Assembly (NCBI GenBank): GCA_015064255.1
Contig: SVSP01000002.1
Location: forward strand, 127,462-191,461
Source of the DNA: Oscillospiraceae bacterium
GTDB lineage: Bacteria; Bacillota; Clostridia; Oscillospirales; CAG-272
DNA length: 64,000 nucleotides
Direction of reading: 5' to 3'
Shown here: piece by piece, positions 1 through 64,000 of the stretch
How the letters are laid out: every line of letters begins with the position of its first letter
Numbering within the stretch: position 1 is the first letter of the stretch
The notes under the pieces: model-generated
Told to the model about the DNA's origin: nothing
The model's database searches: none
What the model saw: only the letters and a program-made list of their open reading frames with translations
Translations under genes and position numbers: made by a program

Positions 1-43
1 TGTACTCCTCTTGAGTATAGAAAAAAGTATTTGTGATTTTTTT

Positions 44-96
44 GGAACCCTTTTTTGTAAAAAGGGTTCCAAACCTCCCAAAAAACTTTACTTAAA
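44..96 (+). repeat. Modular hairpin element unit (hp2 palindrome + conserved box)
   Basis: Palindrome ggaaccc-ttttttgtaaaaa-gggttcc at 44-70, then tcccaaaaaactttacttaaa at 76-96. Same layout as the units at 3728, 20257, 28191, 38439 and 40559. Confidence 0.8.
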
Positions 97-138
97 TAGA
101 AGGACTAACTTGTTTCAGTAAAGCTTTTGAAAATTAAA

Positions 139-199
139 GAAACTTTTTTCAAAAAGGTTTCCCGAGACCCTTCCAAAAACTTTGCTTAAAGGGGGTCTC
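139..199 (+). repeat. Modular hairpin element unit (hp2 + box enclosed by gagaccc/gggtctc stem)
   Basis: gaaacttttttcaaaaaggtttc at 139-161. Box ttccaaaaactttgcttaaag lies inside the gagaccc...gggtctc stem at 164-199. Confidence 0.75.
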
Positions 200-317
200 T
201 ACAAACGTATTTTCTGTGTTAGCACAGCATAAATTCTTTTGTTTGTCTGAAAAACGGGATTTGATCTTTTCTGATCCCGTTTCACATACTTATTTTGCTT
301 CAAACAGGCTTTTTGCC

Positions 318-346
318 TTGACAAGCATAAAAATCTGTTATATAAT
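318..346 (+). promoter_or_regulatory. Consensus sigma-A type promoter for the ATP-grasp gene
   Basis: TTGACA at 318-323, 17-nt spacer, TATAAT at 341-346, about 70 nt upstream of the ATG at 414. Confidence 0.6.
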
Positions 347-413
347 CAATTTGTTATACAATAATATTATTGCGGAACGCGGAAGATGTTTCGCGGTAAG
401 GAGAAATTATAAT

Positions 414-1424
414 ATGTCAAAACTCGGATATGTTTTGCGCTGCGTGCGTAAAATGAACTATAAGAATATGCTGAATACGGTAAATACCGTGCATAAAAAG
501 TCGGGAAAGAACAGAGTAGGGCTTTTCTGCGATATGGTGTGGTGCGGATTTAAGTACGGAACGGGCCATAGAGATTATGACCTTAACGAGTGGTGGACGC
601 TGAATAAAGCGCAGAGAGCTACCTATATTACAAGAGGAATAAATAACTCTATCGTTACAAGACTCAACGATTCGTCGTATTACCATATTCTCGATAATAA
701 GATACATTTTAACGAGCATTTTTCCGATTGCCTCGGCAGAAAGTGGATAAATCTCGAAAACGCTTCGCTTGAAGAATTTGAGAGCTTTATGGAAAACACC
801 GAAAGCGTAATTGCAAAGCCGATAGACGCGACCTGCGGACAGGGCGTGGTGAAGCTTGTTAAGAGTAATTTCGAGTCGGTTGAAGCTATGTATAATCATA
901 TTAAAGAAGCGAGAGCGTTTCTTGTTGAAGAATACGTTGTTCAGCATAGCGAGATTTCAAAGCTTTATCCGCTGTCGGTAAACACTTTGCGTATCGTTAC
1001 CGTAACCTCGGACGACGGAACACCGCACGTCCTTTATGCGTTTATAAGAATGGGAAACGGCGGAAGAGTTGTGGATAATATAAACGCAGGCGGAATGGCT
1101 GCGCCTATCGACCTTGAAACAGGCAAAATCAGCGGAGTCGCTTTTGATAAGGATTACTCTTATTACGATACTCACCCATATACAGGCACACCGATAGTCG
1201 GACATCAGATACCGTTCTGGAAGGAGTCCTGCGATTTTGCGCTCGAAGCGTGTAAGCGCATTCCTCAGCTTCGTTATATCGGCTGGGACGTTGCGGTTAC
1301 AGAAAACGGACCGACCTTTATAGAGGGTAATCAGCACCCCGGACACGACTTCTTGCAGATGCCCCCGCACGTGCCCGATAAGATCGGAATACTTCCGAGA
1401 TTCAGACAGTTTGTGAATATATAA
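414..1424 (+). CDS. ATP-grasp fold protein (sugar-transfer-associated ATP-grasp-like)
   Basis: ORF 216..1424. The internal ATG at 414 is preceded by AAGGAGA. The C-terminal half resembles ATP-grasp ligases (KP.D...GQGV, NAGGMAAPID, WDVAVTENGP.FIEGN). Confidence 0.55.
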   Translation: MSKLGYVLRCVRKMNYKNMLNTVNTVHKKSGKNRVGLFCDMVWCGFKYGTGHRDYDLNEWWTLNKAQRATYITRGINNSIVTRLNDSSYYHILDNKIHFNEHFSDCLGRKWINLENASLEEFESFMENTESVIAKPIDATCGQGVVKLVKSNFESVEAMYNHIKEARAFLVEEYVVQHSEISKLYPLSVNTLRIVTVTSDDGTPHVLYAFIRMGNGGRVVDNINAGGMAAPIDLETGKISGVAFDKDYSYYDTHPYTGTPIVGHQIPFWKESCDFALEACKRIPQLRYIGWDVAVTENGPTFIEGNQHPGHDFLQMPPHVPDKIGILPRFRQFVNI

Positions 1425-1447
1425 ACTAAGTGAATGTGATTGTGCAT

Positions 1448-1897
1448 ATGAAATTTACAACAATTGAATCTAAAACATCTCCACAGGAGTTAAAAGCGAT
1501 TTTTGACAGAAAAGTGCCTAAAAAATTTTGGGAGATTGATAACGATCAAATTTACGGATATATGAATGATAACAGATTCATATTGGGTGTGAAACTGCAT
1601 TCGCGTAGCGTAAAACAACTGTTTAACGATGAATTGTCAGGATATGTTGAAGATGATGGTACTGTCCGTTATCGTTTTCAGCGCACATTTTTATCTGTGG
1701 CGGCAACTTGTATAGTTCCGCTATTGATTGTCGCTATATGCCTAGTTTTTGGGTGTCTGATATTGCAAACGTACGGAATGTTAATAGGTCTGCCGGCGGC
1801 TCTGCTATTATTTTCGTGTAACTTTGTCAGGTTATCACGCAATAGACGTGATTTAGAAAACTTTTTGATCAATCTTATTAAAAACGAAAAAATATAA
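1448..1897 (+). CDS. Hypothetical small membrane protein (two C-terminal TM segments)
   Basis: ORF 1430..1897; first ATG at 1448. Hydrophobic stretch VAATCIVPLLIVAICLVFGCLILQTYGMLIGLPAALLLF. AT-richer than its neighbours. Confidence 0.45.
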   Translation: MKFTTIESKTSPQELKAIFDRKVPKKFWEIDNDQIYGYMNDNRFILGVKLHSRSVKQLFNDELSGYVEDDGTVRYRFQRTFLSVAATCIVPLLIVAICLVFGCLILQTYGMLIGLPAALLLFSCNFVRLSRNRRDLENFLINLIKNEKI

Positions 1898-1925
1898 AAT
1901 ATCTAAATATAAGGAGAAAAACACA

Positions 1926-3698
1926 ATGAACAAATGGGATCTTTCCTATTTCTTCGCAAATGACGAAGAATTTGAAAAAGCACTTGAAGGCTTAAACGAT
2001 TACCTTCCCAAACTTTCGTCCTACAAGGGACAGCTTTCCGATGAGGCGAAACTCAAAGAATACCTTCTTCTCTCGGACGAGCTTGAAACAAAGCTTTACA
2101 AGGTGTATCAGTACGCTCATCTGAAGAGCGACCTCAACAAAAAGAACGTTGAAAACGCTTCGAAGATGAGTAAAGTAACGATGTTCCTCGCTCTTCTCGG
2201 ACAGACAACATCCTTTGAATCTCCCGAGATTCTTTCGCTCGGAAAGAAAAAGGTAACAGAGTTTATCGACAATAACCCCGAATTTGAAGCGTACCGCTTC
2301 CTTATGGAAAAGCTTTTCAGAGGAAACAAGCACGTTCTCAAAGAAAGAGAAGAAAAGCTTCTTTCTTACTATTCTCCCGTTATGCGTGAAGGCTCGGAGC
2401 TTTATTCCAAGCTTGCGGTAGCAGACGGCAAGGTCAAGACGGTCAAGCTTTCAAACGGCGAAAAGGTTGCAGTAACACAGGGCAACTGGAGATCTCTCAT
2501 CGCAGACGTTCCCACAGCGGCAGACAGAAAGAAAGTATTTGAAGCAATATTTGGCGCATACGAAGAAAATAAGAATACTTACGCCGAAATATACAACCTC
2601 GTAATGAAGAGCGAAATGGCGTCCGTTCAGGCAAGAAATTACTCTTCTATCCTTGAATCCCACCTTTTCGGCAACAATATTCCCACAACCGTGTTCACAA
2701 ATCTCGTAGACGTTGCAGGCAAGCATAATAAGTCTGTTAAGAAGTATTACAAGCTCAGAAAGAAGTATCTCGGACTTAAATCGCACTATTCTTACGACAG
2801 ATTCCTCCAGCTCGCTCACTCGGATAAGAAGTATTCCTACGAAGAAGGAAAGGAACTTTTCTTTAAGTCTATCGAAAATACTCCCGCAGACTTTCAGGCA
2901 AAGGCGCGCGAGGTTCTCAGAGACGGCTTCGTTGACGTTTACGAGCAGGACGGAAAGAGAAGCGGCGCATATTCTTCAAGCGTTTCCGATTCTCACCCCT
3001 TCATTCTTCTCAACTACACAGACACTCTTGACGACGTATTCACACTCGCTCACGAGGCGGGACACTCGATGCACTCGCTCTATTCGCAGGAAGCACAGCC
3101 CGCAAAGCTTCAGCATTATACAATTTTCGTAGCTGAGATCGCTTCTACGTTCAACGAGCATATGCTTCTCGATTACCTCATCAAATCGGGCAATACCACA
3201 AAGAGCGAAAAGATAATGCTTCTCCAAAAGGCAATCGATGAGATCCTCTCTACGTTCTACCGTCAGACACTCTTTGCAAACTATGAGTACACGGTAAGCA
3301 AGATGGTAGAAGAAAACAAGCCTATCAATCACGAGATCCTTTCGGGCATTATGGTAGATCTCTACAAGCAGTACTACGGCATTGATATTACAAAGGAAAA
3401 GGTAAAGCAGTACGTTTGGGCGTATATTCCCCATATGTTCTACACACCTTTCTACGTATATCAGTACGCAACAAGCTTCGCGGCAAGCTTTGCGCTCTAT
3501 TCTGCAGTTAAGGAAAACAAGCCTAACGCATTTGAGAATTATATAAACCTTCTCAAATCGGGCGGAAGCAAGTATCCTATGGAGCAGGCTCGCCTTGCAG
3601 GTATCGACTTCAACAAGAAGGAAACCTTTATGGCAGTTGTACGCAGACTCGACGAGCTTGTTAAGATTCTTGAAGAAACTTTGGCAGAAGAGGAGTAA
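1926..3698 (+). CDS. pepF: Oligoendopeptidase F (M3B zinc metallopeptidase)
   Basis: 590 aa with the HExxH motif TLAHEAGHSMH. Length and overall pattern are typical of PepF. RBS AGGAGAAA lies upstream. Confidence 0.85.
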   Translation: MNKWDLSYFFANDEEFEKALEGLNDYLPKLSSYKGQLSDEAKLKEYLLLSDELETKLYKVYQYAHLKSDLNKKNVENASKMSKVTMFLALLGQTTSFESPEILSLGKKKVTEFIDNNPEFEAYRFLMEKLFRGNKHVLKEREEKLLSYYSPVMREGSELYSKLAVADGKVKTVKLSNGEKVAVTQGNWRSLIADVPTAADRKKVFEAIFGAYEENKNTYAEIYNLVMKSEMASVQARNYSSILESHLFGNNIPTTVFTNLVDVAGKHNKSVKKYYKLRKKYLGLKSHYSYDRFLQLAHSDKKYSYEEGKELFFKSIENTPADFQAKAREVLRDGFVDVYEQDGKRSGAYSSSVSDSHPFILLNYTDTLDDVFTLAHEAGHSMHSLYSQEAQPAKLQHYTIFVAEIASTFNEHMLLDYLIKSGNTTKSEKIMLLQKAIDEILSTFYRQTLFANYEYTVSKMVEENKPINHEILSGIMVDLYKQYYGIDITKEKVKQYVWAYIPHMFYTPFYVYQYATSFAASFALYSAVKENKPNAFENYINLLKSGGSKYPMEQARLAGIDFNKKETFMAVVRRLDELVKILEETLAEEE

Positions 3699-3701
3699 TT
3701 T

Positions 3702-3780
3702 CTCGGGGCTTTGCCCCGAGCCCCCCACCAAACCCCTTTTTGAAAAAAGGGGTTGGATCCCCAAAAACTTTTCTGAAAAG
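3702..3780 (+). repeat. Modular hairpin element, forward unit (hp1 + hp2 + box)
   Basis: hp1 ctcggggctttgccccgag at 3702-3720; hp2 ccaaacccctttttgaaaaaaggggttgg at 3728-3756; box ccccaaaaacttttctgaaaag at 3759-3780. Starts 4 nt after the pepF stop. Confidence 0.85.
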
Positions 3781-3794
3781 GTAAGAATAAAAAT

Positions 3795-3830
3795 AACCCC
3801 GACAGATTTCTGTCGGGGTTATGTGTTTTT
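3795..3830. terminator. Bidirectional intrinsic terminator (pepF / TPR gene)
   Basis: aaccccgacagatttctgtcggggtt stem-loop with a T-run on the + strand and an A-run upstream. Lies between convergent genes. Confidence 0.7.
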
Positions 3831-4636
3831 TAAATATTTTCAAGCATTTTCTTTGCCTGCTCGACCATATAAAGCTTGTTTCCGTTTTCGACGATGAAAT
3901 CAAGCTTTTCCTTTGCTTTTTCTTTTTCACCGAGTCCGATATAGACCTTCGCATATACCATAGATGCGCAAACGCTGTCGAGTAGAGTTTTTCCTTTGAA
4001 GCTTTCAAGTGTTTCGAGTGCGGCTTTGAACTCTTTTTTTCTTAAATTTTCCAAAGCTTTTGCGAGAATTATCTCTTTGGAGTTTGACATACCCAGCTTT
4101 TTTGCGGAAATCATTGTTTTTTCGTGCCATAGAGACGCGTTTTCGAAGTCTCCGAGCTCGTCATACGCATCGGACATATTGTTGTAGTATATCATATTGA
4201 TAAATCCGCGGTAAGGTGAGAGAAACTTGTATTTGTCGGTGTCAAAAGTTTCAAGTGTTTCAATTACCCCGGAATATTCTCCCATATACCCGAGCGCGAC
4301 CGTGTAGTTGAGCAGAACGAGCTGATTTGCCACGCCGTGCTTTACGTACTTTAACTGCTCTTTTGTTTCGCTGAGCAGAGGAGTCGGGTCGCAGCCTTCG
4401 CTAAGTGCTTTTGACGCGGTCCGCATCAGCCTGTCCGAGGATGATTCTACAAAGCCGAATGATAAAACCGCAAAAAAGAGATAAAAGATAGCGTATATCC
4501 ACGCATCTGATCGTATTTTCCACAGAAAAGGTGAAATTGCCGCGCACAAAACGGCGGTTATTATTACAGTTGAAATGAGTTTGTGTTTTAGAAGTAACCG
4601 GTACATTTTAAGCCTCTGAATAACGTCTCTCGGCAA
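3830..4636 (-). CDS. Hypothetical membrane protein with TPR-like C-terminal repeats
   Basis: 268 aa with two N-terminal TM helices followed by helical-repeat-like sequence. No recognisable catalytic motif. Confidence 0.4.
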   Translation of the reverse strand: MPRDVIQRLKMYRLLLKHKLISTVIITAVLCAAISPFLWKIRSDAWIYAIFYLFFAVLSFGFVESSSDRLMRTASKALSEGCDPTPLLSETKEQLKYVKHGVANQLVLLNYTVALGYMGEYSGVIETLETFDTDKYKFLSPYRGFINMIYYNNMSDAYDELGDFENASLWHEKTMISAKKLGMSNSKEIILAKALENLRKKEFKAALETLESFKGKTLLDSVCASMVYAKVYIGLGEKEKAKEKLDFIVENGNKLYMVEQAKKMLENI

Positions 4637-4726
4637 CTGCCTTGCTGCCGAGCGAAAGTAAGATATATTTTAACACAAATCCGTGAAAAAATCAATAACA
4701 AATGTTACAGATATTGTTATTTGTCG

Positions 4727-4763
4727 AAAAAAACGGTTTCGAATTCCGAAACCGTTTTTTGTT
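4727..4763. terminator. Intrinsic terminator downstream of the GH2 gene
   Basis: aacggtttcgaattccgaaaccgtt at 4732-4756, flanked by an A-run and a T-run, immediately after the GH2 stop at 4764-4766. Confidence 0.75.
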
Positions 4764-7544
4764 TTACAGAATACTGAACGAAAACTCCTTTTCTCCGCCG
4801 TAAATACCTGCTTTTCCCGCATTTGCGCGGATAATAATAGTGATTTCAAAGCTGTCATCGCCGCAGGTGTCGAAATATATCTTTCGTCTTGTCGGCCAAG
4901 GATTCTGACTTCCCGTGTAATCTGACAGGTCGCTGTCAACAAGCCTTCCGTTTATCCAGACCTCATATTCGAGATAAACGATATGTCCGATACTGAGAAG
5001 TGCCTTTTTGTTTTCGCCCCTGATGGTCGGAATTTTCACCGTGTGACGGTAGAATTTCCAACCCTTGTCGAAATCCTGGAAGCTTCGAACCTCCATCTTC
5101 CACGAAACGAAGTTGTTCATATCGGTATCGGAAAGAACCATATTCGGGTCGGGCTTCTCGGGGAAGGTTACGTTTGAAACGGTTATCTCGTCTATCTTTC
5201 TTCCGTAGCTTTCGGGAAGATAAATATCCTGCTTCGCGTTTACAATGTCGAAGGTTATCGTTTCATCGGCGCATCCTTCACAGGAGATTACAACCGAAGC
5301 TTTCTCGGCACGGTCTTTTACCTGCATTATAGCCTGACATCTTCCTGCAAAAAGGTATCTTTCGCTTGCTTTTTCGGCTTCGTGGCTGTTTGGATTGCCG
5401 TTTCCGACGCCGATTATCTCACAGTCCCCTATAGCCTTGAATTTTATAAGATTGTCTGCATTGTGAACTACGCTTCCTGATGCATCGGTGAGGTAAACGT
5501 CTATGGCAGAAGCGTCCTTTCCGCTGTTGTCAAGCACTGCTTTGTGAGCCGTTGCAATAATTCTTGAGGGTGCGGACGGTGTTCTGAGTGTGTCCTCGCA
5601 GACTATTTCTCCGTCCTTGTATCCGATAGCGTTAAGTACGCCCGGAACAAATTCGATCTCCCAGTAGCACTGCGATGAGAGCTTGGACTCGCGTCTTCCG
5701 AGCGACTCCCCGTTGAGATAAAGCTCTACCTCGTCTGCGTTTGTTACGGTCATTATCTTGACCTTTTCGCCCTCTTTGTGATTCCAGTGGTGGAGTATTT
5801 TCATCATAGGCTCGTCTGTGAAGCAAGCGCGCATTACGTGTGCAGATGCTTTAGGGTATCCGCAGAGATCGAAAACTCCGAAAAGGGAAACAACCGTCGG
5901 GTACTTGAAGGGAGTGGGCTCTCCGCGGTAGTCAAATCCGGTCCAGATGAAGAGTCCTGCGATCCACTCACGCTCGGAAAGTACCTTCCACGCATCCTGC
6001 ATAGTGCAGCCCCACGGCACCGTATAGCTGTCAAAATCTTCGATGAGATTGTTGTCGAGATCTCTTGTCTGCTGTCCGCGGATCGCAAGTGCCGAAAGAT
6101 TTTCGCTTCCCGTTGTGGGTATGTTCGGATATTCGGCGCGGATCTTATCTACCGAAGCGTGGTTGTAATTTACGCCGAAAACGTCCATTTCGTATATTGC
6201 GCCCGTGCCTGTGTAGAAATTCGTGTTTTGCGCGGCAGTTGTCGGACGCGTAGGATCGAGCTTTTTTATCGCACTCTTGAGTCGTGCGTAAAGAGTACTC
6301 GATTCCTCGCTGCCCTGTATTGCCTCTTCGTTGAATATCGACCACATAATAACGCTCGGATGGTTGCGGTCGCGCTTTACCATAGTGCGGATGTTGAGAA
6401 GAGTATCGTCGTTTGCTTCAAATCGGCGGTTTTCGTCCATAACGAGTATTCCGTATTTGTCGCACGCGTCTAAAATTTCGCGCGCGGGAATATTGTGAGC
6501 ACATCTGTAGGCATTTACTCCCCACTCCTTGAGGATCTGTATTCTCATATCCTGAATGGAATCGGGGACGGCTACGCCGACACCCGCGTGGTCCTGATGA
6601 CAGCAAACGCCCTTGAGAAGAATATGTCTGCCGTTTAAGAAAAATCCCTTTTCGTTGTCAAAATAGAACGTTCTGAAGCCGAAATTCGTACTGTCCTCGT
6701 CAAGAAGCTCGTTTTCGCGGTAGATGCGGGCAAATGCCTTGTAGAGATTCGGCTCGTTAATATCCCAAATATCGGGGTCTTCGACGGTCATTTCAAGCTT
6801 TACAGTCTTTGTTTCGTCGAAATCCATAGAGTTGTTCTTTTTCGCTACGGCAACGCTTTCACCGTATCTGTCGAAAAGCTCTACCTCGACAGTAAACTCT
6901 CCGCTTGGCGTGTATGCGCTGTTTTCGACCTCAATTTCGGCAAATACACTCCATTTGTTGCCGTCGCCCTTGACAGGATTTATCCACAATCCGTTGTGCG
7001 CGATGTGGAGAAGCTCTTTCGCGTAGAGCTTTACGTGTCTGTAAATTCCCGTGCCTTCGTACCACCATCCTTCACAGCTTTTGCCGTCTACCTCTACAGA
7101 GATCAGGTTCGCGCTTTTGCCGAATTTGACACGGGGTGTGATGTCAAGAACGGTTTCGCTGTACGCGCTCGTAGAGCGTCCCGCGAGCGAACCGTTGAAA
7201 TATATATTGGAAAAAACCGAAATTCCTTCAAAAACGAGGGTAAAATGCTTGTTTATGTATTCAGTAGGCATTTCAAAGCTTTTTCTGTACCATACGTTTT
7301 CTCTTATCTTCGAGCCGTGAGAGGGCGGTGTGCTGTCATCGAATCCGACCTCGACTCTTCGGTCGTGAGGAAGATCAACTATGCGCCAATCGTCGTCGTT
7401 GTATTTGAAGCCCGCTTCGCCGTGTGCTGCACCCGTCTTAACGCTTGAATATATTTCGGCGTGGCTGTTCGCACCGTTTTCGATGTTGGTATCGTCCACA
7501 GCCTTGAATTTCCAGTTTTTATCTGCGTTAAATAAAGTTCTCAT
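4764..7544 (-). CDS. Glycoside hydrolase family 2 (beta-galactosidase/beta-glucuronidase-like)
   Basis: ORF 4764..7676; start set at the ATG at 7544 (MRTLFNADKNWKF) with GGAG upstream. Shows a GH2 sugar-binding/TIM-barrel pattern (NAYRCAHN, HPSVIMWSIFNE). Confidence 0.8.
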   Translation of the reverse strand: MRTLFNADKNWKFKAVDDTNIENGANSHAEIYSSVKTGAAHGEAGFKYNDDDWRIVDLPHDRRVEVGFDDSTPPSHGSKIRENVWYRKSFEMPTEYINKHFTLVFEGISVFSNIYFNGSLAGRSTSAYSETVLDITPRVKFGKSANLISVEVDGKSCEGWWYEGTGIYRHVKLYAKELLHIAHNGLWINPVKGDGNKWSVFAEIEVENSAYTPSGEFTVEVELFDRYGESVAVAKKNNSMDFDETKTVKLEMTVEDPDIWDINEPNLYKAFARIYRENELLDEDSTNFGFRTFYFDNEKGFFLNGRHILLKGVCCHQDHAGVGVAVPDSIQDMRIQILKEWGVNAYRCAHNIPAREILDACDKYGILVMDENRRFEANDDTLLNIRTMVKRDRNHPSVIMWSIFNEEAIQGSEESSTLYARLKSAIKKLDPTRPTTAAQNTNFYTGTGAIYEMDVFGVNYNHASVDKIRAEYPNIPTTGSENLSALAIRGQQTRDLDNNLIEDFDSYTVPWGCTMQDAWKVLSEREWIAGLFIWTGFDYRGEPTPFKYPTVVSLFGVFDLCGYPKASAHVMRACFTDEPMMKILHHWNHKEGEKVKIMTVTNADEVELYLNGESLGRRESKLSSQCYWEIEFVPGVLNAIGYKDGEIVCEDTLRTPSAPSRIIATAHKAVLDNSGKDASAIDVYLTDASGSVVHNADNLIKFKAIGDCEIIGVGNGNPNSHEAEKASERYLFAGRCQAIMQVKDRAEKASVVISCEGCADETITFDIVNAKQDIYLPESYGRKIDEITVSNVTFPEKPDPNMVLSDTDMNNFVSWKMEVRSFQDFDKGWKFYRHTVKIPTIRGENKKALLSIGHIVYLEYEVWINGRLVDSDLSDYTGSQNPWPTRRKIYFDTCGDDSFEITIIIRANAGKAGIYGGEKEFSFSIL

Positions 7545-7676
7545 AGTGTGAAAAATCTCCTTTACTTTATCGTTCCATCGATTGTAGCATATTTTGGGGG
7601 CTTTGTCAACAAGAAAGCAAGTGAAGGTATTAATTGATAAAAATGACAAAAATTCAAATAAATTTTCAAATCCCAC

Positions 7677-7704
7677 TTGTATTTTTTTGAAATTGTGGTA
7701 TAAT
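7677..7704 (+). promoter_or_regulatory. Extended -10 promoter for the decarboxylase cluster
   Basis: TTGTAT at 7677-7682, 16-nt spacer, TGgTATAAT ending at 7704. Followed by a leader of about 200 nt before the ATG at 7909. Confidence 0.5.
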
Positions 7705-7908
7705 CAATTTTAGAATGGGGTAGGATGTTGGTTTTGTGTAAAATATACCCGAGCAGAGCATCCGAAGTCTGTTCTGTGTGTATGAGAATTTCGGTAAAAA
7801 GATATTCTTATATACAAAAAAGTACTTATCAGCCTCGGGCTGAAACAATAAAAAGTGAGAAAGGGTTTTGTTCACTGAAAAAAGTGGACAGCAAGGTAAG
7901 TTGGTTCT

Positions 7909-9273
7909 ATGAGCAACACAAACAAAAGCATATCCCTGCTCTTCGACGAAGGTACGTTTGTTGAAACCGGAGCCTATATCACAGTAGGAAATGACGACTC
8001 CAAGAAGTCGGGCGCTACTTGTGGCTACGGTGCTATAAACGGTGCTCTGGTCTTTGCGTTTGCACAGGACTTTTCTGTCGAAAAGGGCGCGCTCGGAAGA
8101 GCACAGGCTGAAAAAATTTGCGCACTTTACGATATGGCACTTAAAAACGGAGCTCCCGTTATAGGAGTATTCAGCAGTGCCGGCGTAAGAGTTAAGGAAG
8201 GAAGCGCAGTTCTCGGAGCATACGGTAAGCTTCTCGCAAAGATAAACGCGGCTTCCGGAGTTATTCCGCAGATCGCAGTTGTTGATGAAGTTTGTTCCGG
8301 TCTTTCGGCAACAGCGGCATCTATGTTCGATATCGTTATAGCGGACAGCGCATCTAAATTCTACATTACACCTCCCGGTGTTGCAAAGGTAAACGGTGTT
8401 TCCGAAGCGGGAAGCGCGGCATATGCCTTTGAAAACGGAAATATTGATATAGTTTGCGAAGGTAAGGAAGATTCTCTCGCAAAGGCACGCGATATCGTAT
8501 CCGTGCTTCCTCAGAATTCTGCTCAGGGCTATGCGTATGCGGAAGCAGATGACGACGCTTGCAGAGTAACTGCAGAGCTTGAAAACGCAAAGGACGTACG
8601 CGAAGCGGCAGCAATTATTGCAGATAACGGTCATTATACCGAGCTTAAGGCTGATTTTGCACCGAACGCTCTTACGGCTATCGCATCTCTCGGTCAGATC
8701 ACAGTAGGTATCTGCGGTCTCGGCGGAGCACTCGGCGCACCTGAAGCGAAGAAGATCTCTTCTTTCATTTCCTTCTGCGATAACTTCTCTATGCCTGTAA
8801 TTACAGTTCTCGACAGCTGCGGTGCAGATCACGAATCGGGCGATGAAATTCTCCCCGGAGAATTTGCAAAGCTTGCTTCGGCTTATGCAGGCGCAAACTG
8901 TCCTAAGATCACATATATTCTCGGTAAGGCTTACGGTGCGGCATTCACTCTCGTTGGCTCGAAGGCACTCGGCGCAGATATGGTTTACGCTGCTCCCAAG
9001 GCTGAAATCAGTGTGCTTTCTCCCGAAGCTTCGGTACAGTTTATGTTTGCAGACGAGATAAAGGCTGCTGACGACAGTGCCGCAAAGCGTGCAGAGCTTC
9101 TTAAGAAGTGGAAGAGCGAAGAAGCGCTTCCCGAAAAGGCTGCAGCAAACGGCTCTATCGATGACGTTGTTGCGTACGCAGAAACAAGAGCAAGAATTAT
9201 CTCTGCTGTTGAAATGCTCTTTGCAAAAATCTCGGGAAATCCCGCAAAGAAGCATTCAAAGCTTCCTTTCTGA
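7909..9273 (+). CDS. Acyl-CoA carboxyltransferase (12S / MmdA / PccB-like), short and divergent
   Basis: 454 aa with a two-lobed carboxyltransferase pattern (LLFDEGTFVE, GYGAINGALVFAFAQDF, NGAPVIGVFSSAGVRVKEG). An in-frame stop 12 nt upstream fixes the N-terminus. Confidence 0.7.
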   Translation: MSNTNKSISLLFDEGTFVETGAYITVGNDDSKKSGATCGYGAINGALVFAFAQDFSVEKGALGRAQAEKICALYDMALKNGAPVIGVFSSAGVRVKEGSAVLGAYGKLLAKINAASGVIPQIAVVDEVCSGLSATAASMFDIVIADSASKFYITPPGVAKVNGVSEAGSAAYAFENGNIDIVCEGKEDSLAKARDIVSVLPQNSAQGYAYAEADDDACRVTAELENAKDVREAAAIIADNGHYTELKADFAPNALTAIASLGQITVGICGLGGALGAPEAKKISSFISFCDNFSMPVITVLDSCGADHESGDEILPGEFAKLASAYAGANCPKITYILGKAYGAAFTLVGSKALGADMVYAAPKAEISVLSPEASVQFMFADEIKAADDSAAKRAELLKKWKSEEALPEKAAANGSIDDVVAYAETRARIISAVEMLFAKISGNPAKKHSKLPF

Positions 9274-9328
9274 GTTTAAAACTCGGAAACTAAAATTAAA
9301 CTAATGATGAAAGGGGAAAATTTACGAT

Positions 9329-9745
9329 ATGTATATTCCCGTACTCGTAGATCTGACATCGGCGGACGTAACAAAGCCTATTGAAAATATGGCTGACCGT
9401 CTTTCGGCAGCAGGACAGACAATCGTTCTCGGAATGCTTGCGGTATTTTCGGTTCTTGCGATACTTTGGCTCGTTCTTTCTATTATGGGTAAGTTCTTTA
9501 CAACAGAAGTTAAAGCTCCCAAGGAAGAAAAGAAAGAAGAACCTGTAGCTCCGGCAGCACCCGCAGCACCCGCAGCTCCCGTGGCACAAGCACCTGCTCC
9601 CGTTGCAAACGATGAGGAGATCGTTGCCGCTATCACCGCGGCAATCTCGCTTATGCTTGATAAGCCGCAGACAGCTTTCCGCGTAGTTTCCTTCAGACAG
9701 GCATCGCGTGAGGCTTTCCGCAGAAACAATATTAACAGAAACTAA
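9329..9745 (+). CDS. OadG/MmdD-family small membrane subunit of Na+-translocating decarboxylase
   Basis: One TM helix (IVLGMLAVFSVLAILWLVLSI), an Ala/Pro linker, and the DEEIVAAITAAI motif typical of the OadG family. The start could instead be the internal Met. Confidence 0.65.
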   Translation: MYIPVLVDLTSADVTKPIENMADRLSAAGQTIVLGMLAVFSVLAILWLVLSIMGKFFTTEVKAPKEEKKEEPVAPAAPAAPAAPVAQAPAPVANDEEIVAAITAAISLMLDKPQTAFRVVSFRQASREAFRRNNINRN

Positions 9746-9786
9746 CCTTATTAATAAATAATCCAAGAAAGAGAAGGTTTTATACA

Positions 9787-10185
9787 ATGAGAAAATTCAG
9801 CGTTACAGTAAACGGTACAGTATATGAAGTTGAAGTAGAGGAAATCGGCGCAAACGAATCTGCTCCCGTAGCAGCTCCCAAGGCAGCTCCCGCACCCGCA
9901 GCGGCTCCTAAGGCAGCTCCCGCACCTGCAGCGGCTCCTGCAGCAGCTTCCAAGGCGGCAGCTCCCACATCGGGAACACCCGTTAAGGCTCCGATGCCCG
10001 GTACGATAGTTAAGGTAAAGGTATCCGAAGGTCAGGCAGTTAAGAACGGCGACGTTGTCTGCGTTATCGAGGCTATGAAGATGGAAAGCGATATTTGCGC
10101 TCCCTGCGACGGAACGGTTGGAACTATCGTTACCAAGAGCGGCGCATCGGTCAACACAGACGATCTTCTTCTCACTATTGCTTAA
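9787..10185 (+). CDS. Biotin carboxyl carrier protein (1.3S / MmdC-like)
   Basis: 132 aa with an Ala/Pro-rich linker and the biotinyl-lysine motif VIEAMKMES. Confidence 0.85.
   Translation: MRKFSVTVNGTVYEVEVEEIGANESAPVAAPKAAPAPAAAPKAAPAPAAAPAAASKAAAPTSGTPVKAPMPGTIVKVKVSEGQAVKNGDVVCVIEAMKMESDICAPCDGTVGTIVTKSGASVNTDDLLLTIA
9880..9939 (+). repeat. In-frame 30-nt tandem duplication in the BCCP linker
   Basis: aaggcagctcccgcacc[c/t]gcagcggctcct occurs twice (KAAPAPAAAP x2) with one mismatch. Confidence 0.8.
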
Positions 10186-10227
10186 ATCAGAGCACATCCT
10201 TAAACTTAACGAAAGGACTTTGCAAAA

Positions 10228-11427
10228 ATGCTTCAAAGTATCTTAAATTTTGTGGAAACAACGGGTATTGCAAGACTTTTTGAAACCGACGGTTGGTGGA
10301 AAACGCTTGTAATGATCGGTCTTTCCTTCGTGCTCATATATTTTGCAATAGTAAAAAAATACGAGCCGCTTCTTTTGCTTCCGATAGCTATCGGAATGCT
10401 TCTTACAAATCTTCCCGGTGCGGGTCTTTTCCACCTCGAAATGTGGATAGACGAAACCGGAACAATGAAAGTTGCCGAATCTATTAAGATGGTTCTCAAC
10501 AAGGGCGGATTCCTTGACCTCTTATACATAGGAGTTAAGCTCGGAATCTATCCCTGTATAATCTTTATGGGTATCGGTGCTATGACAGACTTTGCACCCC
10601 TTATCTCGAATCCGAAGAGCCTTCTTATCGGCGCGGGCGCACAGCTCGGTGTATTTGTTGCCTTTTCGGGTGCACTTATTTCGGGTGTGTTTTCTCTCGC
10701 AGAGGCTGCTTCTATCGGTATCATAGGCGGTGCGGACGGCCCTACTGCAATTCTTGTAACAAAAACACTTGCTCCTTCGCTTCTCGGAGCAATAGCAATA
10801 GCTGCATATAGCTATATGGCGCTTATCCCGATGATACAGCCGACATTTATGAGACTCCTTACCACAAAGAAGGAGCGAATGATAAGAATGTCAACACTGC
10901 GTCAGGTATCAAAGACAGAGAAGATACTCTTCCCGATAATCGTAACAGCAGTCGTAGGACTTATCATTCCCGATGCACTTGCACTTATCGGATGTCTTAT
11001 GTTCGGTAACCTTCTTAACGTTTGCGGAGTAACAGAACGTCTTTCCAAGACGGCGCAGAACGAGCTTATGAATATCGTTACGATATTCCTCGGTATCAGC
11101 GTAGGTGCTACCGCAAGTGCGGAAAACTTCCTGCGACTCGAAACACTTCTTATAATCGGTCTTGGACTCGTGGCATTCGCTATTTCGACCTGCGGCGGAC
11201 TTATTACCGCAAAGGTTATGAACTGGATCTCGGGCGGAAAGATCAACCCCCTTATCGGTTCGGCAGGCGTTTCCGCAGTTCCTATGGCGGCACGTGTTGC
11301 TCAGCTTGAGGGACAGAAGGCAGACCCCTCTAACTTCTTACTTATGCACGCAATGGGACCTAACGTTGCCGGAGTTATCGGCTCTGCGGTCGCAGCGGGT
11401 GTATTCCTCTCTATGTTCGTTCGATAA
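10228..11427 (+). CDS. Na+-translocating decarboxylase beta subunit (OadB/MmdB/GcdB family)
   Basis: 399 aa polytopic membrane protein with motifs typical of the family (GGADGPT, IGSAGVSAVPMAARV). Confidence 0.85.
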   Translation: MLQSILNFVETTGIARLFETDGWWKTLVMIGLSFVLIYFAIVKKYEPLLLLPIAIGMLLTNLPGAGLFHLEMWIDETGTMKVAESIKMVLNKGGFLDLLYIGVKLGIYPCIIFMGIGAMTDFAPLISNPKSLLIGAGAQLGVFVAFSGALISGVFSLAEAASIGIIGGADGPTAILVTKTLAPSLLGAIAIAAYSYMALIPMIQPTFMRLLTTKKERMIRMSTLRQVSKTEKILFPIIVTAVVGLIIPDALALIGCLMFGNLLNVCGVTERLSKTAQNELMNIVTIFLGISVGATASAENFLRLETLLIIGLGLVAFAISTCGGLITAKVMNWISGGKINPLIGSAGVSAVPMAARVAQLEGQKADPSNFLLMHAMGPNVAGVIGSAVAAGVFLSMFVR

Positions 11428-11467
11428 TTAGTCAGATTCAAATAAGAATCGGAAAGTGAGATAAAAA

Positions 11468-12865
11468 ATGGCAAAAGTAAAAATTTGTGAAACAGTTCTC
11501 CGTGACTCACACCAGTCCCTTGTTGCGACTCGTATGACCACAGAAGAAATGCTCCCTATACTCAAAGCGCTTGATGAAGTTGGATATCACTCTCTCGAAG
11601 CTTGGGGCGGCGCGACATTCGACTCCTGTCTCCGCTTCCTCAACGAAGACCCTTGGCAGCGCCTGCGAGTTATCCGCGATAACGTAAAGAATACAAAGCT
11701 TCAGATGCTTTTCAGAGGTCAGAATATCCTCGGATACCGCCACTACGCTGACGACGTTGTTGAATACTTCGTACAGAAGTCGATAGCAAACGGTATCGAT
11801 ATCATCCGTATTTTCGACGCTCTTAACGACGAAAGAAACCTTCGCACAGCTATAAACGCTACAAAGAAGGAAAAGGGACACGTTCAGGTTGCATTCTCCT
11901 ACACAACAGGTCCTTGCTACACAACAGAGTATTTCGTAGATTATACCAAGCGTCTTGTTGAAATGGGCGTTGACTCTATCTGTATCAAGGATATGGCAGG
12001 TCTTCTTAAGCCTTATGCGGCAGAAGAGCTCGTTAAGGCTCTCAAGACAGAGATCCCCAATCTCCCCGTAGAGCTTCACACACACTACACAGCAGGTCTT
12101 GCATCTATGACAGCTCTCAAGGCTATCGAAGCAGGATGCGACATCATCGACACGGCAATTTCTCCTCTCGCACTCGGAACCTCCCAGCCGCCTACAGAGC
12201 CTATCGTAGCGGCACTTCAGGGAACACCTTACGATACAGGTCTTGATCTTGAAAAGCTTAACGTAGTAGGAAAGCACTTCGAAACTCTCCGTGAAAAGTA
12301 TCTCGAAAACGGTCTTCTTAACCCGAAGGTACTCAAGGTTGACGTTAACGCGCTTCTTTACCAGGTTCCCGGCGGAATGCTCTCCAACCTTATTTCTCAG
12401 CTCAAGAACCTCGGCAAGAGCGATAAGCTCACAGAAGTTCTCGAGGAAGTACCGAGAGTTCGTGCAGATGCAGGATATCCTCCGCTCGTAACACCCTCTT
12501 CTCAGATCGTTGGTACACAGGCTGTGTTTAACGTAATCAACGGACGTTACAAGACTGTAACCAAGGAATTCAAGGGACTTATCAAGGGTGAATACGGTCA
12601 GGCTCCGATGGAGATCGATCCCGAATTCAGAAAGCAGATCATCGGAAACGAAGAGCCCATTACCTGCCGTCCCGCAGATAATATCGCTCCCGAGCTTGAA
12701 ACACTCAAGAAGAAGGCTGCTGATTACATTCAGCAGGAAGAAGACGTTCTTTCTTATGCACTCTTCGAACAGGTTGCAGAAAAGTTCTTCGAAAAGCGCC
12801 GCGAAACACAGCTCGCTCTCGACTCCGAGAATGCTGATCCCGACGCAAAGATTCACAGCGTATAA
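11468..12865 (+). CDS. Oxaloacetate decarboxylase alpha / transcarboxylase 5S-like carboxyltransferase (no biotinyl domain)
   Basis: 465 aa with the pattern TVLRDSHQSL...EAWGGATFD...KDMAGLL...HTHYTAGL, typical of OadA/PycB/5S. It ends before any AMKM biotin domain. Confidence 0.85.
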   Translation: MAKVKICETVLRDSHQSLVATRMTTEEMLPILKALDEVGYHSLEAWGGATFDSCLRFLNEDPWQRLRVIRDNVKNTKLQMLFRGQNILGYRHYADDVVEYFVQKSIANGIDIIRIFDALNDERNLRTAINATKKEKGHVQVAFSYTTGPCYTTEYFVDYTKRLVEMGVDSICIKDMAGLLKPYAAEELVKALKTEIPNLPVELHTHYTAGLASMTALKAIEAGCDIIDTAISPLALGTSQPPTEPIVAALQGTPYDTGLDLEKLNVVGKHFETLREKYLENGLLNPKVLKVDVNALLYQVPGGMLSNLISQLKNLGKSDKLTEVLEEVPRVRADAGYPPLVTPSSQIVGTQAVFNVINGRYKTVTKEFKGLIKGEYGQAPMEIDPEFRKQIIGNEEPITCRPADNIAPELETLKKKAADYIQQEEDVLSYALFEQVAEKFFEKRRETQLALDSENADPDAKIHSV

Positions 12866-12879
12866 CTTATAAAATAAAA

Positions 12880-12916
12880 ATACCAACGGATTTTTATAGT
12901 CCGTTGGTATTTTTTG
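12880..12916 (+). terminator. Intrinsic terminator after the decarboxylase cluster
   Basis: ataccaacgga-tttttatag-tccgttggtat followed by tttttt. Confidence 0.8.
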
Positions 12917-12920
12917 TTGT

Positions 12921-13005
12921 TCAGTAAAGTTTTTGCCTTAAGGGACGCTGTTCCTTAAGAAACCCTGCGGGCGTTTGAAAAAGCTCGACCAAAACTTTTA
13001 AAAAC
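12921..13005. repeat. Degenerate modular hairpin element copy
   Basis: Box-rc tcagtaaagtttttg at 12921-12935; hp1-like cttaagg...ccttaag at 12937-12959; linker-like aaccc; decayed hp2 (gtttgaaaaagc); decayed box accaaaacttttaaaaac. Confidence 0.55.
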
Positions 13006-13284
13006 AAATTGTTATTTTGGGTGCTGTGAGCAAAGGAAAGTAAGTTCCTAATGTATAAAAAAGGTTTTGTGCTGTGCGAACACATCTAAAACGCGATTGA
13101 GTGTCTTTTCGTTCATTTCTGTGTCGACAGAAACGAACCAAAGAACGATATAAGGAAGGGAGGAATCCCTTCCTTATAAATCCAACCCTCTTTTACCGCC
13201 GCGGGGAAACGCGGCGGCAGTATAGTTTACTTTGTACGGAATTTTCGAAGATGTGATAATACATAGAAAAATGTTTTTTATTTT

Positions 13285-13311
13285 CTTTTCAGAAAAGTTC
13301 TTGGCGGGTAC
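13285..13311 (-). repeat. Truncated modular hairpin element, minus orientation
   Basis: The minus strand reads gtacccgccaagaacttttctgaaaag (linker, hp2 left arm fused to box). It begins 2 nt after the stop of the minus-strand gene 13314..14141. Confidence 0.6.
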
Positions 13312-13313
13312 TC

Positions 13314-14141
13314 TTATAAAGCGATAACCTTGCAAGCTCTCTCGTAAGCGAGAGCGAGGAAAGCCTCGTGATCGAGTCCGTTGTAGATGTCGTGCGTAGT
13401 TTTGTTGGGCTTGTTGTGACGAGTAAGCTCAAAGGTGATTATTCCGTTGTAATTTTCACGCTCGATACGGCGCATAATACCTGCCCAATCGGCAATTCCG
13501 TCGAAAGGAAGAAGATGCGCATCGTCGTGCCAAGTTACGTTTTCGGGATCGGTGATACCGAGATTGTCATTGAAATGTGTGCAAATAAGCTTGCCGTGGA
13601 AGCGTCCGGGGATGTCCTTGTGGAAGTTGTAGCACATTTCGTGACCGGTATCCCAGCAAAGACCAACAGACGAAGAATTTCCGAGACCTTCAAAAATTTT
13701 GTCAAGATATTCGAGATTTTCTACGTTTTCGAAAGCGAGCTTGACGTCCGTTTTTTCGGCGGCTTCAACAAGGCGGGCAAAACGCTTGATTCCGAGATCG
13801 TTCGGAGTGTGCCTGTCCATTCCGATGATCGGATGCACTATCATGATCGGAACGCCTGCGCTCTGACAAGCGTTTACACAGCTTATGAGAAGGTCGGTCT
13901 GATGCTCGCCTTCGTCGCCTTCCTCCCAAATATGATGAACCTTTCCGAACGGAGAGTGGACGGACTGATAAATAAGACCGTTTTTGGCGATGATCTCTGC
14001 TTTTTCGAGAATATCGGAGCCGTTTTCGGTGCATCCGGTAAAGCAGCCGTCAAATCCGACCGATTTTGTGAGTTTCACGGTATCTTCAAAAGAATCCTGA
14101 TATCCGAGACCGATGTTGATTGCAAGCTTGCGACTGTTCAT
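13314..14141 (-). CDS. Sugar phosphate isomerase/epimerase (xylose-isomerase-like TIM barrel)
   Basis: 275 aa with an AP_endonuc_2/TIM-barrel-like pattern (VHSPF, IMIVHP, LAFEN, CWDTGHE). Confidence 0.65.
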   Translation of the reverse strand: MNSRKLAINIGLGYQDSFEDTVKLTKSVGFDGCFTGCTENGSDILEKAEIIAKNGLIYQSVHSPFGKVHHIWEEGDEGEHQTDLLISCVNACQSAGVPIMIVHPIIGMDRHTPNDLGIKRFARLVEAAEKTDVKLAFENVENLEYLDKIFEGLGNSSSVGLCWDTGHEMCYNFHKDIPGRFHGKLICTHFNDNLGITDPENVTWHDDAHLLPFDGIADWAGIMRRIERENYNGIITFELTRHNKPNKTTHDIYNGLDHEAFLALAYERACKVIAL

Positions 14142-14219
14142 ATTTTCTGTTTCCTTTCTTAAAAAAGATTTTTTCGTGTAAAAAAATCTTTGAACTGTTT
14201 ATTTAAAGCGTGCGGCTTT

Positions 14220-14714
14220 TTATTCCGCAGAGTCGGGAAGAACCTCAAGCCCTTCGGATGCGCGGTATGCAGTTGCCGAAAGATAGAGCATCCATACGTG
14301 CGCGAAGATGTTTATTATAAAAAACGCCTGAAATCCACTAATAAGAGTACCGGAAATGCCGATATAAATGAGCATTATCATATCGATCGATGCAGTTGCC
14401 GTGACGATATTCATAAGCTTGTAATTCTTGCGGGCAAAAATAAGTGAGAATACAAGAAGAATAAGAACTGCAAAGGAAAGTACCGTCAAAAAATAAATTA
14501 GTGTGCGGCTATTTTCTGCTGTCGATGAAAAATTTGCGTAATATGCGAAAAACTGCGGAAGATAGAAGGAAACGGGCAGAACAAGCTGAGGGAGTATAAG
14601 CTCGGCAACACAGTTGAATGCAGTTATAATCCAAACGGCGTAAAGCTGTATCATACTTGTTCTGAAGCGCTTTTTCAGTAATTTCCGTCTTTGTGTGAGA
14701 AGTTCGTTTGTCAT
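14220..14714 (-). CDS. Hypothetical polytopic membrane protein
   Basis: 164 aa with about 4 TM helices, 20 nt downstream of the CPBP gene on the same strand. Confidence 0.4.
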   Translation of the reverse strand: MTNELLTQRRKLLKKRFRTSMIQLYAVWIITAFNCVAELILPQLVLPVSFYLPQFFAYYANFSSTAENSRTLIYFLTVLSFAVLILLVFSLIFARKNYKLMNIVTATASIDMIMLIYIGISGTLISGFQAFFIINIFAHVWMLYLSATAYRASEGLEVLPDSAE

Positions 14715-14734
14715 AAAAGACTCCCTTTCGTGCG

Positions 14735-15616
14735 TTATTCTTCGTTAAAGCCGACGGGCATTCTGCTTGACGTGTCGGCGGTTTCGTGAAAGAGGATAAT
14801 TATAAATGCTATCGAAATCGGTACGGATAAGCTGTAACAGAGAGAAAGAAGCGTCTGATATAACATCTGATATGTTTGCGGCATAGACTCAATATCGATA
14901 TAAGAAAGAAGGGATACCAGATTGAATCCGAAATGGGTTATTATACTTGCTTTTACAGAGCGTGTGCGTACGAATACCGTTCCGAGAAAAGCACCGAGAA
15001 CGAAAGCGTAGGTCGACCATACGATATGCCCATGAACGACACCGAAAATGACGGAAGAAAGTATAATTGCAATAACGTTTCCGGTGGCTGTGGAAATGCG
15101 CGAAAGCATCATCGCACGGAAAATGACTTCTTCAAGTATGGGCGCCATAATGACGGCAGCAAAAATGTACCACACAGTATGACCTTGCATCGCACCTGAA
15201 GAAGCGTCGCTGTAGGATTCAAGCAGACTTTCGGGAAGATATGAAATTATGAGCGTGGTCATAAAGTTAAGGAATATTCCCGTGAAAAAGCAGATAAGAG
15301 CCGTCGAAGCGCGTGTTTTGTTAAGATAAAAGGCTTGTGAAAGCTTTTTCTTGCGAAAAGAGAAAAATACGGCGAGAAATGCGAGAATGATTATTCCGGA
15401 AAGGAAAGCGATCATATTTGCGCTTTCGTAGTACATTTCTGCGGCTGCTTCAATGTTTCCTGCATTTGCCGAAAGAAAATAAATATACGCGCATCTGTAA
15501 ATGAGAGTTCTTACAAGATAATAGAAAAGAAAATAGCAGAGAGCATACAGAAGTGCGGGCAAAAGCGGAGCCTTCGGATAATAATATTTGTCTACGTCAA
15601 AACGGTTTGGTGTCAT
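14735..15616 (-). CDS. CPBP family intramembrane glutamic endopeptidase (CAAX protease-like)
   Basis: Motifs PILEEVIFRAMM, FGVVHG and THFGFN in a polytopic membrane protein. Confidence 0.8.
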   Translation of the reverse strand: MTPNRFDVDKYYYPKAPLLPALLYALCYFLFYYLVRTLIYRCAYIYFLSANAGNIEAAAEMYYESANMIAFLSGIIILAFLAVFFSFRKKKLSQAFYLNKTRASTALICFFTGIFLNFMTTLIISYLPESLLESYSDASSGAMQGHTVWYIFAAVIMAPILEEVIFRAMMLSRISTATGNVIAIILSSVIFGVVHGHIVWSTYAFVLGAFLGTVFVRTRSVKASIITHFGFNLVSLLSYIDIESMPQTYQMLYQTLLSLCYSLSVPISIAFIIILFHETADTSSRMPVGFNEE

Positions 15617-15788
15617 ATAGTTCTCCGGGTGATTTTATATAAATAACTGAGTATATATTACCTCTTGTGTATGAACGGCATATTAACAATTTTGAGTGTT
15701 TTTCGCAATTTTTATTATATTTTTTCAATAAATAAACAGCTTTGGCGTAAAACGAATGAAAAAAAGAAAATATTTGTTAAAATTATAT

Positions 15789-15817
15789 TTGACAAAAGCT
15801 GTATAGTGAGTTATAAT
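15789..15817 (+). promoter_or_regulatory. Consensus promoter of rnpB
   Basis: TTGACA at 15789-15794, 17-nt spacer, TATAAT at 15812-15817, about 8 nt upstream of the RNA start. Confidence 0.7.
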
Positions 15818-15824
15818 GTAAGAT

Positions 15825-16215
15825 GGAACCGAGCTGTGCTGTCGCGCGGTATGTCGCCGAAAGGTATTACCGTGAGGAAAGTCCGGGCACCGTAGTGCAG
15901 GATAACGGATAACGTCCGCCGAGGGTGACCTCAGGGAAAGTGCAACAGAAATAAACCGCCCGCCCGTTTTCGGGAAGGTAAGGATGGAAAGGCGAGGTAA
16001 GAGCTCACCGGCACATTGGTAACTTTGTGCGTCACTGTAAACCCTATCCGGTGCAACACCTATGCAAACCGGCAGAAATGCCGATGCCTGCACGGCATTT
16101 GTTTTGTCAGGTGGCACAGAGCCGTACGGCAACGTACGGACAAGATAGATGACAGCTCAAGGTCGGCAAAGCTTCCGCCGACCCCGACAGAACCCGGCTT
16201 ACAGGCTCGGTTTCG
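15825..16215 (+). ncRNA. rnpB: RNase P RNA, bacterial type A
   Basis: P4 signature GAGGAAAGTCCGGGC near the 5' end and ACAGAACCCGGCTTAC near the 3' end. P1 pairing is aaccgagc (15827-15834) with gctcggtt (16205-16212). Confidence 0.9.
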
Positions 16216-16249
16216 GACATTTTATTAAATTGTTTGTGGAGGCATAGAT

Positions 16250-18307
16250 ATGCTTGATTTTTCACAAAATGGTATCAATTTAATATTTGAAACCAAAGAA
16301 GATAAAACGGTCGTTTTGTGGGAATTTTCCAAAAACGCTTGCGAAAATGAAGTTAAAAAGGAAGGTCCGCATTTTTCGCCCGTACAGCTTCAGCTTACGG
16401 GAGTGAACAACTGCGACCATAGCTACGGAAAGCATAACGGTACGTCGGGAAGTCGCGATCTCAAGTACGTTTCACATAACTACTTCGAAAACGAAAACGG
16501 AAACAAGCTCGAAATGCTTCTTTCGGACGGAATTGTAAACGTTACGCTTCATTATCAGTTCTATACGGGCGTTTGTGCTGTAAGAGCTTGGACTACGGTC
16601 GAGAATATTTCGGACGAGGTTGTTGGACTTGAATACGTTTCTTCCTTTGTTTATAACGGATTTGATAACGGAGTTAAGCCGCTTGACGAAAAGATCAGCG
16701 TTATGATGGCTCATAATGCGTGGTGCAAAGAGGTCAACTGGAAGACCTACACACTCTCCGAGCTTGGCTATGAGAGATGCGGCGGTATATCCTGGAAAAA
16801 GATATCGGTATCGAATGCGGGCACGTGGTCGGCAAAGGACGTTATCCCGATGGGAGCCGTTTCTAACAGCGAAACGAAAAACACATTCCTTTGGCAGATA
16901 GAAAGCAACGGCTCGTGGCAGTGGGAAATAAGTGACGCAGTAAATATGATGTATTTCTGCCTTAACGGACCGACAGAGCAGGAGCATCAGTGGTATAAAA
17001 AGCTCGAAAAGGGTGAAAGCTTCGAAAGCGTAAAGGTGTGCGTAGCTCTCGGCGAGGATTTTGACGCGGCACTTGAAGAGCTTACAAAATACCGCAGAAA
17101 AATAATAAATAAGAGCGAAACCGATAAAAAGCTTCCCATAATATTCAACGACTATATGAACTGCCTTATGGGAGATCCTACCGAGGAAAATGAGATCCCG
17201 ATAATAGATCTTGCAGCCGAAATGGGTGCGGAATACTACTGCATAGATGCCGGATGGTATGCAGACGGAGCGTGGTGGGATTCGGTAGGCGAGTGGGAAG
17301 AAAGTAAAAAGCGTTTCCCGAACGGACTTAAAAAGATCTTCGATTATATCCGCGAGAAGGGAATGATCCCCGGAATATGGCTCGAAATTGAGGTTATGGG
17401 TATAAACTGTCCGCTTGCAAAGGTCTTTGAAGACGATTACTTCTTTATGCGCCACGGAAAGAGAGTCATCGACAGCGGAAGATATCAGCTCGATTTCAGA
17501 AATCCCAAGGTAAGAGATTACGCAACCAAAGTGCTCGACCGAATCGTACGCGATTACGGCGCACAGTATATAAAGAACGACTACAATATAGAGGCGGGAC
17601 TCGGAACCGAGCTTTATGCGGACAGTTTCGGAGACGGACTTCTCGGACATAACCGCGCATACAGAGCGTGGATAGAAGAAATGAAGACACGCCATCCCTC
17701 TCTCGTATGGGAAAACTGCTCAAGCGGCGGTATGAGAATGGATTACTGCCAGCTTTCGATCGCAGATATACAGTCTACGAGCGACCAGCAGGATTATAAG
17801 ATCACATCCCACGTTGCATCGGCAGCGGCGACGGCTGTGCTTCCCGAGCAGGCGGCTGTCTGGGCTTATCCCGTGCTTTCCAATGATAACAATACCTTTG
17901 TTGTCAATATGGTAAACGCGCTTCCTCTCAGAATACATCTTTCGGGGCAGATTCAAGGATGGTCAGATGAGCAGAAGGCTCTTGTAAAAGAAGCTGTTGA
18001 GTGCTATAAGGCAACGCGCGACGGTATAGACGAAGCGATACCCTTCTATCCACTCGGCATACCGCAGTATTCGGATAAAAACTTCTGCTGCGCATACCGT
18101 ATAGGCGATATTATAAGAATAGCCGTCTGGAGAATAGATTCGGACAAGGCAGAGCTTGATATACCGATCGCAAACGCGGATAAGATGAGCCTTAAAGTGC
18201 TCTATCCGTCAAATACAAAGGCAACTGCCGAAATAACAGACGGCGCTGTAAAAGTTGTCCTCCCCGAAAATAACAGCGCAGTTTATCTTGAACTCAGATA
18301 TATCTGA
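16250..18307 (+). CDS. Alpha-galactosidase, glycoside hydrolase family 36
   Basis: 685 aa with KNDYN and WENCSSGGMRMD catalytic-region motifs typical of GH36. GGAGG RBS. Confidence 0.85.
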   Translation: MLDFSQNGINLIFETKEDKTVVLWEFSKNACENEVKKEGPHFSPVQLQLTGVNNCDHSYGKHNGTSGSRDLKYVSHNYFENENGNKLEMLLSDGIVNVTLHYQFYTGVCAVRAWTTVENISDEVVGLEYVSSFVYNGFDNGVKPLDEKISVMMAHNAWCKEVNWKTYTLSELGYERCGGISWKKISVSNAGTWSAKDVIPMGAVSNSETKNTFLWQIESNGSWQWEISDAVNMMYFCLNGPTEQEHQWYKKLEKGESFESVKVCVALGEDFDAALEELTKYRRKIINKSETDKKLPIIFNDYMNCLMGDPTEENEIPIIDLAAEMGAEYYCIDAGWYADGAWWDSVGEWEESKKRFPNGLKKIFDYIREKGMIPGIWLEIEVMGINCPLAKVFEDDYFFMRHGKRVIDSGRYQLDFRNPKVRDYATKVLDRIVRDYGAQYIKNDYNIEAGLGTELYADSFGDGLLGHNRAYRAWIEEMKTRHPSLVWENCSSGGMRMDYCQLSIADIQSTSDQQDYKITSHVASAAATAVLPEQAAVWAYPVLSNDNNTFVVNMVNALPLRIHLSGQIQGWSDEQKALVKEAVECYKATRDGIDEAIPFYPLGIPQYSDKNFCCAYRIGDIIRIAVWRIDSDKAELDIPIANADKMSLKVLYPSNTKATAEITDGAVKVVLPENNSAVYLELRYI

Positions 18308-18343
18308 TTCTTATATTACTTTTTTGAAAGGAATAAAATAAAA

Positions 18344-19189
18344 ATGAAAAAATTCGTTTTAAGTGCATTTGCAGATGAAGCAAGCGAGCTTCTTCACGAG
18401 CAGATTGACGCGATGAATGAAAACGGCGTTGAAATGCTTGAAATAAGAGGTGTAAACGGAAGAAATATCTCCGATATGACAAAGGGCGAGGTCAAAGCCG
18501 CAAAATATCTGCTCGATAAAGGCGGAATAAAGGTATGGTCGATCGGCTCTCCGATAGGAAAAGTGAAGATCACAGACGATTTCGATAAGCATTTCGATAA
18601 ATTCAAGAAAACGATGGAATATGCGGACATTCTCGAGGCAAAATCCTTCAGACTTTTCAGCTTCTTCGAGGTTGATACGGAAGAAAAGGAAAACGAAGCT
18701 ATTGAACGCCTCGGAAAATTCTGCGAATATGCAAAGGGTTCGGGCGTAGCCATCTGCCACGAAAACGAAAAGGGAATTTTCGGAGATACTGCACCGCGCT
18801 GTCTTAAGATACACAAGGCTCTTCCCGAGCTTCCCGCAATATTTGACCCCGCAAACTTCGTTCAGGTTGGTCAGGACACACTTGAAGCGTGGGAAATGCT
18901 CGGAAAATACGTTAAGTATATGCACATAAAGGACGCTCTTGAAAACGGAAGCATCGTTCCTGCAGGCAAGGGAACAGGACATATTCCCGAAATACTCGGA
19001 ATGTTTGCAAGTGAGAGCGAAACAAAGGTGCTCACACTTGAGCCTCACCTCAAGGTCTTCTCCGGTCTTGCGGGACTTGAGGGCAAGCAGGAAGGGCTTT
19101 CCGAGCATTACGAATACGGATATCCCGATAACCGTACCGCATTTTCCGCGGCTGTAAGCGCACTCAAAGACGTAATAAATAATATTTAA
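18344..19189 (+). CDS. Sugar phosphate isomerase/epimerase family TIM-barrel protein
   Basis: 281 aa with a TIM-barrel AP_endonuc_2-like pattern (CHENEKGIFG, HIKDA, LEPHL). Confidence 0.6.
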   Translation: MKKFVLSAFADEASELLHEQIDAMNENGVEMLEIRGVNGRNISDMTKGEVKAAKYLLDKGGIKVWSIGSPIGKVKITDDFDKHFDKFKKTMEYADILEAKSFRLFSFFEVDTEEKENEAIERLGKFCEYAKGSGVAICHENEKGIFGDTAPRCLKIHKALPELPAIFDPANFVQVGQDTLEAWEMLGKYVKYMHIKDALENGSIVPAGKGTGHIPEILGMFASESETKVLTLEPHLKVFSGLAGLEGKQEGLSEHYEYGYPDNRTAFSAAVSALKDVINNI

Positions 19190-19223
19190 AAATAAATTAT
19201 CTGAAACGAAAGGAATAAACAAA

Positions 19224-20222
19224 ATGAAAATTCTTGTAACAGGCGGAACCGGATATATCGGTTCTCACACAGTCGTAGAGCTTGTAAAAAACGGATACGA
19301 GCCCATTATCGTTGACAACCTTATCAACTCCAAGGAAAGCGTACTCGGAAAGATCGAAGAGATCTGCGGAGTATATCCGAAATTCTACAACGCAGACGTT
19401 TGCGATGAAGAAGCACTCGAAAAGATCTTCAGCGAAAACGAGATCGAAGCAGTTATCCATTTCGCAGGACTCAAGGCAGTTGGCGAAAGCGTATCAAAGC
19501 CTCTCGAATATTACTCCAACAACATTTTCGGAACGCTCATTCTCTGCAAGGTTATGAAGAAGTACGGATGCAATAAGATCGTATTCTCTTCTTCCGCAAC
19601 AGTTTACGGAATGAACAACACAGCTCCTTACACCGAAGAAATGCCCACATCTGCAACAAACCCTTACGGACAGACCAAGTTTATGCAGGAAATTATGCTT
19701 AAGGATATTGCGTTTGCAAATCCCGAAATGTCTGTAGCACTTCTTCGTTACTTCAACCCGATCGGTGCGCACGAAAGCGGACTTCTCGGCGAAGACCCCA
19801 ACGGAATCCCGAACAACCTCATGCCCTACATCTGCCGCGTTGCAGACGGACGTCTTGCTTGCCTCACGGTTTACGGAAGTGACTATGACACTCCCGACGG
19901 AACAGGCGTACGCGACTACATCCACGTAGTTGACCTTGCAGAAGGACACATTTCCGCGCTCAAGTATCTCGAAGCAAACAAGGGCGTTCTCACAGTCAAC
20001 CTCGGAACAGGTAAGGGAAGCAGCGTTCTTGACGTTGTAAACGCATTCGAGCGTGTAAACGGTGTTAAGGTAAATCACAAGATCGGCGACCGCCGTCCCG
20101 GTGACATCGCTACCTGCTACGCTTCTACCGACAAGGCAAAGGAAGTTCTCGGCTGGGAAGCAAAGCTTGACCTCGACGAAATGTGCCGCGACAGCTGGAA
20201 TTTTATCGTTAAGAACAGATAA
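19224..20222 (+). CDS. galE: UDP-glucose 4-epimerase
   Basis: MKILVTGGTGYIGSHT Rossmann motif and YGQTK active-site region; 332 aa. Confidence 0.9.
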   Translation: MKILVTGGTGYIGSHTVVELVKNGYEPIIVDNLINSKESVLGKIEEICGVYPKFYNADVCDEEALEKIFSENEIEAVIHFAGLKAVGESVSKPLEYYSNNIFGTLILCKVMKKYGCNKIVFSSSATVYGMNNTAPYTEEMPTSATNPYGQTKFMQEIMLKDIAFANPEMSVALLRYFNPIGAHESGLLGEDPNGIPNNLMPYICRVADGRLACLTVYGSDYDTPDGTGVRDYIHVVDLAEGHISALKYLEANKGVLTVNLGTGKGSSVLDVVNAFERVNGVKVNHKIGDRRPGDIATCYASTDKAKEVLGWEAKLDLDEMCRDSWNFIVKNR

Positions 20223-20231
20223 GAAGGTTTG

Positions 20232-20306
20232 CCAAGGACTCTGTCCTTGGATCCTGCTTAAACCCTTTTTGAAAAAAGGGTTTAAGAATCCCAAAAACTT
20301 TTCTGG
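20232..20306 (+). repeat. Modular hairpin element, forward unit (hp1 + hp2 + box)
   Basis: hp1 ccaaggactctgtccttgg at 20232-20250; hp2 cttaaaccctttttgaaaaaagggtttaag at 20257-20286; box cccaaaaacttttctg at 20290-20305. Starts 10 nt after the galE stop. Confidence 0.85.
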
Positions 20307-20356
20307 GAATATACAAAATTCAACTGTAAAATCACTACAAACGGAGGAGGATAACT

Positions 20357-20809
20357 ATGCGTAAGAAAGTAATAAAGAATATTCTACTAATATTTTTACT
20401 TTTGCTTTTGTGTGTTCTTTCTCTGCTTGTTCTCGTCAAAATGATGGACGATCTGACTTTTAGCTCCAAATACAGAGACGCCGAAAGAATCCAAGAGCGT
20501 CTTGAAGACGGTAAGACATATACCAAAGAAGATATTTTTAAAAAGTTTGGAACTCCGCATGATTATTATGACGATACTGAACATTATTCTCGGTATTATA
20601 TCTATAAAGGTGATCCGAATTTGGGTAATCGAGAAGGTCGATACACTCAAGAAGAATATGACGAGATGGCATATCGAAAAGACGTAACAAGTTGGCATTA
20701 TAGTATTTACAGATATTCAGATGGAAGCGATCCGCACTCTATTTCCATTAAGTTTAACGAAGACGGAAAAGTTGTAAGCTTTAAAATGGAACGCATGGGT
20801 GGCGGTTAA
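20357..20809 (+). CDS. Hypothetical membrane-anchored/secreted protein
   Basis: 150 aa with an N-terminal hydrophobic anchor and a Tyr/Asp-rich body. AT-rich codon usage unlike its neighbours. Confidence 0.4.
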   Translation: MRKKVIKNILLIFLLLLLCVLSLLVLVKMMDDLTFSSKYRDAERIQERLEDGKTYTKEDIFKKFGTPHDYYDDTEHYSRYYIYKGDPNLGNREGRYTQEEYDEMAYRKDVTSWHYSIYRYSDGSDPHSISIKFNEDGKVVSFKMERMGGG

Positions 20810-20825
20810 AACAAAATTATAATTG

Positions 20826-20867
20826 AAAATCGGCAGAGAAACAATTTCTCTGCCGATTTTGTGTTTT
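20826..20867. terminator. Bidirectional intrinsic terminator (hypothetical gene / rnj)
   Basis: aaaatcggcagagaa-acaa-tttctctgccgatttt followed by a T-run. Lies between convergent genes. Confidence 0.75.
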
Positions 20868-22541
20868 TTAAACATCTAAAATTATGGGAAGGATCATTGG
20901 GCGGCGCTTGGTCCTTGAGTAAATGTAACGCGCAAGGTCGTCCTTGATGGCGTTTTTGAGCTGTGCCCAATCGATGTAATCGCGGTCGAGCCCGTCGTAG
21001 ATGGATTCGTACGCGATGCGTCGGAGCTCGGTTATAAGCTCTTCCGATTCGCGCATATATACAAATCCGCGGGTAATAACTTCGGGTCCGGATATGAGAA
21101 GACCTTCGTCAAGCGAAACCGATGCAACAACGACGATAATACCTTCTTCGGAAAGGTGCTTTCTGTCGCGCAGAACGATGTTTCCTACGTCGCCGACACC
21201 TGCACCGTCAACAAAGAGCACTCCGCTGGGAATAGTTCCGTTGAATTTCGCACTCTTTGAGGATATTTCGAGAACTTTTCCGTTTTCTCCGATGAAGATC
21301 GTTGACGGATCCTGCCCCATGGATTTTGCAATATCGCGGTTTGCGGCAAGATGCTTGTGCTCACCGTGTACGGGCATAAAATACTTCGGCTTTACAAGAG
21401 CCTGAAGAAGCTTTATCTCGCCTTGACAAGCGTGTCCCGAAACGTGAATTTCAACCGAAGAATCGCGGAAAACGGTGACGTTGTTTTTGGTAAATTCGTT
21501 TATGAGTCTGTCAACAAGCTTTTCGTTGCCAGGAATCGGGTTTGCGCTGATTACGACAAGGTCATCGTTGCCGAGGTTTAATTTTGCGTGATCGGAAAAC
21601 GCCATACGGTAGAGCGCGGACATAGGCTCACCCTGACTTCCCGTGGTTATGACGGTTACGTTTTCGGGATTGTAATTTTTGATGTCGCCGATATCAATGA
21701 TCGCGCCTTCGGGCACGTGCATATATCCGAGCTCGATAGCGGCGCTGACGATGTTCTGCATACTTCTTCCGATAACGGCAACCTTTCTCTTGTGAGCAAC
21801 GCTTATGTCGATTATCTGCTGTACGCGGTGAACGTTAGAGGAAAAGGTCGTTATTACAATACGCTTTTTGGGGTGGCGCATAAATACCGATTTGAGAGAG
21901 TCGCCGACGGTCTTTTCGGACGGCGTAAATCCGGGACGCTCTGCGTTTGTCGATTCGCACATAAGAAGGAGCACGCCTTCTTTTCCGAGTTCGCCGAAGC
22001 GGGTGAGGTCCATTACCTCGCCGTCGATAGGAGTAAGGTCGATCTTGAAGTCGCCTGTGTGAATAACAGTTCCGAGCGGTGTGAATATCGCAAGCGCACA
22101 GGCGTCTGCAATAGAGTGGTTGACGTGTATAAATTCAACGAACATTTCGCCCGCTTCGATAACGTCGCCTGCTTCCACCGAGAAAAGGCGGGGCTTGAAG
22201 GGAATCTTGTGCTCTTCGAGCTTGTATTTTATTATTCCTATGGTGAGTCTTGTTCCGTATATCGGTACGTCGATCTCGCTGAGAAGATAGGGAATAGATC
22301 CGATGTGGTCCTCGTGACCGTGAGTCAGGAAAACACCGCGAATGCGGTCAACGTTCTTTTTAAGGTATGAAAAATCGGGGATAACGAGGTCAACACCGAG
22401 CATATCGTCATCGGGAAAGCCCATACCGCAGTCTATTATGATTATGTCTTCGTCGTATTCAAGCACGGTGAGATTCTTTCCGATCTCGCCGAGACCGCCA
22501 AGACATGCAACCTTGAGTTTTTTTGCAGCTTTTTTTGCCAT
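20868..22541 (-). CDS. rnj: Ribonuclease J
   Basis: ORF 20868..22634; start set at the ATG at 22541 (MAKKAAKKLKV). Has the metallo-beta-lactamase motif HGHEDHIG and a beta-CASP layout. Confidence 0.9.
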   Translation of the reverse strand: MAKKAAKKLKVACLGGLGEIGKNLTVLEYDEDIIIIDCGMGFPDDDMLGVDLVIPDFSYLKKNVDRIRGVFLTHGHEDHIGSIPYLLSEIDVPIYGTRLTIGIIKYKLEEHKIPFKPRLFSVEAGDVIEAGEMFVEFIHVNHSIADACALAIFTPLGTVIHTGDFKIDLTPIDGEVMDLTRFGELGKEGVLLLMCESTNAERPGFTPSEKTVGDSLKSVFMRHPKKRIVITTFSSNVHRVQQIIDISVAHKRKVAVIGRSMQNIVSAAIELGYMHVPEGAIIDIGDIKNYNPENVTVITTGSQGEPMSALYRMAFSDHAKLNLGNDDLVVISANPIPGNEKLVDRLINEFTKNNVTVFRDSSVEIHVSGHACQGEIKLLQALVKPKYFMPVHGEHKHLAANRDIAKSMGQDPSTIFIGENGKVLEISSKSAKFNGTIPSGVLFVDGAGVGDVGNIVLRDRKHLSEEGIIVVVASVSLDEGLLISGPEVITRGFVYMRESEELITELRRIAYESIYDGLDRDYIDWAQLKNAIKDDLARYIYSRTKRRPMILPIILDV

Positions 22542-22882
22542 ATAATATCCTTTCTTTAATATAAAATTTGAAAACAGAGTTCGCAAAACGCGTCTGTCGG
22601 CACCAAAAAAGACCGTGCAGACAGACTTGTACACGGGAAAAAGAGAGAAAGCGTAAAATTTAACGTATTTTCGGATAAAACCCCATCTTCTACCCGAGAA
22701 ATACCGAAAAGTTACGGCTTAATAAAAATATGTATTTGACAGGCGCGAGAATCATACACAAAACGTCCCGTGTATGTCGGCACCCGTCTTTTTACACGTA
22801 CAAAATATATCACTTTATATTACCATTTATTAATGAACAATAAAATGATTGATTTTTGCTTATCTGTAAACATTTTCTCTGC

Positions 22883-23140
22883 TTATGAGAAAAATATTAC
22901 GATAACGGTGAAAAGCACCGAGCATATCGCGCATCCGAGGGAAAATGAGAAAAAACGCTTAAGCGATGCGGGACACTCGTCCTCGGCTGTCTTTTCTCTT
23001 ATGATTTTCGATGCCTCTTTTATCATATCGCGTATGCTGTGTTTGTCGGTATTTTCGCGTAAGACGAAATACGCACTTTCGAAAAGAGAACTTTTTGTGT
23101 CGCGTATAACCACCACTCTGCGTCTGTAACCCTTGTACAT
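22883..23140 (-). CDS. Hypothetical small protein with C-terminal TM anchor
   Basis: 85 aa with the C-terminal segment LGCAICSVLFTVIVIFF. No recognisable family. Confidence 0.35.
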   Translation of the reverse strand: MYKGYRRRVVVIRDTKSSLFESAYFVLRENTDKHSIRDMIKEASKIIREKTAEDECPASLKRFFSFSLGCAICSVLFTVIVIFFS

Positions 23141-23185
23141 TTTATTCGGCTCCTCCCTTTAAAATTATAGGTTTGTAATTTTTTC

Positions 23186-23404
23186 TTAATTTTCGAATAC
23201 GCTTATAATTTCTTCGGCTATTTTACTTGATATTTCGCTGTCTTCTTCGTCTGTGCCTGTCATTTCGTATATTTGCGAAGCTGAAAACGATATGCCCGAT
23301 GCTTCGCTGCTGTGCGCGAGAAAACAGAGCGAGAGTGTTATGATGAGCAGGGAAAGAAGTACGGCATACATACACCGTGAATACTGCTTTATAATTTTTA
23401 TCAT
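23186..23404 (-). CDS. Hypothetical small secreted protein
   Basis: 72 aa with a signal-peptide-like N-terminus (AVLLSLLIITLSLCFLAHS) and an acidic tail. Confidence 0.3.
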   Translation of the reverse strand: MIKIIKQYSRCMYAVLLSLLIITLSLCFLAHSSEASGISFSASQIYEMTGTDEEDSEISSKIAEEIISVFEN

Positions 23405-23543
23405 TTTGAAATATCCTTTCTGTTTGTGAATCGTATTTGTGTGCTGATATATTTTTACCGTTAAAACAGAGTATTATGCGAATTTTGGGAAATAAGATAC
23501 AAAAAGAATTTAAAAGAAATCTTATGATAGTACATATTTAGCA

Positions 23544-23572
23544 TTGACATATTGAAAAAAAAGTGGTATAAT
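23544..23572 (+). promoter_or_regulatory. Consensus extended -10 promoter of the pyr operon
   Basis: TTGACA at 23544-23549, 17-nt spacer, TGgTATAAT ending at 23572. Confidence 0.65.
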
Positions 23573-23623
23573 TTTTGGAAGAAAAAAACAGAAGACAATA
23601 TGTGCAAAAAGGAGTGGGAAAAA

Positions 23624-24901
23624 GTGCGCTGCAAACTTGAAAAAGCATATATATACGGACTTAAAGAAAACAATTATACAGATATTCTCATTTCATCTGA
23701 CGTGATCGGTCAGGCACGTATTTCCGATAATTCTGCAGACTTCTCCTCTATGGGAGAAGAGTTTTCCGTTTTAAAAAATTGTGCTGTATTTCCCGGTTTC
23801 GTTGATGTGCATACACACCTCAGAGAGCCGGGTTTTTCTTATAAAGAAACGGTAAAAAGCGGAACTGCGGCGGCTGCAGCAGGCGGATGTACGGTGATTT
23901 GCTCGATGCCTAACCTTGTTCCTTCGCCGTTCAGCAGGGAAAATCTCGACAGACAGCTTGAGATAATAGAACGCGATGCGAAAATAAAGGTAATACCCTA
24001 CGGAAGAATAACAAAAGACGGTGAAGATCTCGCCGATATGGAAGATATGGCAGACAGCGTTATAGCTTTTTCGGACGACGGCATCGGAGTTCAGATCGAA
24101 GAGGTTATGAGAAAGGCTATGACAGAGGCGGCAAGACTCGGAAAGATAATCGCCGCACACTGCGAGGACGATCTGCTGAGAGCAGGTGGAGCTATTCACG
24201 CAGGAAAGTTTGCAAAAGAGCATAATATTCCCGGAATTTCGTCCGAATCCGAATGGAAACAGATAGAAAGAGATATAAAGCTTGCAGAAGAAACAGGATG
24301 TGCTTATCACGTTTGTCATATATCGACAAAGGAGAGCGTACAGCTTATACGCGAGGCAAAAGCAAGAGGCGTAAACATCACCTGCGAAACGGGACCGCAC
24401 TATCTCGTAATGGACGAGGGTGACCTTGTCGACCACGGAAACTATAAGATGAATCCTCCGCTTCGTTCAAAAGAAGACAGAGAGGCGCTCATAGAAGGCG
24501 TGCGCGACGGAACTGTTGATATGATAGCGACAGACCACGCACCTCACAGCGAGGAAGAAAAATCAAAGGGACTTGAAAAGAGCCTTATGGGTATAGTCGG
24601 ACTTGAAACGGCTTTCCCGATACTCTACACAGAGCTTGTTAAAAAGGGTGTTATCACGCTGGAGAGGCTTGTCGATATGATGAGTACTATTCCGAATGAA
24701 AGATTTTCGGCGGGCAGAGGTGATATGTTTGGAGAAAAGGGAAGCTTCACGGTATTTTCTCTTGACAGCGAGTACGAAATAGACCCCGAAAAATTCCTCT
24801 CGATGGGAAGAAATACTCCGTTTGGCGGAAGAAAAGTGTTCGGAAAATGCCTTATGACGGTATGCGACGGAAAAATCGTATATAATTCAATTGAAAAATA
24901 A
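23624..24901 (+). CDS. pyrC: Dihydroorotase
   Basis: DVHTHLREPG metal-binding motif, HVCHIST and ATDHAPH. The GTG at 23624 has GGAG 9 nt upstream. Alternative starts are the ATG at 23600 and the ORF-track start at 23552. Confidence 0.85.
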   Translation: MRCKLEKAYIYGLKENNYTDILISSDVIGQARISDNSADFSSMGEEFSVLKNCAVFPGFVDVHTHLREPGFSYKETVKSGTAAAAAGGCTVICSMPNLVPSPFSRENLDRQLEIIERDAKIKVIPYGRITKDGEDLADMEDMADSVIAFSDDGIGVQIEEVMRKAMTEAARLGKIIAAHCEDDLLRAGGAIHAGKFAKEHNIPGISSESEWKQIERDIKLAEETGCAYHVCHISTKESVQLIREAKARGVNITCETGPHYLVMDEGDLVDHGNYKMNPPLRSKEDREALIEGVRDGTVDMIATDHAPHSEEEKSKGLEKSLMGIVGLETAFPILYTELVKKGVITLERLVDMMSTIPNERFSAGRGDMFGEKGSFTVFSLDSEYEIDPEKFLSMGRNTPFGGRKVFGKCLMTVCDGKIVYNSIEK

Positions 24902-24991
24902 GTTAATAATAAGAAAATCAATATAGATAAAGGACAAAACGCTCGCGCTCGCTCGTTGAGTCGTTTGTAACAGAAAGGAAATTAAACAGCT

Positions 24992-27900
24992 ATGCCGAAG
25001 AGAACAGACATTCACAAGATAATGATAATTGGCTCCGGTCCGATAGTAATCGGTCAGGCTGCCGAATTCGACTATGCAGGTACACAGGCTTGTATCGCGC
25101 TTAAAGAAGAAGGCTACGAGGTAGTTCTTGCAAACTCCAACCCCGCAACGATAATGACAGATACATCTATTGCAGATAAGGTGTATATGGAGCCGCTTAC
25201 TCTTGAGTATGTGTCACGAATCATTAGATACGAGCGACCCGACGCAATTATCCCCGGTATCGGCGGTCAGACAGGTCTTAACCTCGCGATGCAGCTCGAA
25301 AAGAAGGGAATACTCGCAGAATGCGGAGTAGAGCTTCTCGGAACGTCGGGCGAAAGTATCGAAAGAGCAGAAGACAGAGAGCTTTTCAAGGAGCTTTGTA
25401 CATCTATCGGCGAGCCTGTAATTCCCTCGGAAATAACATACTCGGTTGAAGAAGCAAAAAAGGCGGCTGAAAGAATAGGATATCCCGTAGTACTTCGTCC
25501 CGCATTTACACTCGGCGGTACAGGCGGCGGATTTGCAGGTGACGAAAAGGAGCTTGAAGAGGTTGCTATCAACGCTTTCAGACTCTCTCCCGTTCATCAG
25601 GTTCTTATCGAAAAGAGCGTTAAGGGATACAAAGAAATTGAATTTGAAGTTATGCGCGACGGCACCGGACACGCTATCACCATCTGCGGTATGGAAAACG
25701 TTGACCCTGTCGGCGTTCATACGGGCGACTCGGTCGTTGTTGCTCCGATTATGAGCCTTTCAAAGGAAGACGAAAAGATGCTCAACGATAGTGCAATCAA
25801 GCTTATCAAGGAGCTTAAGATAGAAGGCGGATGCAACGTACAGTTTGCACTTCACCCTACAACTTCTCAGTATTATCTTATCGAGGTAAACCCGAGAGTT
25901 TCCCGTTCTTCTGCGCTCGCATCCAAGGCAAGCGGATATCCGATAGCAAGAGTTACGGCAAAGATCGCTGTCGGTATGACTCTTGAAGATATCAAGCTCG
26001 GAAATACTACCGCGGCATACGAGCCCTCTCTTGACTATATAATCGCGAAGCTTCCGAGATTCCCGTTTGATAAATTTGCGGCAGCTACGAACAAGCTCGG
26101 CACACAGATGAAGGCAACAGGTGAGGTTATGGGTATCGGCTCAAACCTTGAAGAATGTCTTCTCAAATCGGTACGTTCACTTGAGATCGGAGTTTGCCAC
26201 TTCCATATGCCTAAGTTCGATAATATGGCTACCGAAGAAATAATTGAGTATATGTCTGATTTCAGAGATGATACTCTCTTTACGGTATGCGAGCTTCTCC
26301 GCCGCGGAGTTACGATCGAAAAGCTTCACGAGATCACGATGATAACTCCCCTTTTCCTCGAAGCTCTTAAGCGTATAACCGACTGCGAAGCAGTACTCAA
26401 GGATAACGTTATGAACGAGGAAGTGCTTAAAGAAGCAAAGAAGCTCGGTTTCTCGGATAAATATATCGCAAAGCTCTGGAACACACGCGAAATTGACGTA
26501 TGGAAGTTCCGTACAGGCAAGAATATTTATCCTATCTACAAAATGGTAGATACAGCGCACACGGGACACTATATTCCTTACTTCTATTCGAGCTATACAG
26601 GCGAAAACAAGTCGATAGTTACGGATAAGGAAAAGAAGCTGGTTCTCGGTGCAGGTCCTATCCGTATCGGTCAGGGCGTGGAATTTGACTACTCATCGGT
26701 TCACGCAGTTCAGACGATACGTAGCGCAGGATACGAGGCTATTATAATAAACAACAACCCCGAAACAGTTTCGACAGACTATACAACTGCCGATAAGCTC
26801 TATTTCGAGCCTCTCACAGTAGAGGACGTTATGAACATCGTCCACTTTGAAAATCCCGACGGAGTTATCGCATCTCTTGGCGGACAGACGGCAATCAATC
26901 TTGCACAGCCCCTACACGATCTCGGAGTCAAGCTCATCGGTACAGACTGCGAGGCAATCGATAAGGCAGAGGACAGAAACGCATTTGAAAATCTTCTCAA
27001 CGACCTTAATATCCCGAGAGCAAAGGGAAAGGCTGTTACAAATATTGAGGACGGAATTAAAGCGGCAGCAGAGATCGGATACCCCGTGCTCGTTCGTCCG
27101 AGCTTCGTTCTTGGCGGACGCGCTATGCAGATCGTAGGTAACGAGGAGCAGCTCCGTCAGTACCTTAAAACCGCCGTTGAGATCGACGAGGACAAGCCCG
27201 TTCTCGTAGATAAGTATATTATCGGTAAAGAGGTCGAGGTCGATGCTATTTGCGACGGTCGCGACGTGTTCGTGCCCGGTATAATGGAGCTTGTTGAGCG
27301 TACAGGTGTACACTCGGGAGACTCTATCAGCGTATATCCCACCTTCAGCATTTCCAACAAAGTAAAGGGAACGATCCTTCAGTACGCAAAGAAGCTCGGT
27401 CTTGGAATCGGCATCAAGGGACTTTACAACATTCAGTTTATCGTCGATAAGGACGAGAACGTATATATCATCGAGGTAAACCCCCGTTCTTCCAGAACGG
27501 TACCCTTCCTCTCTAAAGCAACAGGCTACAGCCTTGCTGACATCGCAACAGAGGTAATTCTCGGTAAGAGCCTCAAGGAACAGGGAATTTTTGATATTTA
27601 CCCCGAGGAAAAGAAGCGTTATTACGTTAAGGTGCCGGTATTCTCCTTCAATAAGATAAGCGGACTTGACGCATATCTCTCCCCTGAGATGAAGTCAACA
27701 GGTGAGGCTATCGGTTACGATGACAAGCTCTCCCGCGCAATGCAAAAGGCACTTATTGCAGGAGGAGTAACCCTTCAAAACTACGGAACTATTATAGTAA
27801 CCCTCGCAGACGAGGACAAGGAGGAGGCGCTCCCCTTGGTTCGCCGCTTCTACGATATGGGATTCAATATTGAAGCAACGATAGGTACTGCGAACTTCTT

Positions 27901-28165
27901 AAAGGAGCACGGAATCCGTACAAGAGTGCGCAAGAAGCTTCTTGAGGGCAGTGAGGAGATATTTGACTCTATTCGTGCAGGATACGTAAGCTACGTTATC
28001 AACACCCGCGCGATCTTGTCGGGCATACATTACAATGACGGTATTGAGATACGCCGCTGCGCGGTTGAGAACGGTGTAACACTTTTCTCGAGTCTTGATA
28101 CTGTGAGAATCGTTCTTGACGTTCTTGACGAAATCACCAACAGAGTATCTACCATAGATTCGTAA
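24992..28165 (+). CDS. carB: Carbamoyl-phosphate synthase large subunit
   Basis: 1057 aa with duplicated ATP-grasp halves (IMIIGSGPIVIGQAAEFDYAGTQA and LVLGAGPIRIGQGVEFDYSSV) and an MGS-like C-terminus. Confidence 0.95.
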   Translation: MPKRTDIHKIMIIGSGPIVIGQAAEFDYAGTQACIALKEEGYEVVLANSNPATIMTDTSIADKVYMEPLTLEYVSRIIRYERPDAIIPGIGGQTGLNLAMQLEKKGILAECGVELLGTSGESIERAEDRELFKELCTSIGEPVIPSEITYSVEEAKKAAERIGYPVVLRPAFTLGGTGGGFAGDEKELEEVAINAFRLSPVHQVLIEKSVKGYKEIEFEVMRDGTGHAITICGMENVDPVGVHTGDSVVVAPIMSLSKEDEKMLNDSAIKLIKELKIEGGCNVQFALHPTTSQYYLIEVNPRVSRSSALASKASGYPIARVTAKIAVGMTLEDIKLGNTTAAYEPSLDYIIAKLPRFPFDKFAAATNKLGTQMKATGEVMGIGSNLEECLLKSVRSLEIGVCHFHMPKFDNMATEEIIEYMSDFRDDTLFTVCELLRRGVTIEKLHEITMITPLFLEALKRITDCEAVLKDNVMNEEVLKEAKKLGFSDKYIAKLWNTREIDVWKFRTGKNIYPIYKMVDTAHTGHYIPYFYSSYTGENKSIVTDKEKKLVLGAGPIRIGQGVEFDYSSVHAVQTIRSAGYEAIIINNNPETVSTDYTTADKLYFEPLTVEDVMNIVHFENPDGVIASLGGQTAINLAQPLHDLGVKLIGTDCEAIDKAEDRNAFENLLNDLNIPRAKGKAVTNIEDGIKAAAEIGYPVLVRPSFVLGGRAMQIVGNEEQLRQYLKTAVEIDEDKPVLVDKYIIGKEVEVDAICDGRDVFVPGIMELVERTGVHSGDSISVYPTFSISNKVKGTILQYAKKLGLGIGIKGLYNIQFIVDKDENVYIIEVNPRSSRTVPFLSKATGYSLADIATEVILGKSLKEQGIFDIYPEEKKRYYVKVPVFSFNKISGLDAYLSPEMKSTGEAIGYDDKLSRAMQKALIAGGVTLQNYGTIIVTLADEDKEEALPLVRRFYDMGFNIEATIGTANFLKEHGIRTRVRKKLLEGSEEIFDSIRAGYVSYVINTRAILSGIHYNDGIEIRRCAVENGVTLFSSLDTVRIVLDVLDEITNRVSTIDS

Positions 28166-28590
28166 CCAAGGGCGTTGCCCTTGGAACCCGCTTAGAAACT
28201 TTTTGAAAAAAGTTTCTAAGAACTTCAAAAACTTTGCTGAAAAAGAGCAAGATTCGGAGGAGGCAGTTTTTGCGTCAGCAAAACTGCCAAGCGATGACGA
28301 AGTCATCGGTTTTCCCTTATGGAAACCCTGCCAAAACCCTTTTTGAAAAAAGGTTTTGGATTCCCAAAAACTTTACTGAAAAGAAAAAATAATAGTCGAA
28401 GCGACACGAAGTGTCGGTTTGGGCGCGTAATTTGCGGTTTTTGCTTACTCATAGTTTATCAGGGGTACGGACCGTCGAGGACGCCGGTCCCTACAATGGA
28501 TTTAATATTATAAACTAAAACAAATTCCTTCCCCCTTTAAGAAAAGTTTTTGGGAAGGTGCGGAAACCCTTTTTTCAAAAAGGGTTTCTG
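28166..28590. repeat. Array of modular hairpin element units and accessory hairpins
   Basis: Forward unit 28166-28245; hairpins 28262-28288 and 28292-28308; forward unit 28331-28383; hairpin 28402-28416; hp4 28469-28495; reverse unit 28527-28590. Fills the carB-pyrK spacer. Confidence 0.85.
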
Positions 28591-28610
28591 AGTAAAAGAA
28601 AGGCAGAGAA

Positions 28611-29354
28611 ATGAAGCAATCTATTTTTATTGTGATTTCCAACCGAAAGGTTGCAAAAAACACATTTGAAATGAAGCTTTCGGGCGATATTTCACATATT
28701 ACTGCACCCGGTCAGTTTGTCAATATTCAGCTTGACGGATTCTATCTCCGCAGACCTATTTCGGTTTGCGATGCAGAAAACGGAGTGCTGACACTTGTAT
28801 ATAAAGTGGTCGGCAAGGGAACGGAAAAGATGGCTGAAATGACAGGCGGAGAAGAGCTTGATATACTTACAGGCCTTGGTAACGGATATGACCTCACAAA
28901 ATGCGGAGATAACCCTCTGCTTGTGGGCGGCGGCGTAGGACTTCCTCCGATGTTTCTGCTCGCAAAAGAGCTTGTAAAAGCGGGTAAAAAGGTTAAGGTC
29001 ATAGCAGGATTCGGAAGCGCAGACGAGGTTTTCTATAAAGAAGAGTTCGAAAATATAGGCGCAGAGTTTACCGTAACCACCGTTGACGGAAGCTGCGGAA
29101 TCAAGGGTTTTGTAACAAACGCTCTTGAAACTGTCGGAGAATATTCCTCAATATGCTCGTGCGGTCCCGAGCCGATGCTCAAAGCGCTTTACAGCGCAAC
29201 AAGCGCTCCCGCGCAGTTCAGCTTTGAGGAACGTATGGGCTGCGGATTCGGCGCTTGTATGGGTTGCTCGTGCAAGACAGTTACAGGATATAAACGTATT
29301 TGCAAGGACGGCCCCGTTCTTTGCAGAGAGGAGATATTATGGGAAAAGCAGTAG
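28611..29354 (+). CDS. pyrK: Dihydroorotate dehydrogenase electron-transfer subunit
   Basis: 247 aa with an FAD/NAD-binding pattern and the C-terminal 2Fe-2S cysteines CGFGACMGCSC. Confidence 0.85.
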   Translation: MKQSIFIVISNRKVAKNTFEMKLSGDISHITAPGQFVNIQLDGFYLRRPISVCDAENGVLTLVYKVVGKGTEKMAEMTGGEELDILTGLGNGYDLTKCGDNPLLVGGGVGLPPMFLLAKELVKAGKKVKVIAGFGSADEVFYKEEFENIGAEFTVTTVDGSCGIKGFVTNALETVGEYSSICSCGPEPMLKALYSATSAPAQFSFEERMGCGFGACMGCSCKTVTGYKRICKDGPVLCREEILWEKQ

Positions 29355-30259
29355 AAACTAAAGTAACGCTTTGCGGAATAGAGCTTGATAATCCCGTGAT
29401 CCCCGCAAGCGGAACGTATGGATTCGGATATGAATTTGCAGAGCTTTACGATATAAATATCCTCGGAACATTCTCGTTCAAGGGAACGACAAAGGATCCG
29501 AGATTCGGAAATCCCACTCCGAGAATCGCAGAATGCCCGATGGGAATGATAAATTCGGTCGGACTTCAGAATCCGGGTGTTGAAAAGGTTATTTCCGAAG
29601 AGCTTCCGAAGCTCAAAAAGTGCTTTAATAAGCCCGTAATGGCTAACGTTTCTGGATTTTCGGTTGAAGAATACGTTTACACCTGCGAAAAGCTCGATAA
29701 ATGCGATCAGGTTGGCTGGCTTGAAGTAAACGTAAGCTGTCCTAACGTTCACGGAGGCGGTATGTCCTTCGGTACGTCACCCGAAGCTGCCGCAGAGGTA
29801 ACACGCGCGGTAAAGGCAGTTACGACGAAGCCTGTTATAATAAAGCTTTCGCCAAACGTCACAGATATTGTTTCGATAGCAAAGGCTTGTGAAGAAGCGG
29901 GTGCGGACGGTATCAGCCTTATAAATACTCTTCTCGGAATGAGGATCGACCTTCGTACCAAAAAGCCTGTAATCGCCAATAAAATGGGCGGATTTTCGGG
30001 AAGCGCGATATTCCCCGTAGCCGTCAGAATGGTTTATCAGGTGGCGGGCGCTGTTAAAATTCCTGTTGTAGGAATGGGCGGTGTTTCGAGTGCCGAGGAC
30101 GTTGTGGAAATGATGCTCGCAGGGGCAACCGCAGTAGAGGTCGGTGCGGCAAACCTTATAAATCCTTACGCTTGCCGCGATATTATAAACGATCTGCCGA
30201 GAGTAATGGAAAAATACGGAATAAAAAATTTAAATGAAATTATAGGAGGAGCACACTAA
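29339..30259 (+). CDS. pyrD: Dihydroorotate dehydrogenase catalytic subunit (class 1B)
   Basis: ORF 29300..30259; the ATG at 29339 (MGKAVETKVTLCGIELDNPVIPASGT) has GAGAGGAG upstream. Overlaps the pyrK end by 16 nt. Confidence 0.9.
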   Translation: MGKAVETKVTLCGIELDNPVIPASGTYGFGYEFAELYDINILGTFSFKGTTKDPRFGNPTPRIAECPMGMINSVGLQNPGVEKVISEELPKLKKCFNKPVMANVSGFSVEEYVYTCEKLDKCDQVGWLEVNVSCPNVHGGGMSFGTSPEAAAEVTRAVKAVTTKPVIIKLSPNVTDIVSIAKACEEAGADGISLINTLLGMRIDLRTKKPVIANKMGGFSGSAIFPVAVRMVYQVAGAVKIPVVGMGGVSSAEDVVEMMLAGATAVEVGAANLINPYACRDIINDLPRVMEKYGIKNLNEIIGGAH

Positions 30260-30957
30260 TGGGAAAGGACGTAATTATTGCGTGCGATTTTGACAGCGCA
30301 GAAAAAACATTCGCATTCCTTGACAAGTTTACAGGCAGAAAGCCTTTTGTTAAGATAGGAATGGAACTTTACTATGCAGAAGGACCTTCGATAGTAAAGG
30401 AAATAAAGAAGAGAGGACACAAGATATTTCTTGACCTCAAGCTTCACGATATTCCCAACACAGTTAAGAAGTCAATGGCTGTTCTTTCAAGACTCGACGT
30501 TGATATGACAAACCTTCACGCAGGCGGAACCATCCGTATGATGGAGGCTGCAATCGAGGGTCTTACAAGAGAAGACGGCACAAGACCGATGCTTATCGCT
30601 GTAACACAGCTCACATCTACCGATCAGGAAAGTATGGAAAATGACCTTCTGATCAAAGAGCCTATCGATAAGGTAGTTATGCACTATGCTCACAATGCAA
30701 AAGTGGCAGGACTTGACGGCGTTGTATGCTCACCCCTTGAAGCAGGCAAGGTACACGATACCTGCGGTAAGGATTTCGTTACGGTTACTCCCGGTGTAAG
30801 ATTTGCAGACGGAGATATCGGCGACCAGAAGAGAGTTATGACTCCCGCAGAAGCTAAGAAGATCGGATCTGACTACATCGTTGTAGGCCGTCCGATAACT
30901 GCTGCCGCTGATCCCGTTGCCGCATACGAAAGATGTATTGCAGAGTTTGTTGACTGA
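30259..30957 (+). CDS. pyrF: Orotidine 5'-phosphate decarboxylase
   Basis: DLKLHDIPNT motif; TAATG overlap with the pyrD stop. Confidence 0.9.
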   Translation: MGKDVIIACDFDSAEKTFAFLDKFTGRKPFVKIGMELYYAEGPSIVKEIKKRGHKIFLDLKLHDIPNTVKKSMAVLSRLDVDMTNLHAGGTIRMMEAAIEGLTREDGTRPMLIAVTQLTSTDQESMENDLLIKEPIDKVVMHYAHNAKVAGLDGVVCSPLEAGKVHDTCGKDFVTVTPGVRFADGDIGDQKRVMTPAEAKKIGSDYIVVGRPITAAADPVAAYERCIAEFVD

Positions 30958-30986
30958 TATAAATTTATATAAAACGTGAGGTTCAT

Positions 30987-31790
30987 ATGAGATATACGTT
31001 TGACCACGACTATCATATTCACTCAAGGCTTTCGACCTGCTCAAGAGTCGAAGCGCAAAATAAGGAGCGCATACTTAAATATGCCCTCGATAACGGACTT
31101 AAGAGAATCTGTGTTACCGATCATTTCTGGGACAGAACTGTTCCGGGAGCGATAGATTGGTACAAACCGCAGGATTTCGAGTGGATATCGCAGATACTTC
31201 CTCTTCCACAGGCGGAAAACGTTGAGTTTATGTTCGGTGCGGAAACCGAAATGACAAAGGATTTCGTAGTCGGAATGGAAAGAGCGACTTACGATAAGCT
31301 TGACTTTATCATTATCCCAACAACGCACCTCAATAATAAGGGCTTCGGACTTTCCGAAAAGGATGCCGAAAGCGTAGAGGGAAGAGCAAAGGTCTGGCTT
31401 GAAAAATTCGACGCGCTTCTTCATATGGATATTCCTTATCACAAGGTAGGCGCGGCTCATCTTGCGTGCGGTCTTATTGCACCCGGCAAGAGAAACGATT
31501 ATCTTGCAATTCTCGATATGCTGCCCGAAAAAGAGCTTACAACACTCTTTACAAGAGCCGCTGATGTCGGAATCGGAATCGAGCTTAACTCAAGCGATAT
31601 GAATTTCAAGGACGAAGAAGCCAAAACCGTGCTTCGTATGTTTGAAATAGCGAAAAAATGCGGATGCAAGTTCTATATGGGAAGTGATGCACACAGCCCT
31701 GCTGACCTTGACCGTGCAAAAGCTATTTTTGAGCGCGCGATAGATTATCTCGAGCTTAAAGAAACAGATAAATTTTATATAGAAAAATAA
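30987..31790 (+). CDS. PHP-domain metal-dependent phosphoesterase (function unknown)
   Basis: N-terminal DYHIHS and C-terminal GSDAHS, typical of the PHP/histidinol-phosphatase superfamily. Embedded between pyrF and pyrE. Confidence 0.6.
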   Translation: MRYTFDHDYHIHSRLSTCSRVEAQNKERILKYALDNGLKRICVTDHFWDRTVPGAIDWYKPQDFEWISQILPLPQAENVEFMFGAETEMTKDFVVGMERATYDKLDFIIIPTTHLNNKGFGLSEKDAESVEGRAKVWLEKFDALLHMDIPYHKVGAAHLACGLIAPGKRNDYLAILDMLPEKELTTLFTRAADVGIGIELNSSDMNFKDEEAKTVLRMFEIAKKCGCKFYMGSDAHSPADLDRAKAIFERAIDYLELKETDKFYIEK

Positions 31791-31818
31791 CAAGATAAAG
31801 AAAGGTTTATTTACAGAT

Positions 31819-32472
31819 ATGGAAAGCTATAAGAGAGAGTTTATACAGTTCCTGCAGGGCGCAGGCGTACTTAAATTCGGTGATTTCACCGCAAAAAGCG
31901 GAAGAAAGATTCCCTATTTTATCAATGCGGGAATGATAAAGACAGGCGACGATATCGCAAAGCTCGGCGAGTTCTATGCGAAGGCATATTTTGAAAAGCT
32001 CGGAGCAAAGAAGGCAGTTCTTTACGGACCTGCATACAAGGGAATATCCCTTGCGGTATCTGCGGCAGTAGCACTTTCAAAGAAAGAGCTTAACGTTCCT
32101 TTCTTCTTCAACCGTAAAGAAGTCAAGGACCACGGCGAAGGCGGCGTATTCGTAGGATACGTTCCCACAGCAGGTGAAGAAGTTGTTATTATCGAAGACG
32201 TTATCACAGCAGGAACAGCTATCCGTGAAAGTATGGAGATCCTTTCGCATCTTGAAGACGTAAAGGTTGCCGCTACCTTCATTATGGTTGACCGTAAAGA
32301 AAAGGGTCAGACCGAAAAGGGCGCTATGCAGGAGATAGAAGAGCAGTTCGGCTTCCCCGTATATTCTATCGTTGACGTTTACGACATTATCGAGTATCTC
32401 GAAGAGGACGAAGCTAACAGAGAGAACGTTGAGAGAATCAAGAACTATCTTGCTGTAAATGGCGCCAAGTAA
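31819..32472 (+). CDS. pyrE: Orotate phosphoribosyltransferase
   Basis: 217 aa with the PRPP-binding motif VVIIEDVITAGTA. Confidence 0.9.
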   Translation: MESYKREFIQFLQGAGVLKFGDFTAKSGRKIPYFINAGMIKTGDDIAKLGEFYAKAYFEKLGAKKAVLYGPAYKGISLAVSAAVALSKKELNVPFFFNRKEVKDHGEGGVFVGYVPTAGEEVVIIEDVITAGTAIRESMEILSHLEDVKVAATFIMVDRKEKGQTEKGAMQEIEEQFGFPVYSIVDVYDIIEYLEEDEANRENVERIKNYLAVNGAK

Positions 32473-32671
32473 GCGCATAAAATAAGCACAAACACAGAAG
32501 GCGCTTACTCACGATTTTGGCTGTGCCAAAATCTCAAAATAAGAATATACGATATTTTTTGCACCTTTTTGCATTTTTTGCTAAGGTGCAAAAGGCGTAT
32601 ATATAAGGAAATGAAAAATATATTTTAATTTGCTTATTTGTGCCGTTTTGGCACGGAAATGGGAGAATAAA

Positions 32672-33595
32672 ATGAGAAGTCTTATTGATATAAAAGATTT
32701 GTCACTTGCCGAGATCGACGAGCTTATCGCGACTGCAGAGGACATAATGGCAAATCCCGAAAAATATGCGGAGGCGTGCAAGGGTAAAAGACTTGCAACA
32801 CTCTTCTTTGAGCCGTCCACGAGAACAAGACTGAGCTTTGAGTCTGCGATGTATCAGCTCGGCGGAAGCGTTCTCGGCTTTTCGGAAGCGCAGAGCAGCT
32901 CAACGGCAAAGGGTGAAAGCCTTTCCGATACCATAAGAACTGTTTCAAATTACGTTAATATAATCGCGATGCGTCATCCCAAGGAGGGTGCGGCTCTTGC
33001 GGCTACGATGCGTTCTGAGGTGCCGATCATAAACGCGGGTGACGGCGGTCATAACCACCCGACACAGACTCTTACCGACCTTATTACGATAAAGCTTGAA
33101 AAGGGCGGCTTCGACGGACTTACCGTCGGTCTTTGCGGCGACCTTAAATTCGGACGTACCGTTCATTCGCTTATTTCGGCGATGTCAAGATACAAGAATG
33201 TAAAATTCGTGCTTATTTCTCCCGAAGAGCTTAAAGTTCCCGACTATATCAGAGATGAAGTTATCATTCCGTCGGGCGCACAGTTTGAGGAAACGACCGA
33301 CCTCGTCGGTTCTATCGACAAGCTTGACATACTCTATATGACGAGAGTTCAGAAGGAGCGTTTCTTTAACGAGGCGGACTATATAAGACTTAAAGATATA
33401 TACATTCTTAATCCCGATAAGCTCGCGAATGCTAAGAAGGATCTTGCTATTCTTCATCCGCTTCCGAGAGTTAACGAAATTTCGGTCGCAGTTGATGATG
33501 ACTCCCGTGCCTGCTATTTCAAGCAGGTAAAATACAGCGTATATATCCGTATGGCTCTTATTCTTATGCTGCTAAAGGAGGCTGAAAGCAAATGA
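32672..33595 (+). CDS. pyrB: Aspartate carbamoyltransferase catalytic subunit
   Basis: ORF 32630..33595; the ATG at 32672 has GGGAG upstream. Motifs STRTR, HPTQ and HPLP. Confidence 0.9.
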
Positions 33596-34020
33596 TTATA
33601 GGACAGATCAAAAACGGAATAGTTATTGACCATATAAGCGCGGGAAAGGGAATGTATATCTACAACGTTCTCGGTCTTGATAAGCTTGATTGCACGGTTG
33701 CTATGATAAAAAATGCGGACAGTACAAAAATGGGCAAGAAGGATATAATCAAGATAGGTGAAGTGATCGATCTTGATTTTGATCTGCTCGGATTTATCGA
33801 TCCCGGTATTACCGTCAATATGATCGAGAACGGCAGACTTGCAAAGAGGGAAAGACTCACTCTTCCCGAAAGAGTTTCCGGTATTATAAGATGCAAGAAT
33901 CCTCGATGTATTACGTCGGTTGAACCCGAGCTGAAACAGGAATTCAGACTCAGTGACAGCGAAAAAAGAATCTATCGCTGCATCTACTGCGAGCACGCGG
34001 CACAGATAGAAAATATCTGA
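33592..34020 (+). CDS. pyrI: Aspartate carbamoyltransferase regulatory subunit
   Basis: 142 aa with zinc cysteines CKNPRC...YRCIYC. ATGA overlap with pyrB. Confidence 0.85.
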
Positions 34021-34084
34021 ATTTGATTTGCTGTTTTATAACAGTTGACCATATAAATATTAAAATTTTTGTGCAATATCTCTA

Positions 34085-34113
34085 TTGACTTTAGCACTTT
34101 AAAGTGGTAAAAT
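34085..34113 (+). promoter_or_regulatory. Promoter of the his operon
   Basis: TTGACT at 34085-34090, 17-nt spacer, TAAAAT at 34108-34113. Leader of about 35 nt to the hisZ ATG. Confidence 0.55.
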
Positions 34114-34150
34114 CATATCTATCGATCCTACCAGAAAGGCAGAAACAAAT

Positions 34151-35278
34151 ATGAACGGCGGTTTTGCTGCAGATAAGAATATATTTAAAACAGAAGAAAG
34201 AGTGACCTTTGCTCTGCGCGGACTTTACCGTGCATTCGGCTATAAGCCGTATAAAATGAGCAAATTCGAGGAATACGACCTTTACGTGCGCAATAAGGAC
34301 TTCCTTATAAGTGACAGAGTTATCACGTTCACAGGGGAAAGCGGCAAGCTTCTTGCGCTTAAACCCGACGTAACTCTTTCGATAATAAAAAATACTCCCG
34401 AATCTTCCTCGGGTATAAACAAAATATACTATAACGAAACCGTTTACCGTTCATCGGGCGCAAGCGGCTCGAAGGAGTTTTCCGAAATAATGCAGACAGG
34501 TCTTGAATGCTTCGGAAAGCTTGACAGCTACAACGTTTGCGAGGTGATTATGCTTGCCATTCGCAGTCTTGCGACCGTAAGCGACAAATACATACTTGAT
34601 ATTTCTCATATGGGAATACTTTCCGCGCTTCTTGATGAGGCAGGTCTTTCGGGCGAGCTCAGACAGAAGATGCTTCTTTGCATAAGCGAAAAGAACCGTT
34701 CGGGCGTAGCTATCGTATGCGACGAAGCAGGACTCAACGGTGAAATGAGCGAATGCTTTGCAAAGCTCGTTTCGGCATACGGCAAGATAGACGAAGTTGT
34801 TTCGCTCCTCGGAGAGATATGCCGCACACCCAAGGCGCGTGAGGCTCTTGACGAGCTTGTTCTCGTTTGCGAAATGACGAAGAAATGCGGAGTATCCGAA
34901 CACGTTTGGATAGATTTCTCGGTAGTGAACGATATGCGCTATTACAGCGGTATAGTTTTCAGAGGATTTATCGACAATATTCCGACGGGCGTTCTTTCGG
35001 GCGGAAGATATGACAATCTTCTTTCGAAAATGGGACGCGAGGGCGGAGCTATCGGCTTTGCGGTATATCTTGATCTGCTTGAGCGTCTTGACAGAAGCTC
35101 GGCAGACTGCGATGCGGATATTTTCCTTATTTACGGCGAAAATAACTCTCCCGCAGACGTGTTTGCTATGACCGAAAAGCTTACTGCAAACGGCGAAAGT
35201 CTTATGTCGGGCAGAGAAGTTCCCGAAAATATGACGTTTAAGAAGATCGTTGATATGAGAAATGGCGGTGAGGTCTGA
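34151..35278 (+). CDS. hisZ: ATP phosphoribosyltransferase regulatory subunit
   Basis: 375 aa HisRS-like paralog located directly upstream of a short-form hisG. Confidence 0.85.
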   Translation: MNGGFAADKNIFKTEERVTFALRGLYRAFGYKPYKMSKFEEYDLYVRNKDFLISDRVITFTGESGKLLALKPDVTLSIIKNTPESSSGINKIYYNETVYRSSGASGSKEFSEIMQTGLECFGKLDSYNVCEVIMLAIRSLATVSDKYILDISHMGILSALLDEAGLSGELRQKMLLCISEKNRSGVAIVCDEAGLNGEMSECFAKLVSAYGKIDEVVSLLGEICRTPKAREALDELVLVCEMTKKCGVSEHVWIDFSVVNDMRYYSGIVFRGFIDNIPTGVLSGGRYDNLLSKMGREGGAIGFAVYLDLLERLDRSSADCDADIFLIYGENNSPADVFAMTEKLTANGESLMSGREVPENMTFKKIVDMRNGGEV

Positions 35279-35280
35279 TT

Positions 35281-35910
35281 ATGGCTGATTTTGTAAATAT
35301 TGCGCTTCCCAAAGGAAGACTTGGAGAAAAGGTCTATTCTATGTTCGAAGCGGCAGGTTATCCTTGTCCTTCGATCAAAGAAAACAACAGAAAGCTCATA
35401 TACGAAAATCCCGAGGTCGGAGTCAGATATTTTTGGGTAAAGCCGTCCGACGTATCGATATACGTTGAAAGAGGTGCGGCTGATATCGGAGTTGCGGGCA
35501 AGGATATTCTTCTTGAATATACGCCCGACGTTTACGAGCTTCTCGATCTCAAAACAGGCGTGTGCCGTATGATGGTTGCCGCTATGCAGGACTACCGAAG
35601 CGATCCCGATAAAACGCTCCGCGTGGCAACGAAATTCCCGAATATTGCGCGCAGTTACTACGACAGACAGCGCAGAGAGATAGATATTATCACTCTTAAC
35701 GGCTCAATAGAGCTTGCTCCCATTCTCGGACTTTCGGACGTTATCGTTGATATAGTGGAAACGGGAAAAACACTTTATGAAAACAATCTTGCACCGTTTG
35801 AAAAGATAGTTGATATAAGTGCTCGCCTTATTGCAAACAAGGCAAGCTTTAAATTCAAAAATGCGGCGATAGAAGAGATATATTCTTCGCTTGCAAAAAT
35901 CGTAGAGTGA
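35281..35910 (+). CDS. hisG: ATP phosphoribosyltransferase (short form)
   Basis: 209 aa; ALPKGRL N-terminus and DIVETGKTL motif. Confidence 0.9.
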   Translation: MADFVNIALPKGRLGEKVYSMFEAAGYPCPSIKENNRKLIYENPEVGVRYFWVKPSDVSIYVERGAADIGVAGKDILLEYTPDVYELLDLKTGVCRMMVAAMQDYRSDPDKTLRVATKFPNIARSYYDRQRREIDIITLNGSIELAPILGLSDVIVDIVETGKTLYENNLAPFEKIVDISARLIANKASFKFKNAAIEEIYSSLAKIVE

Positions 35911-35922
35911 GAGGGAATATAA

Positions 35923-37197
35923 ATGATAAAAATATTTGAAGATATAAAAAATATAGATAAAACTCTCCTTTTTAACCGTTCGCTTTCGGCATCGGGTGTT
36001 GAGGATATCGTAAGTGATATAATTTCAAACGTGCGCAGCCGCGGCGACGAGGCACTTTTTGAATACACAGAGCGTTTCGACAGAGCAAAGCTGACATCTC
36101 TTGAGGTATCAAAGGAAGAAATCGAAAAGGCTGTCAGCGAGATCGGCGAAGAATTTATGGGAGTTTTGCGCCGTGCGGCTGAAAATATTGAAGCATTCCA
36201 CAAAAGACAGGTAAGAAACAGCTTTATTATAAACGAGAAAAACGGCGTGGTTACCGGACAAAAGGTGATTCCTCTTGCCAAGGTCGGAATTTACGTTCCG
36301 GGTGGCACGGCGGCTTATCCGTCCTCCGTGCTTATGAATGCAATTCCCGCGAAGCTCGCAGGAGTAGGCGAGATCATTATGGTTTCACCCGCAAGCGGAG
36401 GAAAGATTGCTCCCGCTATTCTTGCGGCGGCATACGTGGCAGGAGTTGACCGCGTGTTCGCTCTCGGCGGAGCGCAGGCTGTTGCAGCACTCGCATACGG
36501 AACAAAGAGTGTTCCTATGGTTGACAAGATAGTCGGACCGGGTAACGCGTTTGTTGCAGAGGCGAAGCGTCAGGTTTACGGTCAGGTTGCGATAGATATG
36601 ATCGCAGGGCCGAGCGAAATTCTCGTAATTGCAGATAAAAATTCAAATCCCTCTTACGTTGCCGCCGATATGCTTTCGCAGGCAGAGCACGACAAAAATT
36701 CGACCGCGGTTCTTATTACCGACAGCATTGAGCTTGCTGAAAAGGTTTCGGACGAGCTTGAACGTATGATCCCTCTTCTTCCGAGAGCCGAGATCGCCCG
36801 CGCTTCTGTCGATAACAACGGAAAGATCATCGTTACCGACGATCTCCTCGAAGCGATTGAGCTTTCAAACGATATCGCTCCCGAGCATCTTGAGCTTTGT
36901 CTTGACGATCCTTTTGCTGTTCTTGACCGTGTGAAGAATGCAGGATCGGTATTTATGGGAAGATATTGTCCCGAAGCTCTCGGCGACTACTTCGCAGGAC
37001 CCAATCACACACTTCCCACCAGCGGAACTGCAAGATTCTCAAGCCCTCTTTCTGTTGACGACTTCGTTAAGAAAATGCAGTACACCTACTTCACCAAGGA
37101 AGCGCTCGGCGAGGTTGCAGACGACGTTATGGCTTTTGCCGAAAAAGAAGGTCTCTCCGCACACGCACGCAGCGTAGGAGTACGCAAAGGGACTTAG
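35923..37197 (+). CDS. hisD: Histidinol dehydrogenase
   Basis: 424 aa; QAEHD motif and GDYFAGPNHTLPT. The stop TAG lies inside repeat hairpin 37193-37211. Confidence 0.95.
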   Translation: MIKIFEDIKNIDKTLLFNRSLSASGVEDIVSDIISNVRSRGDEALFEYTERFDRAKLTSLEVSKEEIEKAVSEIGEEFMGVLRRAAENIEAFHKRQVRNSFIINEKNGVVTGQKVIPLAKVGIYVPGGTAAYPSSVLMNAIPAKLAGVGEIIMVSPASGGKIAPAILAAAYVAGVDRVFALGGAQAVAALAYGTKSVPMVDKIVGPGNAFVAEAKRQVYGQVAIDMIAGPSEILVIADKNSNPSYVAADMLSQAEHDKNSTAVLITDSIELAEKVSDELERMIPLLPRAEIARASVDNNGKIIVTDDLLEAIELSNDIAPEHLELCLDDPFAVLDRVKNAGSVFMGRYCPEALGDYFAGPNHTLPTSGTARFSSPLSVDDFVKKMQYTYFTKEALGEVADDVMAFAEKEGLSAHARSVGVRKGT

Positions 37198-37336
37198 GGT
37201 TCTGCCCTAAGAACCCGCCAAAACCCTTTTTGTAAAGAAGGTTAAAACGATTTGCGCGCAAATCGTTTAAGAATTCCCAAAAACTTTACTAAAAGGGGGA
37301 ATTATAATTGTAGGGACAGGCGTCCTCGACTGTCCG
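37193..37336 (+). repeat. Modular hairpin element copy (hp1 + interrupted hp2 + box + hp4)
   Basis: hp1 cttagggttctgccctaag at 37193-37211. hp2 is interrupted by the perfect 24-nt palindrome aaacgatttgcgcgcaaatcgttt at 37245-37268. Box at 37275-37295; hp4 tgtagggacaggcgtcctcgactgtcc at 37309-37335. Confidence 0.85.
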
Positions 37337-37360
37337 CTTGAAGAAATACAGGTTAATATT

Positions 37361-38440
37361 ATGAGTAAATATATGAACAAAAAATACGCCGAGCTTACGG
37401 CGTACACACCCGGCGAACAACCGCTTGGTGTCAAATACATAAAGCTTAATACAAACGAGTCCCCCTTTCCGCCCTCTCCCGACGTGCTCGTGTCGATAGG
37501 CTACGGCGAGCTTTCCGATCTTCGTCTTTACTCCGACCCCGATTGCCGCGGACTTCGCAAGGCGCTCGGAGAGTTCTACGGACGCGAAACCGACGAGATT
37601 TTCGTTTCAAACGGCTCGGACGACATTCTGAACTTCGCATTTATGGCGTTTTCCGAAAGGGGCGTTGTCTTTCCCGATATAACCTACGGTTTTTACGAGG
37701 TCTATGCGAAGCTGCACGGTGTAAATTACGAAAAAAAGCCTCTTTGCGATGATTTCACCATAAAAACCGAAGATTATCTTAACGAAAACGGCAAACTTAT
37801 AGTTATCGCAAATCCAAATGCACCGACCGGAATTTTTAAACCGCTTGGCGAAATCGAGCGTATACTTAAGGCAAATCCCGACAGCGTTGTGCTTGTCGAT
37901 GAAGCGTACATTGATTTCGGCGGCGAAAGCGCCCTGAAACTGCTTGACAGCTACAAAAATCTGCTTGTCGTACGTACTTATTCCAAGTCAAGAAGCCTTG
38001 CGGGAGCGCGTCTTGGATTCGCTTTCGCGGATAAAGAAATTATTGCCGATCTTAATAAGCTGAAATTCTCGACCAATCCGTACAGCATCAACCGACTTAC
38101 ATTAATTGCGGGCGAAGCGGCTCTTCGGAACGGAAAATATTATGAGGACAACGCGAAAAAGATCATCGAAACACGAGAATACGTTACAGAAAAACTACGC
38201 GAAATGGGCTTTGAGGTTATAGAGTCTGCGGCAAATTTCGTTCTTGCAGGACACGACGCGATTTCCGGCTCGCTTTTTGCTGAAGAAATGAAAAAACGCG
38301 GTATTCTGATAAGACATTTCTCGGGCGTACGTCTTGAAAAATATAACCGCATAACGATAGGAACTCGCGCCGAAATGGACGCTTTCCTCTTCGCCGCTGA
38401 GAAGATTATAGCCAAGGGCGCTGCCCTTGGAACCCGCTAA
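37361..38440 (+). CDS. hisC: Histidinol-phosphate aminotransferase
   Basis: 359 aa class-II aminotransferase with the PLP lysine region RTYSKSRSLAG. The last 9 codons are encoded by repeat hp1 and linker. Confidence 0.9.
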   Translation: MSKYMNKKYAELTAYTPGEQPLGVKYIKLNTNESPFPPSPDVLVSIGYGELSDLRLYSDPDCRGLRKALGEFYGRETDEIFVSNGSDDILNFAFMAFSERGVVFPDITYGFYEVYAKLHGVNYEKKPLCDDFTIKTEDYLNENGKLIVIANPNAPTGIFKPLGEIERILKANPDSVVLVDEAYIDFGGESALKLLDSYKNLLVVRTYSKSRSLAGARLGFAFADKEIIADLNKLKFSTNPYSINRLTLIAGEAALRNGKYYEDNAKKIIETREYVTEKLREMGFEVIESAANFVLAGHDAISGSLFAEEMKKRGILIRHFSGVRLEKYNRITIGTRAEMDAFLFAAEKIIAKGAALGTR

Positions 38441-38567
38441 AGAACTTTTTGAAAAAAGTTCTTTGGAATCTCAAAAACTTTGCTGAAAAAATTAGTAAGA
38501 ATCCAACCCCTTTTAAGAAAAGTTTTTGAAAGGGCTTGTGGAAACTTTTTTCAAAAAGTTTCCACAA
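38412..38567. repeat. Composite modular hairpin element (forward + reverse units, inverted-repeat structure)
   Basis: hp1 at 38412-38430; hp2 at 38439-38464; box at 38469-38490; box-rc at 38507-38534; hp2 ttgtggaaacttttttcaaaaagtttccacaa at 38536-38567. Confidence 0.9.
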
Positions 38568-38586
38568 AGAGAAAGGAAATAAAATA

Positions 38587-39174
38587 ATGAGAAACAGTGA
38601 AATTTTGCGCAAAACCGCAGAAACAGATATTGAACTGAAGCTTGACCTTGACGGCAAGGGCGAGAGCGATATTGATACGTCCTGTCCGTTTCTTGACCAT
38701 ATGCTGACACTCTTTGCAAAGCACTCAAGATGTATGCTCTACGTAAGATGCAAGGGCGATACAGAGGTTGATTATCATCACACGGTCGAGGATATCGGAA
38801 TTTGCCTCGGCGACGCGATAAAGGAATCACTCGGTAATAAAATGGGAATCGCACGTTACGGAAATGCGATAATTCCGATGGACGAGGCACTTCTTCTCGT
38901 GTCTATCGATCTTTCGGGCAGAGCAACGCTTGCATTTTCGACCGAAGGACTCACCGAAAAGGTGGGAGATTTCGATACAGAGCTTGTTAAGGAATTTTTC
39001 GCGGCGCTTGTCAGAAAATCGGAAATGACACTCCATATAAGACAGCTTGCAGGTGAAAATACACACCATATCATCGAAGGCATTTTCAAGGCATTCGCGG
39101 CGGCTCTCCGCGCGGCAGTAGCACTTGACTCGGCAAGAGCAGGTGAGATTCCTTCTACAAAGGGCGTGCTCTGA
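38587..39174 (+). CDS. hisB: Imidazoleglycerol-phosphate dehydratase
   Basis: ORF 38536..39174 starts inside the repeat, so the ATG at 38587 (MRNSEILRKTAETDIEL) is used. Motifs HHTVED and HHIIEG. Confidence 0.9.
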   Translation: MRNSEILRKTAETDIELKLDLDGKGESDIDTSCPFLDHMLTLFAKHSRCMLYVRCKGDTEVDYHHTVEDIGICLGDAIKESLGNKMGIARYGNAIIPMDEALLLVSIDLSGRATLAFSTEGLTEKVGDFDTELVKEFFAALVRKSEMTLHIRQLAGENTHHIIEGIFKAFAAALRAAVALDSARAGEIPSTKGVL

Positions 39175-39791
39175 TGATAGCGATAATTGACTACGGAGTG
39201 GGAAATCTTTTCTCGCTCGGCTCGTCGCTTGCCGCACTCGGCATAGATTCGGTAGTTACGGATGACGAAGCAGTAATAAGAAACGCGGATAAAATAATTT
39301 TGCCCGGAGTCGGCGCGTTCAGAGATGCGTCCGAAAAGCTCGCCGAGCGCGGATTTGATAAGCTTCTCAAAGAGCTCGCGGCGCGGGGCAAGCCGATTAT
39401 GGGAATTTGCCTCGGTATGCAGCTTCTTTTCGATGAAAGCTATGAGTTCGGCAGATATAAAGGTCTCGGACTTATAAAAGGCAGCGTTAAGCCGATAGCG
39501 GACATTATTCCCGCAGACCTTAAAATCCCTCATATCGGTTGGAACGGACTGATTTTCCCCGAAAATAAGGATAAAAACGAGATATTTAAATACATTAACG
39601 AGGGCGACTGCGTTTATTTCGTTCACTCATACTACGCAACCGATTGCGATGATGCGGTAATTGCAAACACCTCGTACGGTGCGCCCCTTACAGCCGCAGT
39701 TGCTTCGGGAAATGTTTACGGCTGTCAGTTCCACCCCGAAAAAAGCGGAAACGTGGGACTTTCGATAATAAAGGCATTTGCCGAGCTTTAA
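39174..39791 (+). CDS. hisH: Imidazole glycerol phosphate synthase, glutamine amidotransferase subunit
   Basis: 205 aa with the catalytic GICLGMQ motif and C-terminal QFHPEKS. Confidence 0.9.
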   Translation: MIAIIDYGVGNLFSLGSSLAALGIDSVVTDDEAVIRNADKIILPGVGAFRDASEKLAERGFDKLLKELAARGKPIMGICLGMQLLFDESYEFGRYKGLGLIKGSVKPIADIIPADLKIPHIGWNGLIFPENKDKNEIFKYINEGDCVYFVHSYYATDCDDAVIANTSYGAPLTAAVASGNVYGCQFHPEKSGNVGLSIIKAFAEL

Positions 39792-39812
39792 TTACATTAA
39801 AAGGACAAAACT

Positions 39813-40526
39813 ATGATAATTTTTCCTGCAATAGATCTTTACGAGGGCAAGGCGGTGCGTCTTTACAAGGGCGACTATGCACAGCTCACGGTTTATGATG
39901 AAAATCCGATAAATACGGCAAAAAAATTTGTAGCAGAAGGCGCGACACATATCCATATGGTTGACCTTGAGGGCGCGCGTGACGGCAACACCCCGAATTT
40001 CGAAACAGTAAAACAGATAGTTACTTCGACCGATCTTTTTGTTGAGATCGGAGGCGGAATACGCGATATGGAAACTATCGACAAATATCTTTCTATCGGT
40101 GTTGGACGTGTTATTCTCGGTACGGCGGCTGTTTCAAGCGAGGGATTTGTAGAGCGTGCCGTAGCTAAATATGGCGACAAAATAGCAGTCGGGGCAGATA
40201 TAAAGGACGGCGAGATAGCCGTTAAAGGCTGGGTAGAAAAAAGCGGTGTCAAGAGCGACGATTTCTTTGAAAAAATGCAGAAGATCGGCGTAAAAACTGT
40301 TATTTGCACCGATATCTCGCGCGACGGAGCTATGCGCGGTACAAATCTTGAGCTTTACAAGTCGCTTTCTGAAAAATATGATATGAACATAATTGCTTCG
40401 GGCGGTGTTTCTTCGATGGACGACGTTATCGCACTTCGCAAAATGAACGTTTACGGCGCGATAATCGGCAAGGCTTATTACACCGGCGCTATCAAGCTCT
40501 CGGATGCGCTTAGGGCTCTGCCCTAA
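39813..40526 (+). CDS. hisA: ProFAR isomerase
   Basis: 237 aa; MIIFPAIDL N-terminus and (beta/alpha)8 HisA pattern. The last codons and the stop lie in repeat hairpin 40509-40527. Confidence 0.9.
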   Translation: MIIFPAIDLYEGKAVRLYKGDYAQLTVYDENPINTAKKFVAEGATHIHMVDLEGARDGNTPNFETVKQIVTSTDLFVEIGGGIRDMETIDKYLSIGVGRVILGTAAVSSEGFVERAVAKYGDKIAVGADIKDGEIAVKGWVEKSGVKSDDFFEKMQKIGVKTVICTDISRDGAMRGTNLELYKSLSEKYDMNIIASGGVSSMDDVIALRKMNVYGAIIGKAYYTGAIKLSDALRALP

Positions 40527-40732
40527 GAACCCGCCAAGGGCGCTGCCCTTGGAACTCGCCAAAGAACTTTTTGTAAAAAGTTCTTTGGAATCTCAAAAAC
40601 TTTACTGAAGGAAATATTATTATTTCTTTTTAAGAAAAGTTTTTGAATGGGTTTGGGAAAACTTTTTTCAAAAAGTTTTCCCAAGAGAACGTTTTAGAAA
40701 GGCATGGAAAACCTTTTATTAAAAGGTTTTCC
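40509..40732. repeat. Composite modular hairpin element (two hp1, forward unit, reverse unit, extra hp2)
   Basis: hp1a at 40509-40527; hp1b at 40534-40552; hp2 at 40559-40588; box at 40591-40610; box-rc at 40627-40650; hp2 at 40653-40684; hp2-like ggaaaaccttttattaaaaggttttcc at 40706-40732. Confidence 0.9.
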
Positions 40733-40740
40733 GATTAATT

Positions 40741-41499
40741 ATGATAACAAAAAGAATAATACCGTGTCTTGACGTAAGGGACGGGCGAGTAGTAAAGGGA
40801 GTAAACTTTCTCGGACTTTCGGACGTATCATCTCCGGTCGAGCTTGCGCAGTTTTATAGCGAAAACGGAGCAGACGAGCTTGTTTTTTATGATATAACGG
40901 CATCGGCGGAAGGACGTGCGCTTTTTACGGACATTCTCTGCGAAACGGCACGAAAGGTATTCATACCGCTGACGGTAGGCGGGGGGATAAACACACTTGC
41001 AGACTTTGACCGCGTGCTCAAATGCGGTGCGGATAAGGTCAGCGTCAATTCGGGCGCAATAAGAAACCCGATGCTGATAAAAGAAGGCGCAGAAAAATAC
41101 GGAAGCCAGTGCGTAGTGCTTTCGGTTGATATAAAAAGAGTCGACGGAGTTTTCTGCGTTTTTGCCAAAGGCGGCAGAGAAAACACAGGAATCGAGGCTA
41201 TTTCGTGGATAAAGCGCGGAGTTGAGCTCGGTGCGGGCGAAATCGTTGTAAACTCGATTGACACGGACGGAGTCAAAGGCGGATTCGATATCGAAATGCT
41301 CGACGCTGTTTGCGAGGCGGTAAACGTTCCCGTTATTGCATCGGGCGGTGCGGGTTCGCGTGAGGACTTTGCGACTCTGTTCGAAACGCTTCCCAAGATC
41401 GATGCAGGACTTGCCGCATCTGTTTTCCATTTCGGACAGATAAAAATTCCCGAGCTGAAAAAATATCTCGCGGATAAAGGCATAAGTATGCGACTTTAA
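40741..41499 (+). CDS. hisF: Imidazole glycerol phosphate synthase cyclase subunit
   Basis: 252 aa; KRIIPCLDV N-terminus, typical HisF. Confidence 0.95.
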   Translation: MITKRIIPCLDVRDGRVVKGVNFLGLSDVSSPVELAQFYSENGADELVFYDITASAEGRALFTDILCETARKVFIPLTVGGGINTLADFDRVLKCGADKVSVNSGAIRNPMLIKEGAEKYGSQCVVLSVDIKRVDGVFCVFAKGGRENTGIEAISWIKRGVELGAGEIVVNSIDTDGVKGGFDIEMLDAVCEAVNVPVIASGGAGSREDFATLFETLPKIDAGLAASVFHFGQIKIPELKKYLADKGISMRL

Positions 41500-41527
41500 A
41501 ACTTAAGATAAGAAAGGTGAAAATAAA

Positions 41528-42193
41528 ATGCTTGATATAAATAAACTTAAATTTGATGAAAAGGGACTCATTCCCGCGATAGTTATCGATGCCGAAACAA
41601 AAAAACTGCTCACCCTTGCATATATGTCAAAGGAAAGCCTTCAGATATCTATGGAAAAGGGACTCACCTGCTTTTACAGCCGTTCACGTCAGGAGCTTTG
41701 GCTTAAAGGTGAAACATCGGGAAATTATCAGCATATTGTGAGCATTACAGCAGACTGCGACGGAGATGCACTTGAGGTGCTCGTTCTTAAGGACGGACCC
41801 GCTTGTCATACGGGAAGCGAATCCTGCTTCAACGATAAGGTTTACGAAAACGAAGAAAATCTTGCAGAGCTTGAGAGCAAATTCTCGTATACCGGTCTTA
41901 TGAAGCTTATCGAGGGCAGAAAGATAGAGAAAAAAGAAGGCTCTTATACAACCTATCTCTTTGAAAAGGGAATTGATAAGATACTCAAAAAGGTCGGCGA
42001 GGAGTGTACAGAGGTAATTATCGCAGGCAAGGCAAACGATAAAAAGGAAACAATATACGAAATTTCCGACCTTGTTTATCACGTTATGGTAATGATGATA
42101 GAAATGGGAATTTCTCTTGACGATATTCACGACGAGCTTGCTTCGCGTCACGTTATAGACAAAAAAGTCAAGCAGGAAAAAATGACAAAGTAA
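41528..42193 (+). CDS. hisIE: Bifunctional phosphoribosyl-AMP cyclohydrolase / phosphoribosyl-ATP pyrophosphatase
   Basis: 221 aa; HisI region ([16 protein letters not shown]...CDGDAL) fused to a HisE region (EECTEVIIA). Confidence 0.9.
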
Positions 42194-42217
42194 GGTATAT
42201 CTTAAGGAAAAACGTGT

Positions 42218-43003
42218 ATGAGAAACGAAATAAAAAAGCTGCTTGACGATTTTTCATCAAGCGGCAAACAGAAATTTGACCTTCATATGCACACGACCTT
42301 TTGCGACGGTAAAAATACGCCCGAGGAAATGGTGCTTTCTGCGATAGAAAAAGGACTCACCACGGTCGGAATTTCAGGTCACGCACTTACCTGTTTTGAT
42401 AAAAGCTACTGTATGAGCGATGAAAGACTTTCGGAATATTTTGCGGAGGTTGAAAGGGTCAAAGAAAAGTATTCTGATAAGATAAAGGTCCTTTGCGGAC
42501 TTGAGGTCGATTATTATTCCAAAGTACCCGAAGAATATCTCAAAAGAGCAGACTATATAATAGGCTCGGTACACTACATCTGCAAAGACGGAGAATATGC
42601 GGTTGTGGACAGCAGCGCGAAAAAGATAAGAGATGCCGCAGAGCGTCTTTGGGGCGGTGACGTTTACGCTATGATAGAAGACTATTATAAAACGGTTGCG
42701 GACGTTGTGAACAAGCTTGATCCCGACGTAATAGGTCATATTGACCTCATCACGAAATTTATTGAGGTCGATGATTATTTTGATACTTTGAACCCGAGAT
42801 ATATCGAAGCCTCTCGCAACGCCGTAAAAGCTCTCATTCCGTACGCAGTTCCTTTTGAAATAAATTACGGAGCTATCTCGCGCGGATACCGAACTCTGCC
42901 GTATCCCGAAAAATCGCTTCTTGATTTTATAATCGAAAACGGCGGAAGAACTGTAAAATCGAGCGACGCGCATTCGAAAGAGAATATCTTGACAGCTGAA
43001 TAA
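42218..43003 (+). CDS. hisK: Histidinol-phosphatase, PHP family
   Basis: 261 aa; DLHMHT N-terminus and SDAHS C-terminus. Last gene of the his operon. Confidence 0.8.
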   Translation: MRNEIKKLLDDFSSSGKQKFDLHMHTTFCDGKNTPEEMVLSAIEKGLTTVGISGHALTCFDKSYCMSDERLSEYFAEVERVKEKYSDKIKVLCGLEVDYYSKVPEEYLKRADYIIGSVHYICKDGEYAVVDSSAKKIRDAAERLWGGDVYAMIEDYYKTVADVVNKLDPDVIGHIDLITKFIEVDDYFDTLNPRYIEASRNAVKALIPYAVPFEINYGAISRGYRTLPYPEKSLLDFIIENGGRTVKSSDAHSKENILTAE

Positions 43004-43058
43004 ACACGCGAGAGCGCGAGGCTTACGGCAAGTAGAACGATAGTTTGGAGATGATTTA

Positions 43059-43403
43059 TTGAACCCGGCAATATATATACCGATAATTGTGCTGTGGATT
43101 ATAATATTTACGACGCACAATCATAAGCGAAAAGTTGCAACTATAAGAAAAATTATCGGAAAAAGGAAAACGGAAGGAAATGCCGAAATGAAAGAACTTG
43201 CAGAAAAATTTATTGAGAAAGAATGTGTAGCATCCTCTTTTGACGGAAACCAATACGTAGGCATCATCAAGGAAGTTACAGACAGAGCGATTCTGTTTGA
43301 AAAGGACGGAAAGCTTGAAGTAATAAATCTTGACTTTATCATCCGCATCAGAGAATATCCGCGAAATAAAAAGGGAAAGAAAAAATCCGTACTGTTTGAC
43401 TAA
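43059..43403 (+). CDS. Hypothetical small membrane-anchored protein
   Basis: 114 aa with a non-ATG start in the ORF track, an N-terminal TM helix and a Lys-rich tail. Confidence 0.3.
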   Translation: MNPAIYIPIIVLWIIIFTTHNHKRKVATIRKIIGKRKTEGNAEMKELAEKFIEKECVASSFDGNQYVGIIKEVTDRAILFEKDGKLEVINLDFIIRIREYPRNKKGKKKSVLFD

Positions 43404-43431
43404 TAAAATCAAGATTACAACCACAACAAAA

Positions 43432-43475
43432 CACCCCGACAGATTTCAAAATCTGTCGGGGTGAATTTTTGTTTT
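43432..43475 (+). terminator. Intrinsic terminator ending the his region
   Basis: caccccgacagat-ttcaaa-atctgtcggggtg followed by aatttttgtttt. Confidence 0.8.
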
Positions 43476-43576
43476 ATGTGAAGTAATTATGTGTGCGGGT
43501 CACCGAGAACGCAGACACCAACGTTTTTATGAGAAAAAGCTTTTCTTCTTGCGCGTTTTGTTATATATTAAATGAT

Positions 43577-44299
43577 TCATAGTAATGTATACTCTTTTTT
43601 TACAATCACAGGATATATAAGTGCGGCTAACATACTGCCTATAATAGGTCCTGCGAAGAATACCCACACAGTTTTGATGTACTCACCACCTGCAAATATT
43701 GCCGGACCAAGACTGCGAGCGGGATTGACAGAGGTGCCTGTCAATGCAATTCCTAAAATGTGTACAAGTGTCAAAGACAAGCCAAGTAAGATATGTGACG
43801 CAAATCCGAGAGATGGATTTGCTGTTATTTTAAGTACTGCCATAACAAAGACAAAAGTCAGTAAAACTTCTACTATGATTGCAACCCAAGGATTGTTTGA
43901 AAGATTAGATATACTGTTTGCACCCAAAGCAGATGTTCCTTCAAGATAATCACCTGAAAGATCAGCGACTCCTCCGGCTTCAACTATGAGGAATAGAATT
44001 GCACCTCCCAAAATACCACCGAGATACTGTGAAACTGTGTATCCGATGAAAGTGGTAAATTTTATTCTTCCGTCAATCAGCATTGCAAGTGATATTACAG
44101 GATTTATGTGACATCCCGAAATGTCAATTAAAATATACGAGAGAACGGTAAGTGTCAAACCGAATGCCAAAGCAGTAATAAGATATCCGCTTCCGATTGA
44201 ACTGTTATATCCGACAGAAATTGCTGTTCCGCAACCGAAAACTACGAAAAAAGCAGTTCCTAAAAACTCACAGATGTATTTTACAATGTTTTTTTGCAT
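43577..44299 (-). CDS. MIP/aquaporin family channel
   Basis: 240 aa with six TM helices and two half-helix motifs, HINPVISL (NPV variant) and SVNPARSLGP. AT-rich codon usage. Confidence 0.85.
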   Translation of the reverse strand: MQKNIVKYICEFLGTAFFVVFGCGTAISVGYNSSIGSGYLITALAFGLTLTVLSYILIDISGCHINPVISLAMLIDGRIKFTTFIGYTVSQYLGGILGGAILFLIVEAGGVADLSGDYLEGTSALGANSISNLSNNPWVAIIVEVLLTFVFVMAVLKITANPSLGFASHILLGLSLTLVHILGIALTGTSVNPARSLGPAIFAGGEYIKTVWVFFAGPIIGSMLAALIYPVIVKKEYTLL

Positions 44300-44443
44300 A
44301 AAAATGTCCTTTCAAATTAAATTTCTATTTTAAGTAATAAATTTAACAACTATAAATATAATTATAACATACTTCTAAATGATATTCAAGACAATTTAGG
44401 ATTTTTATATAAAATATTGTAAAAGTTTAAATCGGAGTAAAAT

Positions 44444-44938
44444 ATGCGAAAAATTATAATACTGTTTTTGATCTGTACACTTCTTTTTTTATCGTGCGAG
44501 AAAGAAACAAAATATATACCGCTTCCCGGTGAATACACGTTAAAATGCCAAATATCCGATGTTGAATACGACGTGAAGATCACACTTGACGAGGCTCTTT
44601 CGGGAAAGCTTACCTTTTCGTCTGCGAGTGAAATGTGTGACTGGGAATTTTACTACTCATCGGAGGATAAGAGCATAAAATATTTTACCTCGCTCGGAGA
44701 GGTGAGCGAGGCGAAATTGGCGAAAAACGAAAACGTAAAATATCTTTTCAAATTTGTTCTCTGTGATTTTGACAATATCTCCGACGTTTCGCATAATAAG
44801 ATAAGCGGTATAGACGTGAGCGTCCTCAAAACGACAGATGGGGTTACGGTATATACAGACTCGGCAAGCGGAAGACCCCTACGCATTGAAACAGAGCGAA
44901 TGACAGCCGATATTATTTCGCACCCTCAAGGTCAGTAG
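44444..44938 (+). CDS. Hypothetical lipoprotein
   Basis: Signal peptide with lipobox LFLSC. The 3' end overlaps the convergent MFS gene by 26 nt. Confidence 0.45.
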   Translation: MRKIIILFLICTLLFLSCEKETKYIPLPGEYTLKCQISDVEYDVKITLDEALSGKLTFSSASEMCDWEFYYSSEDKSIKYFTSLGEVSEAKLAKNENVKYLFKFVLCDFDNISDVSHNKISGIDVSVLKTTDGVTVYTDSASGRPLRIETERMTADIISHPQGQ

Positions 44939-46172
44939 CCTTGCCTTTTGTGAAGAAGACTTTTGATATTCTTATAAGCGTGAATATCATAATCACGGAA
45001 AATACCGAAGTTATGGCAAATCCGAGGCGGAGCGCTGCCTGATCGGGTGAAATATTAAGAATATCAGCGAAAAATTCGGTAATCGGAGTGCCTGTCAGCA
45101 TATCTGAAATAAGACCGTTTGCACTCGGACCGAGTGTACAGCCAATATCTCCCGCGAGTGAGAGAAGCGAAAATGCCGTTGTACCGCATACGAATGCCGA
45201 CGAAGCAAGATCAAGAGATGCGGGCCACATTATGCTTACGGCAAAGCCCGAAAGTGCGCACGCGGCAAGCGAAAGGAACGGAGAGGGAAGAAAAGCAATT
45301 GCAAGATAGCATACGCTTGATAAAACTGCGGAAACTGTGAGGATTTTTTGCAAATTTATCTTGTTTCCCATAATTCCCATAAGTGTTCGCCCAATTGCCA
45401 TAAAAAATGCGAACAGACAAGGTCCGAGCAGATTTCCGAGAAGCTTTGCCGAGCCGAGACCCTTTTCGGCAAAGTAAGATGCCCACTGCGCGACACCCTG
45501 CTCGGCTGCACCCGCACATATCATAACTACGATGAAGAGAAGGAAACCCCTGCCGAGCCTTTTGTGCTTTGGATTTTCATCGGCGCTTACAGTGTTTTCC
45601 GAAACATTTTCGGGAATGGGAAGAAAGAAAAAGAGGATCATAAGTGCGGTCGGAAGTACTGCCCAGCATATCGGAATAAATTTCCAAGCTCCGTTTGAGA
45701 TCGCGAGGAGCAGGGAGCTTATCAGAATTACGCCCATCTGACCCCAACAGTAAAACGAGTGTGCAAAAACGAAGCCGACTCCGTCTTTTTTCGGAAGGCG
45801 GTCGAATATCGGGTTTATAACGACCTCAAGAAGTGCGCTTCCTACCGAATAAAGTACGACCGAGACAATTATTCCGGAAAAAGGATCGATCATACCGGGA
45901 AGGAGTCCGAGAGATATAAGTCCTGCGGCAGAGGTCGCGTGCGAAAGAATTATAATAAAACGGAGATTGACTCTTTCGCCTAAGTAAGCGATAAAAGAGT
46001 CTATTGCTATCTGCAAAAAGAATGTAATAAATATTATTGCGGAAAGCTTTGTCGTGGAAATTTCGTAATCGTTTTGGAAAATAACGAAAAACAGAGGAAT
46101 AAGATTCAAATTAATTGCCTGCGTCACATAACTGAGATAGCAGGCAATTTCGGTATATTGAGTTTTTTTCAT
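44913..46172 (-). CDS. MFS transporter
   Basis: 419 aa with about 12 TM helices in a typical MFS arrangement. Confidence 0.7.
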   Translation of the reverse strand: MKKTQYTEIACYLSYVTQAINLNLIPLFFVIFQNDYEISTTKLSAIIFITFFLQIAIDSFIAYLGERVNLRFIIILSHATSAAGLISLGLLPGMIDPFSGIIVSVVLYSVGSALLEVVINPIFDRLPKKDGVGFVFAHSFYCWGQMGVILISSLLLAISNGAWKFIPICWAVLPTALMILFFFLPIPENVSENTVSADENPKHKRLGRGFLLFIVVMICAGAAEQGVAQWASYFAEKGLGSAKLLGNLLGPCLFAFFMAIGRTLMGIMGNKINLQKILTVSAVLSSVCYLAIAFLPSPFLSLAACALSGFAVSIMWPASLDLASSAFVCGTTAFSLLSLAGDIGCTLGPSANGLISDMLTGTPITEFFADILNISPDQAALRLGFAITSVFSVIMIFTLIRISKVFFTKGKATDLEGAK

Positions 46173-46190
46173 AGATACTATAAAACCGTC

Positions 46191-47231
46191 TTATTTTGCG
46201 AGTTCAACGAGCGAGGTTATGAGCTCTGTGAATGACATGCCCTCGTGCATCATAAGCTTGGGGTACATACTTATAGAGGTGAATCCGGGGAGTGTGTTGA
46301 TCTCGTTGAAGAATATCTCTTCGCTGTCGGTTACGAAGAAGTCAACGCGCGAAAGACCTCTGCAACCGAGAGTTTTGTAAATTTTTTCAGCATATGTACG
46401 GATCTTTTCAGAAGTTTCTGCCGAAAGTCTTGCGGGAATGTAGTAGGATGCGGTGTCGTTTTTGTATTTTGTGTCGTAATCGTAGAATTCAAATCCGGGA
46501 TCGATCTCTCCGCACGCAGATACCGTAAGATCATCGTTTCCGAGGACAGCGACCTCGATCTCACGGCCCTTGATGTATTCCTCTATAAGTGCTTTTCCGC
46601 CGTAAACGAGTGCGTTGTCAAGTGCTGTAGCAAGTTCTTCCTTCGAAGAAACCTTTGCACTTCCGACCGACGAGCCTGCTGATGTAGGCTTTACAAATAT
46701 CGGATATCCGACCTTTTCCGCCCATACGAAAGCGTCTTTGTAGCCGTTTTCCCTACTAAAATCGTTTACTACGATAGCTTTTGCCTGCGGAATGTTTATT
46801 TCGTTGAGAATTGATTTTGTTACGCTTTTGTCCATACAAACAGCGGATGCAAGGCTGCCCGGACCTACGAAGGGGATTCCGACAAGCTCGAAAAGCCCCT
46901 GAAGTCTGCCATCTTCGCAGTTTTCACCGTGAACGGCGGGGTACATAACGTCAACGGCTATCTTTCTTCCGTCTGCAAGAATGAGAGCTTTTTCTCCGAA
47001 AGCGGGCGAAAGGGTTGCTTTTGTAAGGTTTTCGCTGTCGTATATCCAGCTTCCGTCTTTTATTTTTGCGGGATCACCCTCGTAAACGTACCATTTTCCG
47101 TCCTTGGTGATTCCGAGAAGTACGGTTTCATATTTTGCAGTGTCTATTCCACTGAGAATTGCACTCGCGCTTCTGAGCGAAACCTCGTGTTCGGATGATT
47201 TTCCGCCGAAAATAAGGCATATTTTTTTCAT
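46191..47231 (-). CDS. ddl: D-alanine--D-alanine ligase
   Basis: 346 aa; GGKSSEHEVSL N-terminus and an ATP-grasp C-terminus (EINTLPGFT). Confidence 0.9.
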   Translation of the reverse strand: MKKICLIFGGKSSEHEVSLRSASAILSGIDTAKYETVLLGITKDGKWYVYEGDPAKIKDGSWIYDSENLTKATLSPAFGEKALILADGRKIAVDVMYPAVHGENCEDGRLQGLFELVGIPFVGPGSLASAVCMDKSVTKSILNEINIPQAKAIVVNDFSRENGYKDAFVWAEKVGYPIFVKPTSAGSSVGSAKVSSKEELATALDNALVYGGKALIEEYIKGREIEVAVLGNDDLTVSACGEIDPGFEFYDYDTKYKNDTASYYIPARLSAETSEKIRTYAEKIYKTLGCRGLSRVDFFVTDSEEIFFNEINTLPGFTSISMYPKLMMHEGMSFTELITSLVELAK

Positions 47232-47258
47232 TTATTATATTTCCTTTCCTGAGATGAT

Positions 47259-47987
47259 TTATTTGATTTTGAGGAGGGCGGCGCGGTCGTTTCCGCCGTA
47301 ATCCTTGGTTATTTTACATTCAAAGCCGCAGCTTTTTGCAAGATCTTCGATTTCAGAGGCTTGGTCGAAGCCGATTTCGAATATAAACGGTGCGCTCTCG
47401 GCAAGATTTTTTGAAAACTTTGACACGAAATGCCTGTAAAAGACAAGCCCGTCCTCGCCTCCGTCGAGCGCGATGTGCGGCTCGTATGAAAGGTCGGGAT
47501 AATCGGATATCACGTCGGTGCGTATATAAGGCGGATTTGAAACTATCGCGCCGAAAAGCCTTCCGCCGAGAGAGCTTTCTTTTAACAAATCGCAGCAGGT
47601 AAACTCTATTCTGTCCGAAACGCCGATGGCTTTCGCGTTTTCTTTTGCCGCTTCGAGCGCTTCTTCGGATATATCGTAGGCGACGGCACGAAGATCGGGA
47701 CGCTCGCCGAGGATAGAGAGTGCAATACAGCCGCTGCCCGTGCAAAGATCGGCAAAGACCGAATTTTTCGGTATCTCGCTGATAGCTTTTTCCACTATAA
47801 TTTCCGTGTCGGGACGGGGAATAAGACAGCTTTTGTTAAGCTTAAAGGTGTATCGCCAAAAATACCACTCGCCTATTATGTATGCGGCAGGCTCTCCCGA
47901 ATCAAGACGGCTGAGCGCTTCCGAGATCAGCTTTTCGCTGTTTTTTTCGTTTTTGTAAAAATCTTTTATAATATCTTTGTCATTCAT
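47259..47987 (-). CDS. prmC: Release factor glutamine N5-methyltransferase
   Basis: LIPRPDTE, DLCTGSGCIA SAM motif and NPPY motif (VSNPPYI). Short, at 242 aa. Confidence 0.8.
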   Translation of the reverse strand: MNDKDIIKDFYKNEKNSEKLISEALSRLDSGEPAAYIIGEWYFWRYTFKLNKSCLIPRPDTEIIVEKAISEIPKNSVFADLCTGSGCIALSILGERPDLRAVAYDISEEALEAAKENAKAIGVSDRIEFTCCDLLKESSLGGRLFGAIVSNPPYIRTDVISDYPDLSYEPHIALDGGEDGLVFYRHFVSKFSKNLAESAPFIFEIGFDQASEIEDLAKSCGFECKITKDYGGNDRAALLKIK

Positions 47988-48541
47988 ATCTCGTTTACTT
48001 TGTCGGTGGCAAGATTTATTATACCGAGTCCCGAAGACTTTGCATAGTTCATAGTATAATATGATCCGCCGCTGTTTTGTGTTACGTAACAGATGCAGTA
48101 CGCGCTGTTATCTACCATATATCTGTTTCTTTTGAACATACAGTCGGATGTGTATTTTTCGCTTATAAGCACCACTTCGTCCGCGGATTTAAGGATGCTG
48201 TTGTACATAGTTTTGTTTGCAAAAGACCATTGACTGCTTTGCGTAGGGCAGGGCACGGCGACCGTGAGCGTGATATCTGCCTCTTTTCCGTTACCGTCTG
48301 TAAGCCTGTCGTTGTCGCGCATATTTATTACCGTTGCGGCGGCAACCGTGTCAAATCCGAGCGCACCACCGGTGATAAAGTGGCGCACCCCCTTTTTAAC
48401 AAGTGCCCGTACGGTAACACGAATGTCTGCGGAAGCTTTGTTTTTTTCTTCGTACGACATTGTTCTGTGACCTGTGAAGCAACAGGTTGCAGATCTTGGA
48501 TTGTCTGTTTCTTTCTCAAACGTATCGGTCATCTTTAACAC
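47984..48541 (-). CDS. DUF1273/SLOG-family protein
   Basis: 185 aa; CCFTGHR and ITGGALGFD motifs resemble the DUF1273 (YpsA-like) family. 4-nt overlap with prmC. Confidence 0.5.
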   Translation of the reverse strand: MLKMTDTFEKETDNPRSATCCFTGHRTMSYEEKNKASADIRVTVRALVKKGVRHFITGGALGFDTVAAATVINMRDNDRLTDGNGKEADITLTVAVPCPTQSSQWSFANKTMYNSILKSADEVVLISEKYTSDCMFKRNRYMVDNSAYCICYVTQNSGGSYYTMNYAKSSGLGIINLATDKVNEI

Positions 48542-48657
48542 CCAAATCCAAACAAGCTATACTTGCGGCGGAAAATCAATAATGTATTTTAATAAAAATC
48601 AATTTTACAAACTCTATCTACTTATTATATCAAATACTTTTCGTTTATGCAAGAGGC

Positions 48658-48686
48658 TTGACAAATATATTATCTTGTGATATTAT
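48658..48686 (+). promoter_or_regulatory. Promoter of recG
   Basis: TTGACA at 48658-48663, 17-nt spacer, TATTAT at 48681-48686. AGGAGG RBS before the ATG at 48745. Confidence 0.55.
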
Positions 48687-48744
48687 TTTTTTACGGTTTA
48701 ATGCTGTTTTGATATCGTTTTGATAAAAGGAAGGAGGAAAATAT

Positions 48745-50829
48745 ATGTCCGATAAGATAAAAAACAAAACTGTCACTATGACTTCGCCTATCACGGTGCT
48801 TGCGGGCGTGGGTGAAAAAAGAGCAGAGCTTTTCGCAAATCTCGGAGTTTTCACCGTAAGCGATCTTCTCAGATATTTTCCGAGAGCCTATCAGAACAGA
48901 GGAGATATAAAAACGCTCTGCGAGGCGGCTTTGTCGGGTGAAACCTCTTCGATGATACTGACGGTTGGGTGTGAGCCGAAATCTGTTACCGTAAAGCGCG
49001 GAATGAACCTCACAAAATTCACGGCTTTTGACGAAAGCGGCAAATGTCAGATCACTTTCTTTAACCAGCCGTACGTGAAACAGCTTTTCCACGAGGGCGA
49101 GATATACCGTTTTTACGGAAAGGTTATGCGCAGTAAAAATCTTTGGACGATGGCATCTCCGGATTTTGAGCCTACCGTTATAGCGCGCTCGCTCCCCGAT
49201 TTTTATGCAGTTTACAGTCTTACTGCGGGACTTTCTCAAAAGATCATAAGAAATACGGTATCTCTTGCGCTTGCAAGCGTGGTTATAGACGACGAGCCGA
49301 TTCCTGAATATATAAGGAGGGAGAACTCGCTTATCAGCTTTGCCGAAGCGGTAAATATTATACACAATCCGCAAAATCTCAAAAGGCTCGACGATGCAAG
49401 ACGGTATTTCGTGTTCGAGGAGCTTTTCGCGTTTGCGCTTAAGATAACAAAGGACGCAAAAGAACGCGAAGGAATTCCGGGAATACCGCTTAATATCAGC
49501 GATGCGGACAAACGTGATTTCGTAAAAGCACTTCCGTTTACTCTTACAGAGGCGCAGGCAAGGGTAATAAGAGAAATATACGCCGATATGTCATCGGGCA
49601 GAGCTATGAGCAGGCTTGTTTCGGGTGACGTTGGCAGCGGTAAGACGGTCTGCGCGGCGGCTTCCCTTTACCTCGCGGCAAAAACGGGACATCAAGGTGC
49701 GCTTATGGCACCCACCGAAATTCTTGCCGTACAGCATTTTCACGATCTTTCGGAGCTTTTTAAGAATCTCGAAGTAAAATGTACTCTCCTTGTCGGAAGT
49801 ATGAAAAGATCCGATAAAATCAAAGCACTTTCCGAAATTGCCTCGGGTGAAAGCGATATTGTCATCGGAACTCACGCGCTTCTTTCCGAAAACGTTAAAT
49901 TTGCCGATCTCGTGCTTGCAGTTACAGATGAACAGCACCGTTTCGGCGTAAATCAGAGAGACGCACTTGCATCAAAAGGCAAAAATATGCACGTTCTCGT
50001 GATGAGCGCGACTCCTATCCCGCGTACGCTTGCGATGTCTATGTACGGTGATCTTGATCATTCTGCTGTCGATATGCTTCCGCCGGGTAGACAAAAGGTA
50101 TCTACCTTCCTTGTGGATGAGGGCTACAGAGAAAGACTTAACGGCTTTGTTTATAAGCAGGCACTCGAAGGACATCAGGTTTATATAGTTTGCCCGTCAA
50201 TAGAAGGCAGTGCTTACGATATCAGGGACGACGAAACAGACACAAGCGGACTTGTTGACTTCTTCGGAAACAAGATAGAAATATCGTCTTCGCGTCTGAA
50301 AAACGCCGTTGAGTATGCAGAGAAGCTTTCCGCAAAGTTTCCCGATATAAACGTCGGATGTCTTCACGGAAAGCTGCCGGCGAGTGAAAAGGAAGCCGTT
50401 ATGGCAGACTTCGTTTCGGGTAAAATAAACGTGCTTGTTTCGACGACCGTAATAGAGGTCGGCGTGAACGTGCCGAACGCGACTCTTATGGTCATAGAAA
50501 ATGCCGAAAGATTCGGACTTTCTCAGCTTCATCAGCTGAGAGGTCGTGTCGGAAGAGGCAAAGATAAATCCTGGTGCATACTCGTGGGCGATAATATCGG
50601 TGAACACTCGAAAAAGCGGCTTGATTCGTTTTGCGCAACTACCGACGGATATCGCATAGCAGAAGCAGATCTTGCTATACGCGGTCCGGGAGATTTTCTT
50701 TCATCGTCGGGCAGAGATCTACGTCAGCACGGCGCGCTTGAATTCAGAATGGCTGATCTTTGTGATGATATGGATCTGCTTTATAGGGCGTTCGATGCGG
50801 CGCGGCACGAGCTTGAAAAAGAAAAGTAA
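48745..50829 (+). CDS. recG: ATP-dependent DNA helicase RecG
   Basis: 694 aa with a wedge domain and SF2 helicase motifs (GDVGSGKT, DEQHRFG, SATPIPRT, QLRGRVGRG). Confidence 0.95.
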   Translation: MSDKIKNKTVTMTSPITVLAGVGEKRAELFANLGVFTVSDLLRYFPRAYQNRGDIKTLCEAALSGETSSMILTVGCEPKSVTVKRGMNLTKFTAFDESGKCQITFFNQPYVKQLFHEGEIYRFYGKVMRSKNLWTMASPDFEPTVIARSLPDFYAVYSLTAGLSQKIIRNTVSLALASVVIDDEPIPEYIRRENSLISFAEAVNIIHNPQNLKRLDDARRYFVFEELFAFALKITKDAKEREGIPGIPLNISDADKRDFVKALPFTLTEAQARVIREIYADMSSGRAMSRLVSGDVGSGKTVCAAASLYLAAKTGHQGALMAPTEILAVQHFHDLSELFKNLEVKCTLLVGSMKRSDKIKALSEIASGESDIVIGTHALLSENVKFADLVLAVTDEQHRFGVNQRDALASKGKNMHVLVMSATPIPRTLAMSMYGDLDHSAVDMLPPGRQKVSTFLVDEGYRERLNGFVYKQALEGHQVYIVCPSIEGSAYDIRDDETDTSGLVDFFGNKIEISSSRLKNAVEYAEKLSAKFPDINVGCLHGKLPASEKEAVMADFVSGKINVLVSTTVIEVGVNVPNATLMVIENAERFGLSQLHQLRGRVGRGKDKSWCILVGDNIGEHSKKRLDSFCATTDGYRIAEADLAIRGPGDFLSSSGRDLRQHGALEFRMADLCDDMDLLYRAFDAARHELEKEK

Positions 50830-50938
50830 TTTTTCGTTTTGCATAAAAAGCGCTCTTGCTTTTTGTGCAAAATAGAGATAGAATGTTTGCATCTTGTGTG
50901 ATATACTGAAATAAACTTAACAGAACCTAAAGAAAGGA

Positions 50939-51730
50939 ATGGACATAATTATGAGAATAGGACGAATAAATAAGTATTCGCAGGAAAATTTTGACCGTAC
51001 AAAGGAAAGCGGACTCAGCTTTATTGAGATCTGCTGCAATAATGCTGAGGAGGCAGAGCAGTTTATAAACGCTAAAGACGAGGTAAAAAAGCAGGTACTC
51101 CGTACGGGAATCGATATTTCGAGTGTTGGCAGATGGAATCACGATCTTAACGAAAACGGAAAGGTCAACGAAGAAAAAGCGGCGCAGTATTTCGCGCTTA
51201 TGGACGTAGCTGTCGAGCTTGGCGCAAAGACATTTGTCTGCGGAATCAACAGAGATAACAGCATCAGTCTGTACAGAAACTATATAAACGCAGTGGAATT
51301 CTTCGGAAAGCTTATTGAACACGCGGACGGAAGAATAAAGGTTGCCATTCAGAACTGCAACTGGAATAACTTCGTTGTATCTCCCGAAGAATGGAAGGTG
51401 GTTTTGGGTGAATTGCCCGATCTTTATATAAAGTACGATCCGTCGCACGCATATAACAGAAACGCAGACTATCTTGCAGAACTTTCGGATTGGGGCGACC
51501 GTATTGCACACTTTCACGTCAAGGGAACAACGCACGCGGGAAGCCGCGGAGTTGATGATCCGCCTGCAGGAATGGACGATATTAAGTGGGGCTCGGTATT
51601 TGCTATACTGTATGCAAGAAAATATAACGGTGACCTCAGTATAGAGCCGCATTCGGGTACTTGGCTTGGCGAACTCGGTAATTTCGGTGTTGAGTTCACA
51701 CGCGATTATATTAAAAAGTTCGTTTTTTGA
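50939..51730 (+). CDS. Sugar phosphate isomerase/epimerase family TIM-barrel protein
   Basis: 263 aa; third paralog-like TIM-barrel protein in the window (HFHVKG, SIEPH). Confidence 0.55.
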   Translation: MDIIMRIGRINKYSQENFDRTKESGLSFIEICCNNAEEAEQFINAKDEVKKQVLRTGIDISSVGRWNHDLNENGKVNEEKAAQYFALMDVAVELGAKTFVCGINRDNSISLYRNYINAVEFFGKLIEHADGRIKVAIQNCNWNNFVVSPEEWKVVLGELPDLYIKYDPSHAYNRNADYLAELSDWGDRIAHFHVKGTTHAGSRGVDDPPAGMDDIKWGSVFAILYARKYNGDLSIEPHSGTWLGELGNFGVEFTRDYIKKFVF

Positions 51731-51759
51731 TTTAAACTGAATAATTTCTGACAAAAATA

Positions 51760-51795
51760 AAGCGTATCGGTTACCCCGATACGCTTGTTTTATCA
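51760..51795. terminator. Bidirectional terminator hairpin
   Basis: aagcgtatcgg-ttacc-ccgatacgctt followed by gttttat. Lies between convergent genes. Confidence 0.6.
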
Positions 51796-52581
51796 TTTTA
51801 CGGTAAATTCGCCTTCCTCGTATTCGCTTGCCGAATAGGGAGCGTCGAGTGCGAAATAGTTTCCGGGATTTACAACCTCGTATGCGAACGATATTGTTTC
51901 TGTTGTTTCCACGCCCGAAACTGTACCCGTCGTTGTAAAGAGTGCCGTGCAAGTTGATATAAATCCGTCGTTTGTGGATTTGACAGCTACGTCCAAATCA
52001 CCGTAAGTGTAATTTCCGCCATCGTATTTGACTTCGCTGTAAAGATTTATTATTTGGTCGAGCTGCTCTTTAAGGTCGTCGGTTATGTTTTTGGAAGAAA
52101 CGGTCAGCTCAAAGCTGCTTACCTTCTTCTTGGTTTCGACTTTGACATCGGTAAGAAGCTCGGAAGGAAGCTTCAGTATAAGGGTTTCGGCGTTATTGTT
52201 GCCTTCCCAAAGCTTTTCTGCGGAAAGCTCGTGCTTCATTTTTACGTCGCCTGCCGACTGATAGAGGATACCGTCCTTGTAATAATGCTGAAGAGTTACA
52301 CGCGCCATTTTATCTTCTATCATAAAACGTAAGGCAGAGGTTGAAAGGTAGGTTATTTTTCCGTCTTGATTTATGATTTTGATTTCGGAGTCGGTGGGGA
52401 TAGTCAAAGTGCTGTTTTCAGAGGTGACTGTCGATTTTACCGAGAGATTGAATTTGATGTACTCAAGCGCAAGTGTGTTTTTGGCGATTTCGGAGTATAA
52501 ACTGTCTGCGCCCACTTTTTTGCAGGAAACAAGTCCCGGGAGCATAAGAAGAATGAGAAATATAATAAGTATCTTTTTCAT
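51793..52581 (-). CDS. Hypothetical lipoprotein
   Basis: ORF 51793..52602; start set at MKKILIIFLILLMLPGLVSC (lipobox LVSC). Confidence 0.45.
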   Translation of the reverse strand: MKKILIIFLILLMLPGLVSCKKVGADSLYSEIAKNTLALEYIKFNLSVKSTVTSENSTLTIPTDSEIKIINQDGKITYLSTSALRFMIEDKMARVTLQHYYKDGILYQSAGDVKMKHELSAEKLWEGNNNAETLILKLPSELLTDVKVETKKKVSSFELTVSSKNITDDLKEQLDQIINLYSEVKYDGGNYTYGDLDVAVKSTNDGFISTCTALFTTTGTVSGVETTETISFAYEVVNPGNYFALDAPYSASEYEEGEFTVK

Positions 52582-52814
52582 ATGAAAAAAAGTTCCTTTC
52601 AAACGAGGGTGTTTTATATAGATTTGACACTATATTACCACTTTGCGTGTCAAAAGTCAACAGAAAAACCGCATCTGAATAAGATTTAACATTTAGATAA
52701 TACGTCAAATATGTATAAGATGTTACAAAATCACCTATATTTTTTTGTTTTCGGGTGATTTGCTGTATAAATTGCCGTTTTTTTATATAAAAACTCGTAA
52801 TTTTCAAAAATATC

Positions 52815-52843
52815 TTGATTTTTTAGATGTTTTCCTGTATAAT
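52815..52843 (+). promoter_or_regulatory. Promoter of xpt
   Basis: TTGATT at 52815-52820, 17-nt spacer, TATAAT at 52838-52843, only about 25 nt before the start codon. Confidence 0.5.
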
Positions 52844-52866
52844 AACTATATATTTTTGAAAGATGG

Positions 52867-53448
52867 GTGACTTTTTTGGAACTTCTCGAAAAAAGAATTC
52901 TTGCCGACGGAAAAACAGCCGCGGGTGATATTCTTAAGGTTGATAATTTTGTAAATCATCTGATAGACGTTGAATTTATAAATGAATGCGGCAAAGAGTT
53001 TTACCGTCTTTTCGGCGACTGTAACGTTACTAAAATACTTACTATCGAAGCATCGGGTATCGGTATCGCCTGTGTTACCGCACTTAGCTTCGGTGTGCCT
53101 GTCCTTTTTGCGAAAAAAGCCAAATCGGCTAACGTTACCGGTCGTGTTTATTCTTCAAACGTACATTCCTATACACACGGCACGGATAATAACGTTTTCG
53201 TTTCACAGGATTATCTTCTTCCTACCGACAGAGTTCTTATAATAGACGATTTTCTTGCAAAGGGAAGCGCACTTGAAGGACTTATTGATATTGTCAGTCA
53301 GTCGGGCGCTGCTCTCGTCGGCGCGGGTATCCTTATCGAAAAGGAATATCAGGGAGGCGGAAATATAATCAGAGAGCGCGGCATCAGAGTCGAATCTCTT
53401 GCCAAGATCGCTTCTCTCGACGAAAACGGAATCACTTTTTGCAGATGA
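52867..53448 (+). CDS. xpt: Xanthine phosphoribosyltransferase
   Basis: 193 aa; LLEKRILADG...LKVDNFVNH N-terminus and the PRPP motif VLIIDDFLAKGSA. GTG start in the ORF track. Confidence 0.85.
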   Translation: MTFLELLEKRILADGKTAAGDILKVDNFVNHLIDVEFINECGKEFYRLFGDCNVTKILTIEASGIGIACVTALSFGVPVLFAKKAKSANVTGRVYSSNVHSYTHGTDNNVFVSQDYLLPTDRVLIIDDFLAKGSALEGLIDIVSQSGAALVGAGILIEKEYQGGGNIIRERGIRVESLAKIASLDENGITFCR

Positions 53449-53531
53449 TTTCTGTGAAAAGCCAAACTAATTGAAATTAACGGAAAATTTCCGCTGATTT
53501 AATAAAAAATATTTTTTGGAGGAACAGAAAA

Positions 53532-54737
53532 ATGTTCAAGAAAGCTTTGTCTCTTGTTCTCGCAGCAGTTATGGTCCTTTCTCTCGGACTTGTTTTCACA
53601 TCCTGCTCTGACAGCAAAGACGATTTTAAACTCGGTGTAATTCTTCTCCACGACGAATTCTCCACCTACGACCTCAACTTTATGAACGGTATCAATGCCG
53701 CTGCTGAAGCTCTCGGTCTCGACGAAACACAGGTTATCTACAAGAAGGGTATTCCCGAATCCAACGCTTGCTACGAAGCAGCTTGCGACCTCGTTGACGA
53801 AGGATGCGACGTTATCTTCGCTGACTCTTTCGGCCACGAAACCTACCTCATCAAGGCAGCCAAGGAATTCAAGGACGTTCAGTTCTGCCACGCTACAGGT
53901 ACAATGGCTCACACAGAAGGTCTTGACAACTACCACAACGCTTTCGCTTCTATCTACGAAGGTAGATTCCTTGCAGGTGTTGCTGCAGGTATGAAGCTCA
54001 ACGAGCTCATCGCTAACGGAACTATTCCCGAAGGCACAACTCCTAAGATGGGTTATGTTGGTGCGTTCACATACGCAGAAGTTATCTCCGGTTACACATC
54101 TTTCTACCTCGGCGCAAAGTCTGTTTGCCCCGACGTAATTATGGACGTTCAGTTCACAGGCTCTTGGTATGACGAAACTGCTGAAAAGAACACAGCTCTC
54201 GCTCTTATCAACAGCGGATGCCACCTCATCAGCCAGCACGCTGACTCTATGGGTGCTCCCACAGTTTGCGAAGAAAAGGGTATTCCCAACGTTTCCTACA
54301 ACGGAAGCACAGTTTCCACATGCCCCAACACATTCATCGTTTCTTCCAGAATTGACTGGGCTCCTTATATCAAGTATATCTGCGAGCAGACAATGAACGG
54401 CGAAAAGATCGACGTTGACTGGACAGGTACTATCAGCACAGGCTCTGTTGTACTCACAGACGTTAACACAAAGGCAGCAGCTCCCGGAACAGTTGAAAAG
54501 ATCGCTGACGTTAAGGCTAAGCTTCTCGACGGTACTCTCCACGTATTCGACACAGACACATTCACAGTAGGCGGCGCTAAGCTCGACTCCTACAAGGCTG
54601 ACGTTGATACAGATAAGGACTACACACCTGATACAGAAGTTATTAAGGACGGCTACTTCCACGAATCCGAATTCCGTAGCGCTCCTTACTTCGATCTCAG
54701 AATCGACGGAATTAAACTCGTAAACGAAGAGTACTAA
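53532..54737 (+). CDS. BMP-family ABC transporter substrate-binding lipoprotein (nucleoside-type)
   Basis: Lipobox VFTSC; 401 aa with a Bmp/PnrA-like pattern. Followed by its own ATPase and two permease genes. Confidence 0.75.
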   Translation: MFKKALSLVLAAVMVLSLGLVFTSCSDSKDDFKLGVILLHDEFSTYDLNFMNGINAAAEALGLDETQVIYKKGIPESNACYEAACDLVDEGCDVIFADSFGHETYLIKAAKEFKDVQFCHATGTMAHTEGLDNYHNAFASIYEGRFLAGVAAGMKLNELIANGTIPEGTTPKMGYVGAFTYAEVISGYTSFYLGAKSVCPDVIMDVQFTGSWYDETAEKNTALALINSGCHLISQHADSMGAPTVCEEKGIPNVSYNGSTVSTCPNTFIVSSRIDWAPYIKYICEQTMNGEKIDVDWTGTISTGSVVLTDVNTKAAAPGTVEKIADVKAKLLDGTLHVFDTDTFTVGGAKLDSYKADVDTDKDYTPDTEVIKDGYFHESEFRSAPYFDLRIDGIKLVNEEY

Positions 54738-54762
54738 TATAGTTAAATTTTAAATTCTACGC

Positions 54763-54791
54763 TTTTGGGCGGAGCATCGCTCCGCCCAAAA
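54763..54791 (+). terminator. Intra-operon GC-rich hairpin after the binding-protein gene
   Basis: ttttgggcggagc-atc-gctccgcccaaaa. No strong T-run, so it is more likely an attenuating or stabilising hairpin than a full terminator. Confidence 0.5.
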
Positions 54792-54841
54792 TGCACTTTT
54801 CGGGATAAAAGACCCGAATATTAAAAATCGGAGGAAACACG

Positions 54842-56422
54842 GTGAAAACACAGCTTGCACTTGAACTGCATAAGGTTACAAAAACCTTTGGAAGCGTCGT
54901 TGCAAACAAGGACGTAGATCTTTCCCTTAGAAAAGGCGAAATTTTGGCTCTGCTCGGCGAAAACGGAAGCGGAAAAACCACACTTATGAATATGATCGCA
55001 GGTATATACTATCCGGACGAGGGAGAAATACGCGTAAACGGAGAAGTTGCACACATCAGATCTCCCAAAGACGCGTTTGAATACGGTATCGGAATGATAC
55101 ATCAGCACTTCAAGCTCGTCGATGTTTTCTCTGCAAGTGAAAATATCATACTCGGTATGAAGGACAGCGGAAGATATAAGCTTTCCGAGGTTCACAAGAA
55201 AGTTTCGGAAATAACCGAGCTTTACGGATTCCATCTTGATCCTAAAAAGAAGATACACGAAATGGCGGTTTCTGAAAAGCAGACCGTTGAAATAATAAAG
55301 GTGCTCTACCGCGGAGCAGATATACTTATTCTTGACGAGCCGACAGCAGTTCTTGCTCCTCAGGAAACAGAAAGACTCTTCAGCGTCCTGCGACGTATGA
55401 GAGACAGCGGAAAATCTATCATTATTATCACTCACAAAATGAACGAGGTGCTCTCAATTTCGGACAGAGTCGCCGTTCTCAGAAAGGGTGAGCATATCGC
55501 TACGGTAAATACAGCCGAAACAAACGAGGGCGAGCTTACCGAAATGATGATAGGTAAAAAAGTAACTTTGAACATAAAACGCTCAGATCCGCAGAACGTA
55601 TGCGACCGTCTTTGCGTTTCAAATATAAACAGCACGAATGCCGACGGTGTCAAGGTGCTCGATAATATTTCATTTACTGCGCGTGCGGGCGAAATACTCG
55701 GTATCGCGGGTATCGCGGGAAGCGGTCAAAGAGAGCTTCTCGAATCTATCGCGGGACTTCATCACCTTGATAGCGGCGAGATCGTTTATCACGACCCGAA
55801 AAACGGAAAAGAAGAAAATCTCCGCGATAAAAATCCTCTTCAGATAAGAGATCTCGGTGTAAGGCTTTCCTTTGTCCCCGAGGACAGACTCGGAATGGGA
55901 CTTGTAGGTAATATGGATATTACCGATAATATGATGCTCAGAAGCTATGGTAAAGGTCATTCGGCTTTCGTTGACAGAAAGAAGCCGAGAGACCTTGCAA
56001 AACGTATAATAGAAGACCTTGAAGTCGTTACTCCGGGCGTTGATACTCCTGTAAGACGTCTTTCGGGCGGTAACGTGCAGAAGGTACTTGTAGGACGTGA
56101 AATTTCGACGGCTCCGACCGTTCTTATGGCGGCATATCCGGTAAGAGGACTTGATATTAACTCGTCTTATACGATATACAATCTTCTCAATAAGCAAAAA
56201 GAAAACGGAGTTTCCGTAATATTCGTAGGTGAAGACCTTGACGTACTTATCGAGCTTTGCGACAGAATTATCGTTATGAACTCGGGTAAGATCACGGGTG
56301 AGGTTGACGGACGTCTTGCTAAGCGCGAAGAGATAGGAATAATGATGACAAAGGATACGTCGGTTTCCGAGGATAAAAACACAGAAATAAACAAGGATAC
56401 GGAGGAAAAGGACAGTGAATAA
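54842..56422 (+). CDS. ABC transporter ATP-binding protein (duplicated ATPase)
   Basis: 526 aa; Walker A GENGSGKTT and two LSGG-type signature regions (VSEKQ / LSGGNVQK). GTG start after GGAGGA. Confidence 0.85.
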   Translation: MKTQLALELHKVTKTFGSVVANKDVDLSLRKGEILALLGENGSGKTTLMNMIAGIYYPDEGEIRVNGEVAHIRSPKDAFEYGIGMIHQHFKLVDVFSASENIILGMKDSGRYKLSEVHKKVSEITELYGFHLDPKKKIHEMAVSEKQTVEIIKVLYRGADILILDEPTAVLAPQETERLFSVLRRMRDSGKSIIIITHKMNEVLSISDRVAVLRKGEHIATVNTAETNEGELTEMMIGKKVTLNIKRSDPQNVCDRLCVSNINSTNADGVKVLDNISFTARAGEILGIAGIAGSGQRELLESIAGLHHLDSGEIVYHDPKNGKEENLRDKNPLQIRDLGVRLSFVPEDRLGMGLVGNMDITDNMMLRSYGKGHSAFVDRKKPRDLAKRIIEDLEVVTPGVDTPVRRLSGGNVQKVLVGREISTAPTVLMAAYPVRGLDINSSYTIYNLLNKQKENGVSVIFVGEDLDVLIELCDRIIVMNSGKITGEVDGRLAKREEIGIMMTKDTSVSEDKNTEINKDTEEKDSE

Positions 56423-57503
56423 AGCGGAAAAACATATAAAAGAGCCTTTTATGCGTGTTATTAAGCGCGACTCCATATCGTGGCAGAAAGCAATTCTTGT
56501 CCGCGCTCTCGCTATAATCGGATCACTGCTTTTCAGCGGAATAATATGCTATCTTCTCATAGGTGCAAATCCTCTGAAGCTGTATATCACACTTTTTGAG
56601 GGTGCTTTCGGAACCAAAAGAAGAATATGGAAGCTTGCCAAAGACCTTGCGCTTCTTCTTTGTATTTCACTTGCGATAACCCCTGCGTTTAAAATGCGAT
56701 TCTGGAATATAGGTGCAGAGGGACAGACGCTTATCGGATGTCTTGCAAGCGTTGCTTGTATATATTATCTCGGTAAGGGTATGCCTAACTGGCTGCTCAT
56801 TATCCTGATGTTTGTTGCGGCACTTGTTGCAAGTGCTCTTTGGGCGGTTATTCCCGCAATATTCAAGGCAAAGTGGAATACAAACGAAACGCTGTTTACA
56901 CTTATGATGAACTACGTTGCGATAAATCTCGTTGCGTATTATCTTCTCAAGTGGACTCCAAGCGGATCGAGCACGCTCGGTATGCTCTCCGAGGGACATC
57001 TGCCCAAGCTTATGAATAACGAATATCTTCTCCTTATACTCGTCGTACTCGCGCTTACCGTGGCTATGTATATCTATCTTAAATACAGTAAGCACGGCTA
57101 TGAAATAGCGGTCGTCGGCGAAAGTGAAAATACTGCAAAGTATATCGGTATAAACGTAAAGAAGGTTATTATAAGAACGATGGTGCTTTCGGGCGCTCTT
57201 TGCGGACTTGCGGGATTTTTGATAGTCGGTGCGCTTGACCATTCGGTTACAACGGCGAGTGCGGGCGGACTCGGATTTACTGCGATAATGGTTTCCTGGC
57301 TCGGAAAGTTCAATCCCTTTACGATGATACTTACATCTCTTCTCGTAGTTTTCCTCGAAAACGGTGCGGACAGAATAGTAACGGTTTTTAATATCAATGA
57401 CGCTTTCCCGAGTATCGTTACGGGAATAGTGCTTTTCTTCATTATAGGATGCGAATTCTTTATCAACTATAAGGTAATATTCCGTAAAAAGGAGGCTAAA
57501 TAA
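56415..57503 (+). CDS. ABC transporter permease
   Basis: 362 aa polytopic protein; overlaps the ATPase gene by 8 nt. Confidence 0.8.
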   Translation: MNKAEKHIKEPFMRVIKRDSISWQKAILVRALAIIGSLLFSGIICYLLIGANPLKLYITLFEGAFGTKRRIWKLAKDLALLLCISLAITPAFKMRFWNIGAEGQTLIGCLASVACIYYLGKGMPNWLLIILMFVAALVASALWAVIPAIFKAKWNTNETLFTLMMNYVAINLVAYYLLKWTPSGSSTLGMLSEGHLPKLMNNEYLLLILVVLALTVAMYIYLKYSKHGYEIAVVGESENTAKYIGINVKKVIIRTMVLSGALCGLAGFLIVGALDHSVTTASAGGLGFTAIMVSWLGKFNPFTMILTSLLVVFLENGADRIVTVFNINDAFPSIVTGIVLFFIIGCEFFINYKVIFRKKEAK

Positions 57504-58468
57504 TGATTATTTTAGAATATCTGCTCAGTGCGATAGCACTTGGAATGACCTTCCTTTACGGCTCGACAGGTGAAATAATCACCGAAAAAACGGGACACCT
57601 TAACCTCGGTATTCCCGGAATTATGTGTGTTGGTGCGGCAAGCGGCTGTCTTGCACTTCACCATATGATAATGGCAAATATAACAAACGGATTTTTGCTC
57701 GTGCTTGTCGGAATTATTGCCGCTTTCATAGGCTCGGCGCTTATGGGACTTATATACAGCTTCCTCGCCGTGACCCTCCACGCAAATCAGAACGTTACTG
57801 GACTTGCTCTTACGACCTTTGGCGTGGGTGTTATGAAGTTCATAATATTCGGACTCAGAGTAGGCAACGACGTTCCGTATCTCAAAGCACTCAATGCTTT
57901 TCGTTTTCCGTTCGCTTCGCAGGATAATGCGCTTAAATATTGCGGAGTTATGGTATTTTTGGCAATTATAATCGCACTTCTCACATCGTGGGTGCTTTTC
58001 GGTACAAAGGTTGGACTTAACCTTCGTGCAGTCGGTGAAAACCCCGCTACAGCAGATGCGGTCGGTATAAACGTTACGGCATATAAATACTTTGCAACCT
58101 GCATAGGAAGCGGAATTGCCGGTCTTGGCGGACTTTGCTACGTTATGGACTATGCCGGCTCACAGGAGGCTTATCTCAGCGTAGAGGCGCTTGGATGGCT
58201 TGCGATCGCGCTTGTAATATTTGCTCTTTGGAGACCGCATATCAGTATATTCGGTTCGGTAGTTTTCGGAGCACTCTTTATCGCAGGTGCATTCATTCCG
58301 ACTATTATACCACTTCCTTTCCTTCAAAAGATGCAGACGGTACCGCTGCTCAAGATGCTTCCTTACGTTGTTACGATAATCGTACTTATAGTTACGAGTA
58401 TCCGCGATAAAAAGGAAAATCAGCCGCCCGCGGCACTCGGACTCCCTTACTTCAGAGAAGAAAGATAA
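57503..58468 (+). CDS. ABC transporter permease
   Basis: 321 aa polytopic protein; TAATG junction with the preceding permease. Confidence 0.8.
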   Translation: MIILEYLLSAIALGMTFLYGSTGEIITEKTGHLNLGIPGIMCVGAASGCLALHHMIMANITNGFLLVLVGIIAAFIGSALMGLIYSFLAVTLHANQNVTGLALTTFGVGVMKFIIFGLRVGNDVPYLKALNAFRFPFASQDNALKYCGVMVFLAIIIALLTSWVLFGTKVGLNLRAVGENPATADAVGINVTAYKYFATCIGSGIAGLGGLCYVMDYAGSQEAYLSVEALGWLAIALVIFALWRPHISIFGSVVFGALFIAGAFIPTIIPLPFLQKMQTVPLLKMLPYVVTIIVLIVTSIRDKKENQPPAALGLPYFREER

Positions 58469-58486
58469 TCCCGAAAAACAAAAACA

Positions 58487-58529
58487 CGGCGTGATGCTTA
58501 TAAGTAAGTATCACGCCGATTTTGTTTTG
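58487..58529 (+). terminator. Intrinsic terminator after the ABC transporter operon
   Basis: cggcgtgat...atcacgccg stem followed by attttgtttt. Confidence 0.7.
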
Positions 58530-58534
58530 CCGTG

Positions 58535-58562
58535 TTGACAAATCATTTTTATTTGGTATAAT
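58535..58562 (+). promoter_or_regulatory. Extended -10 promoter
   Basis: TTGACA at 58535-58540, 16-nt spacer, TGgTATAAT ending at 58562. Confidence 0.55.
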
Positions 58563-58589
58563 AAATTTGTATAAACGGTAAAAAGGAAG

Positions 58590-59837
58590 GTGACAGATTT
58601 GAAAAACACAAGACTGACTCTTGATGAACTTATGCACTCCGTAAATTCTCAAAGATGGCCGAAGCGCTGGGAAGAATTTTACGATAGGGTAATGGATGAA
58701 TACGAAAAAAACGGATGTCCTTTTGCGGATCCGAATTATTACAGTGCGCTGAACGATAAATACGATATGTTTCCGAATTTTCTTGAGGATTATAAGGCTG
58801 CGGCGAAGGCTGTGTCGGAAGATGATGCGCTCTGCCGTGTGCTGATGCTCATTTGCGAGTCGGTAAAGGACAGGAAAAATATTGCACAGGACATAAAAGA
58901 GCTTGAGCTTCCGCACAGTGCCGACGGAACGTATCAGATAAAATACGATATGCTTACCGCGCTCGTAATGGCTTCTGCCGCCGAATATCAGCATTCTCTT
59001 TATGCGGCGAGAAATCTTCCCGATGATCATATAAAGTACGGTATGCGGCATATGGAAGGAATGGTGCGAAATTATAAATCGCGAAACAACGGCCGCACGG
59101 GAGCTATGTCGTGGGAATGGTATCAGCTCAGCATTGATGCAAGGCTCTACAGAATCGGACGCCTCGAAATAGAGATCTTCGCAAAATTTACACCTAATGC
59201 TACCGTTTTTGAGAGTGAAAACGGGGAAATTATCGCTCTTGCAAACAACGTCACTTTACATAAATCCGGCTATATGCTCGGATGCGCGAGCTACAAGGAC
59301 GAGGAAAGTTCATTCAGGGCCGAGATCGAGGAGAATGAGCTTTCATATATCGGATATCCGTATATCCGCCGCGGAGTCGTCGGAAATGACAAAATAAAGC
59401 TACCGAAAAGCTCCTGGAAGAAAATAATCGAGCCGGGAGATCCTGTTGTGTCGCTGCATATTCCCGCAGGAAGCGGTTTTAATGACGAAGCAATAAACAA
59501 GTGCTTCGCGGATTCAAAGGAATTTCTCGCGAAATACTTCCCCGATTTTGATTATAAGGCATTCGTTTGCAGCAGCTGGCTTATGGACGATATGCTGATC
59601 GATCTGCTCGGAGAGGAAAAGAATATTTCGAAATTCTGCGGAAGATTTTTGAAGATCGGGCAGAGAAGTGCGGGAAGGGCGGTATTTTCGTTTGTGTTTC
59701 TGCAACCCGACGTAAATAACGTCGACTACAGCACGCTCCCTGAAAATACGACGCTTGAAAAACTTCTGAAAAAGCATTATATCGACGGTAACGCGATATA
59801 TGAATGTTACGGATACATTCCTAAGAGTAAAATATAA
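58590..59837 (+). CDS. Hypothetical protein, possibly acyltransferase-domain (DUF5596/GNAT-C-like) family
   Basis: 415 aa. The C-terminal pattern (VSLHIPAG...FVCSSWLMD) recalls an uncharacterised clostridial acyltransferase-like family; this assignment is from memory only. The start may be the TTG at 58599. Confidence 0.35.
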   Translation: MTDLKNTRLTLDELMHSVNSQRWPKRWEEFYDRVMDEYEKNGCPFADPNYYSALNDKYDMFPNFLEDYKAAAKAVSEDDALCRVLMLICESVKDRKNIAQDIKELELPHSADGTYQIKYDMLTALVMASAAEYQHSLYAARNLPDDHIKYGMRHMEGMVRNYKSRNNGRTGAMSWEWYQLSIDARLYRIGRLEIEIFAKFTPNATVFESENGEIIALANNVTLHKSGYMLGCASYKDEESSFRAEIEENELSYIGYPYIRRGVVGNDKIKLPKSSWKKIIEPGDPVVSLHIPAGSGFNDEAINKCFADSKEFLAKYFPDFDYKAFVCSSWLMDDMLIDLLGEEKNISKFCGRFLKIGQRSAGRAVFSFVFLQPDVNNVDYSTLPENTTLEKLLKKHYIDGNAIYECYGYIPKSKI

Positions 59838-59840
59838 TAT

Positions 59841-59872
59841 AAAAAGAGTAGGATTTTCACCCTACTCTTTTT
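59841..59872. terminator. Bidirectional intrinsic terminator
   Basis: aaaaagagtagg-attttcac-cctactcttttt between convergent genes. Confidence 0.75.
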
Positions 59873-59886
59873 ATGTACAATATTAT

Positions 59887-60828
59887 TTATTTTTGACTCA
59901 GCAGAGTTCCATAGTCGATAATTTCCTTGTCGCCGTATTCTTCAAGATAGCTTTCATTCATAAAAGCACCAAATGTTTTGATGGCGCGCACACCGAGTGA
60001 GGAGTAAAAATCAAAATCGGCGGAAAGCACGTTTTCGTGGTAGGGCACTTTTATGAGAGGCAGGCGTCCCCATTTGGTATAAAAGGAAACGTCGAGCCAA
60101 TATTCGAGAATTTCGGCATTCTTTGGGTCGAAAACCTCAAGCAGCTTCTCAATATTTTCCGCGTGTGTTTGGTTTTCGCCTTCGGTAACAGGTGTGAACA
60201 TATCTCTGTGAATAGGCGCGTACTCGACGAAAATTCCTTCCGTAATGGGTTCTGTGGGCGGTGTGACAGTGTTGTGATATGCGAGATATGAAAGCTCGGC
60301 TTCGGGATCGTAGCGGCGAAGTCCCTTAAGAATACTCTTGACTATACGAAGATTCTGGTCGGACGGGGAGATATCCTTGCACTTTTCGCAGTGACACCAA
60401 GCGTCAATCGCATCGTCCGTCCAAAGATAGTAGCGGTGTCCCGACTGTCTGAATTCCTTTGCAAGACCGTAGGCACGCTCACTGATTATGGAGAGCGCTT
60501 CTTCGGACTGAACGCAAAGATTATGGTCGCCCGAGCGCTTTCCGTTCGTGTTTACGCGGAAATATTCGGGATGCTCGTCGAAAAGATTTCTCGGAAGAAG
60601 GTATCTCAGCGCGTGAAGCTCATGTTCGACCTCTATTCCTGCATCCTCGACCTTTTTTATCATTTCGCGGCCGCCGTTATTCAGCCAATCGATATAATCT
60701 TCGACCGTGTTTTTGGTAGTTATAAAATGTAGCCCAAGGGTAGTAAATTTGCCTTGCTTTAAAATGTCTATCCATTTGTCACAGAGATCTATATTTCGTA
60801 TGACGATACTTCTTTTAAGAGAACTCAT
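59887..60828 (-). CDS. Putative glycan-active protein, DUF4838-like
   Basis: 313 aa with the WCHCEKC cysteine motif and a TIM-barrel-like pattern. Family recalled from memory, not verified. Confidence 0.4.
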   Translation of the reverse strand: MSSLKRSIVIRNIDLCDKWIDILKQGKFTTLGLHFITTKNTVEDYIDWLNNGGREMIKKVEDAGIEVEHELHALRYLLPRNLFDEHPEYFRVNTNGKRSGDHNLCVQSEEALSIISERAYGLAKEFRQSGHRYYLWTDDAIDAWCHCEKCKDISPSDQNLRIVKSILKGLRRYDPEAELSYLAYHNTVTPPTEPITEGIFVEYAPIHRDMFTPVTEGENQTHAENIEKLLEVFDPKNAEILEYWLDVSFYTKWGRLPLIKVPYHENVLSADFDFYSSLGVRAIKTFGAFMNESYLEEYGDKEIIDYGTLLSQK

Positions 60829-60857
60829 AGCTTTTCTCCTTTGTGATTTTTAAGCTC

Positions 60858-61664
60858 TCAGAGCCCTTTTATCCAATCGACAGAAAGTGATACCCAAGAG
60901 GATACACGTGACTCTATGTTTGGGTTTCCGTGGCTTGTGGCACGATTTGCGAGTGCAAGTCCGTGGGGTCCTTGCGGGAAAACGTGAAGCTCAAAGGGAA
61001 GTCCCGCTTTTGCATATGCAAGCGCGAGAAGAAGAGGACTTGCAACGGGAACTACGGGGTCTGTGGCTGTATGGAAGGCGAACATAGGAGCAGCTGTTTC
61101 GGCTTTTACGTGGTTTTCGAGAGAATAGAGCTCAAGCTCTTCGTCGGTCGGGTCGTTTTTGCCGAGCAGGCGCTGGAATGAACCGAGATGAGTTGCGCAT
61201 CTCTTTCCTGAAACAACGGGATAACCGAGGACAACACCGTTTGGCTTGTTCGAACCAGGCTCGATTCCCGTGATCTCACAGATCTCCGGGATGTCCCACA
61301 TTACGCCGAGTGAGCCTGCGAGGTGTCCGCCTGCTGAAAATCCTACGACGAAGATTCGGTCGGGATTGATGTTGAATTCTTCTGCGTGAGCGCGTATATA
61401 GCTGAGTGCGAGAGATGCATCACAAAGCGAGCGCGGGAAAACGGCTTTTTCTTTTACCGAATAGTGGAGAACGAAAGCGTTGAATCCTGCGGTCATATAT
61501 GCGAGTGCGATAGGCTCGCCTTCGCGATCTGCGCAAACGTCATAGTATCCGCCACCGGGGATCACGAGCATAGCATCATACGGTGTGCTTTTAAGCTCGG
61601 AAAGGTAGGTAGTCATATAAATATCGGGATCGTCTTCTCTGAGATTAATTTTTTTCTGTATCAT
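60858..61664 (-). CDS. Alpha/beta hydrolase (esterase)
   Basis: ORF 60858..61682; start set at MIQKKINL. Nucleophile elbow GFSAGGH and VIPGGGY oxyanion region. Confidence 0.75.
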   Translation of the reverse strand: MIQKKINLREDDPDIYMTTYLSELKSTPYDAMLVIPGGGYYDVCADREGEPIALAYMTAGFNAFVLHYSVKEKAVFPRSLCDASLALSYIRAHAEEFNINPDRIFVVGFSAGGHLAGSLGVMWDIPEICEITGIEPGSNKPNGVVLGYPVVSGKRCATHLGSFQRLLGKNDPTDEELELYSLENHVKAETAAPMFAFHTATDPVVPVASPLLLALAYAKAGLPFELHVFPQGPHGLALANRATSHGNPNIESRVSSWVSLSVDWIKGL

Positions 61665-61747
61665 AGCATAAATTCCTTTCAAATAGGTTCTCTTAAATTC
61701 ATTATAACACTTAATTTTTTCAAAATCAATAATTTTTGAAATAAAAT

Positions 61748-61775
61748 AAAAAACTGCTGTGCAAACGCATAGCAG
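61748..61775 (-). terminator. Intrinsic terminator of secG
   Basis: ctgctgtgc-aaac-gcatagcag hairpin. The A-run on the + strand is a T-run on the transcript strand. Confidence 0.65.
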
Positions 61776-61797
61776 TTTTCGGTTTTAAGATTAAATT

Positions 61798-62169
61798 TTA
61801 TTCTTTAGCAGAATCTTCGTGATCGTGCTCGTCTTCTTCCTCTTCCTCGGTAACGGTAACTGTGATAGAGCCGTCTTCTACACCTGCGATGTAGTCCTTA
61901 AGAGCGTCATAATCGTACGTGATCTTTGCCTTACCGGGCTGGATAGCGTAGATGGCGAGAATAACGATAGTGAAAACGATACTTACAATGATTGTGAACT
62001 TGTTAAGCTTCTTGTCGATCGTCTTGCCCTTGGACTTGCCGAAGAAGGTTTCAGCACTGCCGGCAATAGCACCCGAAAGACGAGCGTTTTTGCTGCTCTG
62101 GAAAAGAACTGCAACGATAAGAAAGATAGAAACGAGAATAAGTAAAACTCCGATAATAATTTCAAGCAT
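61798..62169 (-). CDS. secG: Preprotein translocase subunit SecG with extended acidic C-terminus
   Basis: The N-terminal about 75 aa match the SecG pattern (LLILVSIFLIVAVLFQSSK...GSAETFFG). An extra TM helix and the tail EEEEEDEHDHED follow. Confidence 0.75.
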   Translation of the reverse strand: MLEIIIGVLLILVSIFLIVAVLFQSSKNARLSGAIAGSAETFFGKSKGKTIDKKLNKFTIIVSIVFTIVILAIYAIQPGKAKITYDYDALKDYIAGVEDGSITVTVTEEEEEDEHDHEDSAKE

Positions 62170-62275
62170 TTTATAAGTCCTCCGTAAACACCCTGTGCAA
62201 GGGCTTTATAACTTTTGATACGAGATTTAAGTAATTACACAATGACCGCTTGCGTGTTGCAAGCGGTCATTGTAA

Positions 62276-62349
62276 TGGGCCATCAGGGATTCGAACCCCG
62301 GACCAACCGGTTATGAGCCGGTAGCTCTGACCAACTGAGCTAATGGCCC
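62276..62349 (-). tRNA. tRNA with CAT anticodon (elongator Met or lysidine-modified Ile2); no encoded CCA
   Basis: The reverse complement folds as a cloverleaf: acceptor GGGCCAT/ATGGCCC, D stem GCTC/GAGC, anticodon stem ACCGG/CCGGT with loop CTCATAA, and T arm CGGGG-TTCGAAT-CCCTG. Confidence 0.9.
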
Positions 62350-62379
62350 TTTTAAAGGGAATATTTCCGCGCGCTTCAT

Positions 62380-62408
62380 AGTATAACATACTTTTACTGT
62401 TTTGTCAA
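62380..62408 (-). promoter_or_regulatory. Consensus promoter of the tRNA gene
   Basis: The minus strand reads TTGACA (62408-62403), a 17-nt spacer and TATACT (62385-62380), about 30 nt upstream of the tRNA 5' end. Confidence 0.6.
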
Positions 62409-62511
62409 TATGTAAAATGCAATTTTATTAAATTTTTCCGTAAAAATATTGAAGTTTTTGAAGCCTTATTCTTGATATGCGCAAATATCCGATTTATGAG
62501 CTGATTTTTTA

Positions 62512-63309
62512 TCAACCGAAAAGCTTTCTGAAATTGTTGTAAAGCACGTCCTCAAGGTCTTGTCCCGAAAGGTCAAGCTTCATAAAGCGCGCAAGCTCTT
62601 CTTCGGCGTCCCACATAGGGAAGTCTGTGCCGAACATAAACTTGTCCGGCCCGAAATGATGAAGGATGCGGTTTGCCTCGTCTATGGGCAGAAAATCAAG
62701 CGAGCTGGATGTGTCAAAGAATATGCGGCCATTTACGGGCAGACATTTGAACTCGTGCCATCTGCGGTATCCGCCGAAGTGCGAAACGATAACCTTAAGA
62801 TCGGGCACCTGCCTCATCAGATTTGCGACTCTTTGCGGCGAAGAATAGTCGTAGCGGTTGTCACCCACGTGGAAAAGTACGGGCATACCGCGTTTTGCTA
62901 TTTCGCGATACATAGAAATGGTGTGCTCATCGTCGATATCGAATTTCTGAAAATCGTTGTGGAATTTAACTCCCACGAGCCCGAGCTCTTTTGCGCGGTC
63001 AAGCTCTTCGGCAATGCCTGTAAACTCGGGATGCATAGCGGCAAATCCGACAAGGATAAGACCGCCGCGCTTTTTAGCATCGGCACAGCTTGAGGAAATA
63101 AAATCGTTTATACTTGTGACCTGCGCGGCAGTAACTGCGGCAGAGCAGACAAGACAGCGCTCCGTTCCTATCTTTTTCTCGTTTTCACGGAGAATTTCAA
63201 TATCTGCGGGGTAAGACATACCGATCTCATAGAAATCACCTATGGATTTCGAAGCTTTTGCCGATATCTTTGAAGGAAATATGTGAGTGTGTGCGTCTGC
63301 AATCTTCAT
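62512..63309 (-). CDS. Amidohydrolase-family metal-dependent hydrolase (TIM barrel)
   Basis: 265 aa; DAHTHIF N-terminus, VKFH, FHVGD and FGTDFP motifs. Confidence 0.7.
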   Translation of the reverse strand: MKIADAHTHIFPSKISAKASKSIGDFYEIGMSYPADIEILRENEKKIGTERCLVCSAAVTAAQVTSINDFISSSCADAKKRGGLILVGFAAMHPEFTGIAEELDRAKELGLVGVKFHNDFQKFDIDDEHTISMYREIAKRGMPVLFHVGDNRYDYSSPQRVANLMRQVPDLKVIVSHFGGYRRWHEFKCLPVNGRIFFDTSSSLDFLPIDEANRILHHFGPDKFMFGTDFPMWDAEEELARFMKLDLSGQDLEDVLYNNFRKLFG

Positions 63310-63444
63310 TGTGTTTTGCCTTTCTGAAATAAACGATAGGTATATAATATCACAAAAAATTTGATTTGTAAAGTATAAAAAGAAAACAGCTTATAAATAA
63401 TATTATTCTTTTTATAAAAGTCTTCCTCGCTCCGTGATTTTTTG

Positions 63445-63476
63445 AAAAAACAATCGGCAGACTGACGTCTGCCGAT
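63445..63476 (-). terminator. Intrinsic terminator of the ACP gene
   Basis: atcggcagac-tgac-gtctgccgat hairpin with an A-run on the + strand (T-run on the transcript). Confidence 0.7.
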
Positions 63477-63484
63477 CATTTGGT

Positions 63485-63715
63485 TTAAGTATTGTTTTCA
63501 ATATAGTCGCACAAATCGCTTACTGTACGGAGATTCGGAAATTCTTCTTCGGGAATTGCAAGACCGAACTGCTCTTCAACTGTCATAAGAATTTCAACGA
63601 CATCGAGAGAGTCTGCACCGAGGTCTTCCATAATATCAGCAGACTTGTCGATTTTTTCGACATCTACGCGCAGCTGTCTTGAAAGTATCTGCGTGAGTTC
63701 TTCGAAAATATTCAT
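63485..63715 (-). CDS. Acyl carrier protein
   Basis: ORF 63485..63775; start set at MNIFEEL. Phosphopantetheine attachment motif DLGADSLD. Confidence 0.85.
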   Translation of the reverse strand: MNIFEELTQILSRQLRVDVEKIDKSADIMEDLGADSLDVVEILMTVEEQFGLAIPEEEFPNLRTVSDLCDYIENNT

Positions 63716-63904
63716 AAATATAACGTATCCTTCCGATTGTTTATTTGAGTCACACGTTTGGTATCTGCATAACATACAGACCTGTATATTATATATGAAG
63801 TTGATCTAAAAATCAATAGTAAATTCACGGAAAATCTCTAATATTAACACAATATTCACAATTTTGCTGAATAACTCAAAGGTTTTACGTCAAAAATACT
63901 TGAT

Positions 63905-64000
63905 TTAATCCAAAACGAGGTCAAACTGCGAGTTGTAGAGAGCTGCGTAGTTGCCGTTTTTAGCGATAAGCTCGTCGTGACTGCCCTCTTCAAGAATTCT
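63905..64000 (-). CDS. C-terminal fragment of an ABC transporter ATP-binding (exporter-type) protein, truncated by the window edge
   Basis: The reverse strand translates to RILEEGSHDELIAKNGNYAALYNSQFDLVLD-stop, a typical MsbA-like ABC exporter C-terminus. Absent from the ORF track because it is under 60 aa. Confidence 0.65.
   Translation of the reverse strand, partial: RILEEGSHDELIAKNGNYAALYNSQFDLVLD

Follow-up and report, generated by a model that had tools for sequence, protein, structure and literature searches.

An apparently undescribed modular hairpin repeat family between the genes of a gut Oscillospirales lineage

Among the closest described systems are the REP and BIME elements of Enterobacteria and Pseudomonas (REPIN-RAYT), which are known mRNA 3' stabilizers and whose families are usually genus-specific. 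Like them, the units described here are short extragenic palindromes in hundreds of copies, noncoding, placed after stop codons between co-transcribed genes and transcribed with them, found single or in alternating orientation with other short motifs, and built on covarying stems. They differ in having no GTAG or CGTC tag and no RAYT that could be seen, in conserving an A/T-rich hairpin tip and a separate 13-nt box instead of the foot of the stem, in coming as two unlike types, and in having a core that is common to several phyla. An earlier reading of this DNA, made without database searches (the sequence-only reading), had not recognized it as BOX, RUP, ERIC, Correia, or classical REP. The Correia or nemis elements of Neisseria and the RUP and BOX elements of Streptococcus pneumoniae share with the units a length of about 100 to 160 nt, long inverted repeats, intergenic or operonic placement, and co-transcription into long hairpins that may overlap gene ends; nemis elements are RNase III substrates, and BOX is likewise modular (boxA, boxB, boxC). 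The units differ from these in a host lineage that is neither neisserial nor pneumococcal; moreover, no TA duplication is seen, the Clostridial box faces inward, and half-units often stand alone. PATEs, which are nonautonomous IS200/IS605 derivatives, resemble the units in their asymmetric ends each with its own hairpin, their lack of a target-site duplication (TSD), and their biased orientation, but the units have no TnpA or TnpB nearby and are frequently solo, and no conserved tetra- or pentanucleotide target can be defined for them.

The window, by which we mean the whole 64-kb stretch analyzed, comes from an uncultured gut lineage of Ruminococcaceae/Oscillospirales, and the existence of a modular hairpin repeat family between its genes is confirmed. 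A covariance model from 42 units, scanned unfiltered over the entire window, gives 13 units with E < 1e-3, all in the first 41 kb, with no significant match in the last 23 kb (41–64 kb). The dispersed modular family proposed by the sequence-only reading is thereby borne out, and every position that it listed contains a unit, two decayed copies giving weaker matches; its count of at least 10 loci comes down to 8 intergenic regions. The box CCCAAAAACTTTNCTGAAAAG is matched 10 times with up to 3 mismatches versus 0.01 expected, and the hp2 core plus box, TTTTTGAAAAAAGN{8,16}CAAAAACTTTNCT, has 8 exact matches versus 0 expected. A repeat search of the window recovers families D1–D4, D6, D7, and D9–D11. 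No Rfam family matches the repeat at either gathering or permissive thresholds, and no description was found in the searchable literature; we consider the family real and apparently undescribed.

There are 2 types of unit, found singly or in arrays. Type A consists of hp1, a linker, hp2, and the box, and type B of hp2, a spacer that is pyrimidine-rich (purine on the other strand), and the box. The long perfect hairpin hp2 has a free stem sequence and a nearly invariant tip, CTTTTTGAAAAAAG, and the box, CAAAAACTTTNCT, also nearly invariant, begins 3 to 9 nt after it. Preceding hp2 in type A is hp1, a GC-rich hairpin that had been read as a 7-bp stem with a 5-nt loop but whose stem measures 8 bp and whose loop is 3 nt long (GGGC-NNN-GCCC). 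A recurring four-part architecture had been proposed; it describes type A, but only about half of the units carry hp1, which is absent from those at 44–96, 139–199, and 28331–28383 and from every reverse unit. Forward and reverse units had been taken for 2 copies of one arm, and they turn out to be consistently different types. Terminal inverted repeats of about 55 nt had also been proposed; inverted repeats of 51–56 nt do exist, but their conserved box is internal and not terminal. A sequence of about 35 nt, T5-G-A6-G ... C-A5-C-T3, is invariant in both orientations and is retained even in a variant (in the relative L206) without the outer stem. The stems covary strongly, with 92% of cells paired, 17 of 21 base pairs altered on both sides, 137 double-change cells versus 40 in shuffles, and a structure score of 0.424 versus 0.07–0.18 in slid controls. 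The covarying stems reach 9 bp beyond the conserved core, and at the orthologous hisA|hisF junction the stem changes are compensatory.

At the left end of the window, a forward B-type unit (15–98, +; covariance model 39.7 bits, E = 1.3e-6) has hp2 at 44–70 (GGAACCCTTTTTTGTAAAAAGGGTTCC) and its box at 77–97. Beside it, at 111–199, a single hp2 hairpin (139–161) lies between a reverse box (113–133), which the earlier list had overlooked, and a forward box (172–192) within the loop closed by a GAGACCC/GGGTCTC stem (164–199); the model matches this element on both strands (111–192, −; 114–192, +), the two E values being 4.6e-7 and 4.7e-4, and nhmmer also finds it. An A-type unit at 3701–3780 (+; 82.1 bits, exact box) begins 3 nt past the stop codon of an M3 oligopeptidase gene assigned by Pfam, with hp1 at 3702–3720, hp2 at 3728–3756, and box at 3760–3780, followed by an ordinary bidirectional terminator hairpin (3795–3831). 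At 12920–13005 (+) there is a reverse-box remnant (12920–12935) and a decayed short-variant A unit with an hp1-like hairpin (12936–12959), a short hp2 (12969–12987), and a box (12988–13005), matched by the model at 12938–13007 with E = 0.005; L018 and the SIG645 loci have intact copies of this short variant. A box remnant (2 mismatches) with an ACCCG linker lies at 13285–13310 (−; E = 0.85), immediately past the stop codon that ends gene 13314–14141; as this gene is on the minus strand, the remnant is forward relative to it. Between an epimerase gene and a 150-aa ORF, an A-type unit at 20231–20310 (+; 88.9 bits, with motif matches) has hp1 at 20232–20250, hp2 at 20257–20286, and box at 20290–20310.

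The remaining units are within the pyr and his operons, as assigned by Pfam. The A-type unit at 28165–28244 (+; 98.2 bits) starts at the base next to the carB stop codon, with hp1 at 28166–28184, hp2 at 28191–28220, and box at 28224–28244. It is followed by a forward unit without a clear hp1 at 28311–28383 (+; 61.4 bits, exact box; hp2 28331–28359, box 28363–28383) and by a reverse B-type unit at 28534–28590 (−; 42.9 bits, match 28534–28626), which has a reverse box (28534–28554), a Shine-Dalgarno-like spacer GGGAAGGTG, and hp2' (28561–28590), and ends 20 nt upstream of the pyrK start codon. At hisD|hisC, the A-type unit 37192–37298 (+; 39.8 bits, match 37192–37290) provides the hisD stop codon TAG from hp1 (37193–37211) and has its hp2 broken up by an extra hairpin (37244–37268) before the box (37276–37296). 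At hisC|hisB, the hisC ORF runs through hp1 (38412–38430) of the A-type unit 38411–38490 (+; 94.3 bits) and stops at 38438–38440 within hp2 (38437–38466), with the box at 38470–38490; the reverse B-type unit there, 38505–38567 (−; 49 bits, match 38510–38586), has its reverse box at 38510–38530 and hp2' at 38538–38565 and is 21 nt upstream of the hisB start codon. At hisA|hisF, the A-type unit 40509–40612 (+; 88.9 bits, match 40533–40612) has a doubled hp1, of which hp1a (40509–40527) contains the hisA stop codon and hp1b occupies 40534–40552, then hp2 (40559–40588) and box (40592–40611). The predicted RNA fold pairs this box with the reverse box (40627–40647) of the B-type unit 40627–40684 (−; 51.2 bits, match 40627–40719; hp2' 40655–40682), in a duplex of about 20 bp. 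An extra hp2-like A/T-rich hairpin (GGAAAACCTTTTATTAAAAGGTTTTCC, 40706–40732), conserved in L203, lies 8 nt upstream of the hisF start codon.

The usual order between co-directional genes is gene, forward A, reverse B, gene, as at carB|pyrK, hisD|hisC, hisC|hisB, and hisA|hisF. Upstream ORFs now terminate inside the unit, in hp1 or hp2, and B units are found 8 to 25 nt upstream of start codons. A 5-nt SD-like word is present in the spacer of 64% of B units versus 6% of A units, and about half of the genes downstream of B units have no other SD. No U-tails occur at units, which show neither promoter nor terminator excess; their RNA is strongly structured on folding (z = −6.7 and −9.7), and the flanking genes have no function in common.

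Outside the window the family is abundant. A scan of the collection gives at least 114 loci with matches, and nhmmer over 0.8 Mb made up of the window and loci, other genomes being covered as 8-kb pieces only, gives about 210 hp2-plus-box units spread over some three dozen MAGs of gut Clostridia. On rough gene maps made for this analysis, 205 of the 210 are intergenic, and single B units between co-directional genes are reverse in 26 cases versus forward in 12, a moderate bias. No unit occurs in the 636 kb of 80 his loci from more distant Clostridia, nor in the sister genome L207 (HisF 83% identical), where the his operon is compact with overlapping genes; occupied junctions correspond to 4-nt gene overlaps in an element-free relative. 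Orthologous junctions differ between relatives in occupancy and range from 138 to 633 nt: in L206 hisD|hisC is empty, hisH|hisA and hisF|hisI are filled there only, by a variant family, and in L083, L066, L065, and L018 the units are arranged differently at orthologous sites. The hisC|hisB and hisA|hisF units of the window are 94% alike but match their own orthologues at only 78–86%, the L203 hisC|hisB variant is 94–96% like the L202 hisA|hisF variant, and orthologous junctions are overall as similar as paralogous ones. The sharing of variants by different junctions across genomes indicates copying or gene conversion; against our explanation, gene conversion alone might account for it, with no transposition involved. 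Units remain intact between genomes whose four-fold sites are 37–65% identical, which requires continuing turnover or conversion or else host-level selection, and they are also on 3 viral or prophage contigs.

The repeat is not confined to the Oscillospirales lineage. The same core unit is arrayed in a MAG labeled Planctomycetota, and it lies inside unannotated 156–162-bp MITEs of vinegar bacteria in the Acetobacteraceae (Novacetimonas, Komagataeibacter, Acetobacter). Each MITE holds 2 inverted copies of the unit, in the form stem, CTTTTTGAAAAAAG, stem, then ACC and CAAAAACTTTTCT, the reversed second copy being one that the search pattern had not demanded. The outer TIR is 15–17 bp (GAGRCTGTTTGAAAA), the flanks TTA/TTA, TCA/TCA, and TTA/TTA are TNA target duplications, and an IHF-like site adjoins the unit. 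TIRs and TNA duplications occur in this group and not in the Clostridial copies; the boxes face outward in the MITEs and inward in the Clostridial composites, and the MITEs have no hp1 whereas Clostridial type A does. We think that the Clostridial units are probably nonautonomous hairpin-bearing repeats of the REP/BIME or MITE kind that have spread through the intergenic spaces of the lineage. The MITE/REP-like character given to them at the outset stands as far as behavior goes, but the Clostridial copies have no demonstrable TSD or parent IS and no clean empty/filled pair at the strain level, and the missing TSD and pair count against our explanation. That the box, their most conserved part, is inside the composite and not at its ends is unusual for a DDE-type MITE and counts against it as well.

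A different reading, which we hold to be unlikely, is that the units are host cis-acting RNA elements, an operon punctuation whose mobility is merely its historical origin, with cistron-end hairpins and the box duplex steering processing and differential stability or translation and being kept by selection. It would suit units that sit within his and pyr operons without terminator tails, in a consistent order of forward A after stops and reverse B before starts, with an SD-like spacer in B and the predicted box duplex; the stems covary, also at one orthologous junction, the non-Watson-Crick pairs on the mRNA strand of reverse units are G:U in 19 cases versus A:C in 7, and the organism encodes RNase J, against which 5' hairpins protect. 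However, the invariant sequences are equally conserved both ways, so that an RNA-binding factor would meet complementary, different sequences. G:U pairs are scarce overall (about 2% of cells) and fall below other mismatches, the wobble bias does not flip in forward units and owes much to one recurrent position, and about one third of single units are oppositely oriented. Sister lineages run the same operons without units, variants move between loci, and phage contigs carry units, as do the TIR- and TSD-bearing MITEs of Acetobacteraceae.

The window contains no RAYT or transposase gene, as the sequence-only reading had said; no mobilizing gene lies between flanking units or among the recurrent neighbor proteins of units, tblastn with an approximate IS200 TnpA query gives no match, and no Y1 transposase is found in the window plus 0.8 Mb of loci, a search of low power with 8-kb pieces per genome. 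That none appears in the sequences searched also counts against our explanation. The same genome also has a separate GTAG-tagged palindrome family, a hint of a possible RAYT. Another reading takes the units for strict REPs, single-stranded DNA hairpins that a single-copy RAYT (an IS200/IS605-like HUH Y1 transposase) recognizes and mobilizes, A and B being the unlike ends of a REPIN-like doublet. In its favor, the palindromes are short, extragenic, perfect, and covarying, they alternate in orientation and are accompanied by extra motifs in the manner of BIMEs, and hairpin A is consistently unlike hairpin B, much as the left end of an IS200/IS605 element is unlike its right end. The undetectable TSD, the persistence at orthologous sites with family-wide homogeneity, and the GTAG-tagged family would also fit. 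We find this reading quite unlikely: GTAG and CGTC tags are missing from the hp1 and hp2 units, the low-powered search found no Y1 transposase, and the TIRs with 3-bp TNA duplications of the Acetobacteraceae relatives point to a DDE transposase. That the units are bound as duplex DNA by a host protein, either nucleoid-associated or regulatory, with the A/T tracts as a bendable operator, is very improbable in spite of the roughly 35-nt sequence invariant in either orientation, the survival of the core in L206 after loss of the outer stem, and the IHF-like site in Acetobacteraceae, because a duplex binder would not demand stems covarying 9 bp past the core, because patchy, lineage-specific high copy number, phage contigs, and MITE context are unexpected for a regulon, and because the flanking genes share no function.

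For nonautonomous repeats, the invariant hp2 tip and box would be the recognition site of a putative trans-acting DNA enzyme encoded elsewhere in the genome, either a transposase or a HUH/RAYT-like nuclease, which would spread the copies while ectopic gene conversion homogenizes them. Insertions would persist only where expression is not killed, which would account for their intergenic location and their bias in orientation. In the forward direction, A units would supply stop codons and hairpins without U-tails; in reverse, B units may offer the next gene a purine tract resembling a Shine-Dalgarno sequence, along with an A-rich leader. Being co-transcribed with the operon, the units would fold into stable RNA hairpins, structures that probably protect the 3' and 5' ends of the mRNA or serve as points of processing. 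Any such role in the mRNA would have come as a by-product or an added benefit and would not be why the family exists; in their behavior the repeats resemble mobile "junk" DNA, tolerated by the cell within its operons.

The box, CCCAAAAACTTTNCTGAAAAG, has 10 matches in the window at up to 3 mismatches where 0.01 are expected, and a pattern joining the core of the hp2 hairpin to the box, TTTTTGAAAAAAGN{8,16}CAAAAACTTTNCT, has 8 exact matches where shuffles give 0. A repeat search of the window recovers the same families together with inverted repeats of 51-56 nt. A covariance model made from 42 full units of many genomes and applied unfiltered to the whole window finds 13 units at E < 1e-3; between 41 and 64 kb it has no significant match. 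The hairpin repeat family is therefore real, and the same scan bears out every coordinate that the sequence-only reading had listed between 44 and 40732, including both decayed copies, which are picked up at weaker scores than the other units. That list had overlooked a reverse box at 113-133. Other parts of it need correction: the units occupy 8 intergenic regions rather than 10 or more loci, the hp1 hairpin has an 8-bp stem and 3-nt loop rather than 7 bp and 5 nt, and about half of the units have no hp1.

Two types of unit can be told apart, hp2 and the box being common to both. Type A has hp1 (19 nt, for example CCAAGGGC-GCT-GCCCTTGG), a linker AACCCG, hp2 (about 30 nt) and, after a 5-nt spacer (for instance AACTT or AATCC), the box. 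Type B lacks hp1, its hp2 usually starts GGRAAC or CAGAAAC, its spacer before the box is longer and pyrimidine-rich (CACCCT, ACCTCC and similar), and its box is often enclosed by a short C-rich/G-rich stem. A 5-nt word resembling a Shine-Dalgarno (SD) sequence occurs in the spacer of 64% of B units versus 6% of A units. The sole fixed part of hp2 is its tip, CTTTTTGAAAAAAG, with five pairs and a UGAA loop, while the outer 8-9 pairs are free in sequence and keep their complementarity. The 42-sequence alignment has pairing in 92% of its cells and changes on both sides of 17 of its 21 pairs; double-change cells number 137 versus 40 in shuffles, and the real structure scores 0.424 against 0.07-0.18 for slid controls, with G:U pairs scarce at about 2%. 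As RNA, the element regions fold far above shuffles (z of -6.7 and -9.7), and box and reverse box are predicted to form a duplex of about 20 bp at places where forward and reverse units are neighbours. A G/C-rich repeat forming an intrastrand triplex, TMECO, has been described for Enterobacteria (PMC4666352), but such a triplex is rejected for the present units because its third strand needs C opposite G in the purine motif, and the outer stem also obstructs it. A motif pair of the type CCCTCTCC...GGGAGAGG that resembles TMECO (PMC4666352) is seen at 4780-4900 of L204, a relative's locus, within the 507-nt hisA|hisF junction.

The window's HisF protein is on deposit from a MAG with the label Ruminococcaceae. 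The gene content of the window is housekeeping only, as judged by Pfam on 49 ORFs and by the called genes of locus L115, which cover most of the rest. Units are located 3' of the M3 peptidase stop codon, behind an epimerase gene, at the carB|pyrK junction, and in the his operon at hisD|hisC, hisC|hisB and hisA|hisF. Forward A units start from 29 nt before to 9 nt after the upstream stop codon. The stop codons of hisD, hisC and hisA all fall within hp1 or hp2, and the hisC product ends in ...EKIIAKGAALGTR in the window versus ...EKIIKK in the related locus L066. Reverse B units end 8-25 nt upstream of the next start codon, and about half of the genes behind a B unit have no other SD. A terminator or promoter role is rejected: unlike intrinsic terminators, the units have no U-tract (hp1 is followed by AACCCG, hp2 by AAYC or AAGA) and sit inside operons, a terminator scan of the window gives 11 where 15.6 are expected, with an extra hairpin at 40705-40733 as its sole match in an element region, and no promoter enrichment is found at units. 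Lacking U-tails, and with neither promoters nor terminators in excess, the units are read through.

Some other features of the window deserve mention. A perfect sigma-70-type promoter, TTGACA-17-TATAAT, lies at 318-346 upstream of an ATP-grasp gene, whose start is probably the ATG at 414 and not the GTG at 216; with that start the units at 15-199 would be upstream of the promoter and outside the 5' UTR. A 970-aa GH2 glycosidase gene (4764-7676, minus strand) is missing from an otherwise syntenic stretch of L083, another genome's locus, which is 89.5% identical to the window on both sides of the gap, and this difference in gene content adjoins an element-bearing intergenic region. At 9538-9963, an Ala/Pro-rich linker in the gamma and biotin-carrier subunits of a decarboxylase operon is encoded by degenerate 9- to 30-nt tandem repeats (one unit being GCACCCGCAGC), which look ordinary. 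At gathering score, Rfam finds in the window only RNase P RNA (15826-16217, plus strand; 261.8 bits, bacterial class A) and a single tRNA (62276-62349, minus strand); class A fits a Clostridia-type rather than a Bacilli-type Firmicute.

A pattern with 25 specified bases, scanned over species-representative genomes, has matches at at least 114 loci, so copies exist beyond the window to which the sequence-only reading was confined. The matches listed come mostly from gut or rumen MAGs, with the labels Clostridia, Eubacteriales, Oscillospiraceae, Ruminiclostridium or Lachnospiraceae (taxonomic labels throughout are as on the records), and their sources include sheep, deer, goat, rabbit, human and others. 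With these genomes represented by 8-20-kb pieces, nhmmer counts about 210 hp2+box units in the listed loci and the window, 205 of 210 being intergenic on our own rough dicodon-based gene map. On that map, the most frequent arrangements between co-directional genes are a reverse B unit (26 cases), a forward B unit (12), a forward A unit (5), and a forward A followed by a reverse B unit (5), an orientation bias that is real and not absolute. Longer arrays exist, in which duplicated hp1 hairpins, palindromes tagged with GTAG and a structured repeat of 280 nt also occur. Within the Clostridia his-operon comparison the family is lineage-restricted. As negative controls we took 80 his loci (636 kb) from a metagenome scan with HisB, mostly relatives at 58-67% identity, and these more distant Clostridia have 0 units. 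The closer L207 (HisF 83% identical) also has 0, and 5 of 6 examined junctions of its his operon overlap in ATGA or GTGA fashion. Three contigs of viral or prophage origin also have units, and one of these contigs comes from the same sample as the window; the Clostridial composite has no blastn match in phage collections or the PLSDB plasmid collection.

Presence/absence polymorphism, for which the sequence-only reading had proposed comparing relatives, is found when the his operon of the window is set beside those of seven relatives with HisF 83-98% identical. In the window, L202-L205 and L208, the junctions hisD|hisC, hisC|hisB and hisA|hisF are filled, with 138-633 nt and a varying number of units, and hisH|hisA and hisF|hisI are empty. 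In L207 each of these junctions is empty, with hisD|hisC overlapping. In L206 (HisF 89% identical), hisD|hisC is again an empty overlap, hisC|hisB has 118 nt that are other than this unit family, and hisH|hisA, hisA|hisF and hisF|hisI are filled by a variant family that keeps TTTTTGAAAAAAG, five bases and CAAAAACTTTACTGA and has lost the outer hp2 stem. The variant has the form GGTCGC-TTTTTGAAAAAAG-CTCCG-CAAAAACTTTACTGACGAAAAAG, with copies at 3820-3880, 4810-4870, 5770-5830 and 9767-9940 of L206, among whose sites are his junctions that are empty in the window.

The number and order of units also vary at orthologous sites in L083, L066, L065 and L018. The window A units of hisC|hisB and hisA|hisF are 94% identical to each other versus 78-86% to their orthologues, a hisC|hisB variant of L203 and L066 (GCAAAGGAAAC...CTCTGCAC) matches the hisA|hisF unit of L202 at 94-96% identity, and over whole junctions paralogous positions are as similar as orthologous ones. 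Because unit variants ignore orthology and paralogous junctions match orthologous ones in similarity, this is concerted evolution, with units copied between loci by transposition or ectopic gene conversion. We drop the proposition that orthologous units are conserved above synonymous sites, as gapped alignment gives 62% identity on shuffled sequence; together with the equal similarity of paralogous and orthologous junctions, this control points to family-wide homogeneity and not to locus-specific purifying selection. An exact-protein look-up for strain-level empty sites returns only identical contigs and one odd junction, L117:1-110, on a 1.4-kb metagenome contig. There an identical hisB is joined straight to an unrelated upstream gene with no element, and homology to the window begins exactly at the ribosome-binding region; this junction reflects a true rearrangement at the element or else a chimera of the assembly.

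The pattern also matches Novacetimonas hansenii, Komagataeibacter, Acetobacter garciniae, and one MAG whose record is labelled Planctomycetota. In the Acetobacteraceae the unit sits within a 156-162-bp element with terminal inverted repeats (TIRs) of 15-17 bp, GAGRCTGTTTGAAAA. Three of six complete copies have 3-nt flanking duplications of the form TNA (TTA/TTA, TCA/TCA, TTA/TTA), and single element ends have T-N-A-rich flanks; the IS1031 group of the IS5 family typically makes TNA duplications of 3 bp. The interior has two inverted units with boxes outward, and since the reversed copy lies outside what the search pattern demands, it argues for homology and not a search artefact. The element is also present, unannotated, on Komagataeibacter and Novacetimonas plasmids. 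An IS630 copy adjoins one Novacetimonas MITE, but its ends are unrelated, so we reject it as the parent and take the adjacency as coincidental.

Bacterial genomes are known to carry small dispersed repeats, and the units belong to that kind, behaving like REP/BIME and Correia, BOX or RUP-type elements. What places them above a routine new repeat is that overlapping operon junctions have been invaded again and again, and that their core recurs in Acetobacteraceae MITEs. A permissive Rfam scan of four element regions gives sub-threshold miRNA-type hairpin noise only, and we find no description of the family in the literature on REP/RAYT/MITE-type repeats in Clostridia, Ruminococcaceae or Acetobacteraceae. 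Its description as a MITE/REP-like composite holds as resemblance to both kinds, and the units fall cleanly into neither. Like REP/BIMEs they are short extragenic palindromes in high copy (hp1 19 nt, hp2 about 30 nt, 205 of 210 intergenic), in mosaic clusters that alternate orientation and include other motifs, as where a forward A and a reverse B unit stand between genes; unlike REPs they have no GTAG/CGTC foot tag in alignments of 42 A units and 186 matches. Like MITEs they are polymorphic for presence between related genomes (L202-L208 and the window). Forward and reverse Clostridial units form 50-56-nt inverted repeats in which the arms are different unit types and the conserved box is internal; the Acetobacteraceae relatives carry true TIRs. 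At Clostridial unit borders no target-site duplication is recognisable, and no parent IS with matching ends is found, either among the genes bracketed by units or in IS630. As the sequence-only reading had said, the window holds no RAYT (Y1 HUH) or transposase gene (Pfam on 49 ORFs and L115 called genes). No mobilising gene comes from tblastn of the 8-20-kb pieces with an IS200 TnpA query, from clusters of recurrent neighbour proteins at the loci, or from genes bracketed by units, which are housekeeping only.

Two other repeats share these arrays. One is a low-copy GTAG-tagged palindrome, GTAGGGACNGGCGTCCNCGACNGTCC, at 28469-28494 (minus) and 37310-37335 (plus) of the window, both within arrays of the main family, and at L044:4519-4544, L049:1511-1536 and L204:676-701. 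Its stems covary (GGACCG/CGGTCC versus GGACAG/CTGTCC). A GTAG tag is a hallmark of REP-superfamily elements, and this palindrome hints at a RAYT somewhere in the genome. The other, also dispersed, is about 130-280 nt long and has three hairpins that are conserved, among them CCGCCGCG-GGGAAA-CGCGGCGG and AAGGAAGGGA-GGAA-TCCCTTCCTT; it is seen at 13008-13284 of the window, L018:2147-2308, L092:292-424 and 7871-7996, L079:3045-3192, L204:1997-2262 (inside the his operon), L007:4976-5114, and in L022, L110 and L019. In the window, L092 and L204 at least, units flank it on both sides, one forward and one reverse; in the other loci it stands beside units, in either orientation. It has no Rfam family match and could be a small RNA gene or another mobile element.

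The most likely reading, which we hold with moderate confidence, is that the units are a non-autonomous mobile or recombining repeat. An enzyme whose gene lies elsewhere would recognise the invariant hairpin tip and box as DNA; such DNA-level recognition is supported by the invariance of the same sequence in both orientations, by patchy phyletic distribution and high copy number, and by the exchange of variants between loci. Survival of units would be filtered by their effects on gene expression, and this filter would account for their placement. Forward A units would supply stop codons and tail-less hairpins; in reverse B units a purine tract would read as a Shine-Dalgarno followed by an A-rich leader, which could make insertion into formerly overlapping, coupled junctions possible. 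RNA-level effects are documented for REP and Correia elements and are plausible for these units: the hairpins may protect 3' ends, may shield 5' ends from RNase J, and the box duplex may be cleaved.

The main rival, that the units primarily serve a host RNA function, we think unlikely: the orientation rules keep it in play, as does a suggestive excess of G:U for reverse units when read on the mRNA strand (19 versus 7, in a G:U versus A:C strand test in which forward units show no flip and one recurrent position dominates), but the sequence is invariant in either orientation, G:U pairs are scarce, the family is missing from sister lineages, and its relatives are located inside MITEs. We would also give rather low odds to a bolder proposal, that tip and box are the site of a putative enzyme or host factor exchanged among Bacillota, Acetobacteraceae and perhaps Planctomycetota, and that the Clostridial units have been domesticated as portable operon spacers. 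Each unit would then offer stops in several frames, end-protecting hairpins and an SD-like tract. Genes that overlap and are coupled in translation could in this way become cistrons with their own initiation and their own stability, and selection plus gene conversion would keep the units intact.

Its high copy number and lineage specificity make the family a practical marker in gut and rumen metagenomes, useful for binning, for typing strains and for pairing phages with hosts, and the same properties account for some assembly breaks. Gene callers run ORFs through units, which makes for systematic MAG annotation errors at gene ends and starts. A core of about 35 nt is invariant and common to bona fide MITEs of culturable Acetobacteraceae, so that the mobilising or binding factor can be approached there by experiment, as it cannot in the uncultured gut organisms. 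For the organisms themselves, the finding means that apparently mobile hairpin modules split once-overlapping genes of essential operons (his, pyr, pur) without destroying them, and rewrite protein C-termini and ribosome-binding regions repeatedly and differently among sister species.

Follow-up and report, generated by a model that had tools for sequence, protein, structure and literature searches.

The BoxC/PIT/TMECO repeats of E. coli are reportedly intrastrand-triplex repeats, as described by Hoyne et al. in 2000. Folding of BoxC/PIT repeats into an intrastrand triplex has been shown in vitro (Holder et al. 2015, PMC4666352), and the BoxC consensus reads CCCTCNCCC N3-6 GGGNGAGGG N3 GGGNGAGGG, with triplex stems of at least 8 to 9 nucleotides (nt) (PMC4666352). 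A second group, the REP/BIME and REPIN-RAYT elements of Enterobacteria and Pseudomonas, consists of short, extragenic, imperfect palindromes present in high copy, of which REPs are defined by a GTAG (or CGTC) tetranucleotide at the end of the palindrome (PMC3733652). The family analyzed here likewise consists of short, extragenic, imperfect palindromes in high copy, and occupies at least 120 loci in a genome scan. Judging from its sequence, we give about an even chance to the reading that it comprises high-copy, modular, intergenic DNA repeats resembling REP/BIME, in which each module folds back twice and the fold is read by a trans-acting factor.

The family is apparently undescribed in Rfam and in the searchable literature. 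At the gathering score, Rfam recognizes only RNase P and one tRNA in the window (the whole stretch of DNA analyzed, 64 kb of a Ruminococcaceae MAG). Permissive Rfam scans of two element regions returned only hairpin-like models far below threshold, most of them microRNA precursors, and the raw core and box strings retrieved nothing relevant from the searchable literature.

Modular repeats at gene ends and inside operons

The window contains about 14 units of a modular repeat built from two hairpins, hp1 and hp2, and a box; a full module is exemplified by CAGGGGAAAC-TTTTTGAAAAAA-GTTTCCCCTG-CA-CCCCTT-CAAAAAC. All units lie outside open reading frames (ORFs) or at their very ends; they are found at the 3′ ends of genes and, in the his and pyr operons, between cistrons. 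In the window, 16 boxes were counted where 1.1 were expected, and 18 hp2 cores where 3.2 were expected. The DNA folds of the units have z-scores of -4.5 to -7.1, and ViennaRNA, applied to the modules, predicts hairpins only.

The hp1 sequences are CTCGGGGC ttt GCCCCGAG at 3702-3720, CCAAGGAC tct GTCCTTGG at 20232-20250, CCAAGGGC nnn GCCCTTGG at 28166-28184, 38412-38430, and 40534-40552, and CTTAGGG. tct.CCCTAAG at 37193-37211 and 40509-40527. The original prediction gave these hairpins an NNNTG loop, but the first and last loop bases pair (C..G and T..G, or T..A in relatives), so that hp1 is an 8-bp stem with a pyrimidine-rich triloop.

Full units, all on the forward strand, carry hp1, its tail, hp2, a spacer, and the box. 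The unit at 3702-3775 lies directly 3′ of the stop codon of an M3 peptidase gene and upstream of that gene's true, canonical terminator; its hp1 is followed by a C-rich tail (3721-3728), hp2 (3728-3756, with the core at 3737-3748), the spacer ATCCC (3757-3761), and the box (3762-3775). At 20232-20305, hp1 is a GGAC/GTCC variant and its tail, ATCCTG (20251-20256), is the mirror variant; hp2 (20257-20286), the spacer AATCC, and the box (20292-20305) follow. The first base of the unit at 28166-28239 is one base past the carB stop codon, and its hp1 precedes the tail AACCCG, hp2 (28191-28220), the spacer AACTT, and the box (28226-28239). The units of the his operon are operon internal: in the full unit at 38412-38485, hp1 is inside the last codons of hisC and precedes a tail (38431-38436), hp2 (38437-38466), the spacer AATCT, and the box (38472-38485), and at 40509-40607 there are two hp1 hairpins, the first with the hisA stop codon inside it, before hp2 (40559-40588; core TTTTTGTAAAAA) and the box (40594-40607). 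In a further forward unit at 37193-37291, the hisD stop codon (TAG) falls within the left arm of hp1, the tail is AACCCG, hp2 is split by a 24-nt foreign hairpin, and the box is at 37276-37291.

Other units are partial, inverted, or decayed. Those on the forward strand are an hp2-type module at 44-93 (GGAACCC T6GTA5 GGGTTCC, a spacer, and the variant box AAAAAACTTTACTT) and an hp2 and box lacking hp1 at 28331-28378 (CCAAAACCC core GGTTTTGG ATTCC CAAAAACTTTACTG). Inverted copies of hp2 and box occur on the minus strand at 28539-28590 (ending about 20 nt upstream of the pyrK start codon), at 38515-38567 (just upstream of the hisB ribosome-binding site, with a box that can pair with the one at 38472-38485), and at 40632-40684 (upstream of hisF). 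An hp2-like hairpin without a box (40709-40735; GGAAAACC TTTTATTAAAA GGTTTTCC) stands directly before the hisF start codon and is kept at the same site in related species. A composite unit at 116-187 joins an inverted, minus-strand box (116-129), hp2 (139-161), and a forward box (172-187); in composites, box and inverted box fold as a central stem with hp2 hairpins on both flanks. The degenerate unit at 12922-13003 consists of an inverted box (12922-12937), hairpins that resemble decayed versions of hp1 and hp2, and a weak box in forward orientation. The minus-strand remnant at 13290-13305 (ACCCG-CCAAGAACTTTTCTG), 3′ of the stop codon of a minus-strand gene, has lost its hp2 hairpin by a precise deletion, a form also seen in relatives.

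Covariation of stems, tails, and boxes

To sample the family without regard to its stems, 185,579 species genomes were scanned for a pattern containing only the core and the box, and 123 distinct hp2 units from many genomes were taken from the matches listed. Across these units, 88.3% of stem cells are paired, versus 58.5% in shuffles (0 of 500 as high) and 52 to 56% when the structures are slid by one column. The covariation score is 0.823 versus 0.262. Both sides change in all nine stem pairs, with three to five pair types per stem position among the matches listed, and the 5′ arm, though free to vary in other respects, has 97 to 99% purines at positions 5 and 6 in these matches. The original prediction held that stems vary as complementary pairs and that pairing is kept while sequence varies; every hp1 stem and hp2 outer stem that it cited is present in the window at the coordinates given, and the stem-blind sample bears out both statements.

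A third segment covaries with the stem. Each hairpin is followed by a tail that mirrors the 3′ arm and is not its reverse complement, and the pyrimidine spacer varies in step with the purine-rich 5′ arm, the two running parallel. Among the matches listed, mutual information between spacer and stem is 0.5 to 0.9 on the parallel diagonal (z = 16 to 43) and about 0 off it. Stem G corresponds to spacer C (73 of 76 cases among these matches) and stem A to T, and the correspondence includes a non-canonical rule whereby a C in the 5′ arm (a C-G pair) goes with spacer C, not G. For hp2 in the matches listed, a parallel model reaches 70.7% versus 57.4% in shuffles (0 of 500), peaking at a slide of 0, whereas an antiparallel model reaches 59.8% versus 56.7% with no peak. 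The orientation of the mutual-information diagonal and these counts rule out an alternative hairpin with the spacer antiparallel to the 5′ arm, and a third hairpin, formed by the spacer and the purine run 3′ of the box, did no better than permuted controls. For hp1 in the matches listed, the tail carries a perfect mirror 5-mer in 30 of 75 cases and 4 of its 5 bases in 33 of 75, versus 0 of 77 and 4 of 77, respectively, on the opposite-strand flank; lengths of G runs and C runs are equal at 3, 4, and 5.

The box, in turn, tracks the core. The core had been considered an invariant T5GA6, but the window also contains TTTTTGTAAAAA, TTTTATTAAAA, and, in reverse orientation, TTTTTTCAAAAA, and relatives have TTCTT..AAGAA and other forms. 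A core with AAGAA is accompanied by the box CAAGAAC (9 of 9 units among the matches listed, all with different stems), a class that may descend from a single event, and a core with AAGAAA by AAAGAA. Constancy of loops and box, as originally claimed, thus extends to the box while the core is constant and ends when the core varies. Six units have a core variant that is asymmetric (five distinct variants in all), and in these the box is the mirror of the core and not its reverse complement or direct copy; within our alignments, the mirror direction is established by these six units only. Reading the box as reverse-complementary to the 5′ half-core works for the symmetric cases TTTTT and TTCTT but fails in all six. 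Mirror covariation, in the three-block layout of BoxC/PIT, is therefore present in hp2, in hp1, and between the core and box of hp2.

The mirror relationship bears on how the stems came to be compensated. To our knowledge, no polymerase produces a mirror copy, so the arm-to-arm copying raised in the original prediction could explain Watson-Crick compensation but not the tail. Template switching during replication of quasi-palindromes, which would turn single mutations into paired changes with no selection on structure, is a documented route to the creation and maintenance of perfect stems (PMC8794818, PMC5453318). It would suit a relative (L126) in which the left arm of the hp1 at the hisD end is conserved coding sequence and the right arm is complementary to it, and the precise hairpin deletions between short direct repeats point to slippage-prone sequences. 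However, it can produce neither a third segment in mirror image, nor a 5′ arm made of purines only, nor a box that is the mirror of its core, and it cannot keep core and box constant as four-fold sites near saturation. The mirror-tail covariation refutes template switching as the sole cause, and an account without selection on structure seems to us most unlikely. A doubly folded strand under selection, of the intrastrand triplex or H-DNA type, can in principle explain the tail.

Another alternative, along the lines suggested for BIMEs, is that the repeats are protein-binding sites in duplex DNA, for instance for gyrase, a regulator, or a nucleoid protein; A/T tracts would then provide bends or recognition and the palindromes dimeric binding. 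The core and box do form phased A/T tracts conserved across phyla, and several proteins are reported to bind REP/BIME elements (PMC2817692, PMC3479197). But a sequence-specific site would fix the stem, and there are 99 distinct 8-nt arms in the 131 matches listed, with pairing kept. A mirror repeat is, moreover, unreadable by a symmetric dimer because of strand polarity, and we find this explanation very improbable. By eye, neither a CodY box, an IHF site, nor a promoter or terminator consensus fits, and the family also occurs in phyla without CodY. A sigma-70 promoter, an anti-Shine-Dalgarno mimic, an integron attC site, and a G-quadruplex or i-motif were likewise unsupported by eye, and A/T-rich variants keep their covariation, contrary to a G-quadruplex or i-motif.

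A putative triple helix in DNA or RNA

In the fold that we propose, a purine-rich 5′ arm and a pyrimidine-rich 3′ arm would form the hairpin (hp1 or hp2), and the stretch 3′ of it, the C-rich spacer of hp1 or the pyrimidine spacer plus CAAAAAC box of hp2, mirrors the 3′ arm, a layout expected of an intramolecular triple helix (an intrastrand "paperclip" triplex, or H-DNA). The outer stem would contain T.A-T and C+.G-C triples, in which third strand and purine arm run parallel, and the A/T apex would contain A.A-T and G.G-C triples, in which third strand and purine run are antiparallel; the complementary strand would follow reciprocal rules. These putative triples obey the known orientation rules, and those of the pyrimidine type require protonated C. 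The triple-forming stretches are short, 4 to 6 nt in hp1 and about 9 to 12 nt in hp2 if the strand switch is accepted, with G/C triple stretches of 3 to 6 nt, and the linker between 3′ arm and tail is 1 to 2 nt if the outer two to four stem pairs stay closed. The triplex reading is drawn from sequence covariation, and we view it as evenly poised. We would give somewhat less than an even chance to the fuller proposal that an intramolecular DNA triple helix with a strand switch is kept by natural selection in elements common to gut Clostridia and at least six other bacterial phyla, with the "conserved box" as third strand of the apex.

Selection would act on folded single-stranded DNA (ssDNA), with the lagging-strand template, an intermediate of transposition, and an extrusion from supercoiled duplex as candidates, and a trans-acting factor would recognize the fold. 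This factor would most likely be a structure-specific enzyme that acts on ssDNA and is responsible for spreading or maintaining the modules, which would explain the copy number, the module shuffling, and the presence in several phyla and on viral contigs. Elements would persist where tolerated, just 3′ of stop codons and in intercistronic gaps.

The original prediction is partly supported: its main inference, a selected RNA or ssDNA structure, holds, since pairing is kept while sequence is not, also at orthologous sites, and the choice it left between RNA and DNA leans to DNA. On the element strand, mismatches among the matches listed are A.C in 34 cases and G.T in 19, with no G.U excess; in co-directional gaps, these copies are antisense as often as sense (18 versus 21), with no orientation bias relative to transcription, and the hp1-bearing units there (12 versus 6) do not differ significantly. 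RNA does not form purine-type triples (PMC4666352), and these make up half of the triples inferred here. These three points set the lean toward DNA and weigh against operon punctuation at the RNA level, in which units transcribed with the his and pyr operons would guard the upstream 3′ end by hp1 and hp2 and the downstream 5′ end by an inverted hp2, the A/U-rich box or a duplex of box and inverted box would be an RNase site, and a U.A-U / C+.G-C triple (class III) would block 3′ exonucleases in an ENE-like manner. Such a role would suit units that, within operons, separate a stop codon from the following ribosome-binding site, the start of hp1 close to a stop codon on its own strand (-22 to +20 nt in 22 of 32 cases among the matches listed), the central box stem of the composites, and the retention of copies in place across species. 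The unit at 3702 must be transcribed, since it lies between a stop codon and the real terminator, and pyrimidine-type triplexes are possible in RNA (PMC4666352). Still, the apex and box triples (A.A-T and G.G-C) and the antisense copies would be of the purine motif, and many copies are located 3′ of a terminator or in the gap of a convergent gene pair; we consider RNA punctuation unlikely, though the least so of the alternatives. An intrinsic terminator was rejected in that A-C-rich spacers, not a T run, follow the hairpins.

Orthologous copies are consistent with selection on the folded strand. Upstream of hisB, the 5′ arm/spacer of hp2 is GTGGAAAC/CCCTTT, GGGAAAAC/CCCTTT, or GAGAAAAC/CTCTTT depending on the species, and four-fold synonymous sites of hisB and hisH differ by 28 to 63% in the same comparisons. 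Whether copies or orthologous sites are compared, the three segments change in concert, and core and box stay the same between species so diverged that their synonymous sites approach saturation. The orthologous copies look vertically inherited and constrained in place, a pattern no less compatible with a role in the host than with a selfish element. A post-box identity of 0.427 within and 0.432 between genomes rules out concerted evolution inside genomes of this clade. Within the species, we found no clean pair of filled and empty sites: L121 and L122 are identical to the window, and L123 differs only by a synteny break at 38578, maybe a chimera.

Spread, significance, and known analogues

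Among the matches listed, carriers are Clostridia, Negativicutes, Alphaproteobacteria, Desulfovibrionaceae, Verrucomicrobia, Acidobacteriota, Aminicenantes, and Omnitrophota, so that the family spans Clostridia and at least six other phyla, and copies occur on about eight viral contigs. Carriers that can be cultivated include Anaerotruncus massiliensis and Acutalibacter caecimuris. All-against-all clustering of 713 ORFs from 120 of these loci yielded no recurrent neighbor gene. No transposase was found among 20 window proteins scanned, and none recurs near elements in loci of 8 to 12 kb, in which no RAYT gene was found either; no parent IS was found near elements. Inverted boxes flank some units (116-187 in the window; L001, L054, and L064 in Acidocella), most units having one box, and filled and empty sites downstream of pyrF, with flanks too diverged, revealed no target-site duplication. 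A separate, GTAG-tagged REP family co-occurs in the same genomes. Both the function and the mobility of the family are inferred.

These results define an abundant repeat family in Oscillospirales of the gut and rumen, which are poorly studied, and in distant phyla as well. If the proposed fold is real, it would be a triplex motif backed, for the first time in any genome, by three-way covariation, the type of evidence that established RNA secondary structures, and would imply conserved cellular or mobile-element machinery that reads triplex-folded ssDNA. The long-standing question of the in vivo relevance of intramolecular triplexes becomes testable with hundreds of natural "compensatory mutants" of one triplex design, and structural selection becomes separable from templated repair as the cause of compensated stems because mirror symmetry cannot be templated. 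Modules that overlap stop codons add short C-terminal tails to the housekeeping proteins HisC, HisA, and HisD, and operon-internal modules may affect expression. Many copies lie at contig ends, and the repeats thus probably fragment metagenome assemblies.

Several described families share features with these repeats. Like MITEs, the pneumococcal BOX and RUP elements, and the Neisseria Correia elements, they are small, non-coding, multicopy, and modular, overlap gene ends, vary in module number (hp1 present zero to two times, hp2, box), and in some units have inverted, terminal-like boxes; unlike in those families, orthologous copies look old and constrained rather than decaying. As in H-DNA mirror repeats, there is pyrimidine-rich mirror symmetry with a center of 3 to 5 nt (PMC11667243), but here the mirror repeat is fused to an inverted repeat, which supplies the purine partner in cis on the same strand, and the tracts are short and not strictly homopurine or homopyrimidine.

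REP/BIME elements (PMC3116915, PMC2817692) likewise occupy gene 3′ ends and operon interiors, form mosaic clusters of alternating orientation, and maintain their stems by compensated changes. In contrast to REPs, hp1 and hp2 have no GTAG or CGTC next to them, their arms are asymmetric in purines and pyrimidines and followed by a mirror tail, and core and box are common to several phyla, whereas REP families are lineage specific. With BoxC, the family shares an interspersed intergenic location, three consecutive blocks (purine, Watson-Crick pyrimidine, and mirror) that could form a single-strand triplex, a triplex class on one strand that implies the partner class on the other, and the lack of an apparent promoter or terminator role or link to neighboring gene function. 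It differs from BoxC in host range, in a sequence unrelated to CCCTCNCCC-N-GGGNGAGGG-N-GGGNGAGGG, in shorter triple segments with a strand switch between the G/C outer stem and the A/T apex, and in highly variable stems that make covariation visible, covariation being unreported for BoxC. REP/BIME and the E. coli BoxC/PIT elements are the closest known analogues of this family.

Architecture and placement of the repeat

The window carries about 14 copies of a modular repeat. Forward units comprise zero to two copies of hp1 (a G+C-rich stem of 8 bp capped by a pyrimidine-rich triloop), a 6-nt tail after hp1 of the form A-A-C-C-C-G, hp2 (a 7- to 10-bp outer stem surrounding the A/T core TTTTTGAAAAAA), a pyrimidine spacer of 4 to 7 nt, and the box CAAAAACTTTNCTG. 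By itself the core forms a hairpin of four A-T pairs with TGAA as the loop, and exactly these hairpins are predicted for units folded as single-stranded DNA (z-scores of -4.5 to -7.1). The NNNTG described by the original prediction as the loop of hp1 is only partly a loop: its first and last bases pair (C-G, or T-A in the GGGGT-nnn-ACCCC variants), so that it constitutes a closing pair plus a triloop.

Units sit between genes of the his operon (hisD|hisC|hisB...hisA|hisF), in the carB/pyrK gap, and in several 3' regions; the divergent promoter regions of the window contain none, and ordinary terminators are present elsewhere in the window. Forward units start at stop codons or a few bases away. 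Modules and coding 3' ends overlap at positions 37193 to 37197 (hisD), 38412 to 38440 (hisC), and 40509 to 40526 (hisA). The hisD stop is a TAG within the left arm of hp1, the hisA stop sits in the right arm of the hisA hp1, and the hisC stop falls just beyond the hisC hp1, at the start of hp2. Sequence of hp1 encodes the final 9 codons of hisC and the final 5 of hisA, and in relatives the same his genes terminate at different stops inside their own hp1 copies. Inverted units of hp2 and box lie immediately 5' of the ribosome-binding site of the next gene (pyrK, hisB, and hisF). In the hisD-hisC unit, hp2 is split by a perfect hairpin of 24 nt that is unrelated to it (AAACGATTTGCGCGCAAATCGTTT; 37227 to 37275); at this site in L128, from a relative, hp2 is intact.

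The carB-pyrK gap also contains two small GAA-triloop hairpins, CGATGAC-GAA-GTCATCG and CGACAC-GAA-GTGTCG (28293 to 28309 and 28398 to 28412); C-GAA-G is the closing motif of very stable DNA mini-hairpins. Tandem 9- and 12-nt repeats of the GCAGCACCC and GCAGCTCCC types, at positions 9538 to 9963 in overlapping open reading frames on both strands, may encode an Ala/Pro-rich low-complexity protein segment. Across the whole window, the Rfam matches at gathering score are solely a bacterial class A RNase P RNA (15826 to 16217, forward strand, 261.8 bits) and one tRNA gene (62276 to 62349, reverse strand). The HisB protein of the window is 100% identical to one recorded from a Ruminococcaceae MAG, and at the nucleotide level two contigs from JGI metagenomes are 100% matches to the window.

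Coordinated variation of three segments

Every stem cited in the original prediction of compensatory change is present at its position. To sample further units, a pattern lacking stem bases (core-N12-18-CAAAAACTTT), which makes the test of compensation noncircular, was scanned against one genome from each of 185,579 species and matched at least 120 loci. The core flanks are complementary in almost all matches listed, bar a few chance matches. Among the 131 listed, which contain 99 distinct 8-nt arms, Watson-Crick pairs form at 8 of 8 positions in 68 and at 7 of 8 in 38, as opposed to a mean of 3.6 of 8 when arms are permuted between units. Arm complementarity was indeed above chance in 123 distinct hp2 rows, with 88.3% of cells paired versus 58.5% after shuffling (0 of 500 shuffles as high), and pair counting on the same rows gave a covariation score of 0.823 versus 0.262. 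Structures slid by one column pair 52 to 56% of cells, and all nine stem pairs vary on both sides, with three to five pair types each.

In 45% of elements, the 45-nt stretch 5' of hp2 contains a perfect hairpin of at least 6 bp, compared with 7.6% of random 45-mers. In many genomes (L014, L028, L034-L036, L043, L074, L078, L081, L087, L099, L103, and L107), the hp1 slot reads GCCTCCGGCGGC, whose variants GCCTTCGGCGAC and GTCTCCGACGGC covary as G-Y-C/G-R-C about a TYC triloop; the opposite strand, GCCGCCGGAGGC, could supply a GGAGG ribosome-binding site.

A third segment varies together with the stem. The 5' arm of hp2 is nearly all purine (97% and 99%, respectively, at the fifth and sixth positions from the core), and the spacer before the box is essentially G-free. 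Mutual information between arm and spacer sits on one diagonal, parallel to the 5' arm, and is near 0 off it. The diagonal links arm positions 2, 5, and 6 to spacer positions -1 (0.90, z = 34), -3 (0.59, z = 36), and -4 (0.52, z = 43), respectively. The correspondence is G to C (73 of 76), A to T, and C to C. In pair counting, a parallel arm-spacer model accounts for 70.7% of cells versus 57.4% after shuffling (0 of 500), peaking at slide 0; a nested antiparallel model, at 59.8% versus 56.7% and without a maximum, was rejected. The spacer sequence, in short, mirrors the 3' arm, as in CAGGGGAAAC-core-GTTTCCCCTG-CA-CCCCTT-CAAAAAC from locus L118.

The same pattern is seen in hp1, where GGGGC-nnn-GCCCC is followed by CCCCG, GGAC/GTCC by TCCTG, GAGAC/GTCTC by CTCTG, and GGGGT/ACCCC by CCCCA, and where G-runs of 3, 4, and 5 are matched by tail C-runs of 3, 4, and 5. 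The mirror 5-mer is perfect in 30 of 75 element-strand tails and matches at four of five positions in 33 of 75, versus 0 of 77 and 4 of 77 in the opposite-strand flanks of the same hairpins.

The box, considered constant in the original prediction, is constant only while the core is and varies with it otherwise. Nine units with the core TTCTT..AAGAA, their stems all different, have the box CAAGAAC in every case. Asymmetric cores AAGAAA, AAGAAAA (seen twice), AAAAGAAA, GAAAAA, and AAGAAAGAAAA are accompanied by boxes AAAGAA, AAAAGAA, AAAGAAAA, AAAAAG, and AAAAGAAAGAA, respectively. Each is a mirror image, rather than the reverse complement or direct copy that was also considered, so that the "conserved box" is the mirror tail of the A/T apex of hp2, its constancy due solely to that of the core.

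Constraint and distribution among genomes

Orthologous his operons were compared in six relatives whose HisB is 86 to 92% identical to that of the window. All have elements in the same three his gaps with different module content: hp1 numbers one or two, and some hp2 are precisely deleted between short direct repeats (ACCCG-CCAAAAACTTT). The hp1 at the hisC end is CCAAGGG/CCCTTGG in the window, CTTAGGG/CCCTAAG in L125, and CTCAGGG/CCCCGAG in L126; the stems of orthologous copies drift by coordinated changes. Across these comparisons hisB and hisH diverge by 28 to 63% at four-fold degenerate sites, yet six of the seven genomes (the exception being L129) have the same inverted box AAAAGTTTTTG 5' of hisB, and the cores differ at merely 0 to 3 positions. 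Since orthologous copies also have idiosyncratic flanks in common, and copies in one genome resemble each other (0.427) no more than copies from different genomes do (0.432), the his-gap copies are probably old, vertically inherited, and constrained in place.

Outside the his gaps, presence varies: three species have a unit 3' of pyrF, with a different stem in each, and the window has none. In L123, a contig 99.8% identical to the window over hisB-hisH, another gene end lies 5' of hisB (L123 positions 1 to 95 versus window positions 38483 to 38577); synteny stops exactly where the inverted unit has its inner edge (window position 38578), reflecting either rearrangement at the repeat or chimeric assembly.

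The role of the element is the weakest step of the case, and two readings fit. A mobile element recognized by its structure, comparable to REP/RAYT or IS200-PATE, agrees with the range of the family, whose core, box, and architecture are the same in Clostridia, Negativicutes, Alphaproteobacteria (Acidocella isolates), Desulfovibrionaceae, Verrucomicrobia, Acidobacteriota, Aminicenantes, and Omnitrophota, distant phyla having lineage-specific extensions. Among the carriers with complete or isolate genomes are Anaerotruncus massiliensis AT3, Acutalibacter caecimuris, Acidocella facilis ATCC 35904, and Halodesulfovibrio spirochaetisodalis. Many matches listed lie <200 nt from contig ends, as high copy number would give; at least 21 of the first 80 pattern matches are within about 200 nt of one (L002, L005, L008, L009, L011, L014, L026, L028, L031, L033, L039, L043, L044, L052, L059, L060, L062, L066, L067, L074, and L076), suggesting that the repeats terminate metagenome assemblies. 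The family also occurs, as well-formed units, on about 8 predicted viral IMG/VR contigs (L133, L134, L136, L139, L141, L142, L143, and L146), a possible route of spread between lineages; L133 and L142 share metagenome 3300031555 with a contig identical to the window. A host-level role, whether at the DNA level or through RNA that punctuates operons, agrees with the stable orthologous positions of copies constrained in place and with the clustering of the open reading frames near matched loci, which yielded no associated gene.

Symmetric units in Acidocella and a Proteobacteria MAG (L001, ~2700 to 2810; L054, ~6950 to 7160; L064, ~4690 to 4830; L082, ~4430 to 4540) run box'-hp2'-long terminator-like hairpin-hp2-box, and Ruminococcaceae composites nest oppositely, as hp2-box-spacer-box'-hp2'.

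Candidate fold and relation to known repeats

To our knowledge, a polymerase yields the antiparallel complement and nothing else, so that templating could neither create nor maintain a mirror segment. Copying of one arm from the other, for which template switching offers a mechanism (PMC8794818), may contribute to stem compensation, and a purely mutational explanation is improbable; selection on a fold shared by the three segments could both create and maintain the mirror. The modules present a purine strand, a loop, a Watson-Crick pyrimidine strand, a short link, and a mirror strand, the layout of the classical single-strand "paperclip" triplex (Hoyne/Holder class III, the complementary strand being class I [PMC4666352]); H-DNA too requires a mirror repeat (PMC4666352, PMC11667243). 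A pyrimidine third strand would run parallel to the purine 5' arm in the outer stem (T.A-T and C+.G-C), and at the apex, whose purines lie 3', the third strand would be purine and antiparallel to them (A.A-T, with G.G-C in AAGAA variants). With the complementary strand obeying the reciprocal rules, triplex orientation rules are satisfied over the whole module; the triplex fold itself is inferred. Against it stand the short triple stretches, the protonated C required, the very short linker, and C opposite C-G pairs, which is noncanonical.

Where the original prediction allowed RNA or single-stranded DNA, the evidence leans toward DNA. Purine-motif triples are not formed in RNA (PMC4666352), antisense units are as frequent as sense units in codirectional gaps (18 versus 21), and on the element strand A.C mismatches are more frequent than G.U, making single-stranded or supercoiled DNA the more likely medium. 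We rank a DNA structure first, at about even chances; RNA punctuation of operons comes second and is rather doubtful, and a protein site in duplex DNA has low probability.

No Rfam family was matched by the hp1/hp2/box element, and no description of it was found in the searchable literature. Its genomic behavior resembles that of REP/BIME, but the GTAG/CGTC tag of those repeats is absent. A second family in the same genomes is a classical GTAG-tagged REP, GTAGGGAC[C/A]GGCGTCC[T/C]CGAC[G/T]GTCC, located in the window at 37310 to 37340 (forward) and 28460 to 28495 (reverse) and at other loci (L128, L029, L051, L058, L072, L092, L101, and L120); its stem varies by compensated changes (GGACAG/CTGTCC versus GGACCG/CGGTCC), and its presence suggests that these genomes encode a RAYT-type transposase. 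The intrastrand-triplex repeats of E. coli (BoxC/PIT/TMECO) are alike in architecture and unrelated in sequence; by comparison, the triple segments of the present family are shorter and strand-switching, and its stems vary enough to expose covariation.

Follow-up and report, generated by a model that had tools for sequence, protein, structure and literature searches.

Our preferred reading of the five genes at positions 7909-12865 of the window (the whole 64-kb stretch of DNA that was analysed), to which we give a probability of roughly 0.45, is that carboxybiotin derived from oxaloacetate is shared between Na+ pumping and carboxyl transfer, the latter probably to acetyl-CoA. The gene products would form a membrane complex around a single biotin carrier. 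OadA (5S-type) would remove CO2 from oxaloacetate, yielding pyruvate and carboxybiotin on the free-standing carrier, and an OadG-like anchor would dock the carrier at the membrane. There, OadB would decarboxylate carboxybiotin and export Na+, which would be the main, energy-conserving route, while a remodelled carboxyltransferase (CT) would transfer its carboxyl group to an acyl-CoA. With acetyl-CoA, the most probable acceptor, the product would be malonyl-CoA for lipids, made without ATP. If this is true, the cell could spend the CO2 of oxaloacetate on Na+ pumping or on ATP-free malonyl-CoA. We infer that the five proteins share one complex, as we do the identity of the CT substrate and the direction of flux. 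The preliminary description of this DNA had proposed either Na+-pumping decarboxylation of two substrates through a shared carrier or a membrane-tethered transcarboxylase; both are possible.

Operon structure and transcription signals

The cluster consists of five co-directional ORFs on the plus strand, exactly as first placed, separated by 55, 41, 42 and 40 nt, and domain searches agree with the component list given at that time (CT, anchor, 132-aa carrier, OadB and OadA lacking a biotin domain). The features are, in order:

7677..7716, plus strand: promoter region, with a TTG -35 element (7677-7679), an extended -10 element TGgTATAAT (7696-7704) and a second TAGAAT (7711-7716)
7716..7727, plus strand: conserved start of the leader, TGGGGTAGGATG, at or adjoining the transcription start; 5' strand of a predicted 5'-terminal hairpin
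7909..9273, plus strand: remodelled acyl-CoA-type CT (12S/PccB/MmdA fold), 454 aa; PF01039 Carboxyl_trans, E 1e-75
9329..9745, plus strand: OadG/MmdD-type membrane anchor, 138 aa; PF04277 OAD_gamma, 64 bits
9787..10185, plus strand: free-standing biotin carboxyl carrier, 132 aa; PF00364, EAMKM biotinylation motif
10228..11427, plus strand: OadB/MmdB-type carboxybiotin decarboxylase and Na+ pump subunit, 399 aa; PF03977 OAD_beta, E 3.5e-154, 513 bits
11468..12865, plus strand: OadA/5S-type oxaloacetate-pyruvate carboxyltransferase, 465 aa; HMGL-like and PYC_OADA domains, without a biotin domain
12876..12914, plus strand: intrinsic terminator closing the operon just beyond the last stop codon; 17-pair hairpin stem, then a T run

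With one promoter region, one strong terminator and spacers of 40-55 nt, each of the four holding a purine-rich ribosome-binding stretch, the five genes look like one operon. Promoter-like and terminator-like matches within the cluster did not rise above the level of shuffled sequence. Two large minus-strand ORFs (7666-9255 and 11507-12886) lie antisense to these well-supported genes and are regarded as spurious.

The promoter TTGAAA-18-TAGAAT shows 10/12 matches, and the -35 element and TGnTATAAT recur at fixed spacing in the window and 28 loci. The leader is ∼190 nt long in this operon, and a 5'-terminal hairpin is predicted for the leaders of most species. The 8-mer TGGGGTAG occurs in 21 of 60 upstream regions (0.1 expected), and the leader element has a single exact match within the window. 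Comparison of the leader with Rfam gave no match. A FapR box was searched for in 81 upstream regions, and no match with up to three mismatches was found to the Bacillus-type consensus, from which clostridial sites may differ; a conserved upstream element distinct from the FapR box is present instead.

Components of the predicted oxaloacetate pump

OadA passes the NCBIfam equivalog model for 465-aa OadA proteins (NF008985; 758.5 bits, cutoff 718). Over the catalytic domain it matches V. cholerae OadA (2nx9) at E 6e-151 and 506 bits, with the metal-site Asp D13, the (carbamylated) Lys of IKDMAG and the LHTH (HxH) motif conserved in the alignment, and 5S matches it at E 8e-140. OadB scores 481 bits against TIGR01109 (cutoff 190.6). 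It aligns to Salmonella OadB (6iva) with 382 bits, and D203, Y229, N373, G377, S382 and R389 are all identical; mutagenesis in the Dimroth laboratory reportedly showed these residues to be important.

The anchor has a single transmembrane helix, a linker rich in Ala and Pro, and a C-terminal tail. It exceeds the cutoff of TIGR01195 (45.4 bits, cutoff 36.05), and its score against the MmdD model (45 bits, cutoff 150) is nearly tied with that against the general gamma-subunit model. The carrier is built from an N-terminal segment, an Ala/Pro linker and a biotinyl domain with the EAMKM motif. It aligns to residues 481-595 of fused OadA (PRK14040) and thus represents a split rather than the classical fused form; the N-terminal segment, aligning just upstream of the OadA biotin domain, is probably an association domain. 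MmdC is its best NCBIfam match, at 132 bits and below the cutoff of 200.

The sequence features of Na+-translocating oxaloacetate decarboxylase (EC 7.2.4.2) are all present in split form, namely the OadA active site, the key residues of OadB, a gamma-type anchor and a carrier with the MKM motif. Those residues of OadA and OadB that were compared, catalytic as well as Na+-site, are intact. Judged by sequence, OadA, OadB, the anchor and the carrier together are a split, Enterococcus-type Na+ oxaloacetate decarboxylase.

Conservation and genomic surroundings

The operon is conserved across many uncultured gut Clostridia. The complete layout, whose conservation had been singled out for checking, was found in 55 of 80 species-level genomes, with 11 further loci cut off at contig edges; a gene set identical to that of the window is also found on a 187,849-bp JGI metagenome contig. 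Neighbouring genes vary from locus to locus, which marks the operon as a self-contained module. Neither fab nor acc genes were found near the operon or related loci, and cit genes were absent from the surroundings of the operon. The 64-kb window and the 7-10 kb around each related locus that was inspected contain no methylmalonyl-CoA mutase or epimerase gene. The lack of fab and acc neighbours, like that of an upstream FapR box, counts against the preferred reading.

A sister lineage carries CT, carrier and OadA only, without the pump. Such clusters with remodelled CT motifs were seen at L067 (Bittarella), at L074, with the [Clostridium] methylpentosum-type CT P0156 and at P0235, and membership of the remodelled clade was confirmed for the CT of Bittarella and the [C.] methylpentosum-type CT as well as for L069 and L074. 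The same data set also holds canonical CT-anchor-carrier-OadB loci (L063, L070, L072, L073 and L082).

A remodelled carboxyltransferase

The preliminary description had called the CT MmdA/12S-like, which stands for the fold. The AF2 model (pLDDT 84) predicts the two-domain fold with confidence, 12S is its best structural match in Foldseek (TM 0.89, 34% identity), and 1vrg and 1on3 are the nearest PDB sequences. The family assignment fares differently, as the CT reaches 309.7 bits against the MmdA model TIGR01117, well below its cutoff of 998.8. It lies in a clade with 100/100 bootstrap support whose members are CTs linked to an OadA gene. The CT is no ordinary MmdA/12S but a member of a separate, remodelled clade that occurs only next to OadA genes.

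The clade keeps 68 of the 184 positions that are invariant among canonical CTs, a set defined from 12 canonical CTs of fetched loci. Where canonical CTs have GPCAGGAVYSPA and RKAYGGAY, both retained by every mmdADCB-type CT examined, the window CT has EVCSGLSATAAS and GKAYGAAF. The canonical GG/YSP and RKAYGG oxyanion-hole motifs are lost, the motifs DSGGARIQE and GIIRHGAK are also remodelled, the residue in place of the second Gly varies (S/A/L/M/T), and the former glycine 132 is variable. Many of the lost positions carry new conserved residues, including V57R, G59K, N88F, P137A, R339G, F380W and Y401W. The CT is also the fastest-evolving large subunit: mean pairwise identity across five-gene loci is 50% for CT, 74% for OadB and 79% for OadA, which puts CT ∼24 identity points behind OadB; in mmdADCB-type loci the order is reversed (CT 72.5%, OadB 68%). 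The separate OadA-linked clade and its faster evolution relative to OadA and OadB argue that oxaloacetate is the main substrate and the CT an accessory branch.

These data bear on an alternative that we consider unlikely, in which OadA (acting on oxaloacetate) and CT (acting on malonyl-CoA or methylmalonyl-CoA) both load the shared carrier and OadB decarboxylates all carboxybiotin, such that two decarboxylations drive Na+ export. The first four genes follow the mmdADCB order of the Propionigenium modestum operon, and the canonical loci in the same data set fit this idea, as do MmdC and MmdD as best and near-best NCBIfam models for carrier and anchor, both below cutoff. However, with 310 bits the CT stays far below the 999-bit cutoff for MmdA and no longer has the motifs that genuine mmdADCB CTs keep invariant, and the order of evolutionary rates is reversed. 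Moreover, the mechanism is impossible for the pump-less sister clusters. No mutase or epimerase gene lies near any inspected locus, and strain BL-4, which has a CT-carrier-OadA cluster (CT 33% identical to 12S), lacks methylmalonyl-CoA mutase (PMC7764203).

The remodelled motifs could also mean that the CT is a dead enzyme, which we hold to be rather improbable. The operon would then encode a split oxaloacetate decarboxylase Na+ pump in which a non-catalytic CT-like hexamer tethers OadA and the carrier to the membrane core of OadB and OadG, comparable to 12S at the centre of the transcarboxylase. The loss of both oxyanion-hole motifs, the changes in DSGGARIQE and GIIRHGAK, the variable former glycine 132 and the rapid evolution of the CT speak for such a scaffold, and AF2 confidence drops in the remodelled 91-100 loop. 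The variable second-Gly position could likewise indicate that catalysis is lost in pump-containing forms. Against this, many of the substituted positions show new conservation instead of varying freely, and the remodelled CT occurs in clusters without OadB, where a dead CT would leave biotin with no second half-reaction. In those clusters, the CT would have to be catalytic because no other second half-reaction for biotin turnover is possible without OadB. In addition, the Enterococcus faecalis enzyme needs no such scaffold (PMC6193673). The new conserved residues, the predicted fold and the supported OadA-linked clade rather suggest that the CT is accessory yet functional, and we infer that it is catalytically active.

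Assembly, direction of flux and likely history

Two enzymes might be encoded in one operon, with a soluble transcarboxylase (CT-carrier-OadA) and a distinct decarboxylase (OadA-carrier-OadB-OadG) assembling independently and forming no super-complex. Pump-less clusters of transcarboxylase type are the sister lineage, and the association of alpha subunits with the beta3-gamma3 core has been described as dynamic (PMC8100219). This arrangement has a low probability in our view: with a single carrier gene and a single OadA gene, both activities would compete for one carboxybiotin pool, so that it collapses functionally into the preferred reading of shared carboxybiotin.

Least probable of all is reverse operation, in which a Na+ gradient would drive OadB backwards and carboxylate biotin, with OadA then forming oxaloacetate (anaplerosis) and CT malonyl-CoA, making an ATP-free carboxylase. 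All needed components are in the gene set, the gut is CO2-rich, and oxaloacetate and methylmalonyl-CoA decarboxylases were reportedly reversed in proteoliposomes by Dimroth and Hilpert in 1984, carboxylating pyruvate and acetyl-CoA. Yet the sequence does not indicate direction, and oxaloacetate decarboxylation is strongly exergonic, at about -34 kJ/mol (PMC8085960, PMC8100219), so net reversal would require a very large Na+ gradient.

Returning to the shared use of oxaloacetate-derived carboxybiotin, a likely history is that an mmdADCB-type operon acquired an OadA gene and its CT then diverged, and that the pump was later lost in some lineages, giving rise to soluble CT-carrier-OadA transcarboxylases. 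An extended form of the proposal, which we regard as doubtful, is that throughout a large clade of gut Clostridia one membrane complex would act as oxaloacetate-driven Na+ pump and at the same time be the sole acetyl-CoA carboxylase of the cell, independent of ATP, with the soluble transcarboxylases of C. thermocellum type as pump-less descendants or sisters.

Comparison with known systems

In the literature searched, no characterised enzyme with this five-gene layout was found, and the preliminary description was right in how it contrasted the cluster with mmdADECB of Veillonella, oadGAB of Klebsiella and the transcarboxylase of Propionibacterium. The OadGAB enzymes of Klebsiella, Vibrio and Salmonella share the key OadB residues, the OadA catalytic domain and an OadG-family anchor with the window, whereas their alpha subunit has fused association and biotin domains and a second carboxyltransferase is absent. 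The Na+-translocating methylmalonyl-CoA decarboxylase (Veillonella parvula mmdADECB, Propionigenium modestum mmdADCB) shares the order CT, anchor, carrier and beta pump subunit with the first four genes of the operon, this being the mmdADCB order of P. modestum. In the operon studied here, by contrast, the CT stays below the MmdA cutoff, OadA is encoded as an additional last gene and MmdE is absent. In both V. parvula and P. modestum, the mmd genes belong to a single operon (PMC11575231).

The methylmalonyl-CoA:pyruvate transcarboxylase of Propionibacterium likewise unites CTs of the 12S and 5S/OadA folds with a small carrier (1.3S). The gene set of the window matches a transcarboxylase of EC 2.1.3.1 type, but that enzyme is soluble and lacks OadB and OadG, both of which the operon encodes. 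The Propionibacterium 12S keeps the canonical motifs, whereas the window CT is 34% identical and falls in another clade.

Enterococcus faecalis has a characterised four-subunit split oxaloacetate decarboxylase, OadA/OadB/OadD/OadH (PMC6193673). Like the window, it combines an OadA without biotin domain, a separate small biotin protein, OadB and a small membrane subunit (PMC6193673), so an OadA that lacks the biotin domain and comes with a separate carrier has a precedent and is not novel by itself. The NCBIfam model that the window OadA passes is the one for this 465-aa type. The E. faecalis enzyme has no acyl-CoA-type CT subunit, its anchor is OadH rather than the OadG/MmdD type, and its genes (oadHDB ... 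oadA) sit in the citrate-lyase (cit) locus, whereas the window operon has no cit genes nearby.

The chemistry proposed for the CT branch is that of the Entamoeba histolytica transcarboxylase (acetyl-CoA + oxaloacetate to malonyl-CoA + pyruvate), which has been experimentally established (PMC8136499). The latter is a single eukaryotic fusion protein of different domain origin and without a membrane pump, and is analogous, not homologous, in architecture.

In bacteria, the clusters of C. thermocellum (Clo1313_1523-1526) and Caldicellulosiruptor bescii (B5X54_RS07175-07190) have the order CT-(gamma-like)-carrier-OadA, as the window operon minus OadB, and gene order and annotation suggest that their CTs may belong to the remodelled clade. 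For C. thermocellum and Caldicellulosiruptor, the pump-less cluster has been put forward as a putative transcarboxylase that forms malonyl-CoA (PMC5414155, PMC7071700). This proposal makes acetyl-CoA/malonyl-CoA a likelier partner substrate of the window CT than methylmalonyl-CoA. The C. thermocellum cluster serves as the malonyl-CoA source in a metabolic model (PMC5414155), and oxaloacetate decarboxylase activity was undetected in that species (PMC8303734). The C. bescii CT-hyp-BCCP-OAD unit is in the regulon of FapR, a malonyl-CoA sensor (PMC7071700); a FapR operator lies upstream of clusters of this type in C. bescii and C. saccharolyticus. CT-carrier-OadA clusters also occur in [Clostridium] methylpentosum, Bittarella and strain BL-4, and the missing methylmalonyl-CoA mutase of BL-4 (PMC7764203) likewise favours acetyl-CoA as the partner. 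All of these clusters lack OadB, and several lack the anchor, whereas the window operon inserts OadB between carrier and OadA.

Gene content and boundaries of the operon

All five open reading frames lie exactly where the preliminary description had placed them, each with the expected domain, and the intergenic spacers, put there at 40-55 nt, measure 55, 41, 42 and 40 nt. A purine-rich ribosome-binding stretch occurs in each of the four spacers, and a promoter-like region lies upstream of the first gene, which encodes the acyl-CoA-type carboxyltransferase (CT).

Features of the operon (window positions)
7677-7727: promoter and start of the leader, with the TGGGGTAG(G/A)ATGG element at 7716-7727
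7909-9273: CT, 454 aa (Carboxyl_trans, E 1e-75)
9329-9745: OadG/MmdD-like anchor, 138 aa (OAD_gamma)
9787-10185: biotin carrier, 132 aa (Biotin_lipoyl, EAMKM motif)
10228-11427: OadB, 399 aa (OAD_beta, E 3.5e-154)
11468-12865: OadA, 465 aa (HMGL-like and PYC_OADA; biotin domain absent)
12876-12914: terminator hairpin after the stop codon of the last gene, a 17-pair stem followed by a T run

Division of the operon by internal promoters or terminators was considered and rejected, as only weak promoter-like sites (9-of-12) and short stem-loops occur inside it, at the frequency found in shuffled sequence. The same gene set is present on a metagenome contig of 187,849 bp, and the closest genome is that of an uncultured Clostridia MAG from sheep rectum (CT identity 93%). 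The remainder of the window is ordinary chromosome, with glycoside hydrolases and pyrimidine and histidine operons. Three paralogous AP_endonuc_2 genes (xylose isomerase-like TIM barrel; 18344-19189, 13314-14141, 50939-51730) are scattered through it next to glycoside hydrolase and sugar-metabolism genes, which is ordinary for a saccharolytic gut Clostridium. A sub-threshold Rfam match to PhotoRC-I (13134-13174, minus strand) reaches 22 bits, where the gathering score is 45; it falls on the terminator hairpin (13149-13178) of a convergent downstream gene and is almost certainly due to chance.

The probable oxaloacetate decarboxylase components

OadA scores above the NCBI equivalog cutoff for NF008985, the family of 465-aa OadA proteins without a biotin domain (758.5 against 718 bits). 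In its alignment with Vibrio cholerae OadA (2nx9; E 6e-151), it retains the metal-site Asp, the KDMAG Lys and the HxH motif. When OadB is aligned with Salmonella OadB (6iva), D203, Y229, N373, G377, S382 and R389 are all identical; mutagenesis in the Dimroth laboratory reportedly showed these residues to be functionally important. The carrier matches fused OadA over residues 481-595, the C-terminal part made up of the biotin domain and the segment immediately upstream. Judged from this alignment, the upstream segment is probably the association domain and the carrier the split-off C-terminal part of a fused OadA. An OadA that lacks the biotin domain and has a carrier of its own is not new in itself, since a four-subunit split oxaloacetate decarboxylase has been characterised in Enterococcus faecalis, consisting of OadA, OadB, the biotin protein OadD and a small membrane subunit (PMC6193673). 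It is quite probable that the OadA, carrier, OadB and OadG part is a Na+ oxaloacetate decarboxylase, an assignment much more secure than any reading of all five genes.

Among the related loci that were fetched (L-numbers), OadB carries an insertion of ∼50-100 residues in L012, L015, L019, L021, L022, L026, L052, L057 and L060, seen as split tblastn matches and placed after residue ∼75-100 of the window protein. The 471-aa OadB of L084 (12202-13617) has the same kind of insertion, and the N-terminal region of the 433-aa proteobacterial OadB is longer in a similar way.

A remodelled clade of carboxyltransferases

The best PDB sequence matches of the CT are Thermotoga maritima PCC-beta (257 bits) and 12S (244 bits). 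A glutaconyl-CoA (GcdA-type) identity was rejected, as PDB GcdA reaches only 34-41 bits compared to 244-257 for the 12S/PccB types. The AlphaFold2 model has a pLDDT of 84 and a pTM of 0.85, and Foldseek returned 12S as its best match (TM 0.89, identity 34%). The CT had been described as MmdA/12S-like; the 12S/PccB fold is borne out by sequence and structure comparison, but the protein reaches just 309.7 bits with the MmdA model (cutoff 998.8) and belongs to a separate OadA-linked clade. No NCBIfam model matches the window CT at cutoff, and the database names are only ‘carboxyl transferase domain-containing protein’ or ‘hypothetical’. The CT is not a truncated pseudogene, as the open reading frame is maximal, the Pfam match covers positions 12-492 of 493 and the structural model is confident. 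Lengths of 449-465 aa recur among the orthologues, and predicted lengths reach ∼540 aa in the clade, some of the longer ones being over-extended start assignments.

We compared the window CT with those of 80 species-level genomes. In every CT encoded next to OadA, the canonical GPCAGGAVYSPAL(T/M)D is replaced by G-x-C-(A/G/S)-G-(S/A/L/M/T)-x-A-x-x-A-x-M-F-D, and the canonical RKAYGGAY by G-K-A-Y-G-(A/S/T)-x-(F/Y). The canonical forms are kept by the CTs of mmdADCB-type loci (CT, anchor, carrier, OadB) and Pcc-type loci, and the split between canonical and OadA-linked CTs has a neighbour-joining bootstrap of 100/100. The 12 canonical CTs from the fetched loci share 184 invariant columns, 68 of which are kept, that is conserved at at least 80%, in the 67-member OadA-linked clade. 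Many of the lost columns carry newly conserved replacements (V57R, G59K, S61A, N88F, P137A, G319L, R339G, G344A, F380W and Y401W), and some former invariants, such as Gly132, are now variable. By mean pairwise identity the CT is the fastest-evolving large subunit of the five-gene loci.

Mean pairwise identity of subunits
Five-gene loci: CT 50%, carrier 65%, OadB 74%, OadA 79%
mmdADCB-type loci: CT 72.5%, carrier 63%, OadB 68%, OadA -

This pattern fits a change of function under new constraints, and the sequence divergence marks the CT as a putative accessory branch and not the main entry point of the complex. At one five-gene locus (L061, 6896-8410) the CT motifs are intermediate, GQCAGGAAFLPAMAD with GG kept and GKAIGSAY; this CT is basal within the OadA-linked clade and is possibly a transitional form.

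Conservation and relatives without the pump

How widely the five-gene layout is conserved had been raised as a check, and the layout proved to be complete, in the same order, in 55 of the 80 best species-level loci. In 16 loci the anchor was missed by tblastn, and a small transmembrane open reading frame is present in that gap in all 16.

Other arrangements among the 80 best species-level loci
Cut by a contig end: 11
Canonical mmdADCB-type: 6
Pcc-like: 5
Without OadB: 3 (L067, from Bittarella; L069; L074)

The genes flanking the operon vary, from glycoside hydrolases in the window to transketolase, PfkB or housekeeping genes elsewhere; since they are not conserved, the operon appears to be a self-contained module. 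Gene neighbourhood was therefore uninformative as a functional clue, and the surroundings of the operon that were inspected, in the window and at related loci, contain no fab, acc, cit or mutase genes.

A profile search with the pump-less CTs returned additional members, among them [Clostridium] methylpentosum DSM 5476, Soleaferrea and Ligaoa. Two inspected loci from this search (P0156 and P0235) consist of CT, carrier and OadA alone, with the same remodelled CT motifs. The pump-less CT group is monophyletic (bootstrap 100/100), its layout being verified in L067, L074, P0156 and P0235 and presumed in the other five members. L069 groups within the five-gene clade and represents a separate loss of OadB. 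A 98-aa open reading frame with a transmembrane helix lies between its CT and carrier genes (8371-8686) and looks like a relic anchor, which suggests that OadB was lost secondarily; it can be likened to the gamma-like Clo1313_1525 reported in Clostridium thermocellum. A likely course of events is the gain of an OadA gene by an mmdADCB-type operon, followed by divergence of the CT and at least two losses of the pump.

In genomes of the [C.] methylpentosum type, gpsA is found a few kb upstream of the pump-less cluster in conserved synteny (L122, 538-2994; L123, 716-1726), and in L122 plsY is upstream as well. Both are phospholipid-synthesis genes, and the synteny may be that of the common der-plsY-gpsA housekeeping block.

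A conserved promoter and leader

Upstream of the CT gene, three features recur at constant distances from one another: a -35 element, an extended -10 box TGnTATAAT and, 8-10 nt downstream, TGGGGTAG(G/A)ATGG. They are found in 28 fetched loci and the window, or in 26 loci from different species and the window when two off-register matches are set aside. The 8-mer TGGGGTAG is present in 21 of 60 upstream regions, compared to 0.1 expected by chance.

Loci with the promoter and leader, besides the window
L003, L005, L006, L010, L011, L013, L014, L016-L018, L020, L025-L027, L029, L031, L043-L045, L048, L051, L053, L055, L056, L062, L066

The near-invariant TGGGGTAG(G/A)ATGG lies at or beside the probable transcription start. 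In a predicted 5'-terminal hairpin, the distal part of which differs among species, it makes up the 5' strand; it might serve as a repressor operator, or stabilise or regulate the mRNA from its 5' end. The leader is ∼190 nt long in the window and its close relative L003, compared to 60-100 nt in most other species. A riboswitch was rejected for the ∼190-nt leader, as Rfam gave no match at E <= 1; the extra sequence (7727-7908) likewise has no Rfam match. A 79-aa open reading frame (7725-7964) overlapping the long leader is not conserved elsewhere. Regulation by FapR was not supported, as the Bacillus-type box is absent upstream in 81 loci, although clostridial sites may differ from the consensus.

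Scanning metagenomes for the leader motif gave 34 matches. Five are CT operons; most of the others fall within unrelated sequence and seem to be due to chance. A -10 box with TGGGGTAG(G/A)ATGG precedes a Na+/Pi cotransporter gene with PhoU domains in L096 (1941-1968, minus strand) and a gene for a 460-aa protein without a Pfam match in L118 (1571-1599, minus strand). Both come from the same metagenome project as the CT operons and hint at a small regulon, but one example each is too thin to define it.

Proposed function and alternatives

The operon is conserved and mechanistically suggestive, and its function is one that we infer. Our preferred reading, to which we give a probability of roughly 45%, is that a single operon codes for a split Na+-translocating oxaloacetate decarboxylase, and that the remodelled CT can also draw on its carboxybiotin. 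The decarboxylase would generate carboxybiotin on the shared carrier, and the CT would divert part of it, most likely to malonyl-CoA. The main argument for an active CT comes from the pump-less clusters: OadA and carrier occur there without OadB, and the biotin cycle could close only through a catalytic CT. Because these CTs share the remodelled motifs, the remodelling would be compatible with catalysis.

An unlikely alternative, the best placed of the four weighed here, is a pump supplied from oxaloacetate as well as from (methyl)malonyl-CoA; the mmdADCB-type order of the first four genes agrees with it, and the remodelled motifs and accelerated divergence of the CT speak against it. Somewhat less likely is a catalytically dead CT acting as a scaffold, for which the loss of canonical motifs might be cited, and against which the pump-less clusters speak. 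Two enzymes assembling separately from one operon are improbable, and Na+-driven carboxylation in reverse is the least probable of all.

If the CT branch is active, this would be the first biotin enzyme to share a single carrier among two carboxyltransferases and an ion pump. Central carbon flux, from PEP through oxaloacetate to pyruvate, would then be coupled directly to Na+ bioenergetics and to the supply of lipid precursors. The source of malonyl-CoA in many anaerobes that apparently lack biotin carboxylase would be accounted for, and genes annotated as ‘oxaloacetate decarboxylase’ or ‘methylmalonyl-CoA decarboxylase’ in Clostridia of gut and rumen would read differently in metabolic models. 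A dead scaffold would document a conserved pseudo-enzyme subunit in a bioenergetic complex.

Comparison with known systems

According to a 2020 review of the PEP-pyruvate-oxaloacetate node (PMC8100219), Na+-pumping oxaloacetate decarboxylases are found mainly in proteobacteria and have no clear role outside the fermentation of citrate and tartrate; the complete operon in 55 of the 80 best species-level matches represents a broad clostridial reservoir. An already characterised enzyme would have told against the preliminary description, and in the literature searched we found no paper describing or characterising the five-gene arrangement.

Published reports, most of them on pump-less clusters and read by analogy, point to acetyl-CoA as the probable partner substrate of the CT. 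The C. thermocellum cluster contains an OadA-like and a gamma-like gene (PMC5887222), and oxaloacetate decarboxylase activity was not detected in this organism (PMC8303734). In Caldicellulosiruptor bescii, a unit of CT, hypothetical protein, BCCP and OAD carries a FapR site, and deletion of fapR derepresses it (PMC7071700). In the clostridial strain BL-4, which lacks methylmalonyl-CoA mutase, the CT of a CT/carrier/OAD cluster shares 33% identity with 12S (PMC7764203). Transcarboxylation between acetyl-CoA and oxaloacetate is experimentally established in Entamoeba (PMC8136499). The C. thermocellum and C. bescii CTs were not returned by the profile search with the pump-less CTs, and from their gene order are putative members of the remodelled clade. 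Every part of the operon is of a known type; what is new is the combination and the remodelled CT clade.
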